From Eledone cirrhosa (Eukaryota), in NCBI GenBank assembly GCA_964016885.1, contig OZ024740.1, positions 126,666,001 through 126,730,000 on the forward strand: a stretch of 64,000 bases of DNA, read 5' to 3'. Positions 1 through 64,000 of the stretch are shown in pieces. The position numbers were made by a program, and so were the translations under genes. A model generated the notes under the pieces. That model was not told the origin of the DNA and ran no database searches. It saw nothing but the letters and a program-made list of their open reading frames with translations. The first letter of the stretch is position 1; every line of letters begins with the position of its first letter.

Positions 1-209
1 TATTGAATACCTTACTTACTGTGGTTACGACCGATTCAACCCGGAATAACATTTATATATATATATATAGCGAAAACCAACCAAACAGTGATTGTGTTCT
101 GTTATTAATTCTGGCAATATTACACAAATATGACCCTCCCCAAGTATAACAATATTTGTTTCGACACACGATTTCATATAAAAAACCTCGCAATACTAAT
201 TCATCGCCG

Positions 210-210
<1 letters not shown>

Positions 211-270
<60 letters not shown>
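211..270. repeat. (TA)n microsatellite (representative of many TA/CA/GA tracts in the window)
   Basis: Pure dinucleotide run; such runs generate the spurious IYIY/HTHT/VCVC ORFs in the track. Confidence 0.98.
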
Positions 271-271
<1 letters not shown>

Positions 272-894
272 TTGTATTCATACATGCATATACTTTTACC
301 CCGAATTATGCCTGTATATTTAGACGTATAATTGTTAATTTTCTTAAGTTTTTCAATACTAATGTAACATATGTGTTATTTCTTTCCTCACATTTATTGC
401 AATGGTTTACATTTTTAACACAAAATGTAACTTTATTTTTCTAACATTGTCATGAGGCATCACACTTTCTCCATGACGTCAAATAAAATTATGTGTGTAC
501 TTGTATCTAAGTTGCTATAAATTAATGTTTCGTCCCTGGTGTGCTACTCCACTGGACAGTGTTTGGCTTGTGTCAGATACGGTGACCCAGTTTTGACAAG
601 CAGTCGATCTTCAGAACGAATGACCCTGGAATTCTGTGCACTTCGTATGTATTTTTAGTTTAAACAGATAGTTTCTTAAGTTTTTCTACTTAAAAGAAAT
701 AATTTTCGCTTTGCCCTTTTTCCGTCGTTATCTTCTTAATAATCTTAAGCTTATATGCTTCAATATATATATATATATATACTCACACACACTTACACAC
801 ACAGGCACATACATATATACACGTATGCACACACAAATATATATACGTATATATATATATTTATATATATATATAAATATATATATATACACAC

Positions 895-980
<86 letters not shown>

Positions 981-1127
981 ATTTTGAGTTTATGTTGGTT
1001 GTATACCAACACCTCAGTATGCAGGCTGGAGCACTCGACGAAGTGCGCAGGTTGGTTTGGTTACTCCGGAGTAGTGTAAAATAAAGTTAAATAAAAGTCA
1101 AATGATTAAAATTTAGCTTCGATTATT

Positions 1128-1182
1128 ACTGCTATATATATTTCAGTGACAGCCATCTTTGGCTGTGACCTCTTCAGACAGT
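1128..1182 (-). ncRNA. Minimal type I hammerhead ribozyme (mirror copy in left arm of the palindrome)
   Basis: Reverse complement of 1557-1611; stem I has U-G instead of C-G next to the core. Confidence 0.8.
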
Positions 1183-1556
1183 TTGAATTAGTATGGTATA
1201 GACAAGTACATATGTTGTTTAGGTGTATGATATTGTCAATACTCTGATATGCCCAGTTCCTTGCTGGGTTGTTAATTCACTGGGGAACTGGAGTCATATG
1301 AATTCAAACAAACGAATTTTCGTGTCACAGGTCCCCTTCTCCTCTCATTGGTCAGTTATTAGTGTTGATGACAACACTAATAACTGACCAATGAGAGGAG
1401 AAGGGGACCTGTGACACGAAAATTCGTTTGTTTGAATTCATATGACTCCAGTTCCCCAGTGAATTAACAACCCAGCAAGGAACTGGGCATATCAGAGTAT
1501 TGACAATATCATACACCTAAACAACATATGTACTTGTCTATACCATACTAATTCAA

Positions 1557-1611
1557 ACTGCCTGAAGAGGTCACAGCCAAAGATGGCTGTCACTGAAATA
1601 TATATAGCAGT
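1557..1611 (+). ncRNA. Minimal type I hammerhead ribozyme
   Basis: ACTGC-CTGAAGA-G GTCACAGCCA aaga TGGCTGTCAC T-GAAA-TATATA-TA-GCAGT: stem I ACUGC/GCAGU, CUGAnGA and GAAA cores, long stem II, palindromic stem III. Confidence 0.85.
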
Positions 1612-1655
1612 AATAATCGAAGCTAAATTTTAATCATTTGACTTTTATTTAACTT

Positions 1656-1733
<78 letters not shown>

Positions 1734-2171
1734 ATATACACACATAGACGCAATCACAAACATGTATTCGAGCGTGTGTTGGTATTTTTGTGTGTGGGCA
1801 TATTTGTGCGTATATATTCAAGTTCATTCAAATTAATTCTGACAAATGTCTTATTAATATACTACATTGATTTTCCCATTAATAATAAAACGAAACACTA
1901 ATATAAATAAAAACAGTTATAATAAAATAATGATTATTACCATGATAATTTTTAGGACATGAGGGAGAACAGCATGAACAATAATAAGAACAATAACAAC
2001 AATATTTACAAAATATTAATAGCCGAAAGCGCAAAGAAGTGCTTTCATGTTATTTCAAAACCTAATATGAAATACACAAATCGAGTGGAATATGATTCGT
2101 AATAGAACACCCATCTCTAAGTTTGTGTCTCCCCTCTCTATTTCTATCACATATTTCTGTCTGTGTGTATT

Positions 2172-2585
<414 letters not shown>

Positions 2586-3055
2586 CACTATGTGTGGGTG
2601 TGTGCATGTACTTGGGTACATGACGGTCACAAAGAAATTTACATACATATATATTTTCTCATCTTCATTAAATTTGAACATGACTGTTATAAAAATACAT
2701 TTAATATATACTAATAGAAATTTAATAATTGTTAAAGCTTCTGATTACTGATATAAAAATATAAATTGCACAAAATTATTTAATAATTCCACGTATTCCT
2801 CGTTAAAGTGTTTTTTTCCATATCGCGATATATCATTAATTATTAATTATCTCAAGATTAATTTTGAAATCTTATAAATAAGATGACACAGAATAATTTG
2901 AATCACTTATGCAAAAAAATTATAATTATCCATTTTATCATACATATATTGTATAGGCTAGTCCTGGTAAGCTAAATTACCGCACGCATGTCAATATACA
3001 TATGTTCATAAATGAATTAGCAAAGAAAATTATATATATATATATATATATATTT

Positions 3056-3087
<32 letters not shown>

Positions 3088-3729
3088 CATTTATATATAC
3101 AGGATATCTTAATGAAAATGTTATAATCTTAACATTTATGTTCATACATATGACATTTTAATTAACTCTATACTTATATTTCAAAAAACGAAAATTAGGC
3201 CGGATTCCAATTATTCCTTTAATGTTGCAAAATTACAATACATATTTCTATGAGCTGTTTACATCATCAGATCGTGATGTAATACTTCGGTAACATCATC
3301 ATGGGTATATTGCGAAGATTAGGTAATTATTTACAGGATTACGGCAGGCATATAGAGAGCAGAAACTTAATTCGGAGACGGAACGTCATTCGGTGCTATG
3401 TTTGTGACGCACCGGCTCCGATTGGCATGCAATCAGCATTGGTACGGTCAGTCAGGCTGGGGTTTACTTTTTGGCGACCGAGATCGTGCTGTATTAATTA
3501 TAACTAGTAATCTGCCGCTCAGACAGGTCAGCAGATGCTGGTTGAAAACCTGCGTAGCGTGAAAATGAAACTTTATGGGAGATAAATGCTATAATACGTA
3601 AAAGATTTTTAAAATGAGAAATCAGAGTTAAATAATTATAAGTGTAAATAAATTAAGATAAATGAATTAAGTGAAAATAATAATTGTAAATATTTGTGAA
3701 AAATATCAAGAGTATAATGTACAGATATA

Positions 3730-5130
3730 GTGAGTGTTCATGTCGTGACGTTGCTGAGCTACAGAATCAGGCTGAAGAAGACAAGGAAGCGCAAGATTTC
3801 CGGACAAACTTTCAACGTAGATAGGTTAAAGAACCACGCCAAGTCCGAGCCCTTCCAATCAACTGTTGGTCAAACATGTTCTGTTCTGCTCACACTCCAA
3901 GAGGATGCTTCTAACCATGACATCAATGTTCAATGACAGAGAATGCAAATGACATCTTGAAAGAAATACCACCAAAAACTTCAACGCAGGTCAATGGTCA
4001 ATGAGAGAGCTGATAATAAAACAAGGACACAACTGGAGCATGCTTATCAGTCAGGAATTTTCAACCGATGATGAATTCCGCGCCTTGAGTAATGAAATGG
4101 AGACAAAGATACAATCGTTGAGCATTGGCAAAACAGCTGATACGGGCAGCATTCCAGCAGAACTGATAACATATAGAGAAAAGACAGTAATTTACGTACT
4201 CAATAGAATTTGCAACAAGATCGTGCAGGTTGGAGAATAGCCATCGTCTTGGATTCAGTTACTCATTAACACGCTCCATAATAAGGCCAATCAACAACAG
4301 TGCCAACATTATAGAACCATCAACATTATCAGCAAAGCAAGCAAAATGATACTAAAAGTCATCATGAACAGGCTGAAGTCCCAAACAGTGTAAATCATTG
4401 CAGAATGACAGACTGGTTTCCGCAACGAAAGGGGCACCATAGAACATATTTTCTATCTAAGAGTTCTGTGCACGAAATACAGTCAACACCAACAAGGTAT
4501 TTACCATGTATTCATAAACTTCAAGAAAGCCTTTGAAAGGGCGGTGTGGGTAACAAGAGAGAAATACAAAATGGGCCAAAAGATCTTCCACACCTTACAA
4601 TAGTTGTACACAAGAACCTCAAGTGTGGTACGTTTCCAATGCACAATAGGGGACACATTTCAGGTTCACTGATGACATCGACAGGACGGCTAGGGAGTGA
4701 AGAGGAACACGATTAGCTAGTGAACAACCTGCACGTAACATCAGCGAGATACGGCAGGGTGATCAGCGCCAAGAAAACTAAGTTACTGACGAACACCAGA
4801 AAGCCAATTAAGAGAAGGATTACAATCAGTGCTCAAGAGCTGGAGTCTGTGTTGATGATCTAGTACTTTGACATCATCCCCAATCAGGAGGAATCAAATC
4901 CAGAAGTCTTTACAAGAAATGCTAGACCAGACACAGTATTGCCAATCTGAAACCGTTCTGAGATAGCAAGAATAGTACACTCAGATTCAAAATAAAATTT
5001 CTGCCTCCTATTTATCTCTTTATAGGTGAGTCTTAAACCTTGACCGCTGAACGGCAAAGGAAGATCCAAACAGTAGGGATGAAATGTTTTAGTAGAATCC
5101 TTGGAATCTCCTACACAGGACACATCACGA
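3730..5130 (+). mobile_element. Decayed RTE-clade LINE (RT fragment)
   Basis: Translated remnants GSIPAELI, LNRICNKI, HYRTINIISKASK, QTGFR..RGT, VFINFKKAF with many stops and frameshifts. Confidence 0.8.
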
Positions 5131-6469
5131 ACTTTAGAGTTTTATTTAAAAAACATTTACAGCAACCAAAAATCACCGATAATCATCAATAATTGAAAAT
5201 GTCATGGAAAAATATAATCCTTAAAGCAAAATTATATTTTCGGGGATTTCAATGCAATACATCCATTTTTGAATAACAAATTCCGGAATAAATATTAACA
5301 GTTTAAACAAAGAAGAATATTTCTTAAATACTATGAAGAAATACAACTCCATTTTACATACAGTACTAAACACCCCTACATACAGACATTTTAATGATGG
5401 AACTTCAGCAATATACCCAAATGCGGTTTTCCTATCATCATCTTCTTTAGAAACTGGAAATTAATCTAGGTTCAAATCATACCAACAATATTTTTAATAT
5501 TACAATTCCTTTAACCAATAAAAACTTTATCAATTACAAAACACCCAAATAAATTCTAAAGTAAGAAAATATCAATGTCACAAGACTGAATGAATATTCT
5601 TTCTGATTATTGAGAAGCGCAGCTATTATCCCGCAACACATTTAACAGCAATCAATCAGTTGTAGAACTAAAACATGTCTACAATTATTTATCGACAAAA
5701 TACAGAATACAATAAAAAAGAAGTGACTGGTAATTATGTCAATCTGAATGAAAACATCAATAATAAAGCTACAAAATACATTAAGTCATTACAAAAGTAC
5801 CATCGAAAACATTTCAAATATGGAATACGCAAAGGATAAAAATAAAAGATTCAAAAGGGAAGTAAACAAACCAAAAATACTTTCTGATCTAACAAGGCAA
5901 ACCTGAAGTCTATGGGCAATATATAGAGCATATGCAGCTCAATCGAGTAATCAAAACCCCCTAACAGAAATCAATAGCTGTTAATACATCATCACAATAG
6001 CAAGGTGATCTCAGATATCTCGCAACTGCCATCAATATTTGCAGAATCATTTTTGACACCTTTATATTTACAAAATATAATATTAATTACAAAACGATTA
6101 CTCCCTCGCTCCAAATGTAGATTTCCCACCTAATATAAAACAGAATTTACTCACAGTTAAAGATGTGTTAAAGGAGGAAGATAGTTTATTACATTTGTTA
6201 ATTGTGTCTTTGCCTTATCAATTTTTGGAACAATAATGAAAATAAACAGGTAAATATAGTATAAATAAATAAAAACAAATAATTAAATTTCGGAGAGTTA
6301 TTACTGAAACATAATGCACTAAATAAATAGAATACCTAAAGAAACTAGAATATGTAAATAAAACAATTTGATTACATTAATTAAGGGTAGGATGATGTAA
6401 ACCAAAATCTAAAATAAATAGTGAACCAACCTTCACGCATCCACTGGCGTCTCAGATTATGTCCATGTT

Positions 6470-6765
6470 ACTCTACGCGGGACTTGCACATGGTCACAGA
6501 AATCGGGTCTTTCGCGTGTGAAACGAACGCAGCTCGAAATTTGCATATGCGCACTCGAGTTGGGCCTTGCACATGTCCAATCGCACCGGATCTTTATGTT
6601 CACACGCGAGTTGGGTCTTGCACATGAGTCCTTGATTGGTGTCTTCCGAGTCCTACTGCACAATGGAGTCAGGTATTGCACATACACTGTCAAGTTACGT
6701 CTTGCACATGCGATTTCACTCGTGTGTGGTGCTTGTATACTCGAATTGAGTCTTGTACATGCTCA
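6470..6765. repeat. Degenerate minisatellite, core resembling (ACTC)GAGTTGGGTCTTGCACATG
   Basis: CTTGCACAT(G)-like motif recurs several times at roughly 25-60 bp spacing. Confidence 0.6.
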
Positions 6766-9700
6766 AGTCAGAAGTTTAGTAGAAACCATATCTCTTAACA
6801 GGATTCTAGAAGCAGAATTTGAACTGACAAACGGAAAATAACAAGAGATTAGCTAGTGCTTAAATCCTGGGAATAGATATTTTATAGCTAGTTATTCTTG
6901 ATCATGTAACAATTATCTAGAATGCACTGTGAGTGACAGGATATACAAGGCTGCACTATAAATTGTTTTCCTATCCCATATTGAATTTACCATGTTCTCC
7001 CTCTATAATTCCGAAACAATGAACGGCAAAGATACTCTCGCAGTGTTTGAACTCAGGAAATTGTAGCACTGTATATCATAAAAATATCATGTTCCACTCT
7101 CGATCATATCTGCCTGCAAGTTTTTCTACATTTATCCGAACAATTTACATTGCATGCAAGTCTGTATCAGACAGATACAGCTGCAGAGAAAACAGTCCAT
7201 CCACATTGTTGTCAGCGTTTAGTACAATTATCTATGCATTTCTTGTATATTCAAACAAAAGGTAAACAATTATGTGCAGTGTTGCGACCTCAAAAACATG
7301 TCCTTGGGGCAGCGCTTTGTACCAATTACGACTAAATTTAGTAAGAAAATGTAGACAAAATAACGTTTTCTCTATTTTCTACTCATCTACATTAAAATTA
7401 CTTTTATTCAGTTATTTAACTAATAAATTGTCATCATCATCGCTATTATCAGTAGAGAAAAATGGTATGGAAAAAATCATTGACCAAAATAAGGGCAACA
7501 AATAATATAATGATTTAGCTTCAAAATTGGATGTCTGACTTCTTTTTATGAGCAATTCACAACGTTACTGCTCTTGTGACACTGAACATATGTGTCTCTA
7601 GAGCCTTAAGAACGGTGTTACTTGAACCGTGAGACACGGTAGAGTGCTGTGTCAAGAAGCTATATGTGTATACCACTTTTCTTTTTTTATTTAACGACTC
7701 ATTTTATCTTTTTGAGTCAGACAAATGTTATCATTATGACACCAGTGTTTAATGTGTCAAACATGTTTTTGAACCATTTCTGTAGATTTAAAGTCTACAA
7801 ATTAATTCTTAGATGTAGCCGATTAGCAAAGTATCATAAATTACCAGCAAGTATTTACTAGAATGTTTTATTGTCAAAATTTGGATATGTATGAAAATTA
7901 AGATGTTTACTGGAAATGATAAAAGAGGGTTTATTAAATAGCATGCATAAACCTATGGGTGTATTGTATTGGGTGCGAATATACAATGGATATCTATGAT
8001 TAGGATGTGGTCGGACAATCTGATATGTGTAAATATGGTTACTTTTCAAGCCAATAAAATGTCATCTATATTTGGTGCACCATTGAATTGACCAGGTTAA
8101 TACATGGAGGAGGAAATTAATTGATGAAGGGTTGAGAAGTGCTAGGAAATCAGCATTTTCACCAGAGGTATCCGTGTGCGAGGATTGTCAGTCATTAGTG
8201 GACTTTCAATGAACATTACATTTTTGGGCTCAGGTTACGTAGACCTAGACCTCTCGTCAACGTGTATTAGACTAAATGTCTAATTCCGGAGGTAGGCAGT
8301 TGGAAGGATATCCAGTTATTAATGAATAATAGAAGAAAATATCAATTATTTAACTACGATTATAGATGACGAACGATGTAGCCACTATGTATTAGCTCAC
8401 CCTGCTAAGAGAGAGTCAATTCTAACTCAAAACCAAAATCCTAGCCTAAAATGTTTTAAATAATTATACACTAGATAATGTAGTACGACAAATACAAAAT
8501 GACGTTATGGTCGCATCAGTGATATCTTTTAAACTTCCTATTTGATCAAAGGTAACTACAGTCCAAGAAAAAAATAATACAAACTTTTCTATAATATAAA
8601 GTGTTCGTACGCACCAGCATTGCCTTTATAAATCCTTTCGGTGAGAATAGGTTCAATGTTTTCCGTCCCTGAAAAAGAGTACATATAAACGCATAGTTCT
8701 GACATCCTGCTGGAAAAGTAAGTTACAATATCACAAATTAGTAACATCCATAAAGTAAGTCAACCTCAATTCATATGAATCTAACCCAAGATATGAGACT
8801 AGATTAAATTGGATAAATTCCCCAGGAAAGAGAAAATGCTTTCCTATTGTCTATTCCATTATATGATGCGTAACTAAATGTGTTGCACCGAAATGCATTT
8901 TCTATGTGCTCACACATTATAGTAGGGCAATCCTGTTTTCAGTATGCCCACCGGAGTCATGTTGGGTGTATGTACACTCTTGTTAAATACCTATATTTTT
9001 AGAATGCGTAAAAACAATTTCAAAAAATACCAGGTACTTTTCTGTCGGCTTCCAGCTAGGCATCTGGAAAATAAGTGAATGTCCGAGGAAACATTCATGG
9101 GGCGCTCCATTGATAGACCAGCTAAGTGTTTTGGTATCTGAAACGTACAGCATATGTGGCAAGCGCGTTTATTCTCTAGTGGCCTTCGTCAGAATGTTGA
9201 ACAAATAGTTTGTGTTATTTGTTAAGGCTTTTTAAATATATTATACACATCTTCCAGAGTTCCACTTTGGCTTTCATACTCCCAGAGCCGATAAAAAAAG
9301 TACCTCTCAAGCACATGGATTAAAGTAACCATGTTATGCCTCCCTCTAAATCAAGGCCTTTTGCCATGAGAAATGGGAACTATATATTATCCATCATTGC
9401 TTCACAATAAAAACATGTTAAAGACATTTGTCATCGTATAAAATTTGAGAAATATCCTTAGAAATGTGAACACAAGATTGCATATATAGTAATAGAGTTC
9501 TATGTTGTATGCAAGAATAACATTATAATTACAAACCATGTTCCTAGACGAAGCTGAGAATTACAACGAAACAAAACAGGCTTACATAAACATTTTTATA
9601 CTTCAATAATTGTTTAAGACTATGAGATACCCCAAAATGTACTATACGTATATGCGAAGACACAAGAAACAGAAAACAATAGAATATACATGTTATTTTG

Positions 9701-11024
9701 GAAAAAAGAGGTTATACTTTGTATGCAACTAGTTGGCAAACAAGTAAGAATATAAATACTTTCTGTTGCTAGTACAACAAATTAAACAAACAGTTGAAAA
9801 ATAGTTCCCTCACTAGCCAGAAGCAGTCACTCAACATTATTCTGATATGTCCTTAGGGAAGATTTGAGTACAAACAAATGTTAAATTAAGATACGTTCGT
9901 AATTAAGAAACAGAAAATTATGAAACAGTATTTATATCTTGATTATATGAGAGCAGAGTTGGAAACCGGCTCTATCTGTTTTAAATTGAGTGAATTTCAG
10001 TAAATACTTTCAATCATGCGGCAGGTTGAAACTCCCATCGGATTCTGTTTTTTCGCCAGGAAATGATCACTTCAATGGCTTGGGATTATCTAAAACAAAC
10101 AGAGAAACCATTTTCCAAACTTTTACCACTGTCAAATCTAACAAATGTCAATTGTGGATCCCATTTGTGAACCACACTGCTATAGATGCGCGGTTCCTTG
10201 AAAAAACGATAACCTTATAAAAACAAGATCACAAGAAAGAATACAAATATAAAGGCCTTTCTCGTGAATTCAAATTTATCTTTAATCTTAGTTGAGGTAT
10301 ATAATGTTGGTGTAGTTGTTTCCGTTTCTACACACCTTACATTCAGAAAATAACTAATTACGAAGGATTCATTTCTAGTTGAGGACTGACCTTTATAGAC
10401 ATATATAATCCTAATTTTGGTTATTACTGAGTTTCTGATTGTTTCATACCACACGTAAATATTGCCGATTGTTCTAAAGCAATATAAACGGGCAACTGAT
10501 AGATAGACGAACATTGACGAAGCACTCTGAATTAGGTTCATCCATATTTTCATATTCCCTTAAGCCAAATATATTTACCACACTATCTATTTTTTCAATG
10601 CTAGATTTCTTTCATATTGTTTTGAAGAAAGAATGTCCATGCTTTCTCCGGAGTATAGTATTTATATAATGTTTCCATTTTTTAGAAAAAGATTGTCGAA
10701 AGTTCACTGAGAGTAACTATCATTAAATCTGGAGTTATTTATTTCTAATAGAATTAAATGAGGAATATTATATCGACGTTTTGTGCTACAACAATAATTA
10801 CGTGTTACGTTTGAGTAACATGACAGAATTTCCAAGGTATACAACTTCTAAATCTTTTTTGATAGACATAATCCTTATTAAATGTCCATACACGATTGAA
10901 TATACTGCGCATATATGTTATATGTTTCATTTATAATTTAAGTTGTGCGTCAATGTTGATATAAGATACACTAACGATGATAAACAGTGCAGAGACAATT
11001 CAGATGCAGACACACACAAGCATG

Positions 11025-11068
<44 letters not shown>

Positions 11069-11084
11069 TCATTTACACTGAGGT

Positions 11085-11134
<50 letters not shown>

Positions 11135-12004
11135 AAACAGAATAGGAAATGTTGACAAATTGTTCACAGTGAAAAATAGTTTAATTAGGAATAAGTGAGA
11201 ATTAGTAATAGTATTGGTTAGTATTCAGTTTTGGTTTTTAGTTTTACCGGTTGCGCATTTCTAATGCTTTTCAAAAATAATTTTGAGATAGAGCGTCCGT
11301 GATGTTTGCTCTGATCTGATTAGTTTTGGGAATTCTACCTGTTTTTATGTTAAAAAAAGTGGCTCCAGCGGTATTAAAATAAGTTTTGCGCCAATTCGTG
11401 TTGCAAAAATTCTTGTGGTCAAAACAATTTTGATTGGTCGGTAGAGGTCATGTGAATGTAAAAAATTGATTTTGCGCCAAATGTAGGTTTCTGTCGGCTG
11501 ACTGAGAAATAAGTCTTTCACGACAAATATATGAGTGTGTGTGTGTAGTAGTAGTAAAGAGGTTCGTTGTTGTGATAATGGTCAGCAGGGATGTGTGTGC
11601 GAACCGCAGCCTGTTGACAGTTCAAATGCCTATTAAGATAAGTGTGTGTGTGTAGCAGAGTAATTCGTGGTAGAGGGATGGCCAGTAGGAATTTGTCTGT
11701 AAGTGTGTGGTGGATATTTTAACATGTTAAAAGATATTTTTCAGCTCTTGTCTTATACGGAGAAGTGTGTGTATGTGTATGTCTCTTTGTATGTTAATGT
11801 ACGCGTGTGTATGTGTGTGTGTATATGTGTGTGTGTGTGTGAGAGAGAATGTGTGTGTGGGTGGACCAGTATTTTCTTCTGGTAAAATGGTGTACATTAT
11901 TCGATATTTTCAGTAAAATCGATTCTCTCAATAGAACATCAAAAACCTTAATAATAAAAGGTGTGAAATAATATATAGTATTGTCATAATACCAAGGTGT
12001 GTGT

Positions 12005-12211
12005 GAGTGTGTCCAGATTGTACGTACTGCAAGGGGGGTCCATTAGGCCTTGCCGTATTGGAATACCTGTGCACAAATATGTATCTGGAGTGTGTCCAGA
12101 AATTGTATACCTGTGCACAAATATGTATCTGGAGTGTGTCCAGATTGTACGTACTGCAAGGGGAATTCATTAGGCCTTGCCGTATTGGAATACCTGTGCA
12201 CAAATATGTAT
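12005..12211. repeat. Local tandem duplication (~127-bp period with an internal ~44-bp subrepeat)
   Basis: GAGTGTGTCCAGATTGTACGTACTGCAAGGGG...GGAATACCTGTGCACAAATATGTAT occurs twice; TACCTGTGCACAAATATGTAT three times. Confidence 0.9.
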
Positions 12212-12569
12212 GTGCCCATCAGTGTGCAGTGCATGTGTGCGTTTATGTATGTGTGTGTGTCGGCACGTTTATATCTATAGACATCAAAAGGTATGCAATT
12301 TTGTGTATATTTGTGTTGCACCATAGAACATGTGTGTTTACGTATGTCATTGTGTTTATATGTGGGTAGAGATGTATGCTGATGTAGGTATGTATTTTGA
12401 CGTGTGTATGTTGTGGGTTCGTCTTAGGGAGAAGTGTTTAGACGGGGTCCGTATTTGTTAATAAAGTAAGATTCCTTGCTGATGCGGTGGGTGTGGGTGG
12501 CATTATCTTTAAATTTGTAGAGGGGAAAGATTCTGAAGTTGGGATGATTTTGGGCGGCACAGGTATCAC

Positions 12570-12659
<90 letters not shown>

Positions 12660-12664
<5 letters not shown>

Positions 12665-13660
12665 TAAAGGTTATCATATACATAAAATTATAGATATATA
12701 TATATGTTGCAACTGTTCACTTTTAAGCTCAATGAAGAATTAATAAATTAAAATAAAAAAATCAGAGCATTATATCATAAATCATGTTTATAGAATCATC
12801 AGATATTAAAATATATACTATTTATTCTTCCAATTAGCATAAGTAACCATATACCAAATCAAATCTAGCAAGCTTTAAGAATAAATTTTCTTATGGGGAA
12901 ATCTCTGACAAACAATTGATCGTAGCCTCTTCGCGGCAGCCCCGTTCCATTATTTATCCAACATTTCGGCAGCATGCAGAATCCGACCAAATATACCATC
13001 AACCACACACAATTAGTAGTAAAATTAAACTTAGAAGAAATGCGCACATACCGTAATTATATCTCTACCATGGTTTCTTCCTTATTTAGGACATCCAAAT
13101 AATATGAATTATCCAGAGATAGGATCATCAGGAGATAAACTCAAAATCAGACATTTAGTTTTTCTAACCGATCGCGCCAAATTTAGATTCAAAAATGGCT
13201 AAAATTGCTATGTAGCTGTGTACCAGCCAGAGAGAAAGCGTGTGATTGGTTGCTTACGGCGGTTAGGCTTGCTGCTAGAAAGCGCAGCCATATATCGCCA
13301 AATTTAATCTCAACCAATTGGGAGATTATTAAATATAAAGGTTATCATATACATAAAATTATAGATATATATATGTTGCAACTGTTCACTTTTAAGCTCA
13401 ATGAAGAATTATTAAATTAAAATAAAAAAATCAGAGCATTATATCATAAATCATGTCTATAGAATCATCAGATATTAAAATATATACTATTTCTTCTTCT
13501 AATTAGCATAATTAACGATCAATTGTTTGTCAGAGATTTCCCCATAAGAAAATTTATTCTTAAAGCTTGCTAGATTTGATTTGGTATATGGTTAATTATG
13601 CTAATTAGAAGAAGAAATAGTATATATTTTAATATCTGATGATTCTATAGACATGATTTA

Positions 13661-13667
<7 letters not shown>
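12660..13667 (-). mobile_element. Non-coding Penelope/retrozyme-like element: ~671-bp unit + partial tandem copy + inverted truncated copy, between (TA)n tracts
   Basis: 12660-12847 repeated directly at 13331-13516; 13515-13667 is the reverse complement of ~12771-12923; internal hammerhead; TA runs on both sides. Confidence 0.75.
13060..13137 (-). ncRNA. Minimal type I hammerhead ribozyme
   Basis: Minus strand TATCTC-CTGATGA-TCCT...AGGA-A-GAAA-CCATGG-TA-GAGATA: 6-bp stem I, CUGAUGA core, palindromic stem III, GUA site; one extra A at the base of stem II. Confidence 0.75.
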
Positions 13668-13702
<35 letters not shown>

Positions 13703-13742
13703 TATCTGAGGAGGTACAAGGAGCTATATTATATTTTGAATG

Positions 13743-13777
<35 letters not shown>

Positions 13778-14116
13778 GAAGTGAATAACAGTTATTATCG
13801 AGTGGTTGCTATTTGCAGTATAGCGATATAAGGTTTCGCTTACCAATAAACGGTCTTAAATACCTGGATAAAATCCTTTTTTTAATGCTTACCTGTGTTT
13901 CCTTTTTATTGTTTTTACTCCAAGATTGAACAGGATTTACTAACTAACCAGATCATTGCAAATTTGTGGAGTTAGCCCTAACCGTACGGTTAAAATAACA
14001 GGTCCATTCATGTTGACATCTCTGGCAAAACTGTTGGCGCTGGCGTTTTTGAATGATTTATTTTTTAGAAAAGTGGATGACGGAGCACGTCTACCCGAAA
14101 TGGAAAAAAAATAAAC

Positions 14117-14153
<37 letters not shown>

Positions 14154-14767
14154 AATTTGTGTAACTAAACATTATGCAAATATGATCAATGCAATTATGA
14201 CGTATAGTTTTAAAAGTTTATTGGGGAAAGACATTAGTATAACATTTCTCATTGCAAAGCCTGTCGTCACCAAAGGTAATATCTGATAATTATGCATTTT
14301 CTACCACTGCTACACGGAGATAACGTGGATCACCACAACGATGCAATGGCAAATAACCCATTATTATTCTTCTTGTTACATATATTGTATCCCCAATTAT
14401 GATCCGCAATAATCACAATATATTGATCGCCTTAACGTAAACGCACCCATCTTGAGATTTTCTATTACGACAGCAGGAACTGACAGTAGTAATATGGAAG
14501 TGAATGAATAAGGAAATTTAATAATTAAAAGAACATATCACTCGTAAATCTGTATCAATCTAGTTGAAATGAAAAACGGGCAAATTGGTGGATTCTAAAT
14601 ATTGATGAACTAAGTAAAATATGATATTAATATGTTTGAAGTAATATGACAAAATATGTCAAATACTTGAGCATTTATGTAAACAAATAAAAGCAACAAA
14701 ACCACCAGATTTAAGGAATCAAACTAAAGAAACCAAATATATATGTATATACCCAGTTGCCATTTTA

Positions 14768-14834
<67 letters not shown>

Positions 14835-15663
14835 GTTTGTGTGTGTGTATGTGTGTGTATGTGTGTGTCATTTTCAGACGAATAAGATTATGTGTATACA
14901 TGAGCATCTATTCTTGCTGTATCATTTCATGACGTGCAATATATGGTAATCACTGTTTGTAACGTACGGTACAAATGAATTGTACCATAAGCAATCAAAT
15001 TACTGTCAGGAAAACATGACATATGTCGTACTGTTATTTATTTTGTTTTTTTAGTAATCAGACATACCAACCGAAGGAGATCATCTCTATTGATGTGTAG
15101 GCATTTGGGAAAGGGATTTGGAAAATGTTTGTGCACTACTGGTGTATCAAGCGAAGTGGCGATAAAGGTAAAATAAGGAGCGAAGAGGCAAACTCAAGTT
15201 GCATATATAGTAACTACCAACACTATAGCGGGTAAAACATTGATTTGAAATCTGTGGGTGATAAATGTTCCCACAGATTTTTGTTTTTCGAAAACTTCTA
15301 TTTTTAACAACTTCAGTAGCCGTAGTGAGTAAATAATAAATAATCAGTCTGAGTAGTATTTTCGTAACAGACTTTCTATTCAAATAAACCTCGTACTCTG
15401 CCTTTGCTCTTTACTCTTTGCTATTCTAAATTTCGAATTATTAATACCTTGCCAAACACTTGCCAACTAATCGCCGGTATTATTCATAATCGCCGGTATT
15501 ATTCTGACGGTGATTGCTTATTGTTAGTCACATTTTTTTTATTTTCTTCAGATAGAATTATTGATTTTTGTCCTTGATGTCTGTAATACTAGTACATTAA
15601 ATTTCACGTCTCTTTGATGTATATTTACACTGTAGTTATATGATTTTGATCTCTTATACACGT

Positions 15664-15734
<71 letters not shown>

Positions 15735-15781
15735 TACACACACATATATATACATATATATTTATATTTATATATATACAC

Positions 15782-15831
<50 letters not shown>

Positions 15832-16199
15832 ATGTGGATGTGGATGGGGGCAAGTATGTATATTTTCTAAAACAGGACCAAGGGTGTGTCTACAAAATTC
15901 TACGGGTACCAATTTTAGTTTATGAATTTAATTTCACGTTTTATGTGGCAAATTTTGCCGATTGTACTAACAAACGTCAGTTTTATTTTATTATTTTGCT
16001 CCACACTATCAGTCAGTGATGAGATCCATGTTTAAAGATAGTCTTAGCATGTGCATTTAATCTTAAGGCAGTGACGTGTATAAAGAATCATCAGCACTTT
16101 CAAGTTTCTGCAACGTGTGCAGTTAGTTATTGTGGGGCTATTCGAGGACGTATTTTAGTGAGGATTTGCCACTGGTCTCTATTTTGCGTCATACGGCGA

Positions 16200-16990
16200 G
16201 GAGTAGCGGTGTTGTAAGCTAGCCGTTCCTTGATGTCGGATGAAGCTTTATGTGCCCTCCCTCAACTGGCATAGGTGACTATGCCATGTGAGTTCCCATC
16301 TCTTTACTAGCGCAATGCTTGTTTATTATCTTCTAGTATATTCGTTGACTGGCTGCTTTGTGTTTTGTTTACGGGATATTTAGTAGCCTCTGGAATCGGA
16401 CATCATCGAATACCTGGGTTATTTGTTCCCTCGGCTCATACAGAAGGAATGAACTCACCAATAAGTTGTACAGGTTGAGACTCGTTGGAAACAAATGAAG
16501 TTGTTTTTCTAATTGATGGTCAGCTCATTCAGGGCAGAAAAAAGTTCAGAACGAATCTTCTCATTACCTTCTTCCCCGATCGACTCTCTTTGGCCAAGCT
16601 TGATCCCATGTAGATGAGGTTTTTCATTTCATCAAGCTTTCTTCTGTTCAGCATACAGTTTGTTGCTGTATTCTGATTATAACTGGGATCCAGAATCTTG
16701 CAGTGTCTTTAGCTAGTCTCTGCTAGTATTCTAACCCTCTTTCCAGACTTGCTGTAAATTGTTGCACTTGTGCTTTGCAGATGCCTAACTAACCAATATG
16801 TCTATGCAAGTATGTAATCTCTCTTACCTGTTGTTCTCCAGGAAGATGTTGAAAAGCACTTATCAAGATCCAGATACTGTCTTGAAGAAATCCCCAATGT
16901 TGTTATACAAGAGAATATCACTCATTAATTTTTCATACAATGTTTGGATTACTTGGATGAGATTGTTGTCAAAGTCGTAAACCATCATCA
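16200..16990 (-). mobile_element. Decayed RTE-like LINE fragment
   Basis: Minus-strand remnant VLFNIFLEN and downstream RT/thumb-like degenerate sequence. Confidence 0.55.
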
Positions 16991-17252
16991 CCTGTGACCA
17001 TTCGCGTGCAAAAAGAGTATTTGTTTGATAAATAATGTAATCTAATCCAGAACAGAGAGGCTATGATCTATCATGTAGATACATAAGACCTATGTCTTTG
17101 TCTTGGCACAGGCAACGTTGACAATTCGTTGAAATCTGTGTGACGTAGCAAATCTTTAAAATATTTGTCATCCTAAATAACAATAAATTCCCAAATAACG
17201 TAGATTCTCGTTAAGCATGAAACTAAACAGTACAGTTCAATCGTCAAACGTA

Positions 17253-17311
17253 TCATCATCATCATCATCATCATCATTGTTTAACGTCCATCTTCCACGC
17301 TTGCATGGGTT
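17253..17311 (-). mobile_element. Short LINE/SINE 3' tail with (CAT)n
   Basis: (CAT)n followed by TGTTTAACGTCCATCTTCCACGCTTGCATGGGTT, recalled as an RTE-type 3' end. Confidence 0.45.
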
Positions 17312-19929
17312 TACAAGCATTGCATCCATGTTATTGGTACAATATTTAGACTCAAGAAAACATGTACACGAAGAGAATTATTACAATTGAATGTCATTAA
17401 ATACGATTTTCTCAAAACCACTGGTACTTCTAAATCATCTACGAATTAACGCATGCATTGATATATGGGCTATAGATTAACAATTATTTACTTTTAAATA
17501 TGTAATAAGTATTTATTCTTACAGCGGGAAATATATTTTACGCTGACGATGTTTAACGTGGTTAAGGAAGAAACCAACATCGGTTGTGCATTGGAATTAA
17601 TGTACCAGATGTTAACAATGCAAATGAAAATCGTCATTGGAAAAAACACACATAAAGTGAGATAGCGCAGACTGCAAAGCATTTTGGTCGTAGATCGTCC
17701 TGATCAGAGATGTCCTGGTGTTAAAGTATAAGACAGAAACAGAAAAACACCATCCACCATCTGCATCACCATTAACACCAAAACCAACATTTGACCTGGT
17801 AATAACCAGTAAAATCCGTATAGATACTTCTATGTATATCTAAACGTACAATAATATAGGCAACTATATTAACAGCGCTGCGCTGATTATGACGTTATAA
17901 ATGCACTACGATTGTGGTACAGCTATCAATGAGATCACAGTCATTTGCAACAAGAACAGTGACACCAGCAACAACAAATGCAGAAGTAGATTATTATTAT
18001 ATATTTACGAATCAGAGATTCTGCAGCTTTTATAATGACAACATAGCTGCCTGGGGAACTGACAGTGTTATTCTTGTTAATGAGGCAAGCTCTTTGCACA
18101 TAGCGACATAATGAAACAAATGCAAGGTCTTTGTATTTATATATTTACTTGCAATACAACACCCAATAGATTGTAAGATTTAGCAGCGGAATAACCGACC
18201 GATTATTACATAGCGAGAAAATTACTGAAAACTGAGACGGGAAATAATAAAAGATTACTAAGAAAAATGAGGAAAATAGCTGTATAGAGCTTATGATTAA
18301 ACATGACATAAAATTATAAAGAAAAGCAAGACATGATGGAGCATTAAAGAACGTCGTAAAAATATTAGAACAATATAGTCAGAGCGATTATTAATATAGC
18401 TGTATTTTGTATGTCTTCTAAGAATAAAAGACATTTCTAAATATATTAATGATTGTGATTTCTTACATTATCACAAGCCTAGAAATTTACAGTAACGTGG
18501 GGACGGGGAATGAATCACCTATTTCAACAATAGTGTATGCTTGGCACTTATTTTATCGGTTTATTGAGATGAAATGTATAGTCAGCATTTGAAATTAGGA
18601 AGCCACATAGTCCAATGCTATATGGGTCGCATTAGCTTCTACATGGTTAATTAAAGTGCTGGAAATACCAGTAAGCCCTCCTTTTAAGAACACACAACTG
18701 TCATCTAGTAAAAGTAAACATATTGTTATCATATAATCTGAAGCACAATCTGCATAGACCAGAATCTATAATTAAACAGAAAACAAAATGAGACATACTA
18801 TCATAGAGAACTGTACTATAGAATTTCTTCAGCTCTGACTCAACATGCCTATAAACAACACAGCTTTCCCCTCTAGCCTAATCTAACCAGTACTGCATTG
18901 TTCAATGTATACCTTGATTTTCAAGACGGTACGACATACTTTGAGGGTGATCCGGCTTTTATTTTATCACAAGGTTACATGAGGAAAAACGAGACATCTA
19001 GTCAATTGAAATTAGATCCAATGTATGGTGGGTACATATTTCATCGATTCAGGCGAGAATAAAGAAAAGGTTGTCATAACATTATCATCATCCAAAATCA
19101 TCAAATTAATCATGATTCTTTTGGTCTTTTATATTTTCCCCTTTTATTCCTTATTTTCCTTTTCGGCGTTAACAAGAAAGTTTATGCTTATGGTTGGTAA
19201 CTACAGAAAACTACATAATGTTCTGTACTTGCAAATAAATATTTCCGTAAACATATGCCTATGAATATATTAATCGTTTGTTGATATCATTATTCATGAG
19301 TGTCGCTTTATTTATATTATCTATTCTATCAATATGAGCGCGTTAAAAGATTTACCCTGAATGCACATACGTGAGCCATCATACTTAGTAACGTAACAAC
19401 ACAGAACATAATGTTAATGTCACTGCGTTCCTTGCCAAAACGACTGCCCTTTTATGACCTTAAAGATGAAACCTTAAATAGTATTTGATATCGGGTAAAC
19501 ACCGCCCAAATAATGAGAAATAGGTGTTATAAATCATGACACTTCGAATGAATATTTATTAAGATATTTATTGCTCATATATTTTCAATGCGTTGTTTTC
19601 TACCATTTATTTCGCAACGTGTCAACAATAGCGGTGGTTTCCCTTATCTCTATAGTCTATAGGCTATAGAATGAGTATGTGGAATTATAAATAAATTCTT
19701 AATTTCTATTTCAATACATAATGATAATAATTATAATTATTTGACTATTCATTACGACCAACTTTGATATTGCTTTGGGCCGGTTAATTTAGGGAATACT
19801 GGGCTACAAATGGTAACCGAAAGTAACTGGAAAGTGTTCAAATCATTCCCTCTCATTTCACTAATGCTGGTAGTCCAGAACCATTCTCAATATTCGCACT
19901 GATTCCAGTAGTCATATCGGCTGGGCCAC

Positions 19930-20610
19930 TCCAAACCCTGGTGCAAAGTCTATTTTTGACATTTAGTTTACAAGGTTCTTTCTCACACTATCAAGAGCAC
20001 CATTCACCACTGAGACAATGCGGAGTGTCTTCATTTCATTACTTTAACATTTTAAGATCTTATATTCTAAGTGTGTATAAGCCCCTACTTTAATCTATCT
20101 TGTTTCAATTCTGGTGTCAAGAGGACGCGTTTCATCTTTTAGGATACAGTTACTTTCCCTCTTTTCAATTACCTAAATATCTGGTTCGTTATGTTCAATC
20201 TTCATCTCGATCTGTATTAGGAAGCTTTAACGTATCTTTCGCTAACACTCCCATCTCACTTGTGACATCATGTTCATAGCAATTTTCTTTCTGCACATGG
20301 AAATACAGATCCTTCTCTGCTAATATAAGGAGTGTTGAAGGCAGGGCCATTTCATCAAATGCTTCTTTACGATCTTCAGCAATCTCAGTTTGTGTTTTCT
20401 GTGCTTCAATTTTTCATCTATATGTCTTCAATGACAACCCCAATGGAAGCTCTTCTTCCTCATTATTTATGTAGAAGCCCATACCACTTGCTTTTATTTT
20501 CAAAGCATCCTGTACACTCAGCAATCCCCGAACTCCCCCATTATGTTGCAAACAGACTGCCAGCATCACAGTGTGCGTGCATATTTCGATAGATATGAAC
20601 ATTCTCCTAG
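19930..20610 (-). mobile_element. Old decayed Dong/R4-like RLE fragment
   Basis: Minus-strand remnants FLIQIEMKIEHNEPDI and IVSVVNGAL match the endonuclease region of the 24873-26738 ORF. Confidence 0.6.
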
Positions 20611-20619
20611 TTGTTCGAT

Positions 20620-21090
20620 TCATCAGATGTCCCTGAAAATTCGGGTACAGGTGGCGAAGAGGTACATTGCGCCGTCATTTACAACCGCCTAACCGACTTG
20701 CTTTGTCCCCGTTTGCGCCTCGCCAAATTGGAATGGCTCCTCTTCAATTTCTTGTGGAGGGGACATGTCCCTTTGGTAAGGGGGTCCATCTGCCGCCCTC
20801 ACTTCTATGAGGAGGGCTGGGCTGGTCGTTGCTGATGATATGCAAACATGCGCTGAGGCTGCGATATCTCCAGATATGTTGCATATACTGTGAACAGGTG
20901 TGGTCACCGTTTGTGAGACAGGCTTTTCCTCAGCTCCTATATTTGACTGAGCTGCAGTCCTGTATCAAGAAGAGATCTAGACTAGGCGACTGGCATCTTT
21001 CTTGTTTCTAGGCGCTCACTGCTCTCTAACAAGTGGGCAATGCAAGCAGTGGAACATCCACTGGATTAATGGTGGGCAAGTGCGACAAAT
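20620..21090 (+). mobile_element. Decayed Tx1-type ORF2 fragment
   Basis: LEWLLFNFLWRGHVPLVRGSIC and EQVWSPFVRQAFPQL are homologous to ~38070-38540. Confidence 0.85.
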
Positions 21091-21329
21091 TATACCCGTT
21101 GTCATCAATTTCCCCTCATAACTTGTCCATCTAGTAATTCAATTCTTTCCATTCTTTTTAATCCTACCTCTCTTCAATCGTAGCACCCCTCACATTTTTA
21201 TGCAAAATTCCATTTCTATGTCCGGACTGAATGTATGGTGCTTTAACCTAAATTGAAACAGGTGCTGAAACAGGTGCTGAAACAGGTGCTTTAACATAAA
21301 TTCCTCCTCACTCGTAACCAGCCTTTAAC

Positions 21330-22034
21330 TTTTTCAACACCAATGAAAGTGTAACCCTTCACAGTGCAAACAGCAAACGGGAAATACTGAGTCCCAGAAA
21401 TATTCTTCTCTTGGTCTTCAAAACACCCAAAGTTTATCTACATGATGTCAGCTGTCTTCAACTATCCATACTGCTCACCAGGAACAGACTAACGTTAGCC
21501 GCAATACCAAACATTTTCAACCATTCTACTATTAAACTATGTGGTGCTATGTCGTAAGACTTGCGGTAACCGATCCAGGCCATAGCAAGATCTGTATGGT
21601 TCATTTTACAATTTGTAATGATCGTTTTATCAATCAACATGCTCTTTCTCCTTGTTGTTATTTCCTCCTTGGACATCCCTTGGTCTATTGTCCTCTCCTT
21701 CAGTAAAATTCTGAGTATTGGCTCCTTACTATCAGTCACGTATTTGTGTAGGTTGTTTTTCTCCATCTGAACACAGTCCTCTATGCTGATAATACCTCTT
21801 CCACCTTCAGATCTCCTTAAGTAGAGTATATCGACATCACTCTTCTTGTGGAACATGTTGTAGATAGTCAATAGCTTCCTAGTCTTCCTATCCATTTCTT
21901 TTTGTTCAGCAACATTCCATCTCAGAATTCCCGCACAGTACCTAATAATAGACACAGCTCGGGAATTGACTGCACTTATGGTATTCCTACTGTTCAGATG
22001 TGACTTTAATACGCTCTTTATTCTCCGAATGTAT
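21330..22034 (-). mobile_element. Rearranged Dong/R4 family-A fragments
   Basis: ORF 21458-21955 is highly similar to two non-adjacent parts of the 621-aa ORF, joined in inverted order at ~21641. Confidence 0.85.
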
Positions 22035-22051
22035 TATTATTAGTATTATTA

Positions 22052-24741
22052 CAGCTGCATTTATCTTGCTTTATGTTCATACGAGTTATCACCAAGTCAC
22101 AACCAGTTACCTCAAGAGACAACAAGGTCCGCCATGTTCAAGAAAGAACATACATACTCACACATGCATCTTTAGTATTAAGACTTGTGATGTACTTATA
22201 TTGACAGAATCTTCCTTAGTATATGGGCAGTTCCCATTAGTACTATCTTTTGTATTTCTCCTATACGCGGGTTTCCTGGGATTTGCGATAAGTAATCATT
22301 AGACCCCTTAGGTATCATTCCTAGAGCGTCTACAACCACCGGTTTTGTTTTAGTTCTCAATTTCCACATTTTTCCAATTTCTATCTCCAGGTCCTTATAC
22401 TTGCTCAATTTTTCAAATGTTTTTATAGATACATTCTTGTCTATTGGAACGGACATATCAATTAGCAGGCATGCCCTCTTTTTAAAGTCCTTCAATATTA
22501 TATCAGGTCTATTTGCATCTATTTTTCGGTCTGTTTGGATGCTAAAGTTCCACAATATTGAGATGTGATCTTTTTCAAGTATGGGAGGTGGTTGATGCTC
22601 CCACCAATTCTTTTGATGGGCAGGTCAAAATGCTTACACTTATCCAATGTATGTATTGTGCAGCTCTGTCATGCCTGTTTAGGTATTCGGTTGGAGCTAT
22701 AGGACTGCACATTGAAATTATATGGTCAATGGTCTCTGGTTGGTTTTTATCTACACGGCATAATGGGCTGCATCCATTTTTTATTATGTTGGCTTGGTAA
22801 TCTTTTGTTGGCAGACACTGATCTTGTGCTGATATAATCAGTCCTTCAGTCTCTGATTTCAGTCCAGATGCCAACCACTGATGGGTTAAAGTTTTGTCAA
22901 CATCAGGATTGTTAGCTCGTTCTGGGTATTTTCCATACAGAGGCTTTTCTTGCAATTTCTTAGCCAGTTTCTGTAGCAGTTCTTTCTTTGCAGTAACTTT
23001 TACCTGCTTTGCTTTTTCTGTGTTTTCCATTTCAGCAGTAAATGGGACTTCTGAAATGTGTAGTCCATTACTGTATCTTTGTGCATTTTTTGTAATGGAG
23101 TATGATCTTTTGATGCTTTCGTGTTTCAAAACGAGTTTGATCATCCAATCATGTGATTCCCTTAGATATGTAGATAATCCAATTGTTGCAGTTTTCAACG
23201 CAATGTCTAACTGGATTAACCCACGTCCTCCTTCTTTCCTAGGGAGATATATTCTATCTGTATCTGCCTTAGGGTGATGCATTCTGTGCATGGTTAAGAA
23301 TTTTCGAATTTTTGTATCGAGCCTACGGATCTCTGTGCTTGACCAGTTGATCACATTGTAACCGTAGGTTACTACTGGTATGGCAAGCGTGTTTATGGCA
23401 TCGATCATATTCCTTGCATTCAATTCCGTTCTTAAGATTGGTCTTACTCTGCGGTAACATTCCTTCCTTATCCGTTCCCTCATTGTCGAGTGCTTAATTC
23501 CGTCTCCTTCACAAACACCTAGATATTTGTAAGTTTTCTGTTGATCAAGTTATCTTATCACATTCCCTCGATCAAGATTAATGTCTGAAACTTTCAGCAG
23601 CTTTCCTCTGGTGAACGTTGCTTTGGCGCATTTATCTAGTCGAAACTCCATTTTAATGTCATCACTGAACTGCTCCACAGTGGATAATAGGCCTTGCAAT
23701 TGTTCATCATTTTTTTGTAAATAGTTTCAGGTCATCCACGTAGAACAAGTGATTAATGGTTTTGTCATAGACTTTATATCCATGTTTTGTTTCATTGAGC
23801 ATTTTACTTAATGGTATAAGTGCGATGCAGAATAAAAGCGTTGATAAAGAGTCACCCAGAAAAATTCCACAATTAATATTAACTTCTCCAGCTTCCAGTG
23901 ATTTTGTTCCACTATTCAAAAGGAGTGTCGTTTTCCATGTCTTCATACTGAATGACAAAAACCTCCTGACATCGGTGGATATTTTGAAAATCTCTAAACA
24001 TATTTCAATCGAACTGTGTGGCAAACTATCGAATGCTTTTTTATAATCTATCCAAGCAATTGATAGATTTTTGTGTCTATTATGACAATCTTCCAGTATC
24101 ATTTTGTTAACCAAAAGCTGATCCTTACAGCCATATGAGCCTCGTTTACACACTTTCTGCTCAATAGGAAATAGGTCATTTGTAATCAGGTGGTCATATG
24201 TATATTCAGTTAGGACTGATGTTAAAGGTTTATACATTGTGGTCAAGCAAGTTATCGGTCTGTAATTTTTGGGATTGTTTGTCTCATCATTCTTCGGAAG
24301 CAGGAATGTAATGCCGTGACTAGCCATGATGGTATCTATTCTGGCTCCTTAACTATTTCATTGTAAAGTTGGGCGAACAGCTCATGAGACTCTGTGAAGG
24401 TATTTATCCAAACATTTTGTATTTTGTCTTTGCTGGTTTTTCTTAGAGCCAAGCGCAACTGTTCAACTGTTATATTTTCCCATGTTTGTTCCTCAAGGTG
24501 AGCTGTATCTTTCATTTGTCTGTCTATCCATGGGGCATGTATATTATGAATTTTTTCTTCGGCCCAGATCTTTTCCCAGAATTCTTGCACTTCCTCCTTG
24601 GGGGGTATTGATTTAGCAGTTATTGTTGACTTACCAAATTTTCTGTAGAAGTTTCTTTGGTTGGTTTTGAACATATTATTGTCCTTATAGAATCTAGATC
24701 GTTTTTCAAAGCGAGCAACTTTGGCCGACACTTTTTGCTTG
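22052..24741 (-). mobile_element. Dong/R4-clade non-LTR retrotransposon family B, 5'-truncated and disrupted
   Basis: NYRPITCL, WIDYKKAFDS, GIFLGDSLS, LFYVDDLKL, RHD, RPDIILKD..LIDMSVP..EKLSKY; (ATT)n on both sides. Confidence 0.92.
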
Positions 24742-24786
<45 letters not shown>

Positions 24787-24797
24787 GTTATTGTTAT
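24742..24797. repeat. (ATT)n target microsatellite between elements
   Basis: Direct inspection. Confidence 0.97.
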
Positions 24798-26737
24798 TCC
24801 TTGAATCTCAGTCATTGATGTTGGTTAACTGGAAAGTCCGTTGGATTGAATATCAAGCCACTACCTGCAGCCTCAGATATTCAAGACGTATCGGAGGGTT
24901 CTTGCTGTTCCAAGCAAGCATGCCTTTTGAAGCGTTCCAAAAAGCGTGAAGGGGCCGATTTTCTTTAACCATCCCTGGAAACCTTTGGAGATAGTCCCCA
25001 GTGCGCCTATGACAATCGGGATCACTTTGACTTCATGGCAGTTCCAAATCCTTTTCACCTCCCACTTTAGGTCCTGGTATCGGTTAATTTTCTCCCTCTC
25101 CTTCTCTTGCACTCTCGTGTCGAACGGGCAGGCCACATCCACAATCAGGCACGATCTTTTTTCTTTGTCCACAACCACCAGGTCAGGTCTATTGTGTTCC
25201 AGTTTTTTGTCCGTCTGTATCCTAAAATCCCACAGCACCTTCACCTGACTGTTCTCCATCACCGCCTCTGGCCTATGCTCATACCATTTCTCAGAATGTG
25301 GTAGATTGTTTACTTTGCACAGGTGCCAGTGGATCACCCTGCCCATCACATCGTGTCTCCAGCCCTTATAGTGGGTCTGGGCTAGGTGTTTACACTCGGA
25401 CACAATGTGAGCCACAGTCTCCTCTCTCTCTCCACAGATCCTGCACAGTGGGCTAGCCTCCTCCTTGTAGATATGGTGCTTCAACCACTTCGTTTTGAGG
25501 GCCTGCTCCTGCGCAGCCATTAGCATTCCTTCTGTAGCCTTTTTGAGGTCTCCTCTTCTCAACCAGTTCCATGTCTGTGGATCTCTAAATTCAGTTTTCT
25601 CAAAGAAGGTACTATGAAGGGATTTTCCCTTAAGGCTGCTCTTCCTCCTTGATGTTATTTCCTCCTTGGACATCCCCTGGCCTACTGTCCCCTCCTTCAG
25701 TACAGTTCTGAGCATTGGCTCCTTACTATAGGTCACGTATTTGTATAGATTGTTTTTCTCCATCTGAACACAGTCCTCTATGCTGATAAGACCTCTTCCA
25801 CCCTCAGATCTCCTTAGGTAGAGTCTATCGACATCACTCCTCTTGTGGAACATGTTGTAGATAGTCAATAGCTTCCTAGTCTTCCTATCCATTTCTTTTT
25901 GTTCAGCAACATTCCATCTCAGAATTCCCGCACTGTACCTAATAATAGACACAGCTCGGGAATTTACTGCGCTTATGGCATTTCTGCTGTTCAGATGTGA
26001 CTTCAATACGCTCCTTACTCTCCGAATGTATTCAGTTCTTAACAATTCCTTCATTCTTTTGTTCTTTATGCCATCAGCCTCCAGAACGCCCAAATACTTG
26101 TATCCTTCCTCAGAGTCAATTTCCTTTATCATCTCACCTGTTGGTATCTGGATCCCGTTACTTCTGCTCAACCTACCCCTCTTCATCACAATGACTCCAC
26201 ATTTACCAATACCAAACTGCATACATATATCACTGCTGAAAATACGGACAGTGTCAACAAGCACATCCAACTCCTTCTCACTTTTCCCGAAAAGCTTAAG
26301 ATCGTCCATGAAGAGGAGGTGATTGATGGTAAGCTCTCCCCTTCCCAACTTGTATCCTGCTCTCACTTTTCGCAGCATAATGGTCAAGGGCATCAGGGCA
26401 AGGACAAACAACAGAGGGGACAGGCTATCTCCCTGGAAGATACCTCTCTTGATCTTCACGCTTCCCAAGGATACTCCAGTTGATGTCAACTCTGTCTCCC
26501 AGGACCCCATACTCCTGCCCAGCAACTGTCTGATGTTATCTGCCACCCTGAAGATCTCCAGGCTTTTGGTGATCCAGGAATGAGGCACCATGTCAAATGC
26601 CTTTCTGTAGTCTATCCATCCCATGGCAAGATCAGTGTGTCTCCTCCTGCAATTCCCCATTACCATCTTATCAATAAGCAACTGGTCCTTTGTACCACGT
26701 GACTTCTTTCGGCATCCTTTCTGTTCGCCCGGTAACA

Positions 26738-26738
<1 letters not shown>
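24798..26738 (-). mobile_element. Dong/R4-clade non-LTR retrotransposon family A, 5'-truncated, young
   Basis: Uninterrupted RT-RLE ORF, short 3' UTR, (ATT)n on both sides. Confidence 0.95.
24873..26738 (-). CDS. Reverse transcriptase + CCHC zinc knuckle + restriction-like endonuclease (N-terminally truncated, 621 aa)
   Basis: [65 protein letters not shown]. Confidence 0.93.

Positions 26739-26741
<3 letters not shown>

Positions 26742-26790
<49 letters not shown>
26742..26790. repeat. (ATT)n target microsatellite
   Basis: Direct inspection. Confidence 0.97.
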
Positions 26791-26998
26791 GGCGACCTAC
26801 GTAGTAAATCGTATCATCGTGATTTCCGCAAAGGTTTGTTATTTGCGTTTGTTAAAAATTGCCATTTATGGAAAATGTTATTGTTAACTGTTTATAAGCG
26901 CACATACATAGTTTTCCGAAAAGGTCACCCAAAAAGATTGGGGCCTTGTGCCCAAAATATAAACATTTATGATTATCGAAAAATTTCTTTGAAAAAAA

Positions 26999-28785
26999 AT
27001 GGCTAAATCACCTCTGTACCAAGCAGCTGAGAGCCTTCCTCACAAATTAACACCTCACACCGACACCACCATTGTAAATATTACTACGTTTGCCAACATA
27101 AAAAATTTAAGCAGTAGCAATATTTTAAATTTGTCTCAGGCAGACATTCATTTGCTGCCATTACCAATGACTGCAGGAGTTAAAGCCGCCACCACCACCA
27201 GCATCGCGACCCCCCCCCCCCCCCACGCGACAACAGAAACAAAAGAAGAAAAAAATAAATTAAGTCGTGATGTCGAAATGAATTCAAGCAAAATGGACTC
27301 TTCCCCACCGAACACCACTGACGTCACCACCACCACAACTGAAACTAAAATTAATAATAACAAAAATAACGATAACAACAACAACAATAATGACATTAAA
27401 AAAACCACCCTGAGTTTTGCCAGAGTAGCAAAATAGTGCGAAGCATTTCAGGTAACTCAGGAGGAATTAGAAAATGCAAAAAAAATGGTAAAGAAAGATG
27501 GGTACAGGATCAGTCTCACCCCCATCCCCCCTTTATAAAATGGAGCATCGGCGCCTATGCACCGTGTCGTATAGAACAATTAATGTGAAATCGCGCCGAG
27601 TGGAACGGGCATCCGAGTCCCAAATCCAAAAAGCGTTGGGACATGTGTGGGCAAGAAGAACCCACATCAGACGTGGGCAGAAGTATGGAACCGTGGACGT
27701 GTTCTTTGAAACACGAGAGGAGGCTAGAGAACACTCCATGGCCCCATTAAGAAGTGACGACTGGGATGGAGCTCCTGATCCAAGCGGACCAAAAAAGCAT
27801 TGAGGAAATCCCAGAGGTAATAGACCTCACTGACGGCAGCCACCTCACCGTAATTGTCGAGGGCAGAAGGCCTTGGTGTGTCGTTTGTGGTGAAGGAACC
27901 CACCTAAGGGCTTTCTGCCCTCAGGCTAAAAGGTTGAGGCCACCTCTCCTACCCACACCAGTGACTCAACCATCAACACCACCAGTAGCAGAGATGGCAG
28001 CAACAACAGTAGCAGCAACAACAGAAGCAACTATAACAACAACAACCCCAGCAACAGTAGCAAAACCAACACCACCACCACCCAACGCTTCAGAACTAGC
28101 ACCAGCGCCTACACCATCCACCACGCCACAACCAAACCTAACGCCTGTGGAGGATTTTCCACTCCCCGGCCTATCACAAATGGAGTCAGATTGTGACGAC
28201 GAGGAGTGGGAAACGGTATCAGGAAAAAATAAAAAAAGAAACCGAAAAAGTAAAAATTCTCTTCCTTCCCCCTCCAAAAAGAAAATACAGAGGGAAACAA
28301 ATAAATTAACAAACAAAAAAGTTAGGACAGATATGCCACCATCCACACCAGCATCACCAACCTCATCACTCCAAACACCAACACAATCACCATCATTAAC
28401 CCCAGCACCTACACCACAAATGTCACCAAAATGCGAAACAGAAACAAACCCACAACAAACGCAAACAAAACAAAACAACCAAAACGATACACACTACACA
28501 GCATTAAATTTGAACAACAACCAATTATTACACTACATCCAACACAACACCAGCATCACAGAAAAAGACTACACAACAACCCAAAAATTGACACCACCTC
28601 CACACATACAAATCACTCGCATCACACAGAAAACGTACATGACACTAAAACAAAAATTCCCCAAAGACATCGGAGACTTCCGACAATCACTCTCCAGGAG
28701 GATTTATAAGGACATCCTTCCTGAGGAGGCCACAAGCAGTGAAAAGGATGGAAAAGCCGTCCTTCCTCTACGAGAAGTAAGGTAA
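26999..28785 (+). pseudogene. Tx1 ORF1 (gag-like; CCHC knuckle CVVCGEGTHLRAFC; Pro/Thr-rich and basic regions)
   Basis: ORF pieces 26999-27436, 27498-27760 and 27754-28785; stop, frameshift and a ~170-bp deletion relative to copy 2. Confidence 0.8.
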
Positions 28786-28819
28786 GTGGTCTTTCCCATC
28801 TTTTCCACTCCATTTCAAC

Positions 28820-31800
28820 ATGACCTCACTCAGAATAGGCAGCATAAATGCACGTGGCTTGGGGTCGTCATGGAAGCAGGGCCACCTACTCAACGACCTC
28901 AGGTCACTAAACATAGATGTAGTGGCCATCAGCGAGACCAGAATCAACGAAGCACGGGCTATCGCACCGATCTTCGGCGGCTACGATGTGTACGCATCTC
29001 CCAGCCGTCTGGGATCGGGGGGAGGAGTTGCTGTGCTTTTTCGGAGAGGTTTGGAACTTGCCATACGGGCCATCTTCCTGGAACCAGAAGGTAAGTTGGT
29101 GGTGCTGGACGTGACCAGCGGAGACGGGCAAGCTTTCAGGTTAGTGGCCGTCTATGCTCTGACAGGTGCAGGGTGGCCTGATTTATTCCGGCGTCTGGAG
29201 ACCTTTCTTGGAACGTCCCGCTCTTTAGTGTTAGTGGGCGACTGGAACGGGATCTTAGATGCACGCTGGGATTGTGTGGGATTAGTAGATAGGCGAGGAT
29301 GGTGCAAGAGTCTCACCAACCTGATCAGGCGTTTTGAACTGTCTGACAGGTAGCGATTGGATTTCCCGAATGTACCAATGTGGACTTGACAAATCGCATA
29401 GGGTCATCCAAATGATATCTAGATAGAGTATTTTGTAGGGAATAGATATGTCTAGCATAGGCTGTCCACAATTCAAGATAGTCAGCTACACGGACCACCA
29501 ATTCGTGATCTGTGTGCTTGACTTAGATAGGCTTCATAGACGAGGACCCAGCTACTGGAAGCAAAACACGTCCTTACCAGCGCGCAAGGCCTACAGAGAC
29601 GGTATTAGCGAACTAGTTAACCGGGCGTTGACGGGGGCCATCGTCAAAACAAGTGGTGGTTTGCTCTGAAAAGAGCAATTATAATAGAGTCCATTAGGTT
29701 TAGTAAGGCTTTAGCAATAGAGATAAATAGAACAGAGGGAGAATTAGTTAGAAAATTAGACGAGGCGCTTTGCAAAGGCATCGCGATGGACGTACTTGCG
29801 GCGAAATTGGCCCTTGACCAATTCTTCAATGCAAAGCACGAAGGCTGCGTTGTCAGAGCTAGGGTGCGTGCTCTCAGACACGAGGGTACGAAAGCGGTTC
29901 AATGGGCCCGAGTGGCGGAGGCGCGTCGTGGCAACAAAGCCACGATCCGGTCTTTGGTGGACCACGACGGGCGCGTGCTACTCGATCCCGGGAAAATGTG
30001 TGAAGCTTTTCAGCGACACTTCGCTCAACTGTTCGGGGGCAGCCGCGGGCCGGATCGAGGGATGGACTTTAGTGTCTACCTCGACGGACTGCCGCGGCTC
30101 TCGGCCACTGAGGCGGAGTGTTGCGAAAAGCAGATAACAGCTGCTGAAGTACGGGAGGCAATGACTGGCTGCACAAGGGGTAAATCGCCTGGTTTGGATG
30201 GTCTGCCCTATGAAATTTACGTACAAATGCCAGACTTGTTCGGGGGCCTCTTGGCGGATGTCTACTGCAACTGGCAACAGAACGGGAGAATTCCCAGCTC
30301 TGTGAGCCGAGGAGCGGTGGCGTTGCTGAGAAAGGATCCGAACAAGGGGGATAACATAGATAAGTTTAGGCCCATAACTCTGCTAAACACAGAGTTCAAG
30401 ATTTTGGCCAAGGTGCTAGCAAAGAGATTGGCGCTTGTCGTTGGTGGTCTGGTGGGAGAGGCGCAGACATGCGCCATTCCCGACAGATCCATCCACGACA
30501 ACCTCCACCTCATTCGATACATCTTAGAGAGGGTAGCTAGTGAACATGGCACGGGTGGTTCTTTGATAAATTTAGATCAGTCGAAAGCTTTCGATAGGGT
30601 CGACCAGCGTTACCTAGCGGCAGTCCTGAGGGCGGCTGGCTTTGGGCCCGTCTTCAGACGCTGGATCGCTGCAATGCACAGCGACATCTGCTCCGTGTTG
30701 AGAGTGAACGGTCACCTTTCGGAACCGTTCAACATCATGCGCTCGGTCCGCCAAAGATGTCCCCTCTCATCCCTCTTGTACGTATTGACTCTCGAGCCAT
30801 TACTGCACAAACTGGAGACATTGAGGGGGTTCCCGCCCGAACTAGGATGCGGAAGATCCGTGTCAGCATATGCGGACGATGTCACCGTAGTGGTGTAGAA
30901 CGCCAAACACATCGAGGCGATCGGCATTACACTAAGAGAATACGAAGCGGTGACAGGAGCAATGATCAACCAGGAAAAGTCAGTGGGCCTGCAGCTCGGC
31001 ACCTGGAGAAGCAGGTCCTTGCCGTCCAACAGCGTCGTCGGGCGCTGGACGGACGGACCGGTTAAATTGCTAGGGATCTAGTTCGGTCCGGACCTCCAGA
31101 CGGACAAAAACTGGGACGAGGTGATGGGCCGAGAGGAAGCTATCCCTGAAAGGTCGAGCGGAGGTGGCTAACGCGTACATCGCGTCCGTCATCTACTACG
31201 GCCTGACCGTCGTACCTTGTCCTAAGCCCCGCCTGATGCGCTGGAGCGTTGGCTCTTTCGCTTTTTGTGGAAGGGACGCGCTCCGATGGTCAGGCGGTCC
31301 ATCTGCTGTCAACACCCGCTACGTGGAGGGCTGGGCATGCCGTGGATGATGATGCGCAGACACGCGCTCAGGCTACGACATCTACACCTCTTCCTCGACG
31401 GTGATCAGGTGTGGTCGCCATTTGCTAGACACGTCTTTCCCCAGTTCGTCTCCTTGGCGGAGCTGCAGTCCTGGGTCAAGCGAAGACCGAGAGGGAGTGA
31501 TTGGAGACTGGAATGTCTTCAGGCGCTCACAGCCCTCGACCAATCGGGCAATGTGATCGGTGGAAACTCCACCTTGGCGTTCTATAGAGGATTAGTGGAG
31601 GGAAAGAGCGACGACATACTTGGAGAAACTCTATGCGTCGACAAAAATCAACTAGCCAATCTCTTCGGACGGACATTCGGGCCGGGGCCTTTGGACAACT
31701 TCCAGAAATCCCTGGACGGGCAGTGCTACCGGGGATCTTTGCCAATTCGGGATAAACTCTACAGGCATGGAGGTGTCGTCACCCGGGCAGGTCCGAGATG

Positions 31801-32209
31801 CGCACAGGGCGACGAAACCGTCCTGCACGCACTTGTCCAGTGTCCGAGCATTGATGACTTGTGGGTTTATGTCGAACACCTGCTGTCACGTGTAGGACGG
31901 ATCCGGCTATCAGCTGAGTCCATCGTGAGGATTGCCCCGCCCTCTTCCTTTAGCCGGGAAGGGCAGGCATTCTTTTTTATCTGTCTGGTGGCCATGGCGA
32001 AAGAGATAGTATGGTGGACACGTTTGAAAGGGCTGAAGACGAGCACTTACCTCTTCGGTGATGCCCTGATTAACTTTTTCAAATTTCATTTGAAAAGGAA
32101 AATCAGGGTAGAGTGGTAAGTGCTCTCTTCCCAGCATTTTGTTGAAAGATGGGTGAGAGAAGCCCGTATAGCCCGAGTGAATGGGCCTACTCTGAGTATG
32201 TGTCTGTAA
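28820..32209 (+). pseudogene. Tx1 ORF2 (APE endonuclease - RT - C-terminal zinc finger), disrupted
   Basis: SINARGL, ISET, GDWN, TDH; KSPGLDGLPYE, RPITLLN, DQSKAFDRV, YADD; CAQGDETVLHALVQC. Confidence 0.93.
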
Positions 32210-32467
32210 ATTAAAGGTGGAAAACTGGGAGAGGGCACTTGCCCTGGTGGTCAGGGCCACTGTAGTCTTTTAATGGGCTTTCTCCACAAATGTCCCTCGG
32301 AAGTCTCCCCCCTATTGGGTAATTTTTCTTTGTTATTTTATTTCAACCTCTGTTTTTTTACACGCAGAAATGCCCATTTGTACCGTCCTGTATTTTCCTG
32401 TACTGTCCTTAATGTCTACTTTATGTAAACCCTTGTGGTTAATAAAGAAAACATTATTATTATTATT

Positions 32468-32719
32468 TGTCTGTAAATTAAAGATGGAAAACTGGGAGAG
32501 GGCACTTGCCCTGGTGGTCAGGGCCACTGTGGTCTTTTAATGGGCTTTCTCCACAAATGTCCCTTGGAAGTCTCCCCCCTATTGGGGAATTTTTCTTTGT
32601 TATTTTATTTCAACCTCTGTTTTTTTACACGCAGAAATGCCCATTTGTACCGACCTGTATTGTCCTGTACTGTCCTTAATGTCTACTTTATGTCAACCCT
32701 TGTGGTTAATAAAGAAAAC
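32468..32719 (+). mobile_element. Tx1 family A, 3'-UTR-only truncated copy
   Basis: Near-identical to 32201-32452; flanked by short (ATT)n. Confidence 0.93.
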
Positions 32720-32741
32720 ATTATTATTATTATTATTATTA

Positions 32742-33320
32742 TCGACACACCTGCTGTCACGTGTAGGACGGATCCAGCTATCAGCTGAGTCCATCGTGAG
32801 GATTGCCCCGCCTCCTTCCTTTAGCCTGGAAGGGCAGGCAGTTTTTATCTGTCTGGTGGCCATGGCGAAAGAGATAGTATGGTGGACACGTTTGAAAGGG
32901 CTGAAGACGAGCACTTACCTCTTCGGTGATGCCCTGATTAACTTTTTCAAATTTCATTTGAAAAGGAAAATCAGGGTAGAGAGGGAAGTGCTCTCTTCCC
33001 AGCATTTTGTTGAAAGATGGGTGAGAGAATCAAGTATGGCCCGAATGAATGGGCCTTCTCTGAGTATGTGTCTGTAAATTAAGGGTGGAAAACTGGGAGA
33101 GGGCACTTTCCCTGGTGGTCAGGGCCACTGTGGTCTTTTAATGGGCTTTCTCCATAAATGTCCCTTGGAAGTCTCCCCCCTATTGGGGAATTTTTCTTTG
33201 TTATTTTATTTCAACCTCTGTTTTTTTTACACGCAGAAATGCCCATTTGTACCGTCCTGTATTGTCCTGTACTGTCCTTAATGTCTACTTTATGTGAACC
33301 CTTGTGGTTAATAAAGAAAA

Positions 33321-33321
<1 letters not shown>
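32742..33321 (+). mobile_element. Tx1 family A, 5'-truncated copy (ORF2 C-terminus + 3' UTR)
   Basis: Near-identical to ~31872-32452; flanked by (ATT)n. Confidence 0.93.
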
Positions 33322-33391
<70 letters not shown>

Positions 33392-33392
<1 letters not shown>

Positions 33393-34043
33393 TTGAGTCT
33401 CAGTCATTGATGTTGGTTAACTGGCAAGTTTGTTGAAATGAATATCAAGCCATTACCTGCAGCCTCAGATATACCGGATGTATCGGAGAGTTCTTGCTAT
33501 TCCCAGCAAGCATGCCTTTTGAAGTATTCCAAAAAGCGGGGCGGGGCCAATTTTCTTTAACCATTCCTGGAACCTTTTTGAGATAGTACCTAATGCGCCT
33601 ATGACAATCGGGACCACTTTGACTTCATGGCAGTTCCAAATCCTTTTTACCTTCAACTTTAAGTCCTGGTATCGGTTAATTTTCTCCCCCTCCTTGCACT
33701 CTTGTGTCGAATGGGCAGGCCAAATCCACAATCAGGCACGTTTTTTTTTCCTTGTCCAAAACCACCATGTCAGGTCTATTGTGTTCCAGTTTCTTGTCCG
33801 TCTGTATCCTAAAATCCCACAACACCTTCACCTGATCGTTTTCTATCACCGACTCTGGCTTATGCTCATACAACTTCTCAGAATGTGGTAAATTGTTTAC
33901 GTTGCATAGGTGCCAGTGGATCACCCTGCCCATCACATCATGTCTCCAGCCTTTATAGAGAGTCTGGGCTAGGTGTGTACACTCGGATACAATGTGAGCC
34001 ACAATCTCCTCTCTCTCTCCACAGATCCTGCACAGTGGACTAG
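33392..34043 (-). mobile_element. Dong/R4 family A, short 5'-truncated copy
   Basis: Homologous to 24800-25455 (RHD, RPD motifs; frameshift); (ATT)n on both sides. Confidence 0.93.
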
Positions 34044-34287
34044 TTCAATTATTATTATTATTATTATTAATATTATTATTGGTCTAAGCGGACGTATTTT
34101 GCTCGCTCACAGTAAGTCGCTTTATGTGCCTGTTAAAATTATTTGTTGTTAAATATTTCTTGTTGTGTAAGGGATATAAGCCCTTAGACTTTGCCCCGTG
34201 AAGGGGAAAGTATAATATTTGGGCCTTTTGGCCCAAATATTTGAATGTTTTTTTTACATGTTAAAAAATTTACGAAGAAAAAAAAAC

Positions 34288-35861
34288 ATGGGTGAGCCAC
34301 GAAGCTATAGGTCGGCTGTCGTGCGACAACGACGTAGAAGTTGAGAAGAGCGCTACAGCGAGATTAACACACATTGATAACACAAACACCACCACAAACT
34401 AGGTAAACAAAGACACCAATGATACCAATAAGAACTCTAATTTTGAAAAAATTACAGTAACAGCGACAACGAAAATACAGATAACAAAAAAAAACAAAAA
34501 ACAAATACAACAACAATATCAACACCACTAACATGAAAACAAATAGCGACAACACCAACAGCAACAATACCAACTGCACCGAGAACAACGGTGGCAACAA
34601 AGACAACAATGATAACAGTGACAGTGCTAACAACAACACCAACAAGAACAACGTCAACAACACCCCCAACGAAAACAACACCACTTTCGCTGCGGCAGCA
34701 GCAAAAAAGAGGCCATGCTTCAACATGGACCTCTCAAACAAAGATGAAAAGTTGGCCCAGGCATGGAAGCTCATCAAGCAAGAGCAAACTTGGGCCAATT
34801 TAACTGTTCCGGTAGAAGCTATTGAGGCAGTGGAGCGCAAAACGGTGCATTATAGATGCATCTCAGCACAAAGCAAAAGGGCAGCGTTAATCCCACAAGA
34901 AGATATCGAAGTCGCGCTGAGGTGCATCAGAGAAGACACCCAGTACATAGAGAGGAGCAGACAGTACGGCACCATTTCGGTGTTGTTCAAGTCAGAAGCC
35001 CTCGCTATGAAACACGCCATGACTCCTTGCAAAACCAGCAAGGTCATAATGTACGCCTCCCACATGGGAAAAAGAGCGGCCGTCTCCGCATTCCCAGAAT
35101 CCCACCAGGACTTGACATGTGGTGGCTTCTTGGATGTGTGATTGTGGAGGGGACGGATACACACACCAATAAAACCTTAAACATACATACAGACACACTT
35201 ACAGACACATACCCCTCATCTACCAGTAGTCAAAATGAGGGAAATACAAAATCCCCCAAAATACAACAAAGGAAACACAAAAAGAAAGAAAAAACTCAAC
35301 AAAGCACAAAAGCACCCACAATAAAAAACGCAGACACCACCCACGCAAACATCTCTCCAATAACACGAACATCAACACCACCATGACCATCACCAGAATC
35401 CCCCAAACGAAAACAACCGAAACAGATGCAAGAACAAATATACACACAAACATCTGAAACCACAGACACCGCACTCACAACAAACACAGATACAACCGAA
35501 ACAACACCACCAAAACAATCACCACCACAGCCATGCAAACAAATAAAATCACACCAACAAAACATACAAAACTTCGTGCTCGTCAGGAGGGCTAACAAGG
35601 AACTGATGGCCCTCGTAGCACGAAGTGAAAATATACAAAAGGAGGGGCAAATTTTTAAATCGAGCACATTTCGCGTGCCGGAAGATTTGGTTCTGGTGCG
35701 AGAGTCGCTCGACATATTCAAAGAAATACGAGCAGCTTTCCTCGGGACGTGGGAACCCCAAACGTAAAACCCACTTCAAGACTTTTAAAGGGGTTCCCAA
35801 AAGAAACCCCACTAACTATGGAGGTCGAACAACCCGACCTTCACAAGAGTCCGGAAGGTAA
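34288..35861 (+). pseudogene. Tx1 family B ORF1, fragmented
   Basis: Asn/Thr-rich N-terminus; YIERSRQYGTISVLF resembles family A HIRRGQKYGTVDVFF; multiple frameshifts. Confidence 0.65.
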
Positions 35862-35896
35862 CTAAACCTTCCTCTCTCTCTGTTTAACCTGCCAAC

Positions 35897-38800
35897 ATGG
35901 CCGTATTAAGAGTAGGATGTTTAAATGTTTGAGACCGGGGATCGTCCTGGAAGCAGGGTCACCTGCTCAACGACCTCAGGTCTATAGAAATGGATGTAAT
36001 TGCAGTCAGCGAGACCAGGATTTCCGACACATGCGCACTAGTCCCGATTTTCGACGACTATCACATCTTTGCACCTGTTAGCGGGCCGGGAATGGGAGGC
36101 GGGGTGGCAGTGCTGTCTAGGAAAGGCCTGGATCTCGAGGTAAGGTCGATCTTCCGGGACCAGGACGGGAAGTTCGTGGTCCTGGACGTGAACAATAACG
36201 AAGGCAGTGCCTTTAGACTGGTGGCCGTCTATGCTCCTACTGGGGCAGGACGGCCGGACTTCTTTAGACCCCTAGAAAACTTTCTGGGTACGTCTCGCCC
36301 TTTACAGTTAGCAGGGGACTGGAACAGCATCTTAGACGCAAGCTGGAACTGTGTGGGAGTATCCGATAGGAGCGGGGGTTGCAAAAGCCTCAAGAAGCTG
36401 ATCAGCCAGTTCCAACTGTCTGACAGGTACCGACTACATTTCCCTAATGCGCCAGTGTGGACCTGGGCTAACCGCATAAGTTCATCTAGATAGTATATAG
36501 ACGGGATATTCATTAAGAAAATAGACAGAAATAGTGTAAGCTGTCCACGTTTTGAAACGGTCGCCTATTCAGATCACAAGTTTGTGATCTGCATGGTCGA
36601 CCTAGATAAGACGCGTAGGTTAGGACCTGGTTACTGGAAGCTAAACATGTCATTTCCGGCACGTAAGGCTTACAGGGACCAGATCAACAATTTAGTTAAG
36701 AAAAAGTTGACAGGGGGATTTGTCAACAATAGATGGTGGGGGGCTCTCAAAAGAGAGATTAGAGTAATGTCGATAGAGTTTAGCAAAGAAGTAGCATTAG
36801 AGACAAATAGAAAGGAGGAGGAGTTGGTAAATAAGTTAGACGAGGCTATTCGTAGTGGCATTGCAACTGATGTGCTAGCGGCGAGAATGTCATTAGACCA
36901 TTTCTTCAATGCGAAACACGAAGGTTGCATTGTCAGAGCTAAGGCGCGTGCTCTGAGAAACGAGGGAACCAAAGCTGTTCGATGGACCCGCGTGGCAGAG
37001 GCGCAGCGTGGTAATAAAACCACGATTCGGTCTTTGACGGACCGAGACGGACACGAGCTGAGCGATTCCAAGAGGATGTGTGAGCCCTTTCGCCAACATT
37101 CTGCCCTGAACTTTACGTACAGATGCCAGACTTGTTCGGAGGCCTCTTGGCGTATGTCTACTGCAACTGGCAACAGAACGGGATAATTCCCAGCTCTGTG
37201 AGCAGAGGAGCTGTGGCGCTGCTGAGAAAGGATCCGAACAAGGGGGATAACATAGATAATTTCAGGCCCATAACTCTGCTCAACACAGAGTTTCAGATTT
37301 TGGCCAGGGTGTTAGCGAAGAGGCTGGCGCTTGTCGTCGGGGATTTGGTTGGGGAGGCGCAAACTTGCGCAATCCCAACCAGGTCCATACACGACAACCT
37401 CCACCTAATACGATACATCATAGAGAGCGTAGGGTGTAAACCTGGCTTCGGTGGGGCTCTGATCAATTTAGATCAATCGAAAGCATTCGATAGGGTCGAC
37501 CATCGGTATCTGGAGGCTGTCCTCAAGGCGGCTGGCTTCGACCCCGTCTTCAGAAGCTGGATCGCTGCAATGCACAGCGGCACCTGCTCGATGGTCAAAA
37601 TTAATGGCCACCTCTCGGAACCGTTTCAGGTCTCCCGATCGGTCCGTCAAGGGTGCCATCTCTCCTCCCTTCTGTACGTATTGACTCTTGAGCCTTTGCT
37701 ACGGAAGCTGGAGCTGTTGCAGGGCATCCCGCTCGAACCGGGACGTGGAAAGGCGGTGTCGGCTCATGCGGACAACATCACCGTGATTGTGTCGGACACC
37801 TCAGAAATCGAGGTGGCCGGCAACTTATTGGAGGAATATGAAAGTTTGACGGGAGCAAAACTTTACCCGGAAAAGTCAGTAGGCTTGCAACTCGGCACCT
37901 GGAGAGGCAAGTCCATGCCGTCCAACAGCGTCGTTAGGCGCTGGACGGGCGTACCGGTAAAATTGCTAGGGGTTTGGTTCGGGCCAGACCTCCAGGTGGA
38001 TAAGAATTGGGACGAGGTGATGGGCAGGGTAGTCAGTGTCACCCAGAAATGGGCTGGGATGAAGCTATCACTGAAAGGTCGGGCGAAGGTGGCGAACGCG
38101 TACATCGCGTCCGTCATCTACTACCCTATGACTGTCGTCCCTTGCCCCCGTCCGTGCCTCGCCATCTTGGAGCGGCTCCTCTTCAAATTCTTGTGGAGGG
38201 GTCAGGTTCCGCTGGTGAGGCGGTCCATCTGCTGCCAGCACTCTCTACGTGGAGGGCTGGGCATGCCGTGGCTAATGATGCGCAGGCACGCGCTCAGTCT
38301 GCGGCATCTACAGATATTCTGCCTAAACGGTGAACAGGTGTGGTCACCGTTTGTCAGACGGGCCTTTCCGCAGCTCGTTTCTTTGACTGACTTGCAGTCC
38401 TGGGTCAAGAAGAGACCGAAACCTGGTGACTGGAATCTGGAATGTTGCCAGGCACTCACTGCCCTCTACCAGGCGAGCAATGCGGTCAGTGGAACTTTCA
38501 CTCTCGAGTTCTATAGAGGATTAGTGGTGGGCAAGTGCGACTACGCACTCGGAGAGGCTCTGGGAGTCAACGAAGTCGAACTAACCAGTCTGTACCGCAG
38601 GACTTTCGAGCCGGGGACGATAGATAATTTCCAAAAATCCCTCGCTTGGCAGTGCTACCGGGGGCACTGCCGGTTCGAGTTAAACTCTACAGGCACGGAA
38701 GTGCTGTCAGACGGAACTGCCCGAGAGTCGCGCAGAGCGACGAAACCGTTCTGCACGCACTCGTCCAGTGTCCGTGTATTACTGACTTGTGGAGTTATGT

Positions 38801-39121
38801 TGAACAGCTGTTGTCGCGTGTAGAACGGATCCGGCTATCGGCCGAGTCCATAGTGAAGATCGACCCGCCGCCTTCTTTTGGCCAGGAAGGGCAGGCAATT
38901 TTCCTCTGTCTGGTGGCAGTAGCGAATGACGTTGTATGGTGGACGAGGTTGAAAGGACTGAAGACAGACACTTTTCACTTCGGTAAATCCCTCATCAACT
39001 TTTTCAAGTTTCACTTGGAAAAGAAGGTGAGGGTGGAGAGAGAAGTGTATTTGCTGAAAGGTGGGTGAATGTGGCGAGAATGGCCCGTGTGAGTGGGCCT
39101 ACACTGGTCATGCGGCTGTAG
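35897..39121 (+). pseudogene. Tx1 family B ORF2 (APE-RT), disrupted
   Basis: VSET, VYAP, GDWN, SDH, YWKLN, RPITLLN, DQSKAFDRV, SVRQGC; catalytic motif decayed to HADN; internal deletion near 37100. Confidence 0.92.
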
Positions 39122-39410
39122 GTAGGTAAATTTGAAGAGGAGAGAGTTGCACTTCCAGGGTGCTCTCGAAGCGTCGGGTCGTTCAGGACTGGTGGGGTAC
39201 CAGAGCAAAACCTAGGTGGTCATCCCCCCTATTGGGGAATTTTTTTTCTTGTTGTAATTTTATTGTTACTTTATTGTTACGTTGTTATTGTTACTTTGTT
39301 TATTCATATTGATTACTCGATTTTTCTGTAAAACCCAACTGTCCCAGTCTTTTGTATTGTCCCCGATATGTCGGCCCGTGTGGCCAATAAATGAAATCAT
39401 TATTATTATT

Positions 39411-42400
39411 GGCGACCTACGTAGTAAATCGTGATCTCCGCAAAGGTTTGTTGTTTTCGTTTGTTAAAAATTGCCATTTATGGAAAATTTTATTGTTAAC
39501 TGTTTATAAGCGCACATACATTGTTTTCCGAAAAGGACACTCAAAAAGATTGGGGCCTTGTGCCCAAAATTTAAACATTTATAATTATCAAAAAAAAATT
39601 CTTTGAAAAAAAAACATGGAAGTCCCACAGCCACACGAAGCTGAGAGCCTTCCTCACAAACTAACACCTCACACCGACACCACCATTGTAAATATTACTA
39701 CGTTTGCCAACACAAAAAATTTAAGCAGTAGCAATATTTTAAATTTGTCTCAGGCAGACATTCATTTCCCGCCATTACCAATGACTGCAGGTGTTAAAGC
39801 CGCCACCATGACCACCACCGCGACAACCACCACCCCCACCACCACCGCGACAAGAGAAACAAAAGGAAAAAATAAATCAACTCGTGATGTCGAAATATTT
39901 TCAACCAAAATGGACTCTTCCACACCGAACACCACTGACGTCACGACCACCACAACTGAAACTAAAATTAATAATAACAAAAATAACGATAACAACAACA
40001 GCAACAATGACATTAAAAAAACCACCCTGAGTTTTGCCAGAGTAGGAAAACAGTGCGAAGCATTTACGGTAACTCATGAGGAATTAGAAAATGCCAAAAA
40101 AATGGTAAAGAAAGATAGGTACAGGGTCAGCCCCCCCCCCCCCCCCCCCCCCCCCCAGCAACACCTAATAAAATGGAGCATCGCGCCTATGCACAGTGTC
40201 GCATCGAACAATTAATGTAAAATTGCGCCGAGTTGAACGGGCATCCGAGTCCCAAATCCAAAAAGCTTTGGGACATGTGTGGGCAAGAAAAACCTACATC
40301 AGACGTGGGCAGAAGTATGGCACCGTGCACGTGTTCTTTGAAACAACAGACGAGGCTAGAGAACACTCCATGGCCCCATTAAGAAGTGACGACTTCACAC
40401 TCGTCCCAAGCTATTGTGGCCAGAGACTCGTAAAGATCAGGGGGACCCACGTTCCACCGGCCATCGAAATTCCCTGGCTAATAGCGGCCGTCCTCGCCGG
40501 CATCGAAGATAACACCAAGATAATACCAATAGCAAAAGAAAAGCAGGAGAACTGGTCCGGTTCTGGGATGGAGCTCCTGATCCAAGCGGACCAAAAAAGC
40601 ATTGAGGAGATCCCAGAGGTAATAGACCTCACTGACGGCAGCCACCTCACCGTAATTGTCGAGGGCAGAAGGCCTAGGTGTGTCGTTTGTGGTGAAGGAA
40701 CCCACCTAAGGGCTTCTGCCCTCAGGCTAAAAGGTTGAGGCCACCTCGTCTACCCACCCCAGTGACTCAACCATCAAGACCACCAGTAGCAGAGATGGCA
40801 GCAACAACTGTAGCAGCAACAACAGAAGCAACTATAACAGCAACAACCCCAGCAACACTAGCAAAACCAACACCACCACCACCAGCAAAACCAACACCAC
40901 CACCACCCAACGCTTCAGAACTAGCACCAGCGCCTACACCATCAACAACGCCACAACCATAACTAACGCCTGTGGAGGATTTTCCACTCTCTGGCCTATC
41001 ACAACTGGAGTCAGATTGTGACGACGAGGAGTGGGAAACGGTATCAGGAAAAAAGAAAAAAAGAAACCAAAAAAGAAAAATTCTCTTCCTTCCCCCTCCA
41101 AAAAGAAAATACAGAGGGAAACAAATGAATTAACAAAAAAAAAAAGGTAGGAGAGATATGCCACCATCCACACCAGCATCACCAACCCCATCACCCCAAA
41201 AACCAACACCATCACCTACACCACAAATGTCACCAAAATGCGAAACAGAAACAAACCCACAACAAACGCAAACAAAACAAAACAACCAAAACGATACACA
41301 CTACACAGCATTACATTTGAACAACAACCAATTATTACACTACATCCAACACAACACCAGCATCACAGAAAAATACTACACAACAACCCAAAAATTCACA
41401 CCACCTCCACACATACAAATCACTCGCATCACACAGAAAACGTACATGACACTAAAACAAAAATTCCCCAAAGACATTGGAGACTTCCGACAAGCACTCT
41501 CCAGGAGGATTTATAAGGACATCCTTCCTGAGGAGGCCACAAGCAGTGAAAAGGATGGAAAAACCGTCCTTCCTCTAACGAAGTAAGGTAAGTGGTCTTT
41601 CCCATCTTTTCCACTCCATTTCAACATGACCTCACTCAGAATAGGCAGCATAAATGCGCGTGGCTTAGGGTCGTCATGGAAGCAGGGCCACCTGCTCAAC
41701 GACTTCAGGTCACTAAACATAGATGTAGTGGCCATCAGCGAGACCAGAATCAACGAAGCACGGGCCTTCGCACCGATCTTCGGCGGCTACGATGTGTACG
41801 CAATCTCCCAGCGGTCCGGGATCGGCAAATGTGTGAAGCTTTTCAGCGACACTTTGCTCAACTGTTCGGGGGCAGCCGCGGGCCGGATCGAGGGATGGAC
41901 TTTAGTGTTTACCTCGACGGACTGCCGCGGCTCCCGGCCACTGAGGCGGAGTGTTGCAAAAGTCGATAACAGCCACTGAAGTACGGGAGGCAATGACTGG
42001 CTGCACAAGGGGTAAATCGCCTGTTTGGATGGTCTGCCCCATGAACTTTACGTACTAACCCAGACTTGTTCGGAGGCCTCTTGGCGGACGTCTACTGCAA
42101 CTGGCAACAGAACGGGAGAATTCCCAGCTCTGTGAGCCGACGAGCGGTGGCGCTGATCAGAAAGGATCCGAACAAGAGGGATATCATAGATAATTTTAGG
42201 CCCATAACTCTGCTAAACACAGAGTTCAAGATTTTGGCCAAGGTGCTAGCAAATAGGTTGGCGCTTGTCGTTGGTGGTCTGGGGGGAGAGGCGCAGACAT
42301 GCGCCATTCCCGACAGATCCATCCACGACAACCTCCACCTCATGCGATACATCGTAGAGAGGGTAGCTAGGGAACCTGGCACGGGCAATGTGATCGATGG

Positions 42401-43280
42401 AAACTCCACCTTGGCGTTCTATAGAGGATTAGTGGAGGGAAAGAGCGACGACGTACTTGGAGAAACTCTATGCGTCGACAAAAATCAACTAGCCAATCTC
42501 TTCGGACTGACTTTCAGGCCGGGGCCTATGGACAACTTCCAGAAATCCCTGGCCTGGCAATGCTACCGGGGAGCTTTGCCAATTCGGGATAAACTCTACA
42601 GGCATGGAGGTGCCGTCACCCGGGCAGGTCCGAGATGCGCACAGGGCGACGAAACCGTCCTGCACGCACTCGTCCAGTGTCCGACCATTGATGACTTGTG
42701 GGTTTATATTGAACACCTGCTGTCACGTGTAGGACGGATCCGGCTATCAGCTGAGTCCATCGTGAGGATTGCCCCACCCTCTTCCTTTAGCCGGGAAGAG
42801 CAGGCAGTTTTTGTATCTGTCTGGTGGTCATGGCGAAAGAGATAGTATGGTGGACACATTTGAAAGGGCTGAAGACGAGCACTTACCTCTTCGGTGATGC
42901 CCTGATTAACTTTTTCAAATTTCATTTGAAAAGGAAAATCAGGGTAGAGAGGGAAGTGCTCTCTTCCCAGCATTTTGTTGAAAGATGGGTGAGAGAAGCA
43001 CGTATGGCCCGAGTGAATGGGCCTACTCTGAGTATGTGTCTGTAAATTAAAGGTGGAAAACTGGGAGAGGGCACTAGCCCTGGTGGTCAGGGTCACTGTG
43101 GTCTTTTAATGGGCTTTCTCCACAAATGTCCCTCGGAAGTCTCCCCCCTATTGGGGAATCTTTCTTTGTTATTTTATTACATCCTCTGTTTTTTTTACAC
43201 GCAGAAATGCCCATTTGTACCGTCCTGTATTGTCCTTAATGTCTACTTTATGTAAACCCTTGTGGTTAATAAAGAAAACC
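39411..43280 (+). mobile_element. Tx1 family A, copy 2 (both ends present, two ~1-kb internal deletions in ORF2)
   Basis: Same 5' end GGCGACCTACG as 26791; jumps at ~41826 and ~42385 relative to copy 1; (ATT)n on both sides. Confidence 0.93.
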
Positions 43281-43327
43281 TTATTATTATTGTTATTATT
43301 ATTATTATTATTATTATCATTATTATT

Positions 43328-43507
43328 GAATTGGCACTATCGGTAGAGGGTCGGACGCCATGCTTTAGCGCAGAGAGTTATGGCCCTTGCCATTCTGAGT
43401 TCAAATCCCGCCGACGTAAACTCCGCCTTTCATCCCTACGGGTTCGATACAATAAAGTACCAGTAATGCACTGGTTTAATGTTGGCCATGTGCTAAAAGT
43501 AGAAACA
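43328..43507 (+). mobile_element. SINE with Pol III box motifs, (ATT)n-flanked
   Basis: TGGC..TCGG A-box-like and GAGTTCAAATC B-box; homologous to the copies at 44017 and 48022. Confidence 0.8.
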
Positions 43508-43527
43508 ATTATTATTTTAGATGAAGA

Positions 43528-43991
43528 TGTTGTCACCAATGTGGTAGAGAATAGTATATTTAGAGTTAGGTAGGGTTGCCACGAGGAACCAGATTTGGTA
43601 GAGAGATATGATAGGAATATCGACAACGACTTAAGCTTGTTTTTACATTATTTATTAACAATTGGTTAATAAGTGAATTAAGTTGGCATGCCAAGAGAAA
43701 TGAAATAGTTCAATTAAGATTACAAGAGAAAATACGGTCGACTGGCTGAGGCGTTTGGCCAGGCCGTAGTGATATTTGTTGCTACATATTGTCTATGCTT
43801 GAGGAACGAAATCAAGAGATGTTTACCTTCACGGTGTTGAGCTGCAAGTCATAGCGTCCTCAAATCTTTGCGGGCTATTTCTCCCTCAGAACGCGTAGGG
43901 ATACATCTTCTTCTACTGGCGCTGATTGGCTGAGCTGAGCCAAATCACGCACAGAGAATGTATGTGAGCCCGCGGAATGTGGGTCACTACA
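43528..43991 (-). mobile_element. Possible solo LTR
   Basis: TG...CA ends with imperfect inverted termini (TGTTGTCACC / GGTCACTACA); CCAAT and AATAAA on the minus strand; no clear TSD. Confidence 0.4.
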
Positions 43992-44016
43992 TTATCATTA
44001 TTATGTTTATTATTAG

Positions 44017-44202
44017 GGCGGTGCATTGGCAGTATCGGTAGGGGGTCGGACGCCATGCTTTGCAACAAAGAGTTTCGGCCCTTTATGTTCTGAGTTCAAA
44101 TCTCACTGAGGATAACGTTGCCTTTCCTCCTTACGGGGTCGATAAAATAAAGTACCTGTAATACAAGTGATAATTGCTGGTCTTGTGCCAAAAGTAGAAA
44201 CA
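44017..44202 (+). mobile_element. SINE, same family as 43328
   Basis: GGCGGTGCATTGGCAGTATCGGTAG...GAGTTCAAAT...GGGGTCGATAAAATAAAGTACC...GTAGAAACAATTATTATT. Confidence 0.82.
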
Positions 44203-44427
44203 ATTATTATTTATTTCTTTATAAAACAAATAATGTTTGTTTCTTTAATATGAGCAAGTGTTCATCCAGTATTTCTAATTGTTTAAAAGATGAGTAACAC
44301 CTTGCCTTCGTATTTATGAATATGTATATGGACGCAATAACATAAAATTACGTGTTCATGCACGTGCATGTGAGAGTTTATTTGTGCCCGTGTATGTGTG
44401 TGTGTGTGTGTGTGTGTCTGTGGGTGT

Positions 44428-44513
<86 letters not shown>

Positions 44514-44944
44514 TTATGGCAGTAAGAGAATGGTGGAACGTGTTTGCTGGCATGTGTTTATATTCGCTGCTTTACTATGTAATTGAATCTGAAACATACG
44601 AATGTGTTTTCTCTCGGATTTTGTCTTGCATTGTTATGTTCATACATAGAACTGTCAATGTTTATGAGTATGCATCAAATCCCGTTGTCAGCATACAAAA
44701 AAGGACCATGTTCACTTTGTCTACTTTTTGCTTCATTCTATAAAGTCAGAAGTACCATCGATTCGCTTATGTTCGCACATGTTAAATCATTTCTATTGAA
44801 ATGTACTATCAACATGATATTATGTTTTAGAATAGTAGATATATTCTACCCATGATATTTTATAATTTGTAATAACTATATGGGAAATATAATTCACTAA
44901 CTCTTTCCCTCTCGATTTTATGTCATCAGTCTAAAGAGAGCCTA

Positions 44945-45225
44945 AAGTCTGTCTTGAGCCCGGGGGCTTATCTGGTTGGTGCTTATCCCAGTTAACAGCG
45001 CGTTAATCGATTGCGAGTAAAAAATTCCCCCTTTGATGGGAAACCAGTCCATAACAGGATTAACCAACCCACCATAGCTACTGCTGATTCTTACTCATTT
45101 TCTGCTGAGTATCCTGTAGCAATATGAAAGGAAATATTTTGCTCTAGAACACAATCCAGTGCAGCTATCAAACCGACAAGATTATGATCGTCAAACCAAC
45201 ACCCTTACCACTAGGTCACGTGAGC
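44945..45225 (-). mobile_element. Old SINE-like repeat
   Basis: Degenerate similarity (reverse strand) to the TGTCCTTGAG...ACTCAGCTG..AAATGAGT core of the SINE at 46981. Confidence 0.4.
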
Positions 45226-46154
45226 CACGTATCTCATTAATCGGTACGGAAAAGTAAGCCCTGTAATAGATTGCTGTAGTGGTCTGTCACGAGATAGTTT
45301 GTACAATTCAGAAGAGCGTTTCACTACTTTATTGTTTCCGGTTCGAATCCGGTGGGGAAGCTGGTCAGAGTGGCAATTTCTGCACGTGGGTGATGGAATA
45401 CCACCTACCAGTTCAGCAAATGGTCCTGGATTTAGTTTTCTTTACCAGAGTTCTCTCGTTTGCAAGCAGTCGAGGCGAGTTCTAGTTCGACGTCCTCCTT
45501 TTAATCAGTAACCAGTCATACATTCCCTGACTGGAGCAAAAATAACACATTGTTGGGGTACACGCCGCCACATATACATATATACTCACACTCATTCACT
45601 CACTCACACACACACACACACACACACATCTATATATATCAATACAATACACTTTGAGCAAATAAACTACACACAGACACATGTATTCATGTAGTGAGAG
45701 TGAGAGTGTGAATATTAGAAACATAGCAACAGACCTTAGCCAATAAATAAGACACTTTTTTCTCATATGAGTTCCTTTCTTTGGTACACCGACGTAATAT
45801 TTCTTTATATATGTACATATAATGTTCAAATTATGTACACGTATTTTTATTACATTCCAGGTCGAATAGACACGCTGATGGTACTGAGCATTTGTATCCA
45901 ACAGTGCATCTCGTATCAGAAAGGAATCTTAGTTATTGGTCCATGCATTGATTGTCGTCGTCAGTCTGTTGTTTATTATCCTCTTTTATACACCCTCTCT
46001 CTCTCATATAAATACATGAGTGTGTGTTAAAGTGTAGTTGTGATATTGAACACGGAGTATTGTCTTCATTTATTGCTTTAGTTGAGTTAATGATTATTTC
46101 AGGTAGTTTGTTCTAACCTATATTTCTATATTTTTATTGTTTACGCCCTCTTGT

Positions 46155-46233
<79 letters not shown>

Positions 46234-46277
46234 CTACACATACGCACATACGCGCACACACACACTCATATATATAT

Positions 46278-46349
<72 letters not shown>

Positions 46350-46350
46350 C

Positions 46351-46418
<68 letters not shown>

Positions 46419-46980
46419 TAGATATATATATATATATATATACAATTCCGGAGCACAAAAAAATACAGTGATGAAATATTATTTTAATGCTTATAGACAA
46501 AGAGAAATAAAGAAAAGCGAGTGGAGGTAGAGAAAGAGGAAGAATGAATAGGGTTTAGAGATAAAAGATAAAGAGTGTTAGTGTGTGAACAATATATATA
46601 TGGGAGAGAGATTAATATTACAGCTAAGGCAAGCAAAGTAGAGTAGAGGAGAGAATGAGTTATTTCATCGGAAACAGAAAAGCGTAAAAGAAATAACGTA
46701 CACCATTGAATTAATAGGAATATGTGTGAAATGATTATAGATTGAAGAGTTCGCTAAAGATAAATTGTGATCCACAGGTTTCTTTTACCACTGTGTGTTT
46801 ATCTGAGCCAATTGTTTTTCTCTTTTGAAACATCAAAATGCTTCATCTTTGATAGACACACATCTTAGACAACGAACACTTTGTCGTGCACACTCATAAC
46901 GTATACACACATAAAGATTATCTGATATGTATCTCTGGGCTTGCGCGCATACGTGCATGGTTATATATATATACAATAAA

Positions 46981-47290
46981 GCGTATGGATTAACGGTTAG
47001 ATCATCAGGCATACAATCGGGAGATTACGAGTTCGATTCTCCGGCCGCCTGATGCGTCGTGTCCTTGAGTATAGCACTTTATTTCACTTTGCTCCAATTT
47101 ACTCAGCTGTAGAAATGAGTTGCAACGTCACATGTGACAACTGTATCGGCCCTTGCCTTTCCGTTGAAAAAGAATGGGTGGTGTGGAGAGAAGAGTCCGG
47201 TATGCATCGGCGACTGCTGATCTTCTATAAACAACCTTCCCAGACTTGTGTCTCGGAGGGTAATTTCTAGACACAAATCCGATAGTCATA
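46981..47290 (+). mobile_element. tRNA-derived SINE
   Basis: A-box-like TGGATTAACGG, B-box GAGTTCGATTC, then central TGTCCTTGAG..GCACTTT domain. Confidence 0.7.
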
Positions 47291-47636
47291 TTGGTGTAGA
47301 TACCTTATAGAATTACTGGCGGTGAAACCAAGACAAGCATGCTATGCACATACAAAATGTATATAATGAAAAGAACGATGATGTTATTTTTTACATGTAT
47401 TCATATTTTTAATGCTTATCGACCTGTTACGTGAGTATCACAGAGGAGTGGCTCGTGGTCACCCATAGAATCATGCGCCAGACTCCATTATCGATATGCT
47501 CGTTAGACTGGTGATGCGACAAAAATATGTTTGTTGTAATTTGTGACATGGTAGGTGCATGTATAAGCATCGGTCCCATTTTCTTATTTGTTGACGTATG
47601 TGATTGTTAGAGTGCAATAGTCAGGGAAACTTTTCT

Positions 47637-47684
<48 letters not shown>

Positions 47685-48021
47685 ACATGTATATTCATAT
47701 GTGTGTGTGTGTTTGCGTGCGTACGTGTAACGATTCTCGCTATGATAAACCGGTATAAGTTCATCGCATCAGTAGTGACAATTCAGGGTTTCTGACTACG
47801 TGCAACAAGTAAATAAAAAATGAATAAATAAGATGACGAATGATGTGTTCATACAGAGCATGATAATGAAGATAAAAAATAATAATAAGTATATATATAT
47901 ATATATGCGTACAGTCGCATACTGGTACAGATCGACACGCTCACGCAAATGCATGTACACATACGGACGTACGGATAAATGATTATAAATTTGCATATAT
48001 ATTATTATTATTTTATATATC

Positions 48022-48205
48022 GGCGGTGGATTGGCAGTATCGGTAGACGGTTGGACGCCATGCTTTCTAGCATAGTTACGTCCCTTTACAGTCTGAGTTC
48101 AAATTCCGCCGAGGTTAACTTTGACTTTCATCCTTACGGGGTCGATAAAATAAAGTACCAATAATGTACTGGGTAATTGCTGGCCTTGTGCCTAAAGTAG
48201 AAACA
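48022..48205 (+). mobile_element. SINE, same family as 43328/44017
   Basis: Sequence homology; ATT-rich flanks. Confidence 0.82.
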
Positions 48206-49311
48206 ATTATTATTTTATATATAGACTCACACACACCTGTTCACACACATACACGCATGTAAACACACACACACGCCCTGACGCACACACATATATATAC
48301 ACATAGACAGAAATCGCGTACGTGTAAATAGCCGCTCCACTGTTCACACCTACAGACATCCCTAGCCAGATAAACACACGCCCACACAGCCTTGCAGTTG
48401 CTCATTTACTCGCGTGTACATGTGCATGCGGGGATGTGTGCACTGATGTGCGAACATCCGTATGCATTCGAATATGTGTATACAATTGCATACAAACACG
48501 TTCACACTCATAAACATTTGCATACACTCGTGTGTATGAAGGTCTATTCATGAATACAAACATAAATTGGTGTAGTTAGGTGCACATACAAAAGAATATA
48601 CACATACACAGTCACAGACACCTCATCACACACAGACGTATACTGGCAATTGATTTGAATCACAATGCATAATTGTTTATTGTTTTTCCCACACTTCATC
48701 TCATTATATATATTTCACATTTCTATATATTATTGTTTTAATGTTTGTATGTGGATTGTTTAATTAAATGTATCAGTGAATCTTTGGTGGTTATGTTACG
48801 CACAGTACAAACAATGATTATTCATATGATATATAAAACTACGAATACTCTAATCTTCACGTTTCTGATACTCTTGGATTATATTGCAGAATAAATTACA
48901 ATAAATTGTTGTAATGGAATGCCTTCATTTAACTGTCTTTTACTCAGTGCGTTGCCAGTTGAAAGAACATATAAAATTTCGTAATTTAGCTGTAATAATT
49001 TCCCACGTTTACATATTAACGGGTATATATTTTCTACGCTCAGCTTTATAACGAGATCTCGTTTACACATTAACTCTGCAGCTGATGAATTGGGCCGAAG
49101 CATTGCACTGACATTCCCTATCAACGTGTGAAGTTCCCAATCAGTATATCTCCAGTGCCTTGAAACCTGCGGTAGCGACAATACATGATACGCGCATGAT
49201 CATAATAAATAAGCTCTCTGGTACAATTTAAAGTGATCTCTTCCTTTTCCTTCCCACGGTCATTTTTTTTACATTCACACATGCGAGTGCATGTGGAGAA
49301 AGTTGGTGTGT

Positions 49312-49392
<81 letters not shown>

Positions 49393-49693
49393 ACGGTTGA
49401 AAAGAGCACTGACATAAATGAGACTATTTCAGATTTGGGTTATTTACCACAACCCCAAACTTTTATCTATCTCACATTTCTTGTATTTTAGATAAAACTA
49501 TTTTAGGAACATTTTGTGTACTTCTTACACCCGTTTGACAGACGGACTAACGAACCTAATACAATGTTTACAATTTCGATTGCGTTGTAATTACAAACAT
49601 TTATCTGTTTTCAATGGAGATTTGATTCACATCGTTCTCGTTTGTTTCAACTGAAGATTGTCAGGAGTCACTTCTTAATTATACATATATATA

Positions 49694-49729
<36 letters not shown>

Positions 49730-49898
49730 AATGCGTTTGTGTGTATACATGTATATATACATGTATAGCTCTATTTCACGTCATCAATATGGCCCTTTGC
49801 TGCCAATCTCCTAATTATACATCTCTTGCTGTCGTTTAGTCTTACGACTAAAGTTCCAATTAATTTGTTTCTTTCGGATTCTATTTCCACCCGGTTGA

Positions 49899-49976
49899 TT
49901 TTTTGGGAACATCGATTCTTTTTTTTTCTACGTTCATTTTTTGGGAACATCGATTCTTTTTTTTTCTACGTTCATT
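49899..49976. repeat. ~39-bp direct tandem duplication
   Basis: TTTTTGGGAACATCGATTC(T)nCTACGTTCATT occurs twice. Confidence 0.9.
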
Positions 49977-50869
49977 CGCAAGCATTCTAAGTTGTTCGTA
50001 TACGTTTCCCCTTTATTTGTATATTTAATTGAAAAGACAGACGCTCCTATCTTACGATATGTTGAAGTATTACAATTTAGTATGAGCTGGGCGGATGATC
50101 GTAACTTCAAAATAACTGAATTTTTAGTCGTCTCGAGTTGATAGCCGAGGTAAAGTAATATGTCCAGGTCTTTTCACTTCTATCTAAAAATACACTACTT
50201 GTAACCCTTCGGACTTTTCTTTTTCATTTCCCCTCTCTTTTTATTCCTTTATCACTATCTCTCACCTCCCTACTTTCTGTAACTTTTTAATATATTTATA
50301 TCCCTTCTAAATACTCTTGTTCACAGCACTTGCACGTTACTCTATCTAATAGTGCTGTTAACCTCTAAAATATCCACCCGTGATGCTGTTTCCACGCATA
50401 AATAATCTCAGAATTTATTTTGACGCAAGATTTCTGCATCTCGGTTTCAGGAATTGCCACAACATGATTCCTCACACACATTTGGAAACACAACTCTTTA
50501 GTCCTGACAAGGATTTACATTCCCCTCTTCATATGCTGCAGTTGTGAACAATACTTTCAATTTGGTTCGGTTTTGTTTTGGTGAGTTTTCAAATGACATT
50601 AGCATCTACCGACCGAAGCACATTATTCTCCACACATCCGGCAGGAAGAATTATCAAAAGTTAATATTTTAACTTCTAAGACTAGCTTTACTAGGGAATA
50701 TTTGGCCACACTTATTGCTCATAAAGTCATTTTTATCATCTGAAATTTCAGTTAAGGTAATATAGTGTAGGCTCTTACATAGACCCCTCTTTCCACACGA
50801 TATTCTTCAAATCTTTTTTTTCCATTAAATGCTTTTTTCTTCCAAGGTTATCGATCGAAGGCAATGTCT

Positions 50870-51700
50870 TCTCAGCTATCATCTCTTGTTTGTTACTTTA
50901 TGAAAGCTCTTTTGATGTACCCTTTACATCTGGGTTTTGCCTATGACTAACTCCGTGACTTAGCAGTAAGATGATCGGTTATTCTTACAGCATGTCCGCT
51001 CCAGCGCAAAACCATATTGGATTACGAGTGGTTCAATATTTTCAAAAGGACTTAATTTCAGCACTTCCACATCACCTATATGTGATTGTCAACAGATAAC
51101 GAGTATTCGGCAAAGACACCGTTGATGATAACGTTCAAGCATCTATATATCTCGCTGGTATGTGAACTAAGCTTCACATGCATACAATAATAAAGACGAT
51201 ACACATGTTCGTAACAACTTTAATTTTGTATCAAGGTAAAATCCACGTCGACACCAGTGGCCATCTAACTTACCAGTAGTATCCCTGGCTTTCTTTAGAC
51301 GTAACGAGATGTCATCATCAATGGTCTTTGTCATGTTAACTGCGCTGCCTAAATTCACATATTTATCTACAACCTTCACTGTTTCGCTATATACATAAAT
51401 GCGAAGGTCAGTGAAATCCTTGCCCGGAGCCGGTTGATATATGGCAAGTGTTTTGGCCATACTCATTGCCTGACCTTGTGCGCTATATGCCTACGAAAAG
51501 GAATCTAGCACATGCCGTCTGTAAATCTCAGGGTGAGCAACAAATCCCAATCATCGGCATAAAAAACATCATGTATTAAAGAGGCGAACACCTTTGTTTT
51601 GCAGCAAACTGTCTGATTGTAAACAACTTACCTGTCGAACGACACTTGAATGTATAACTAAGGTCAACACGAGCACTTTTATATAGATCAATACATCAAG
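50870..51700 (-). mobile_element. Decayed RTE-clade LINE
   Basis: FYADD remnant near 51555; YQPAPG, VDKYVNLGS, LLYACEA. Confidence 0.75.
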
Positions 51701-51751
51701 TCGTGCATAGAAAATCAGTAATCTTACTTTATGGACAAACCATGTATATTT

Positions 51752-52810
51752 ATCTTCTTTTCTTCTTCTTTGCCTAATTAATCTTGAGAGGGTCGTGAAT
51801 GCAGAGTCCTCAAACGTTCCCTCCAGCGGGTCATGTCAGAAGCAACCATTTCCAACTGATCCGACTGCATCCTCAAGCATGACCAGCAAATGTCATGGAT
51901 GTTATCCTGACATATTGCTTAGGGTCTAGCACTGGGTTTCCTGTCGGTTGGTTTTGCCCTTAAAATCTCTCCAGCGATTCTTTCCTGAGACATTCTAACT
52001 ACATGCCCTTAGTATCGGCGTTCTTATGCCTCAGTTCTAAGACATAACGTCTCTACCTTGAGTGATACGCCCTTTATCGAGTAACGTTACTCCAAAGACA
52101 CTTTAGAGAAATCACATTTCGGCCGCTTGAATTCGTGATCGTATTCTTTCGGTCATTACCCAAGATTCGTGGGCATAGAGAATGCTTGGCATGAAAGCCG
52201 AATTGAAGATAACGAGTTTGGCTTTTATGCCTACGTCCCATCTGATTACTGAATGCTGAAGCTGGCGCATAATGCACCAGCTTTTGTAATTCTCGCACTT
52301 AATTCATCTACCTGCTTTCCATCACTCGTGAAGATCGTCCCGAGATACCTGAACATTTCTACCTGCTTCAGTGGAAGAGCATTCACATGTAGCATGGATT
52401 GTGCGGGCTTCCTTGAGAGGACAAGTGTCTCGGGTTTCGCAGCACTGATTTTAATTCCAGCCATGCACCACCCGGCATCACACCTATCAAGTACAAGTGG
52501 AATATCAACTTCTGTCGAGTTCAGTAACACCATGTCGTCTGCAAATTCCCACCAACTAATTTTACACCTCCCAGTCATGATACCACTTCCAGCCCAGCTG
52601 CGCATGTCAACCTTGTTCATGTAAATAATGAACATGAAAGGTGACAGTACGGACTATTGGAAATCCAACACCCATATTGAATGGTTTCGATTTAACACCA
52701 TTTATCCGAACACAAATCTCCGGCATTCGCATAGAGACAACTGTGTAGAAAGAAAGTGACCATCAATCCCATACTATTGAACAACCTTCCACAGCAGACA
52801 GAGGGAATGT
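51752..52810 (-). mobile_element. Decayed RTE-clade LINE (second family) with 3' end
   Basis: LSPFMFIIYM, FADDMVLL, FRYLGTIFTSDG; (GAA)n-type tail near 51755. Confidence 0.8.
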
Positions 52811-53662
52811 TTTGCTGATCTCCTAAACCTGATCACAACAGTATCTTCGGATGTACACGAGGCGTACATGAGAGCAATGACTCCCTGAGGCTTAGGTCTC
52901 AAGGGCAGTTAAAGAGCTCTGAATAGCAGCCATTGATTGGTTTACGGAGATGGCACCTGGCCATGTAATCGAAACATTCTGCCACACTTTAAATGTTGGG
53001 TTTTCTTAACCAAATCGAGCATCACCATGTTTCCTGATTACTCTCCTGGTTGAGTTCTATAACATGTTATGATAAAAGGGCAATATTCGTGTTATATTTC
53101 GCATTCCTTCGCTAGGTGCTTAACGTGAATCTGAATGGCCGAGACTCATAAACGTAAATTTCCTAATACATATATAAATGTCTGATTTTGTCACTACACT
53201 AATCACACTAAACCTCTCTCATTACGTATGTTGTCTGTGTGAATGTATGTCTGTGTAACACGAAGGCAGGGTGGTGAAAAAACCATAGCAAAATAGTGTG
53301 TGGCGTTACATTTGTTATGATGTGTATGTGTTTATGCATTTGTGTGAATGCATGTGTGAGTGTGTATTTTTGTAAGTGCGTCTGTGTTTGCACATTTATA
53401 TTTATATACTCATACCTGTAAATGTATGCATATCCACATACACACATGCATCAGCGTGTTGAGACAAATTTTGGTGAACAAAAGGACAAAATATAAATTT
53501 ACCACCCTGCAAATAATTTTCACCGCAACAATGATAGTATTCTTACACGGAACCAAAGATTTCACAGTCTGTGAAGTAATGTTTATGCTTATATAAAAAT
53601 TATTTATCTTCAGATATATTGTACATCATATCATTCCACTCACATAACTAAATACAGATAAT

Positions 53663-53755
<93 letters not shown>

Positions 53756-53920
53756 ACATATATATATATATATATATACATATGTGTGTGTGTGTTTATG
53801 TGTACGTGTGCGTGTGCTTGTGTGTGTGTATGTATGTATGTACATATTCATGCTGCTAACTTTTGGAATATAGACGCTCAATCCAATCTGCTGTGACCAG
53901 CAGGCCTAATATTATATATG

Positions 53921-53988
<68 letters not shown>

Positions 53989-54594
53989 TAATATTTGCAT
54001 TAGAATGGAAGATGAATGTATTTGAAAATACCCGATAATTGTATCTATCAATTTAATAAGTTTAAGAATGTAATGCAATGATTAAACCCCAGCGTCGTAG
54101 ATATTAAAATAAACTTTATATATCGTTGATGATCGCAGTACAGTTCATTAAGGGAGATAGATAGAGAGAGAGAGGGGGGAGAGATAGTGAGGGAGAGAGA
54201 GAGAGAGCGAGAGAGAGAGAGAGAGAGAGAGTGTGTGTGTGTTTGTGAAAGAGAGAGAGAGAGAGAGAGAGAGAGATAGTGCAATAGAGAGCGTGCGCGT
54301 CTGGGGTTGTAGGTAAAGAATAAATCATAAAGGAAATTAGATGAAATATCTTTAATAAGGAAATTTGTTCAATGTCTGGATTTCCTGTTAAAATGTAAAG
54401 AATGACGTTTAATGTCACATCAGTCTAAATTCAAAGACATTTTCAGATAGTGAGTAATGTAACAGACATTTTACATTGTATTTTGAATTATATTACCTCT
54501 GCAAGTTATACTATTCCTATTACCATACGATTGGACACGAAACGTACGACATATTATTTCATATGTCTTTAATGAAATCAATAAGTAGCAATTT

Positions 54595-54770
54595 CTAATT
54601 TAACGTAAAGCTCAGCTAGTTCGGGGAAAGGGTATGATGATTAAATATTTCCTAGGAAAACGAAAAACAAAAATTGATCTCTGCGGAATTTGAAATCAGA
54701 GCTTAAAAGAACCGAACGCAACGCCACAAAGCTTTTATTAGGCGTTCTAATGGCTCTTTCAAGTCAGCCT
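54595..54770 (-). mobile_element. Degenerate SINE fragment
   Basis: GCGGAATTTGAAATCAGA is the reverse complement of the SINE B-box region. Confidence 0.5.
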
Positions 54771-55444
54771 GTGAAACATCGGGGAACAATATCATCTTGG
54801 ACTATGGCATATTTTGTCTTACACTAATAGTATGCAACTACGATTCATTTACAGTCTGGTTATATAGATTGTTACAATTTTTCCCTCAATAAATAGCGAT
54901 CTGCATGTGAATAATGAATACTTATTAATCTAGATTTCAAATGTGCACGTATTAATGCATAGGTATACTATTATTTCCTAATTCATATATATGCATGTGG
55001 TTTATATACAGACGGATGTATATAAAAACTGAATGTGGGCATTACACCGCTTGAAAAAGAAAAAAAAAAAGATAAATCTATTGTGATGTTATTTTCAAAA
55101 TATACCTACACTAGAAGAACATACAGAAAACAATTCTGTCTACTACACTTCTCATAAGATGCAGGAACCCATTAGCTGGATATTATATCGAAAGGATTTT
55201 GAGATCTTTTCTGCTTCTCAAATTGAATTTATTAGTGAAGTAAACAATGTGAAGTATTTAAAATTGACAATGAAAGCCGTTCATATATCGTAGTTAGCCA
55301 TAGCGGTGTTTGGTATTTTATTATTAGTAAACGCACGCTTTTAGCCTTACTGTGTATAAAACTAAATTAATTTGTTGTAATGTTTATAACAGGTATTACA
55401 ACAGTCTTTTAGAGTATGTGCAAATATTTCTGGACATCACAATG

Positions 55445-55915
55445 TTCTTCTTCTTCGCCCACTTATTTCTGAGAACGCCGTGAAGGCAGACTCCTCAAAC
55501 AATCTTTCCAGTGGGTCCTGCCACATAGAACCGGCTCCAACTGATCCGCCTGGAACCCCAAGCGAGACCAGCCAAACTCATAGATGTTATCCAACCATGT
55601 TCCTTGAGGTTTACCTCTGGATCTCCGGCTGGCTGGATTTGCACATAAGATCTGTTCGGTGATTCCTTCCGAGACATTCTAACCAGAAGCCTATGGTATC
55701 AGAGCTGTGATCTTCTCAATTTGGAGAAGTAGTGATTCTGGAATGACTCTGATTTCCGAGCTACACACACTATCGAGTAACGTTATCCGAAAGACCCTTC
55801 GGAGGAGTTACACTTCAGCCGCTTGTATACGCGATCGTACTCTTTCGATCATTACGCACAAGACATGACTATAGGTAAAGGTAGGCATGAAGATAACGAG
55901 TTTGGCTTCTACTCT
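55445..55915 (-). mobile_element. RTE 3' fragment related to 51752-52230
   Basis: Shared (TTC)n tail, GAGACATTCTAAC, TATCGAGTAACGTTA and GAAGATAACGAGTTTGGCTT segments. Confidence 0.75.
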
Positions 55916-56539
55916 TATGTATGATGACACAATTTACGTTTGGTTGTAGTTTCATATTATATGCTGTACATGGCCGTGTGGTTAAGAAGATCGCACCTTC
56001 TATGATAGGTTTGGTTTGACCAATAACATGTAATATGAATTTTGAAGGTGGTAAATAGGCAGAAACACAGGAATTGAATTGTCATATAAGTGAATATGTA
56101 TGTCAGGAAAACAAGTACATTTAACTTAGTATCAGAGTGACACAGTGTGTGTTCACTCATGGGAGTACAGCTATATTCAATCCAAAGCAGGCCCTCACGA
56201 TATTGCCGTCAATAGTCTGAATATAACAGACTGGTCGACCAGAGTTTAAAGTTAAGAAAAGCATTTCCCCTAGAATATGGCTTAATGGTAATAAAACAGT
56301 CACATCCAATGATAGTGATATTTCGGTCTAACATGTTATGCATAGTAATACGCAGCCCCTTGCGAATATGTAGCTTTCGTGTTATTGGCCTTTACATTCT
56401 AAAGAAATGGGTTTTCTGAGTTATATTCTATTTGAAAAATTGTTCTTCATATTGTGAGAACCAGTTTGCTTTCTGCCCACATGTTTGTAATGATATTAGT
56501 TTCTCGCTCGTATTAAAACCTCTCATCAAACACATTCAG

Positions 56540-58200
56540 TGTTTCATAGAAGATGATTAAGACTTTCTCAACTATCTACCGGATAATGTAAGCTCAAACA
56601 CTCACACGGTATCATTGGATGCTGTGAGCCTCTACAGTATTCTTCCACACGGTTACAAATTCGAAGCCATAATATACTGGTTAGATACATTCCTTTATGA
56701 ACTACCGAGTAACTTTAATAAGAATTTCAATGTAGACGGACTTGAATTCATTAAACAAAATATTATTTTACTTTCGTTAACATAGCTCACAAAGTGAAAT
56801 CAGGAACTACTATGGAGACAAACATTGCACTTACATATGTCAGCCTAGTCAGGGGATACCATGAATTACAAATTAACAAAAACACAGAACATTGGATATT
56901 GAAATATATATGAAATTCACTGACTTCTAACATACCTCCTTTTTACATCTTCTCATCCATCACCCACCCGTACCAACATCTCTTTTAACTTAGCAAAGCG
57001 AATATATACACTATCATCATACCCAAACATCAGAGACCACAAACATGAAGAGATGGAGCAAACATTAATGAAGAGAAAATATCCTCAAAATGTAATCAAC
57101 AATAGTATCCAAAAAAATACAAGTCAAATCTAAACACACGAGAAATGAGAAAAAAAGGTCATACCATACATTTCAACTTTCACTCCAAAGAACACAGACA
57201 TACAGTTACATTCAACTAACCATCTTACTAAAGGACGAGATGATATACAAAATCCTTCTGACAAGAGCACCTAATCATTAAAGGTAAACGAAAACCCAAA
57301 TCACTAAAGGAGATAGCAACGGATGCAAAACTACAAACCGTTATTAAAGATCCTGTAGTAAAAGTGTACAATCAACTACACTGCGGTGTATTCTACTATC
57401 CATTAGAAGTCAACGAATTTAATTTCAAAGAAGGTTCTATCTTTGAAAGTAAAAAGAAAAAAAAATTATCTTGCAACTTGGAGAATCTAATATACATTAC
57501 AGAAATGTCTGCCATCAACATTATATTGGATAAAAAGGCACTTCATTCCAAAAACGAATGACATTCATCGTCAACAAATCAAGAACTAACATACCAGAAA
57601 GATCCTTCTATGACAACATATAGAGGAATGTGGAGGACGAATTCTGCCTGATTTCGATATATTTCCATTCTAACAGAGTAGAGAAGATTTCATTCAGGTA
57701 AAAAGGGATAATAAGTAAATACTTTTCATTATTACGTTTCAACCAAAATTCAACTATTTACACACTTAAAAAAAGGATTTCTCTGAAAAGCATGGATTAC
57801 GTCCCTTGTAATGAACACTATCCTCATCAATATAAGTGACAAAAACAAAACCAGTTCCAGATCTGGTGTTAAACAAGAACACAAGTATCCAACCAGGTGA
57901 CACAAAGAAAAACATTCGAAAGAATGTTACGAAATCGGTGAAACTAAAGAAAAATACAATAAATAATCAATGAATTACGTGACGAATGGAGACACAAACC
58001 TAAATAACCTAAACGTCATTCATTGAATTTTTTTTAAAACCCTATTTTCCCTATAACACCAGATTTGTAAATAAATCCCCAACGTTTTAATTTTTCACTG
58101 TATATATCTATATAAATTTCCTGAAATGTGTATACTTTTTTATTGGCGACCTCTGTGTAAATTATCCTCCACACTCGCAGTAAACACATTTGATCTTGTT
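56540..58200 (+). mobile_element. Old decayed Penelope-like element (RT + GIY-YIG relic)
   Basis: Remnants LDAVSLYSILPH..EAIIYWL, SGTTMETNIALTYVSLVRGYHE (cf. GTAMG..AP.YA.L.MG..E), SCNLENLIY...YIG. Confidence 0.7.
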
Positions 58201-58282
58201 TGTAAACCAAACCGTAAGTATATATTCATATAAATCATTATATAATGGCTTAACATAGCCTAACCTTCAACATTACGAATAC

Positions 58283-58325
<43 letters not shown>

Positions 58326-58353
58326 GGTGTGTGTGTGTGTATATATATATATA

Positions 58354-58385
<32 letters not shown>

Positions 58386-58422
58386 AAGGATAACAAAATA
58401 TCGTTAAAGGTAATATATATAT

Positions 58423-58526
<104 letters not shown>

Positions 58527-58617
58527 CGAAGGAAATATGGTAAGGAACCAGGTGGACCATAACGCACCAAAGTACTCAATACTTGAGGTAGTAGAGTGGG
58601 TAATAGGAACCAGTAAG

Positions 58618-58711
58618 ACCCCGACAGCTGAGCTCAAGCCGTTTCGACGGCTAATTCTGGACTAAATGAAAATTTATCCTGGTATTTAAATAGCCGATCT
58701 TCTCAAGGGGT
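58618..58711 (-). ncRNA. Type I hammerhead ribozyme, U3-A8 core variant
   Basis: Minus strand ACCCC-TTGAGAA-GA(T)CGGCTA...TAGCCGTC-GAAA-CGGCT TGAGCTC AGCTG-TC-GGGGT: three stems, GUC cleavage triplet (cut between 58623 and 58622). Confidence 0.82.
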
Positions 58712-59834
58712 AATTCCATATATGGTCAAAGTGATTGTCAAAAATCAGTAGTAATTATGTGGTTGCAAATTAGTAGGGGAGATAGTGGCTAAACCTGCCA
58801 GTAGGAGAAAGAGGGGAGGGGTGGAGTAGCCCCAATCAAGCGTTTGTAGTGCCAGCTACAGCTGGGCATGAGGTCAAAGAAGATACAGGGGAGGGGGAGG
58901 GGGAGGAAGTCGGAACGGTAGGTAGAACAATGGGGGGTAGAAATATATAGGAAAGAAAAAATACTGAGTGAAGAAAAGCAAATAAGTGTAAAGAAAAACA
59001 AATGAGTGTAAAGAAAAAAGTAAAGTAAATTAAATTCTACGACCTAGGTCTCAGGCTATTGTTAGGCTAGAAAAAATAAATAAATAAAGAAAGAAAGAAG
59101 TAAAGAAAGAAATAAAGAAATAACGAAATAAGTAAAAGAACTAGGTGGGACGGTATAGGCGAGGACCCTTTTAAGAGGTATAAGTACGTAAATGATACGG
59201 TGACGGGTCAACAAAAGGGGCCAAAATACTAAAGAGACTACCACGAAATAAACAATAAAGGTTTCCATCCCGGGCACAATTCCAGCAACCACCCAGTGCA
59301 GCAGGGTGAACTAATACGAGATAATAATTCTGAGTCCCGAGAAAAATATATACTAATGCTAACTCTAAAAGATCTAAAACAAGCTACATGAAAGTTCGTA
59401 CGAAGTAAAGGTAGAATACGGAAGAATAAATTCAGAATCCACCCCGCCCAAAAGAAAAGCGAAGAAAGAAATACTGAAACGAAAAAATAAGGCATAAGTG
59501 CCACTAAGAAATATAGAGGGCACAGAGAATAGTGGGAGCGGTCGGAAAAAGGGGACAAGTATCCGGGGTCCAAACCAACTGCTATAAAGGGCGGAGTCCG
59601 CCAAATCTATCCTAGACTAGGGGAGGGGGTGGGGGTACTAAGGCTACAAGGGGCCAAAGGGCAGCCTCGGGTGGGCGAGAAAAGACGCCGACAAAGGAGA
59701 AGAGCTGGGGTAGAAGGACTAAGGAGAGAGGGGGGAAGGAAGGAAATAAAGGAAGCGATAAAATAATACAAAGAAGATCTTACGTCTCCCTTGGCAAGCA
59801 GGGGTTACCCATTGCAAAATCGGCAAGTGGGGTG

Positions 59835-61340
59835 TTATAGCCCTAGTCTACCCCCCCCCCCCCCACCCGGGTCATTATGGGGTTTGAGGGCGAGGTAAGT
59901 CCTACGCAATCTATGTTTACATGCAGTAACCAGTTCATCTTTCTTGTTTAGGAGTTGGTCCGTCGAAAACAGCATTTGTAAAGTTTGCTCCGAGCATAAA
60001 TTGCACGGACGGCGTCCTCCCGTGTAAGAATTGGCTCTGGACAGTAATCTCCAAGTGAGATCATAGGTGATGTTGTTGTCCTTGAGGTCCCATATGTGGC
60101 CCGAAAGTGTAGTGGCGTGACGCCGGGCCGGGTTTCGGAAGGTATGTCTATGTTGGTATAGCCGGGTCTTGAAGTCACATGCGGTAAGTCCTATATAGGC
60201 TTTGTTGGAGGTATCCGTCCTCACGTTGCACTGGTAGATCACATTACGGTCTCTGCATCTATTGTCGAGTGGGCAAATAGATCTATCCGGGCAGTTACAC
60301 CTCCTAGTCGGTTCTCCACTGCTATTTAGGTTATTTCTGCCATCGGGGTTGAGTTTTTTGTTGTTAGAGGAGACGATGTTTTGTGCGAAGTTTGGTATAG
60401 TGCTGTAAGAGAGTTTGATGGTATTTTTGTTAATTATGTTGTGGTAGCGGTGTTGTAATGGGAAGTGTTTTTCAATGAGCCTAAAGAATAGTTTCCCGAT
60501 GGGAGTTGTCACCTCTGCGTTGTGGGGAGGATTGAACCATGTTACATTGCGTGAGCGGCGGTGTCTCCTGCTGGTTCCGCTAATGGGAGCTGGACAGTAG
60601 GATATTTCCTCCCGGAAACCACTCCGCTTGAGGGCCTGGTTGTAATAAGGCGCATGTTCATCGAATATCCGCTCATTAGCTGACAAACGGGATATGCGGA
60701 GGGAGATGTTTTTGACCAGGTTGTTTGTGATGTTCCTAGGATGGTTTGATCGGCGGTGGATGTAGTGCAGATTGTCATTAGGTTTCCTGTATGGGTAGTA
60801 CAGGTCGTTTTCGAGGTCGAGGGTCACGTCCAGGAAGTTTACTCTGGTCAGGGACGTTTGTAGGGTTATTTTAAATCCCCAGTCGCGGAAGAATCTGATT
60901 AATTGTTTCCGGACCCGATCTGTACTACTGGGGTTGTACCCTTTAAGGGTAAGGAGCCCATCATCACGGTACAATCCACCACCGAATGCAGGAAACATAT
61001 CAGTGAGTTTGGCTATTAGGAATAATCCTATAAGATCTGTGACCTCCGCCGAATCCGTGGCGCCCATGCTGACGTCGAAGGGTGAGTCGGGAGCTCTTTT
61101 TATCCATTTAGAGTCGTCAAAGAGTAAGACTGTCTTCCTGGCGTGGAGGATGATTTTTCTTTCCTGGTCGGTGATGGGCACAAGTGTTTCGGCGAAGTCC
61201 AAGGCGGCAGTAAGTAGCGGTAAGGTGATTGAAGCATAGTAGCTCTCTATGTCGAACTGTATGAATTTAGTTTCTCGTTTATCTTCCATATTGCTGAACC
61301 AGGAGATTACTTCCTGGGTGTTGATCCATAGGCTAAGTCG
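59835..61340 (-). CDS. Penelope-type RT core + C-terminal GIY-YIG endonuclease (open frame, N-terminally truncated)
   Basis: FDIESYY, VSMG, LYRDDGL, FLDV, SNHP, CNC-x5-CPL, NVIYQC..YIGLT..FKTR..H, CNLC, LLNK..CKH. Confidence 0.9.
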   Translation of the reverse strand, partial: RLSLWINTQEVISWFSNMEDKRETKFIQFDIESYYASITLPLLTAALDFAETLVPITDQERKIILHARKTVLLFDDSKWIKRAPDSPFDVSMGATDSAEVTDLIGLFLIAKLTDMFPAFGGGLYRDDGLLTLKGYNPSSTDRVRKQLIRFFRDWGFKITLQTSLTRVNFLDVTLDLENDLYYPYRKPNDNLHYIHRRSNHPRNITNNLVKNISLRISRLSANERIFDEHAPYYNQALKRSGFREEISYCPAPISGTSRRHRRSRNVTWFNPPHNAEVTTPIGKLFFRLIEKHFPLQHRYHNIINKNTIKLSYSTIPNFAQNIVSSNNKKLNPDGRNNLNSSGEPTRRCNCPDRSICPLDNRCRDRNVIYQCNVRTDTSNKAYIGLTACDFKTRLYQHRHTFRNPARRHATTLSGHIWDLKDNNITYDLTWRLLSRANSYTGGRRPCNLCSEQTLQMLFSTDQLLNKKDELVTACKHRLRRTYLALKPHNDPGGGGGGRLGL

Positions 61341-64000
61341 TAGTAGAGCACTTTCCGACCCTACCACGCCGTATCCAGACTTTTCCGCTAAGCTCAATTC
61401 ATTTCACCCGCACCCTGCGAAAACACAACATTGACTTCTCTACCAAGAACATCCCAATCCCACCGAAAAAACTTTACCTTCGGATGCTCACGCAAAAAAT
61501 CGATCTATTTGCGAAAAGACTTAGATGGAGAACTTTTTTCTATGACAGATATTGCGACAACCAAGACTTCGGCACCAAGGAGAGATTCGGATTTATTACC
61601 TACAAATCTCCGCCCCTGAACCCCTTGCTCGCACCCTTCGAGAATGACCTCTTCCAACTGGTCAAGAACATTAAATTTAAACCCAGACACAACCGATTCC
61701 TACAAAAACTCCGTAGCAACCTAACAGAGTATGATAACACAAATGACATCATGGTGCATTCGGATAAAACTGGGAACCTATACTTTGTCAACCCTGACAG
61801 ATACCACACACTGATCAGGAGCAGCCTAAACTCCACCTATAAAAAGGCCAACCACTCTTGCATCGAGGACATAAATCGAGATGGACAACAAATCACCTCC
61901 AGCCTCGGGGTCGCCGACCGGACGGAACCTCTAGACCCACGGACACCATACTTCACACTGAAGGACCATAAATCCGATTTTGACCGTAAACCCTCTATCA
62001 GGCTTATTAACCCAACGAAGTCCGACATAGGGAGAATCAGCAAAAAAATCCTAGACCGCGTGATACCAAAAGTCAAGCAACACACCCGACTTAGCCTATG
62101 GATCAACACCCAGGAAGTAATCTCCTGGTTCAGCAATATGGAGGATAAACGAGAAACTAAATTCATACAGTTCGACATAGAGAGCTACTATGCTTCAATC
62201 ACCTTACCGCTACTTACTGCCGCCTTGGACTTCGCCGAAACACTTGTGCCCATCACCGACCAGGAAAGAAAAATCATCCTCCACGCCAGGAAGACAGTCT
62301 TACTCTTTGACGACTCTAAATGGATAAAAAGAGCTCCCGACTCACCCTTCGACGTCAGCATGGGCGCCACGGATTCGGCGGAGGTCACAGATCTTATAGG
62401 ATTATTCCTAATAGCCAAACTCACTGATATGTTTCCTGCATTCGGTGGTGGATTGTACCGTGATGATGGGCTCCTTACCCTTAAAGGGTACAACCCCAGT
62501 AGTACAGATCGGGTCCGGAAACAATTAATCAGATTCTTCCGCGACTGGGGATTTAAAATAACCCTACAAACGTCCATGACCAGAGTAAACTTCCTGGACG
62601 TGACCCTCGACCTCGAAAACGACCTGTACTACCCATACAGGAAACCTAATGACAATCTGCACTACATCCACCGCCGATCAAACCATCCTAGGAACATCAC
62701 AAACAACCTGGTCAAAAACATCTCCCTCCGCATATCCCGTTTGTCAGCTAATGAGCGGATATTCGATGAACATGCGCCTTATTACAACAGGCCCTCAAGC
62801 GGAGTGGTTTCCGGGAGGAAATATCCTACTGTCCAGTTCCCATTAGCGGAACCAGCAGGAGACACCGCCGCTCACGCAATGTAACATGGTTCAATCCTCC
62901 CCACAACGCAGAGGTGACAACTCCCATCGGGAAACTATTCTTTAGGCTCATTGAAAAACACTTCCCATTACAACACCGCTACCACAACATAATTAACAAA
63001 AATACCATCAAACTCTCTTACAGCACTACACCAAACTTCGCACAAAACATCGTCTCCTCTAACAACAAAAAACTCAACCCCGATGGCAGAAATAACCTAA
63101 ATAGCAGTGGAGAACCGACCAGGAGGTGTAACTGCCCGGATAGATCTATTTGCCCACTCGACAATAGATGCAGAGACCGTAATGTGATCTACCAGTGCAA
63201 CGTGAGGACGGATACCTCCAACAAAGCCTATATAGGACTTACCGCATGTGACTTCAAGACCCGGCTATACCAACATAGACATACCTTCCGAAACCCGGCC
63301 CGGCGTCACGCCACTACACTTTCGGGCCACATATGGGACCTCAAGGACAACAACATCACCTATGATCTCACTTGGAGATTACTGTCCAGAGCCAATTCTT
63401 ACACGGGAGGACGCCGTCCGTGCAATTTATGCTCGGAGCAAACGTTACAAATGCTGTTTTCGACGGACCAACTCCTAAACAAGAAAGATGAACTGGTTAC
63501 TGCATGTAAACATAGATTGCGTAGGACTTACCTCGCCCTCAAACCCCATAATGACCCGGGTGGGGGGGGGGGGGGTAGACTAGGGCTATAACACCCCACT
63601 TGCCGATTTTGCAATGGGTAACCCCTGCTTGCCAAGGGAGACGTAAGATCTTCTTTGTATTATTTTATCGCTTCCTTTATTTCCTTCCTTCCCCCCTCTC
63701 TCCTTAGTCCTTCTACCCCAGCTCTTCTCCTTTGTCGGCGTCTTTTCTCGCCCACCCGAGGCTGCCCTTTGGCCCCTTGTAGCCTTAGTACCCCCACCCC
63801 CTCCCCTAGTCTAGGATAGATTTGGCGGACTCCGCCCTTTATAGCAGTTGGTTTGGACCCCGGATACTTGTCCCCTTTTTCCGACCGCTCCCACTATTCT
63901 CTGTGCCCTCTATATTTCTTAGTGGCACTTATGCCTTATTTTTTCGTTTCAGTATTTCTTTCTTCGCTTTTCTTTTGGGCGGGGTGGATTCTGAATTTAT
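61341..64000 (+). mobile_element. Penelope-like element, longer copy (runs off the window end)
   Basis: RT + GIY-YIG ORF followed by a pyrimidine-rich 3' UTR. Confidence 0.93.
61343..63591 (+). pseudogene. Penelope-type polyprotein with a single 1-bp frameshift at ~62788
   Basis: Frame open from the inversion junction (..STKNIPIP..KRLRWR..DKT..YRDD); TACAACAGGCC here versus TACAACCAGGCC in the inverted copy; endonuclease part in ORF 62914-63591. Confidence 0.88.

Follow-up and report, generated by a model that had tools for sequence, protein, structure and literature searches.

Results

Organization of the locus

The window is the whole stretch of 64,000 nt that was analysed, and all coordinates below are positions within it. 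Between 22,051 and 43,507, nine elements abut one another, eight LINEs and one SINE, with an (ATT)n tract at each joint. The first-pass annotation had reported at least nine LINEs and a SINE lying end to end; the stack exists, but nine LINEs are reached only if a minus-strand fragment of a family C element at 21640-22031 is counted in. The tracts were re-located where they had been placed, with shifts of at most 1 nt, and start at 22032, 24742, 26741, 32453, 32720, 33322, 34048, 39399 and 43281; a further tract follows the SINE at 43508. The presence of a tract at every junction, as claimed, holds from 22,032 rightwards but not at the left, where the C fragment meets the RLE pieces at 21151-21676 with no tract between them, and the Tx1-like piece at 20630-21092 lacks one as well. 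The features are listed below, with families lettered A to D.

20630-21092, plus strand: old Tx1-like (APE-class) ORF2 fragment, ending without an ATT tract; 76% to B (blastn), match to A (tblastn), closest copy compared 79%
21151-21676, minus strand: degraded, rearranged Dong/R4-like RT pieces; 44% to the C protein (tblastn)
21640-22031, minus strand: internal fragment of family C, 3' end missing; 93% to a full C copy; no tract at 21640
22032-22050, plus strand: impure (ATT)n, D 3' tail and C-fragment 5' junction
22051-24741, minus strand: family D, Dong/R4-like RLE LINE, 5'-truncated; RVT_1, RHD and RPD motifs; 34% protein identity to C
24742-24798, plus strand: (ATT)15 and two GTT variants, C 3' tail and D 5' junction
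24799-26740, minus strand: family C, young Dong/R4-like RLE LINE, 5'-truncated, frame open to the C-terminus; RVT_1, CCHC, RHD, PD..D; closest copy 99.6%
26741-26788, plus strand: (ATT)16 between the 5' ends of C and A; cannot be a 3' tail
26789-32452, plus strand: family A, full-length L1-group (Tx1-like) LINE; ORF1, frameshifted APE-RT-CCHC ORF2, 3' hairpin motif, AATAAA
32453-32467, plus strand: (ATT)5
32468-32719, plus strand: family A 3' fragment (A2), 252 bp, own insertion; 7 mismatches to the adjacent A end, 98.8% to copies elsewhere
32720-32741, plus strand: (ATT)7
32742-33321, plus strand: family A 3' fragment (A3), 580 bp; 98.8% to copies elsewhere
33322-33393, plus strand: (ATT)22 or more, joining A and C tail to tail
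33394-34047, minus strand: family C, older subfamily, 5'-truncated; 90% to the young C, best match 93.4%
34048-34080, plus strand: impure (ATT)11 between the 5' ends of C and B; cannot be a 3' tail
34081-39398, plus strand: family B, L1-group (Tx1-like) LINE, near full-length; APE and RT; 71-77% nucleotide identity to A across ORF2
39399-39410, plus strand: (ATT)4
39411-43280, plus strand: family A, both ends present, two internal deletions
43281-43327, plus strand: impure (ATT)n
43330-43507, plus strand: SINE carrying the shared 3' motif; (ATT)3 comes next, at 43508-43516

Tracts of at least four ATT units numbered eight between 22,000 and 43,520, and those of at least four AAT units none; the corresponding figures for the other 42.5 kb of the window were one and none. 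All APE (Tx1-like) copies in the stack lie on the plus strand and all Dong/R4-like copies on the minus strand, in agreement with the orientations first reported. At the tracts starting at 26741 and 34048 a 5' end stands against a 5' end, and within the window only these two prove that ATT is a target; for the remaining seven inner tracts, the 3' tail of an element would be explanation enough. The four family A 3' ends in the stack are 6-10 mismatches apart per ~250 bp. A2 and A3, the two short pieces, are closer to copies elsewhere than to one another and are thus separate insertions; on the same grounds, tandem duplication of the 267-bp A end on the spot was ruled out. Neighbours in the stack are unlike in family, length and age. 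An Rfam scan of 20,000-49,000 returned nothing but sub-threshold matches on dinucleotide repeats.

Family identities

Families A and B have two ORFs, the second coding for APE, RT and CCHC domains (Pfam Exo_endo_phos, RVT_1 and zf-RVT). The closest solved relative of this type of ORF2 is human L1 ORF2p (E 1e-42), with R2 at 1e-17. The flank of both families is (ATT)n, and a pyrimidine-rich target of the Kibi/Koshi type was absent. By their affinity and target specificity, A and B may be classed as L1-group elements of a Tx1-like kind. Families C and D have a single ORF, with RT followed by CCHC and restriction-like endonuclease motifs. Their intact frames, of 1,141 (C) and 1,185 (D) residues, contain RVT_1 and lack Exo_endo_phos, and their closest solved relatives are R2 proteins, the match extending over the C-terminal nuclease stretch. 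Both fit the domain plan of R4/Dong elements and their insertion into TAA repeats in the sense orientation, and are called Dong/R4-like here. An HDV-like ribozyme was not found at the 5' ends of C and D, either in Rfam or with a strict descriptor run without a positive control, and the fold z was 0.84. Homologue, representative, cluster and atlas searches returned no relative named Tx1, R4 or Dong; apart from unnamed atlas matches, they yielded only hypothetical proteins of Argonauta hians, at 59-69% identity.

Target and orientation of the APE families

Genome-wide, TTATT precedes 1,629 of 1,687 family A 5' ends, for a chance expectation of about 0.4%. In samples made up of the first matches along contigs C1 and C2, not of random draws, the 5' end abutted ATTATT exactly in 30/30 A copies and in all B copies (30/30 on C1, 20/20 on C2). 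A variant with a different 5' half, A', likewise begins ATT|G (5/5). The tracts preceding 60 sampled A and B copies began at a Tx1-like tail (24), a SINE tail (8), a CR1-like tail (3) or none of these (25), and 11 of the last group were, by eye, Dong 5' junctions. Since these tracts start at the ends of other elements or at none, the 5' repeat must have been a pre-existing target. At the other end, 7,934 of 9,671 A copies pass directly into NCATTATT, and poly(A) was found in 0/30, although AATAAA is present. Truncated A copies were looser: of nine in an unbiased sample of 30, four followed an ATT tract, four followed none and one followed AAT, the wrong polarity (5/30 gave no call). On C1, two A/A pairs that seemed to run in opposite directions (46.02 and 88.47 Mb) resolved into an inverted joint and two distinct arrays, with ATT retained at every 5' end. 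None of 28 Tx1-like ends in unique DNA showed a clear target duplication, so that the 16-bp geometry used below for these LINEs is taken over from the SINE.

Target and orientation of the Dong families, and other arrays

Of the 774 full-length Dong 5' ends on the reverse strand, 635 have AATAAT no more than 8 nt away, and 25/30 sampled ends have at least three AAT units within 15 nt. Short truncated C copies follow AAT in 12/14 cases, and a count of truncated C junctions gave 54 with AAT, none with ATT and 30 with neither. In 26/30 C tails, AAC variants (in element sense) adjoining the element are held in common, the same variants that read GTT in the tract at 24742-24798, indicating that the template RNA of C carries the repeat. 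The 5' junctions of full-length APE copies are exact, ATT|G, whereas those of Dong copies are ragged; a fixed phase for the latter was considered and found weak (TAA| in 6/8 unambiguous junctions; microhomology was common). Among 53 Dong ends with a non-library flank, one target duplication was clear and two were possible but short. In the clear case, a stretch of about 80 bp from the downstream flank recurs at a 5' junction that has been rearranged.

Around 20 B anchors on C2, Dong copies lie on the opposite strand in 22 cases and on the same strand in 2, and other Tx1-like copies on the same strand in 14 and on the opposite strand in 3. From the window alone, the first-pass annotation had proposed that APE and RLE elements converge on one microsatellite in opposite, class-specific orientations. 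The genome-wide flank and strand counts bear this out: the repeat stands before most 5' ends (the 1,629 of A, the 635 of Dong and 80/80 of the sampled A and B copies), and orientation, in the anchor counts just given, is not random. Four further arrays of 24-28 kb were found, and the 22-kb stack of the window is ordinary for this genome. The other arrays contain some body-to-body joints without a tract, and inverted and deleted joints are also present in arrays.

The SINE, the shared 3' end and the origin of ATT tracts

The SINE does sit between tracts in the stack, but it is not a tract specialist, as only 8 of 79 copies have (ATT)3 at the 5' side. At least 154,174 copies exist, counted as exact matches to its 3' 23-mer. 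Target duplications of at least 10 bp flank 38/79 copies (range 10-20, mode 16), against 64/6,162 in the control. They begin with ATTAT, a start towards which the search, anchored at the SINE tail, is biased; the preceding base is C in 20/33, against a background of 24% (p=6e-6). The insertion sites of the SINE are short, C|ATTAT, and are duplicated over ~16 bp.

The SINE and the Tx1-like families have a common 3' end of only about 30 nt, consisting of the loop CTTGT, GAAA.[C/A] and the ATT tail. The stems around this loop differ yet pair: AACC/GGTT in A, GGCC/GGCY in B and TGGC/GCCA in the SINE. No fold z-score for the 3' hairpin was significant, and the outer stem pair of the SINE is broken in 56/130 ends. 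A CR1-like family also terminates in ATT. Of (ATT)6 tracts starting after A, C or G, 19,831/44,308 begin at the shared GAAAN[AC] end; the reversed control gave 52. The very abundant SINE likely borrows the enzyme of the APE group, as its 3' sequence suggests. Its partner could be another or an older LINE, as the SINE uses short sites and full-length LINEs long tracts. This SINE may resemble the MetaSINE superfamily. Members of that superfamily combine a tRNA-derived head with a 66-bp Meta domain (PMC4824008).

Discussion

A model for the growth of the arrays

ATT is a target of these elements and not merely their tail. The target, the class-specific orientation, the two types of 5' junction, the repeat tails free of poly(A) and the mixed ages are all observed directly. 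We consider it probable that the stack consists of independent insertions into the same (ATT)n, with L1-group APE LINEs (A, A' and B) in ATT sense and Dong/R4-like RLE LINEs (C and D) in AAT sense, and that it grows through the fresh repeat found at both ends of each copy. The idea that the targets renew themselves, already voiced in the first-pass annotation, is thus supported as likely.

In terms of target-primed reverse transcription, the primer would come from a nicked AAT strand for the APE elements and from a nicked ATT strand for the Dong elements. Opposite-strand nicking in this sense concerns the priming strand only, and would be compatible both with strand selectivity of the enzymes and with a choice made by the RNA tail. 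The 3' end of each RNA may consist of a few AUU or AAU units, according to its own repeat, and by pairing with the primer these units would determine which way the element lies. The APE protein may recognise the 3' hairpin (4-bp stem, loop CUUGU) and, since the SINE bears it too, would mobilise the SINE. The SINE footprints in unique DNA would then reveal a geometry that pure repeat hides: a first, bottom-strand nick at 5'-ATAAT/G or /A and a second cut about 16 bp on. Tails of SINE, Tx1-like and CR1-like elements would seed new tracts, and the repeat left at both ends of each copy would let arrays enlarge to about 20-30 kb.

A broader reading, which we offer as a possibility that falls short of the probable, is that one APE machine has an RNA-dependent dual specificity. 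Carrying its own RNA, it would insert with precision and be all but confined to long (ATT)n; with the CUUGU-mimic SINE and its short AUUAU tail, it would turn to 6-bp C|ATTAT sites across the genome. The choice of site and strand would then be made largely by RNA-DNA pairing. A large part of the long ATT microsatellites would owe its origin to the LINEs and to this SINE, which is among the most abundant in the genome, and these tracts would serve as pads for opposite-facing APE/Dong arrays of 20-30 kb throughout the octopod genome.

Site and orientation might instead be set by strand-selective endonucleases alone, in line with the nicking of opposite strands proposed in the first-pass annotation, the APE first cutting only the AAT strand and the RLE only the ATT strand, with the RNA tail incidental. 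For Tx1 and R1 elements, target choice is classically attributed to the specificity of the endonuclease (PMC4494074). A second cut at a fixed position would account for the exact ATT|G phase of all 80 sampled copies, and the preference for C just before the SINE duplication falls outside the SINE tail, where the last base is A, as expected of a read-out by the enzyme. However, TpA steps occur on both strands, the tails of family C are demonstrably in the template, and a single enzyme would have to take 6-bp sites for the SINE yet require long tracts for its own RNA; we regard this explanation as rather unlikely.

That there is no true targeting, but a repeat at both ends of the RNA, broad insertion, and arrays produced by survival, recombination or tandem duplication, seems very improbable. 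AAT still precedes truncated Dong copies, although these have no 5' leader, 46 of the 60 Tx1-like 5' tracts adjoin the end of another element, and array neighbours differ in family, length and age, even though co-transcription of 5' repeats is possible, truncated A copies are less strict, and recombination of arrays is evident from the inverted and deleted joints. Nor do we give much credence to an array assembled in error, with repeats collapsed or mis-joined at ATT tracts, which we hold to be extremely unlikely. Contigs from five public runs bridged no tract (43100-44380 and 33940-34180), repeats being skipped there and repeat copies swamping the signal, but the copies are individually distinct, similar arrays occur at many places, and an exact, class-specific junction phase at more than 1,600 loci is not expected from mis-joins.

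Independent, targeted insertion, the reading we prefer, gives L1-group APE retrotransposons a new target, (ATT)n, resting on genome-wide counts and not on a few copies. Two enzyme classes that would act on opposite strands of one 3-bp repeat offer a system in which the endonuclease can be separated from RNA-DNA pairing in the choice of site and strand, a question that bears on retrotransposon-based gene writing. A candidate driver can be named for a very abundant cephalopod SINE, and a candidate origin for many ATT microsatellites. For practical work on this genome, an ATT/AAT marker will often be the end of an element, and arrays of 20-30 kb mean trouble for short-read assembly and insertion calling.

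Comparison with known systems

Dong of Bombyx mori, DongAg and DongBg are described as R4-clade RLE elements in TAA repeats (PMC3812793, PMC3774820), and Dong-R4 elements as abundant and recently active in octopus (PMC13282606). As in the Dong elements so described, C and D have one ORF with RT, CCHC and a restriction-like endonuclease, and a sense-strand TAA/AAT target; unlike them, they form two families 34% alike, number thousands of copies and are stacked with APE elements. Silkmoth Dong is reported to carry an HDV-like 5' ribozyme (PMC3774820), whereas none was found in C or D with Rfam or the descriptor lacking a positive control.

Microsatellite inserters of the Tx1 type include Kibi, in (TC)n, Koshi, in (TTC)n, and crocodilian Tx1 families, in (TTCC)n/(TTTC)n (PMC4494074). 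A and B resemble these as L1-group APE-RT-CCHC LINEs with a microsatellite target and a fixed orientation. Their own target, (ATT)n, is absent from the text of PMC4494074 and is used by an RLE clade too; it is by this target that A and B are set apart from Kibi and Koshi. No ATT-specific Tx1-like family was found in the literature covered, which lay outside Repbase and the target figure and supplements of PMC4494074, where an earlier description may exist. Crocodilian Tx1-Mar has been proposed to mobilise SINEs including SINEU, some of them less target-strict than the LINE (PMC4494074). In both cases a Tx1-type LINE is proposed as the SINE mobiliser; the link described there consists of shared targets and 5' heads, whereas here it is a shared 3' hairpin motif and tail, in a SINE of at least 154,000 copies.

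Going by the text of these reports, the insertion of Dong into TAA repeats, the use of other microsatellites by Tx1 elements, and the convergence of APE and RLE elements on one target are already published. The last is the case of Keno (APE, Tx1 clade) and Utopia (RLE), which both target U2 snRNA genes (PMC4640811), and our finding is the less surprising for it. Parallel evolution of one target by two endonuclease classes, and tandem insertions, are common to both systems. Keno and Utopia, as described, have one 3' flank in common and therefore point the same way, and their target is a low-copy gene, whereas the elements here run in opposite directions in a repeat that they themselves renew. 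SART and TRAS insert in opposite directions into the (TTAGG)n telomeric repeats of insects and form arrays. Both are APE-type elements, of the R1 clade, at telomeres, whereas here APE and RLE elements meet at interspersed sites.

The ATT-repeat array in the window

A stack of retrotransposons in an (ATT)n repeat, as described in the first-pass annotation, was confirmed by the tract positions, all of which were borne out by a tract search of the window, and by an element map made against full-length natural copies taken from that genome. The stretch from 22,000 to 43,520 has (ATT)≥4 at eight places and (AAT)≥4 at none; in the other 42.5 kb of the window the numbers are one and none. The elements belong to two L1-group (Tx1-like) LINE families with an APE endonuclease (A and B), two Dong/R4-like families with a restriction-like endonuclease, or RLE (C and D), and a SINE.

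Elements of the array (window positions, strand, identity)
22051-24741, minus, family D
24799-26740, minus, family C
26789-32452, plus, family A, full length
32468-32719, plus, family A, short 3' piece
32742-33321, plus, family A, short 3' piece
33394-34047, minus, family C
34081-39398, plus, family B
39411-43280, plus, family A with internal deletions
43330-43507, plus, SINE

The claim of a tract at every junction holds from 22,032 rightwards but not for the joints further left, where a C fragment that has lost its 3' terminus adjoins RLE pieces in a degraded state, with an old Tx1-like piece beyond, and none of these joints has a tract. An old RLE C-terminal remnant (19873-20226, minus, 33% identity to C), lying 400 bp to the left of that Tx1-like piece, has the polarity of the array's Dong copies. 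Two further SINE copies outside the array (44016-44202 and 48022-48205) both have ATT-rich flanks, and at the second a duplication of 19 bp, imperfect by one mismatch, is present. Best matches elsewhere in the genome range widely in identity (99.6% for the C copy at 24799, 87% for the SINE, 79% for the old Tx1-like piece), indicating that the array copies differ in age; the four A ends show 6-10 mismatches per ~250 bp among them, indicating separate insertions. No ATT tract of the array was bridged in public runs, where the search skips repeats, and the order of elements is as assembled. Towards the window end, an inverted repeat (58603-64000, continuing to 64826 past the end; 2.74 kb, 99.5% identical, 746-bp spacer) bears a frame with a YRDD RT motif, a GIY-YIG-like C-terminus and one frameshift at ~62,800; it gave no Pfam match and, from its motifs, is presumably Penelope-like.

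Coding capacity and kinship of the families

Families A and B (71-77% DNA identity) code for both APE and RT. In A, a natural copy with an open frame matches Pfam Exo_endo_phos, RVT_1 and zf-RVT, and the solved structure closest to the A protein is human L1 ORF2p. C and D (34% protein identity) each consist of a single frame (1,141 and 1,185 residues, respectively) with RT, CCHC and RHD/PD..D motifs, and R2 is nearest to them among solved proteins. The sole named close homologues found in our searches were Argonauta hians proteins (59-69% identity), which makes an octopod the likely host. None of the homologues bore the name of Tx1, R4 or Dong, and the family labels are taken from domains and motifs. 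No 5' ribozyme was found in C or D by a search run without a positive control. The 5' UTR starts of C and D are ~76% alike over 350 bp; in family A, two or more distinct 5' halves are joined to one ORF2, and a single B/A chimera was found. In octopus, Dong-R4 and L1-Tx1 elements are abundant and partly recent, according to the accessible text of PMC13282606 and PMC8967140.

ATT as insertion target

Seven of the nine inner tracts of the array are explicable as 3' tails, and only those at 26741 and 34048 sit between two 5' ends. We therefore rely on flanks surveyed across the 3.0-Gb genome, which bear out the reading of ATT as an insertion target rather than only a 3' tail for all four families. 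The first 21 bases of family A have 1,687 genomic matches, 1,629 of them directly preceded by TTATT (~0.4% expected). ATTATT was exactly abutted by 30/30 A and 30/30 B 5' ends (first matches on contig C1) and by 20/20 B 5' ends (first matches on contig C2), and an A subfamily with another 5' half had an ATT/G start in 5/5. Upstream of 60 A/B tracts on C1 were 24 Tx1-like tails, 8 SINE tails, 3 CR1-like tails and 25 other neighbours, 11 of these being Dong 5' junctions by eye. The abundant LINE that we take to be CR1-like, from its C-terminus, likewise has C-(ATT)n at its 3' end. Of the first 30 long ATT tracts, 7 begin at this LINE, whose tails seed sites for family A.

Full-length C and D copies have AATAAT at most 8 nt upstream at 635 of 774 sites (reverse strand only; forward counts overlap and were left out). 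At least three AAT units lay within 15 nt in 25 of 30 sampled full-length Dong 5' ends, with two whole units exactly abutted in one. Short truncated C copies came after AAT in 12 of 14 cases and, since they carry no leader, these flanks agree with the target reading; pooled truncated C junctions gave 54 AAT, 0 ATT and 30 of neither kind, a group that includes many alignment breaks. Among 30 unbiased A 3' ends, 16 were full length with ATT/G, 5 were unassigned and 9 were short copies, which came after an ATT tract (4), no tract (4) or AAT (1). Truncated A copies are looser in target than full-length ones, which counts against strict targeting.

Orientation and proposed mechanism of insertion

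The opposite orientation of RLE and APE copies extends beyond the window. Four hit-dense regions, hand-picked and thus biased, contain arrays of ~24-28 kb with the same polarity, and on C2, in the neighbourhood of 20 B anchors, Dong copies were opposite-facing in 22/24 and other Tx1-like copies same-facing in 14/17; the SINE was divided 10 vs 8. Exceptions on C2 involved abutting ATT and AAT tracts, an inverted joint and one old fragment. Other arrays also contain joints where two element bodies meet with no tract between them, probably as a result of deletion. The 22-kb stack is not very unusual within its genome.

In target-primed reverse transcription, the priming strand is the AAT strand for insertions in the ATT sense and the ATT strand for those in the AAT sense. 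It follows that APE and Dong copies prime on opposite strands; to this extent the proposal that the two classes nick opposite strands stands. Family A ends run straight into NCATTATT in 7,934 of 9,671 cases, with poly(A) in 0/30 despite AATAAA just upstream, and C tails have AAC variants adjoining the element in 26/30. Judging from such ends, the element RNAs seem to carry the repeat at their 3' end, and base-pairing between this tail and the primer would determine the orientation. Alternatively, strand-selective endonucleases alone would set both site and orientation, the RNA tail being incidental. With these two explanations taken jointly, we regard it as highly probable that the targeting reading is largely right.

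The geometry of the first nick would be supplied by the SINE, whose 3' 23-mer occurs 154,174 times in the genome. In a sample of 79 copies, a 5' (ATT)3 was present in only 8, but target duplications of 10-20 bp were seen in 38 (mode 16; control 64/6,162). The duplications begin ATTAT and at non-tract sites are preceded by C in 20/33 (24% background, p=6e-6); the search was anchored at the tail, a bias towards ATTAT starts that does not extend to the C. Such C/ATTAT starts would place the first nick at 5'-ATAAT/G or /A. None of 28 Tx1-like LINE ends showed a clear target duplication in unique DNA. A CTTGT loop in a short stem is common to the SINE, to A and B and to one more Tx1-like end; the stem letters vary yet pair (AACC/GGTT in A, GGCC/GGCY in B, TGGC/GCCA in the SINE), and GAAA.[C/A] and ATT follow. 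The folding energy of this motif is not significant and the outer SINE pair is broken in 56/130 ends, so that we consider a partnership of the SINE with Tx1-like families only likely. LINE ends recreate C/ATTATT, the preferred site. The (ATT)6 tracts counted were those starting after A, C or G; of these 44,308, 19,831 begin at GAAAN[AC], and the reversed pattern gave 52.

Dong 5' junctions are ragged, and the tracts 5' of full-length copies have a median of 18 units (n=30) vs 9 after Tx1-like tails (n=85). At many of these junctions, AAT tract and element are separated by (AAG)n or by a short repetition of the bases with which the element begins. These repeats and the long tracts may reflect slippage at 5' junction formation or a long target duplication. 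In one truncated C copy (C1, ~26.096 Mb), ~80 bp of downstream unique flank is repeated at the 5' junction, together with rearranged pieces.

Comparison with known systems

Each ingredient of the system has precedent. SART and TRAS are opposite-facing elements at telomeres. In the accessible text of the sources cited here, Dong occupies TAA repeats in silkmoth, mosquito and snail (PMC3812793, PMC3774820), the targets of Tx1 families are (TC)n, (TTC)n, (TTCC)n and (TTTC)n, with Tx1-Mar as the proposed mobiliser of SINEU (PMC4494074), Keno (APE) and Utopia (RLE) arrived in parallel at the same U2 site (PMC4640811), and SINE-LINE pairs are marked by stem-loops with compensatory changes (PMC3747384, PMC4824008, PMC4758252). 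An ATT-specific Tx1 was not found in the literature searched, including the accessible text of PMC10294476, PMC9115989, PMC13580325 and PMC5035012, with Repbase, and the figure and supplementary material of PMC4494074, outside its scope. Within that literature, an ATT target is new for an L1-group APE lineage; also new are the genome-wide pattern in which this lineage and Dong face opposite ways on one self-renewing repeat, and the candidate link to a very abundant SINE.
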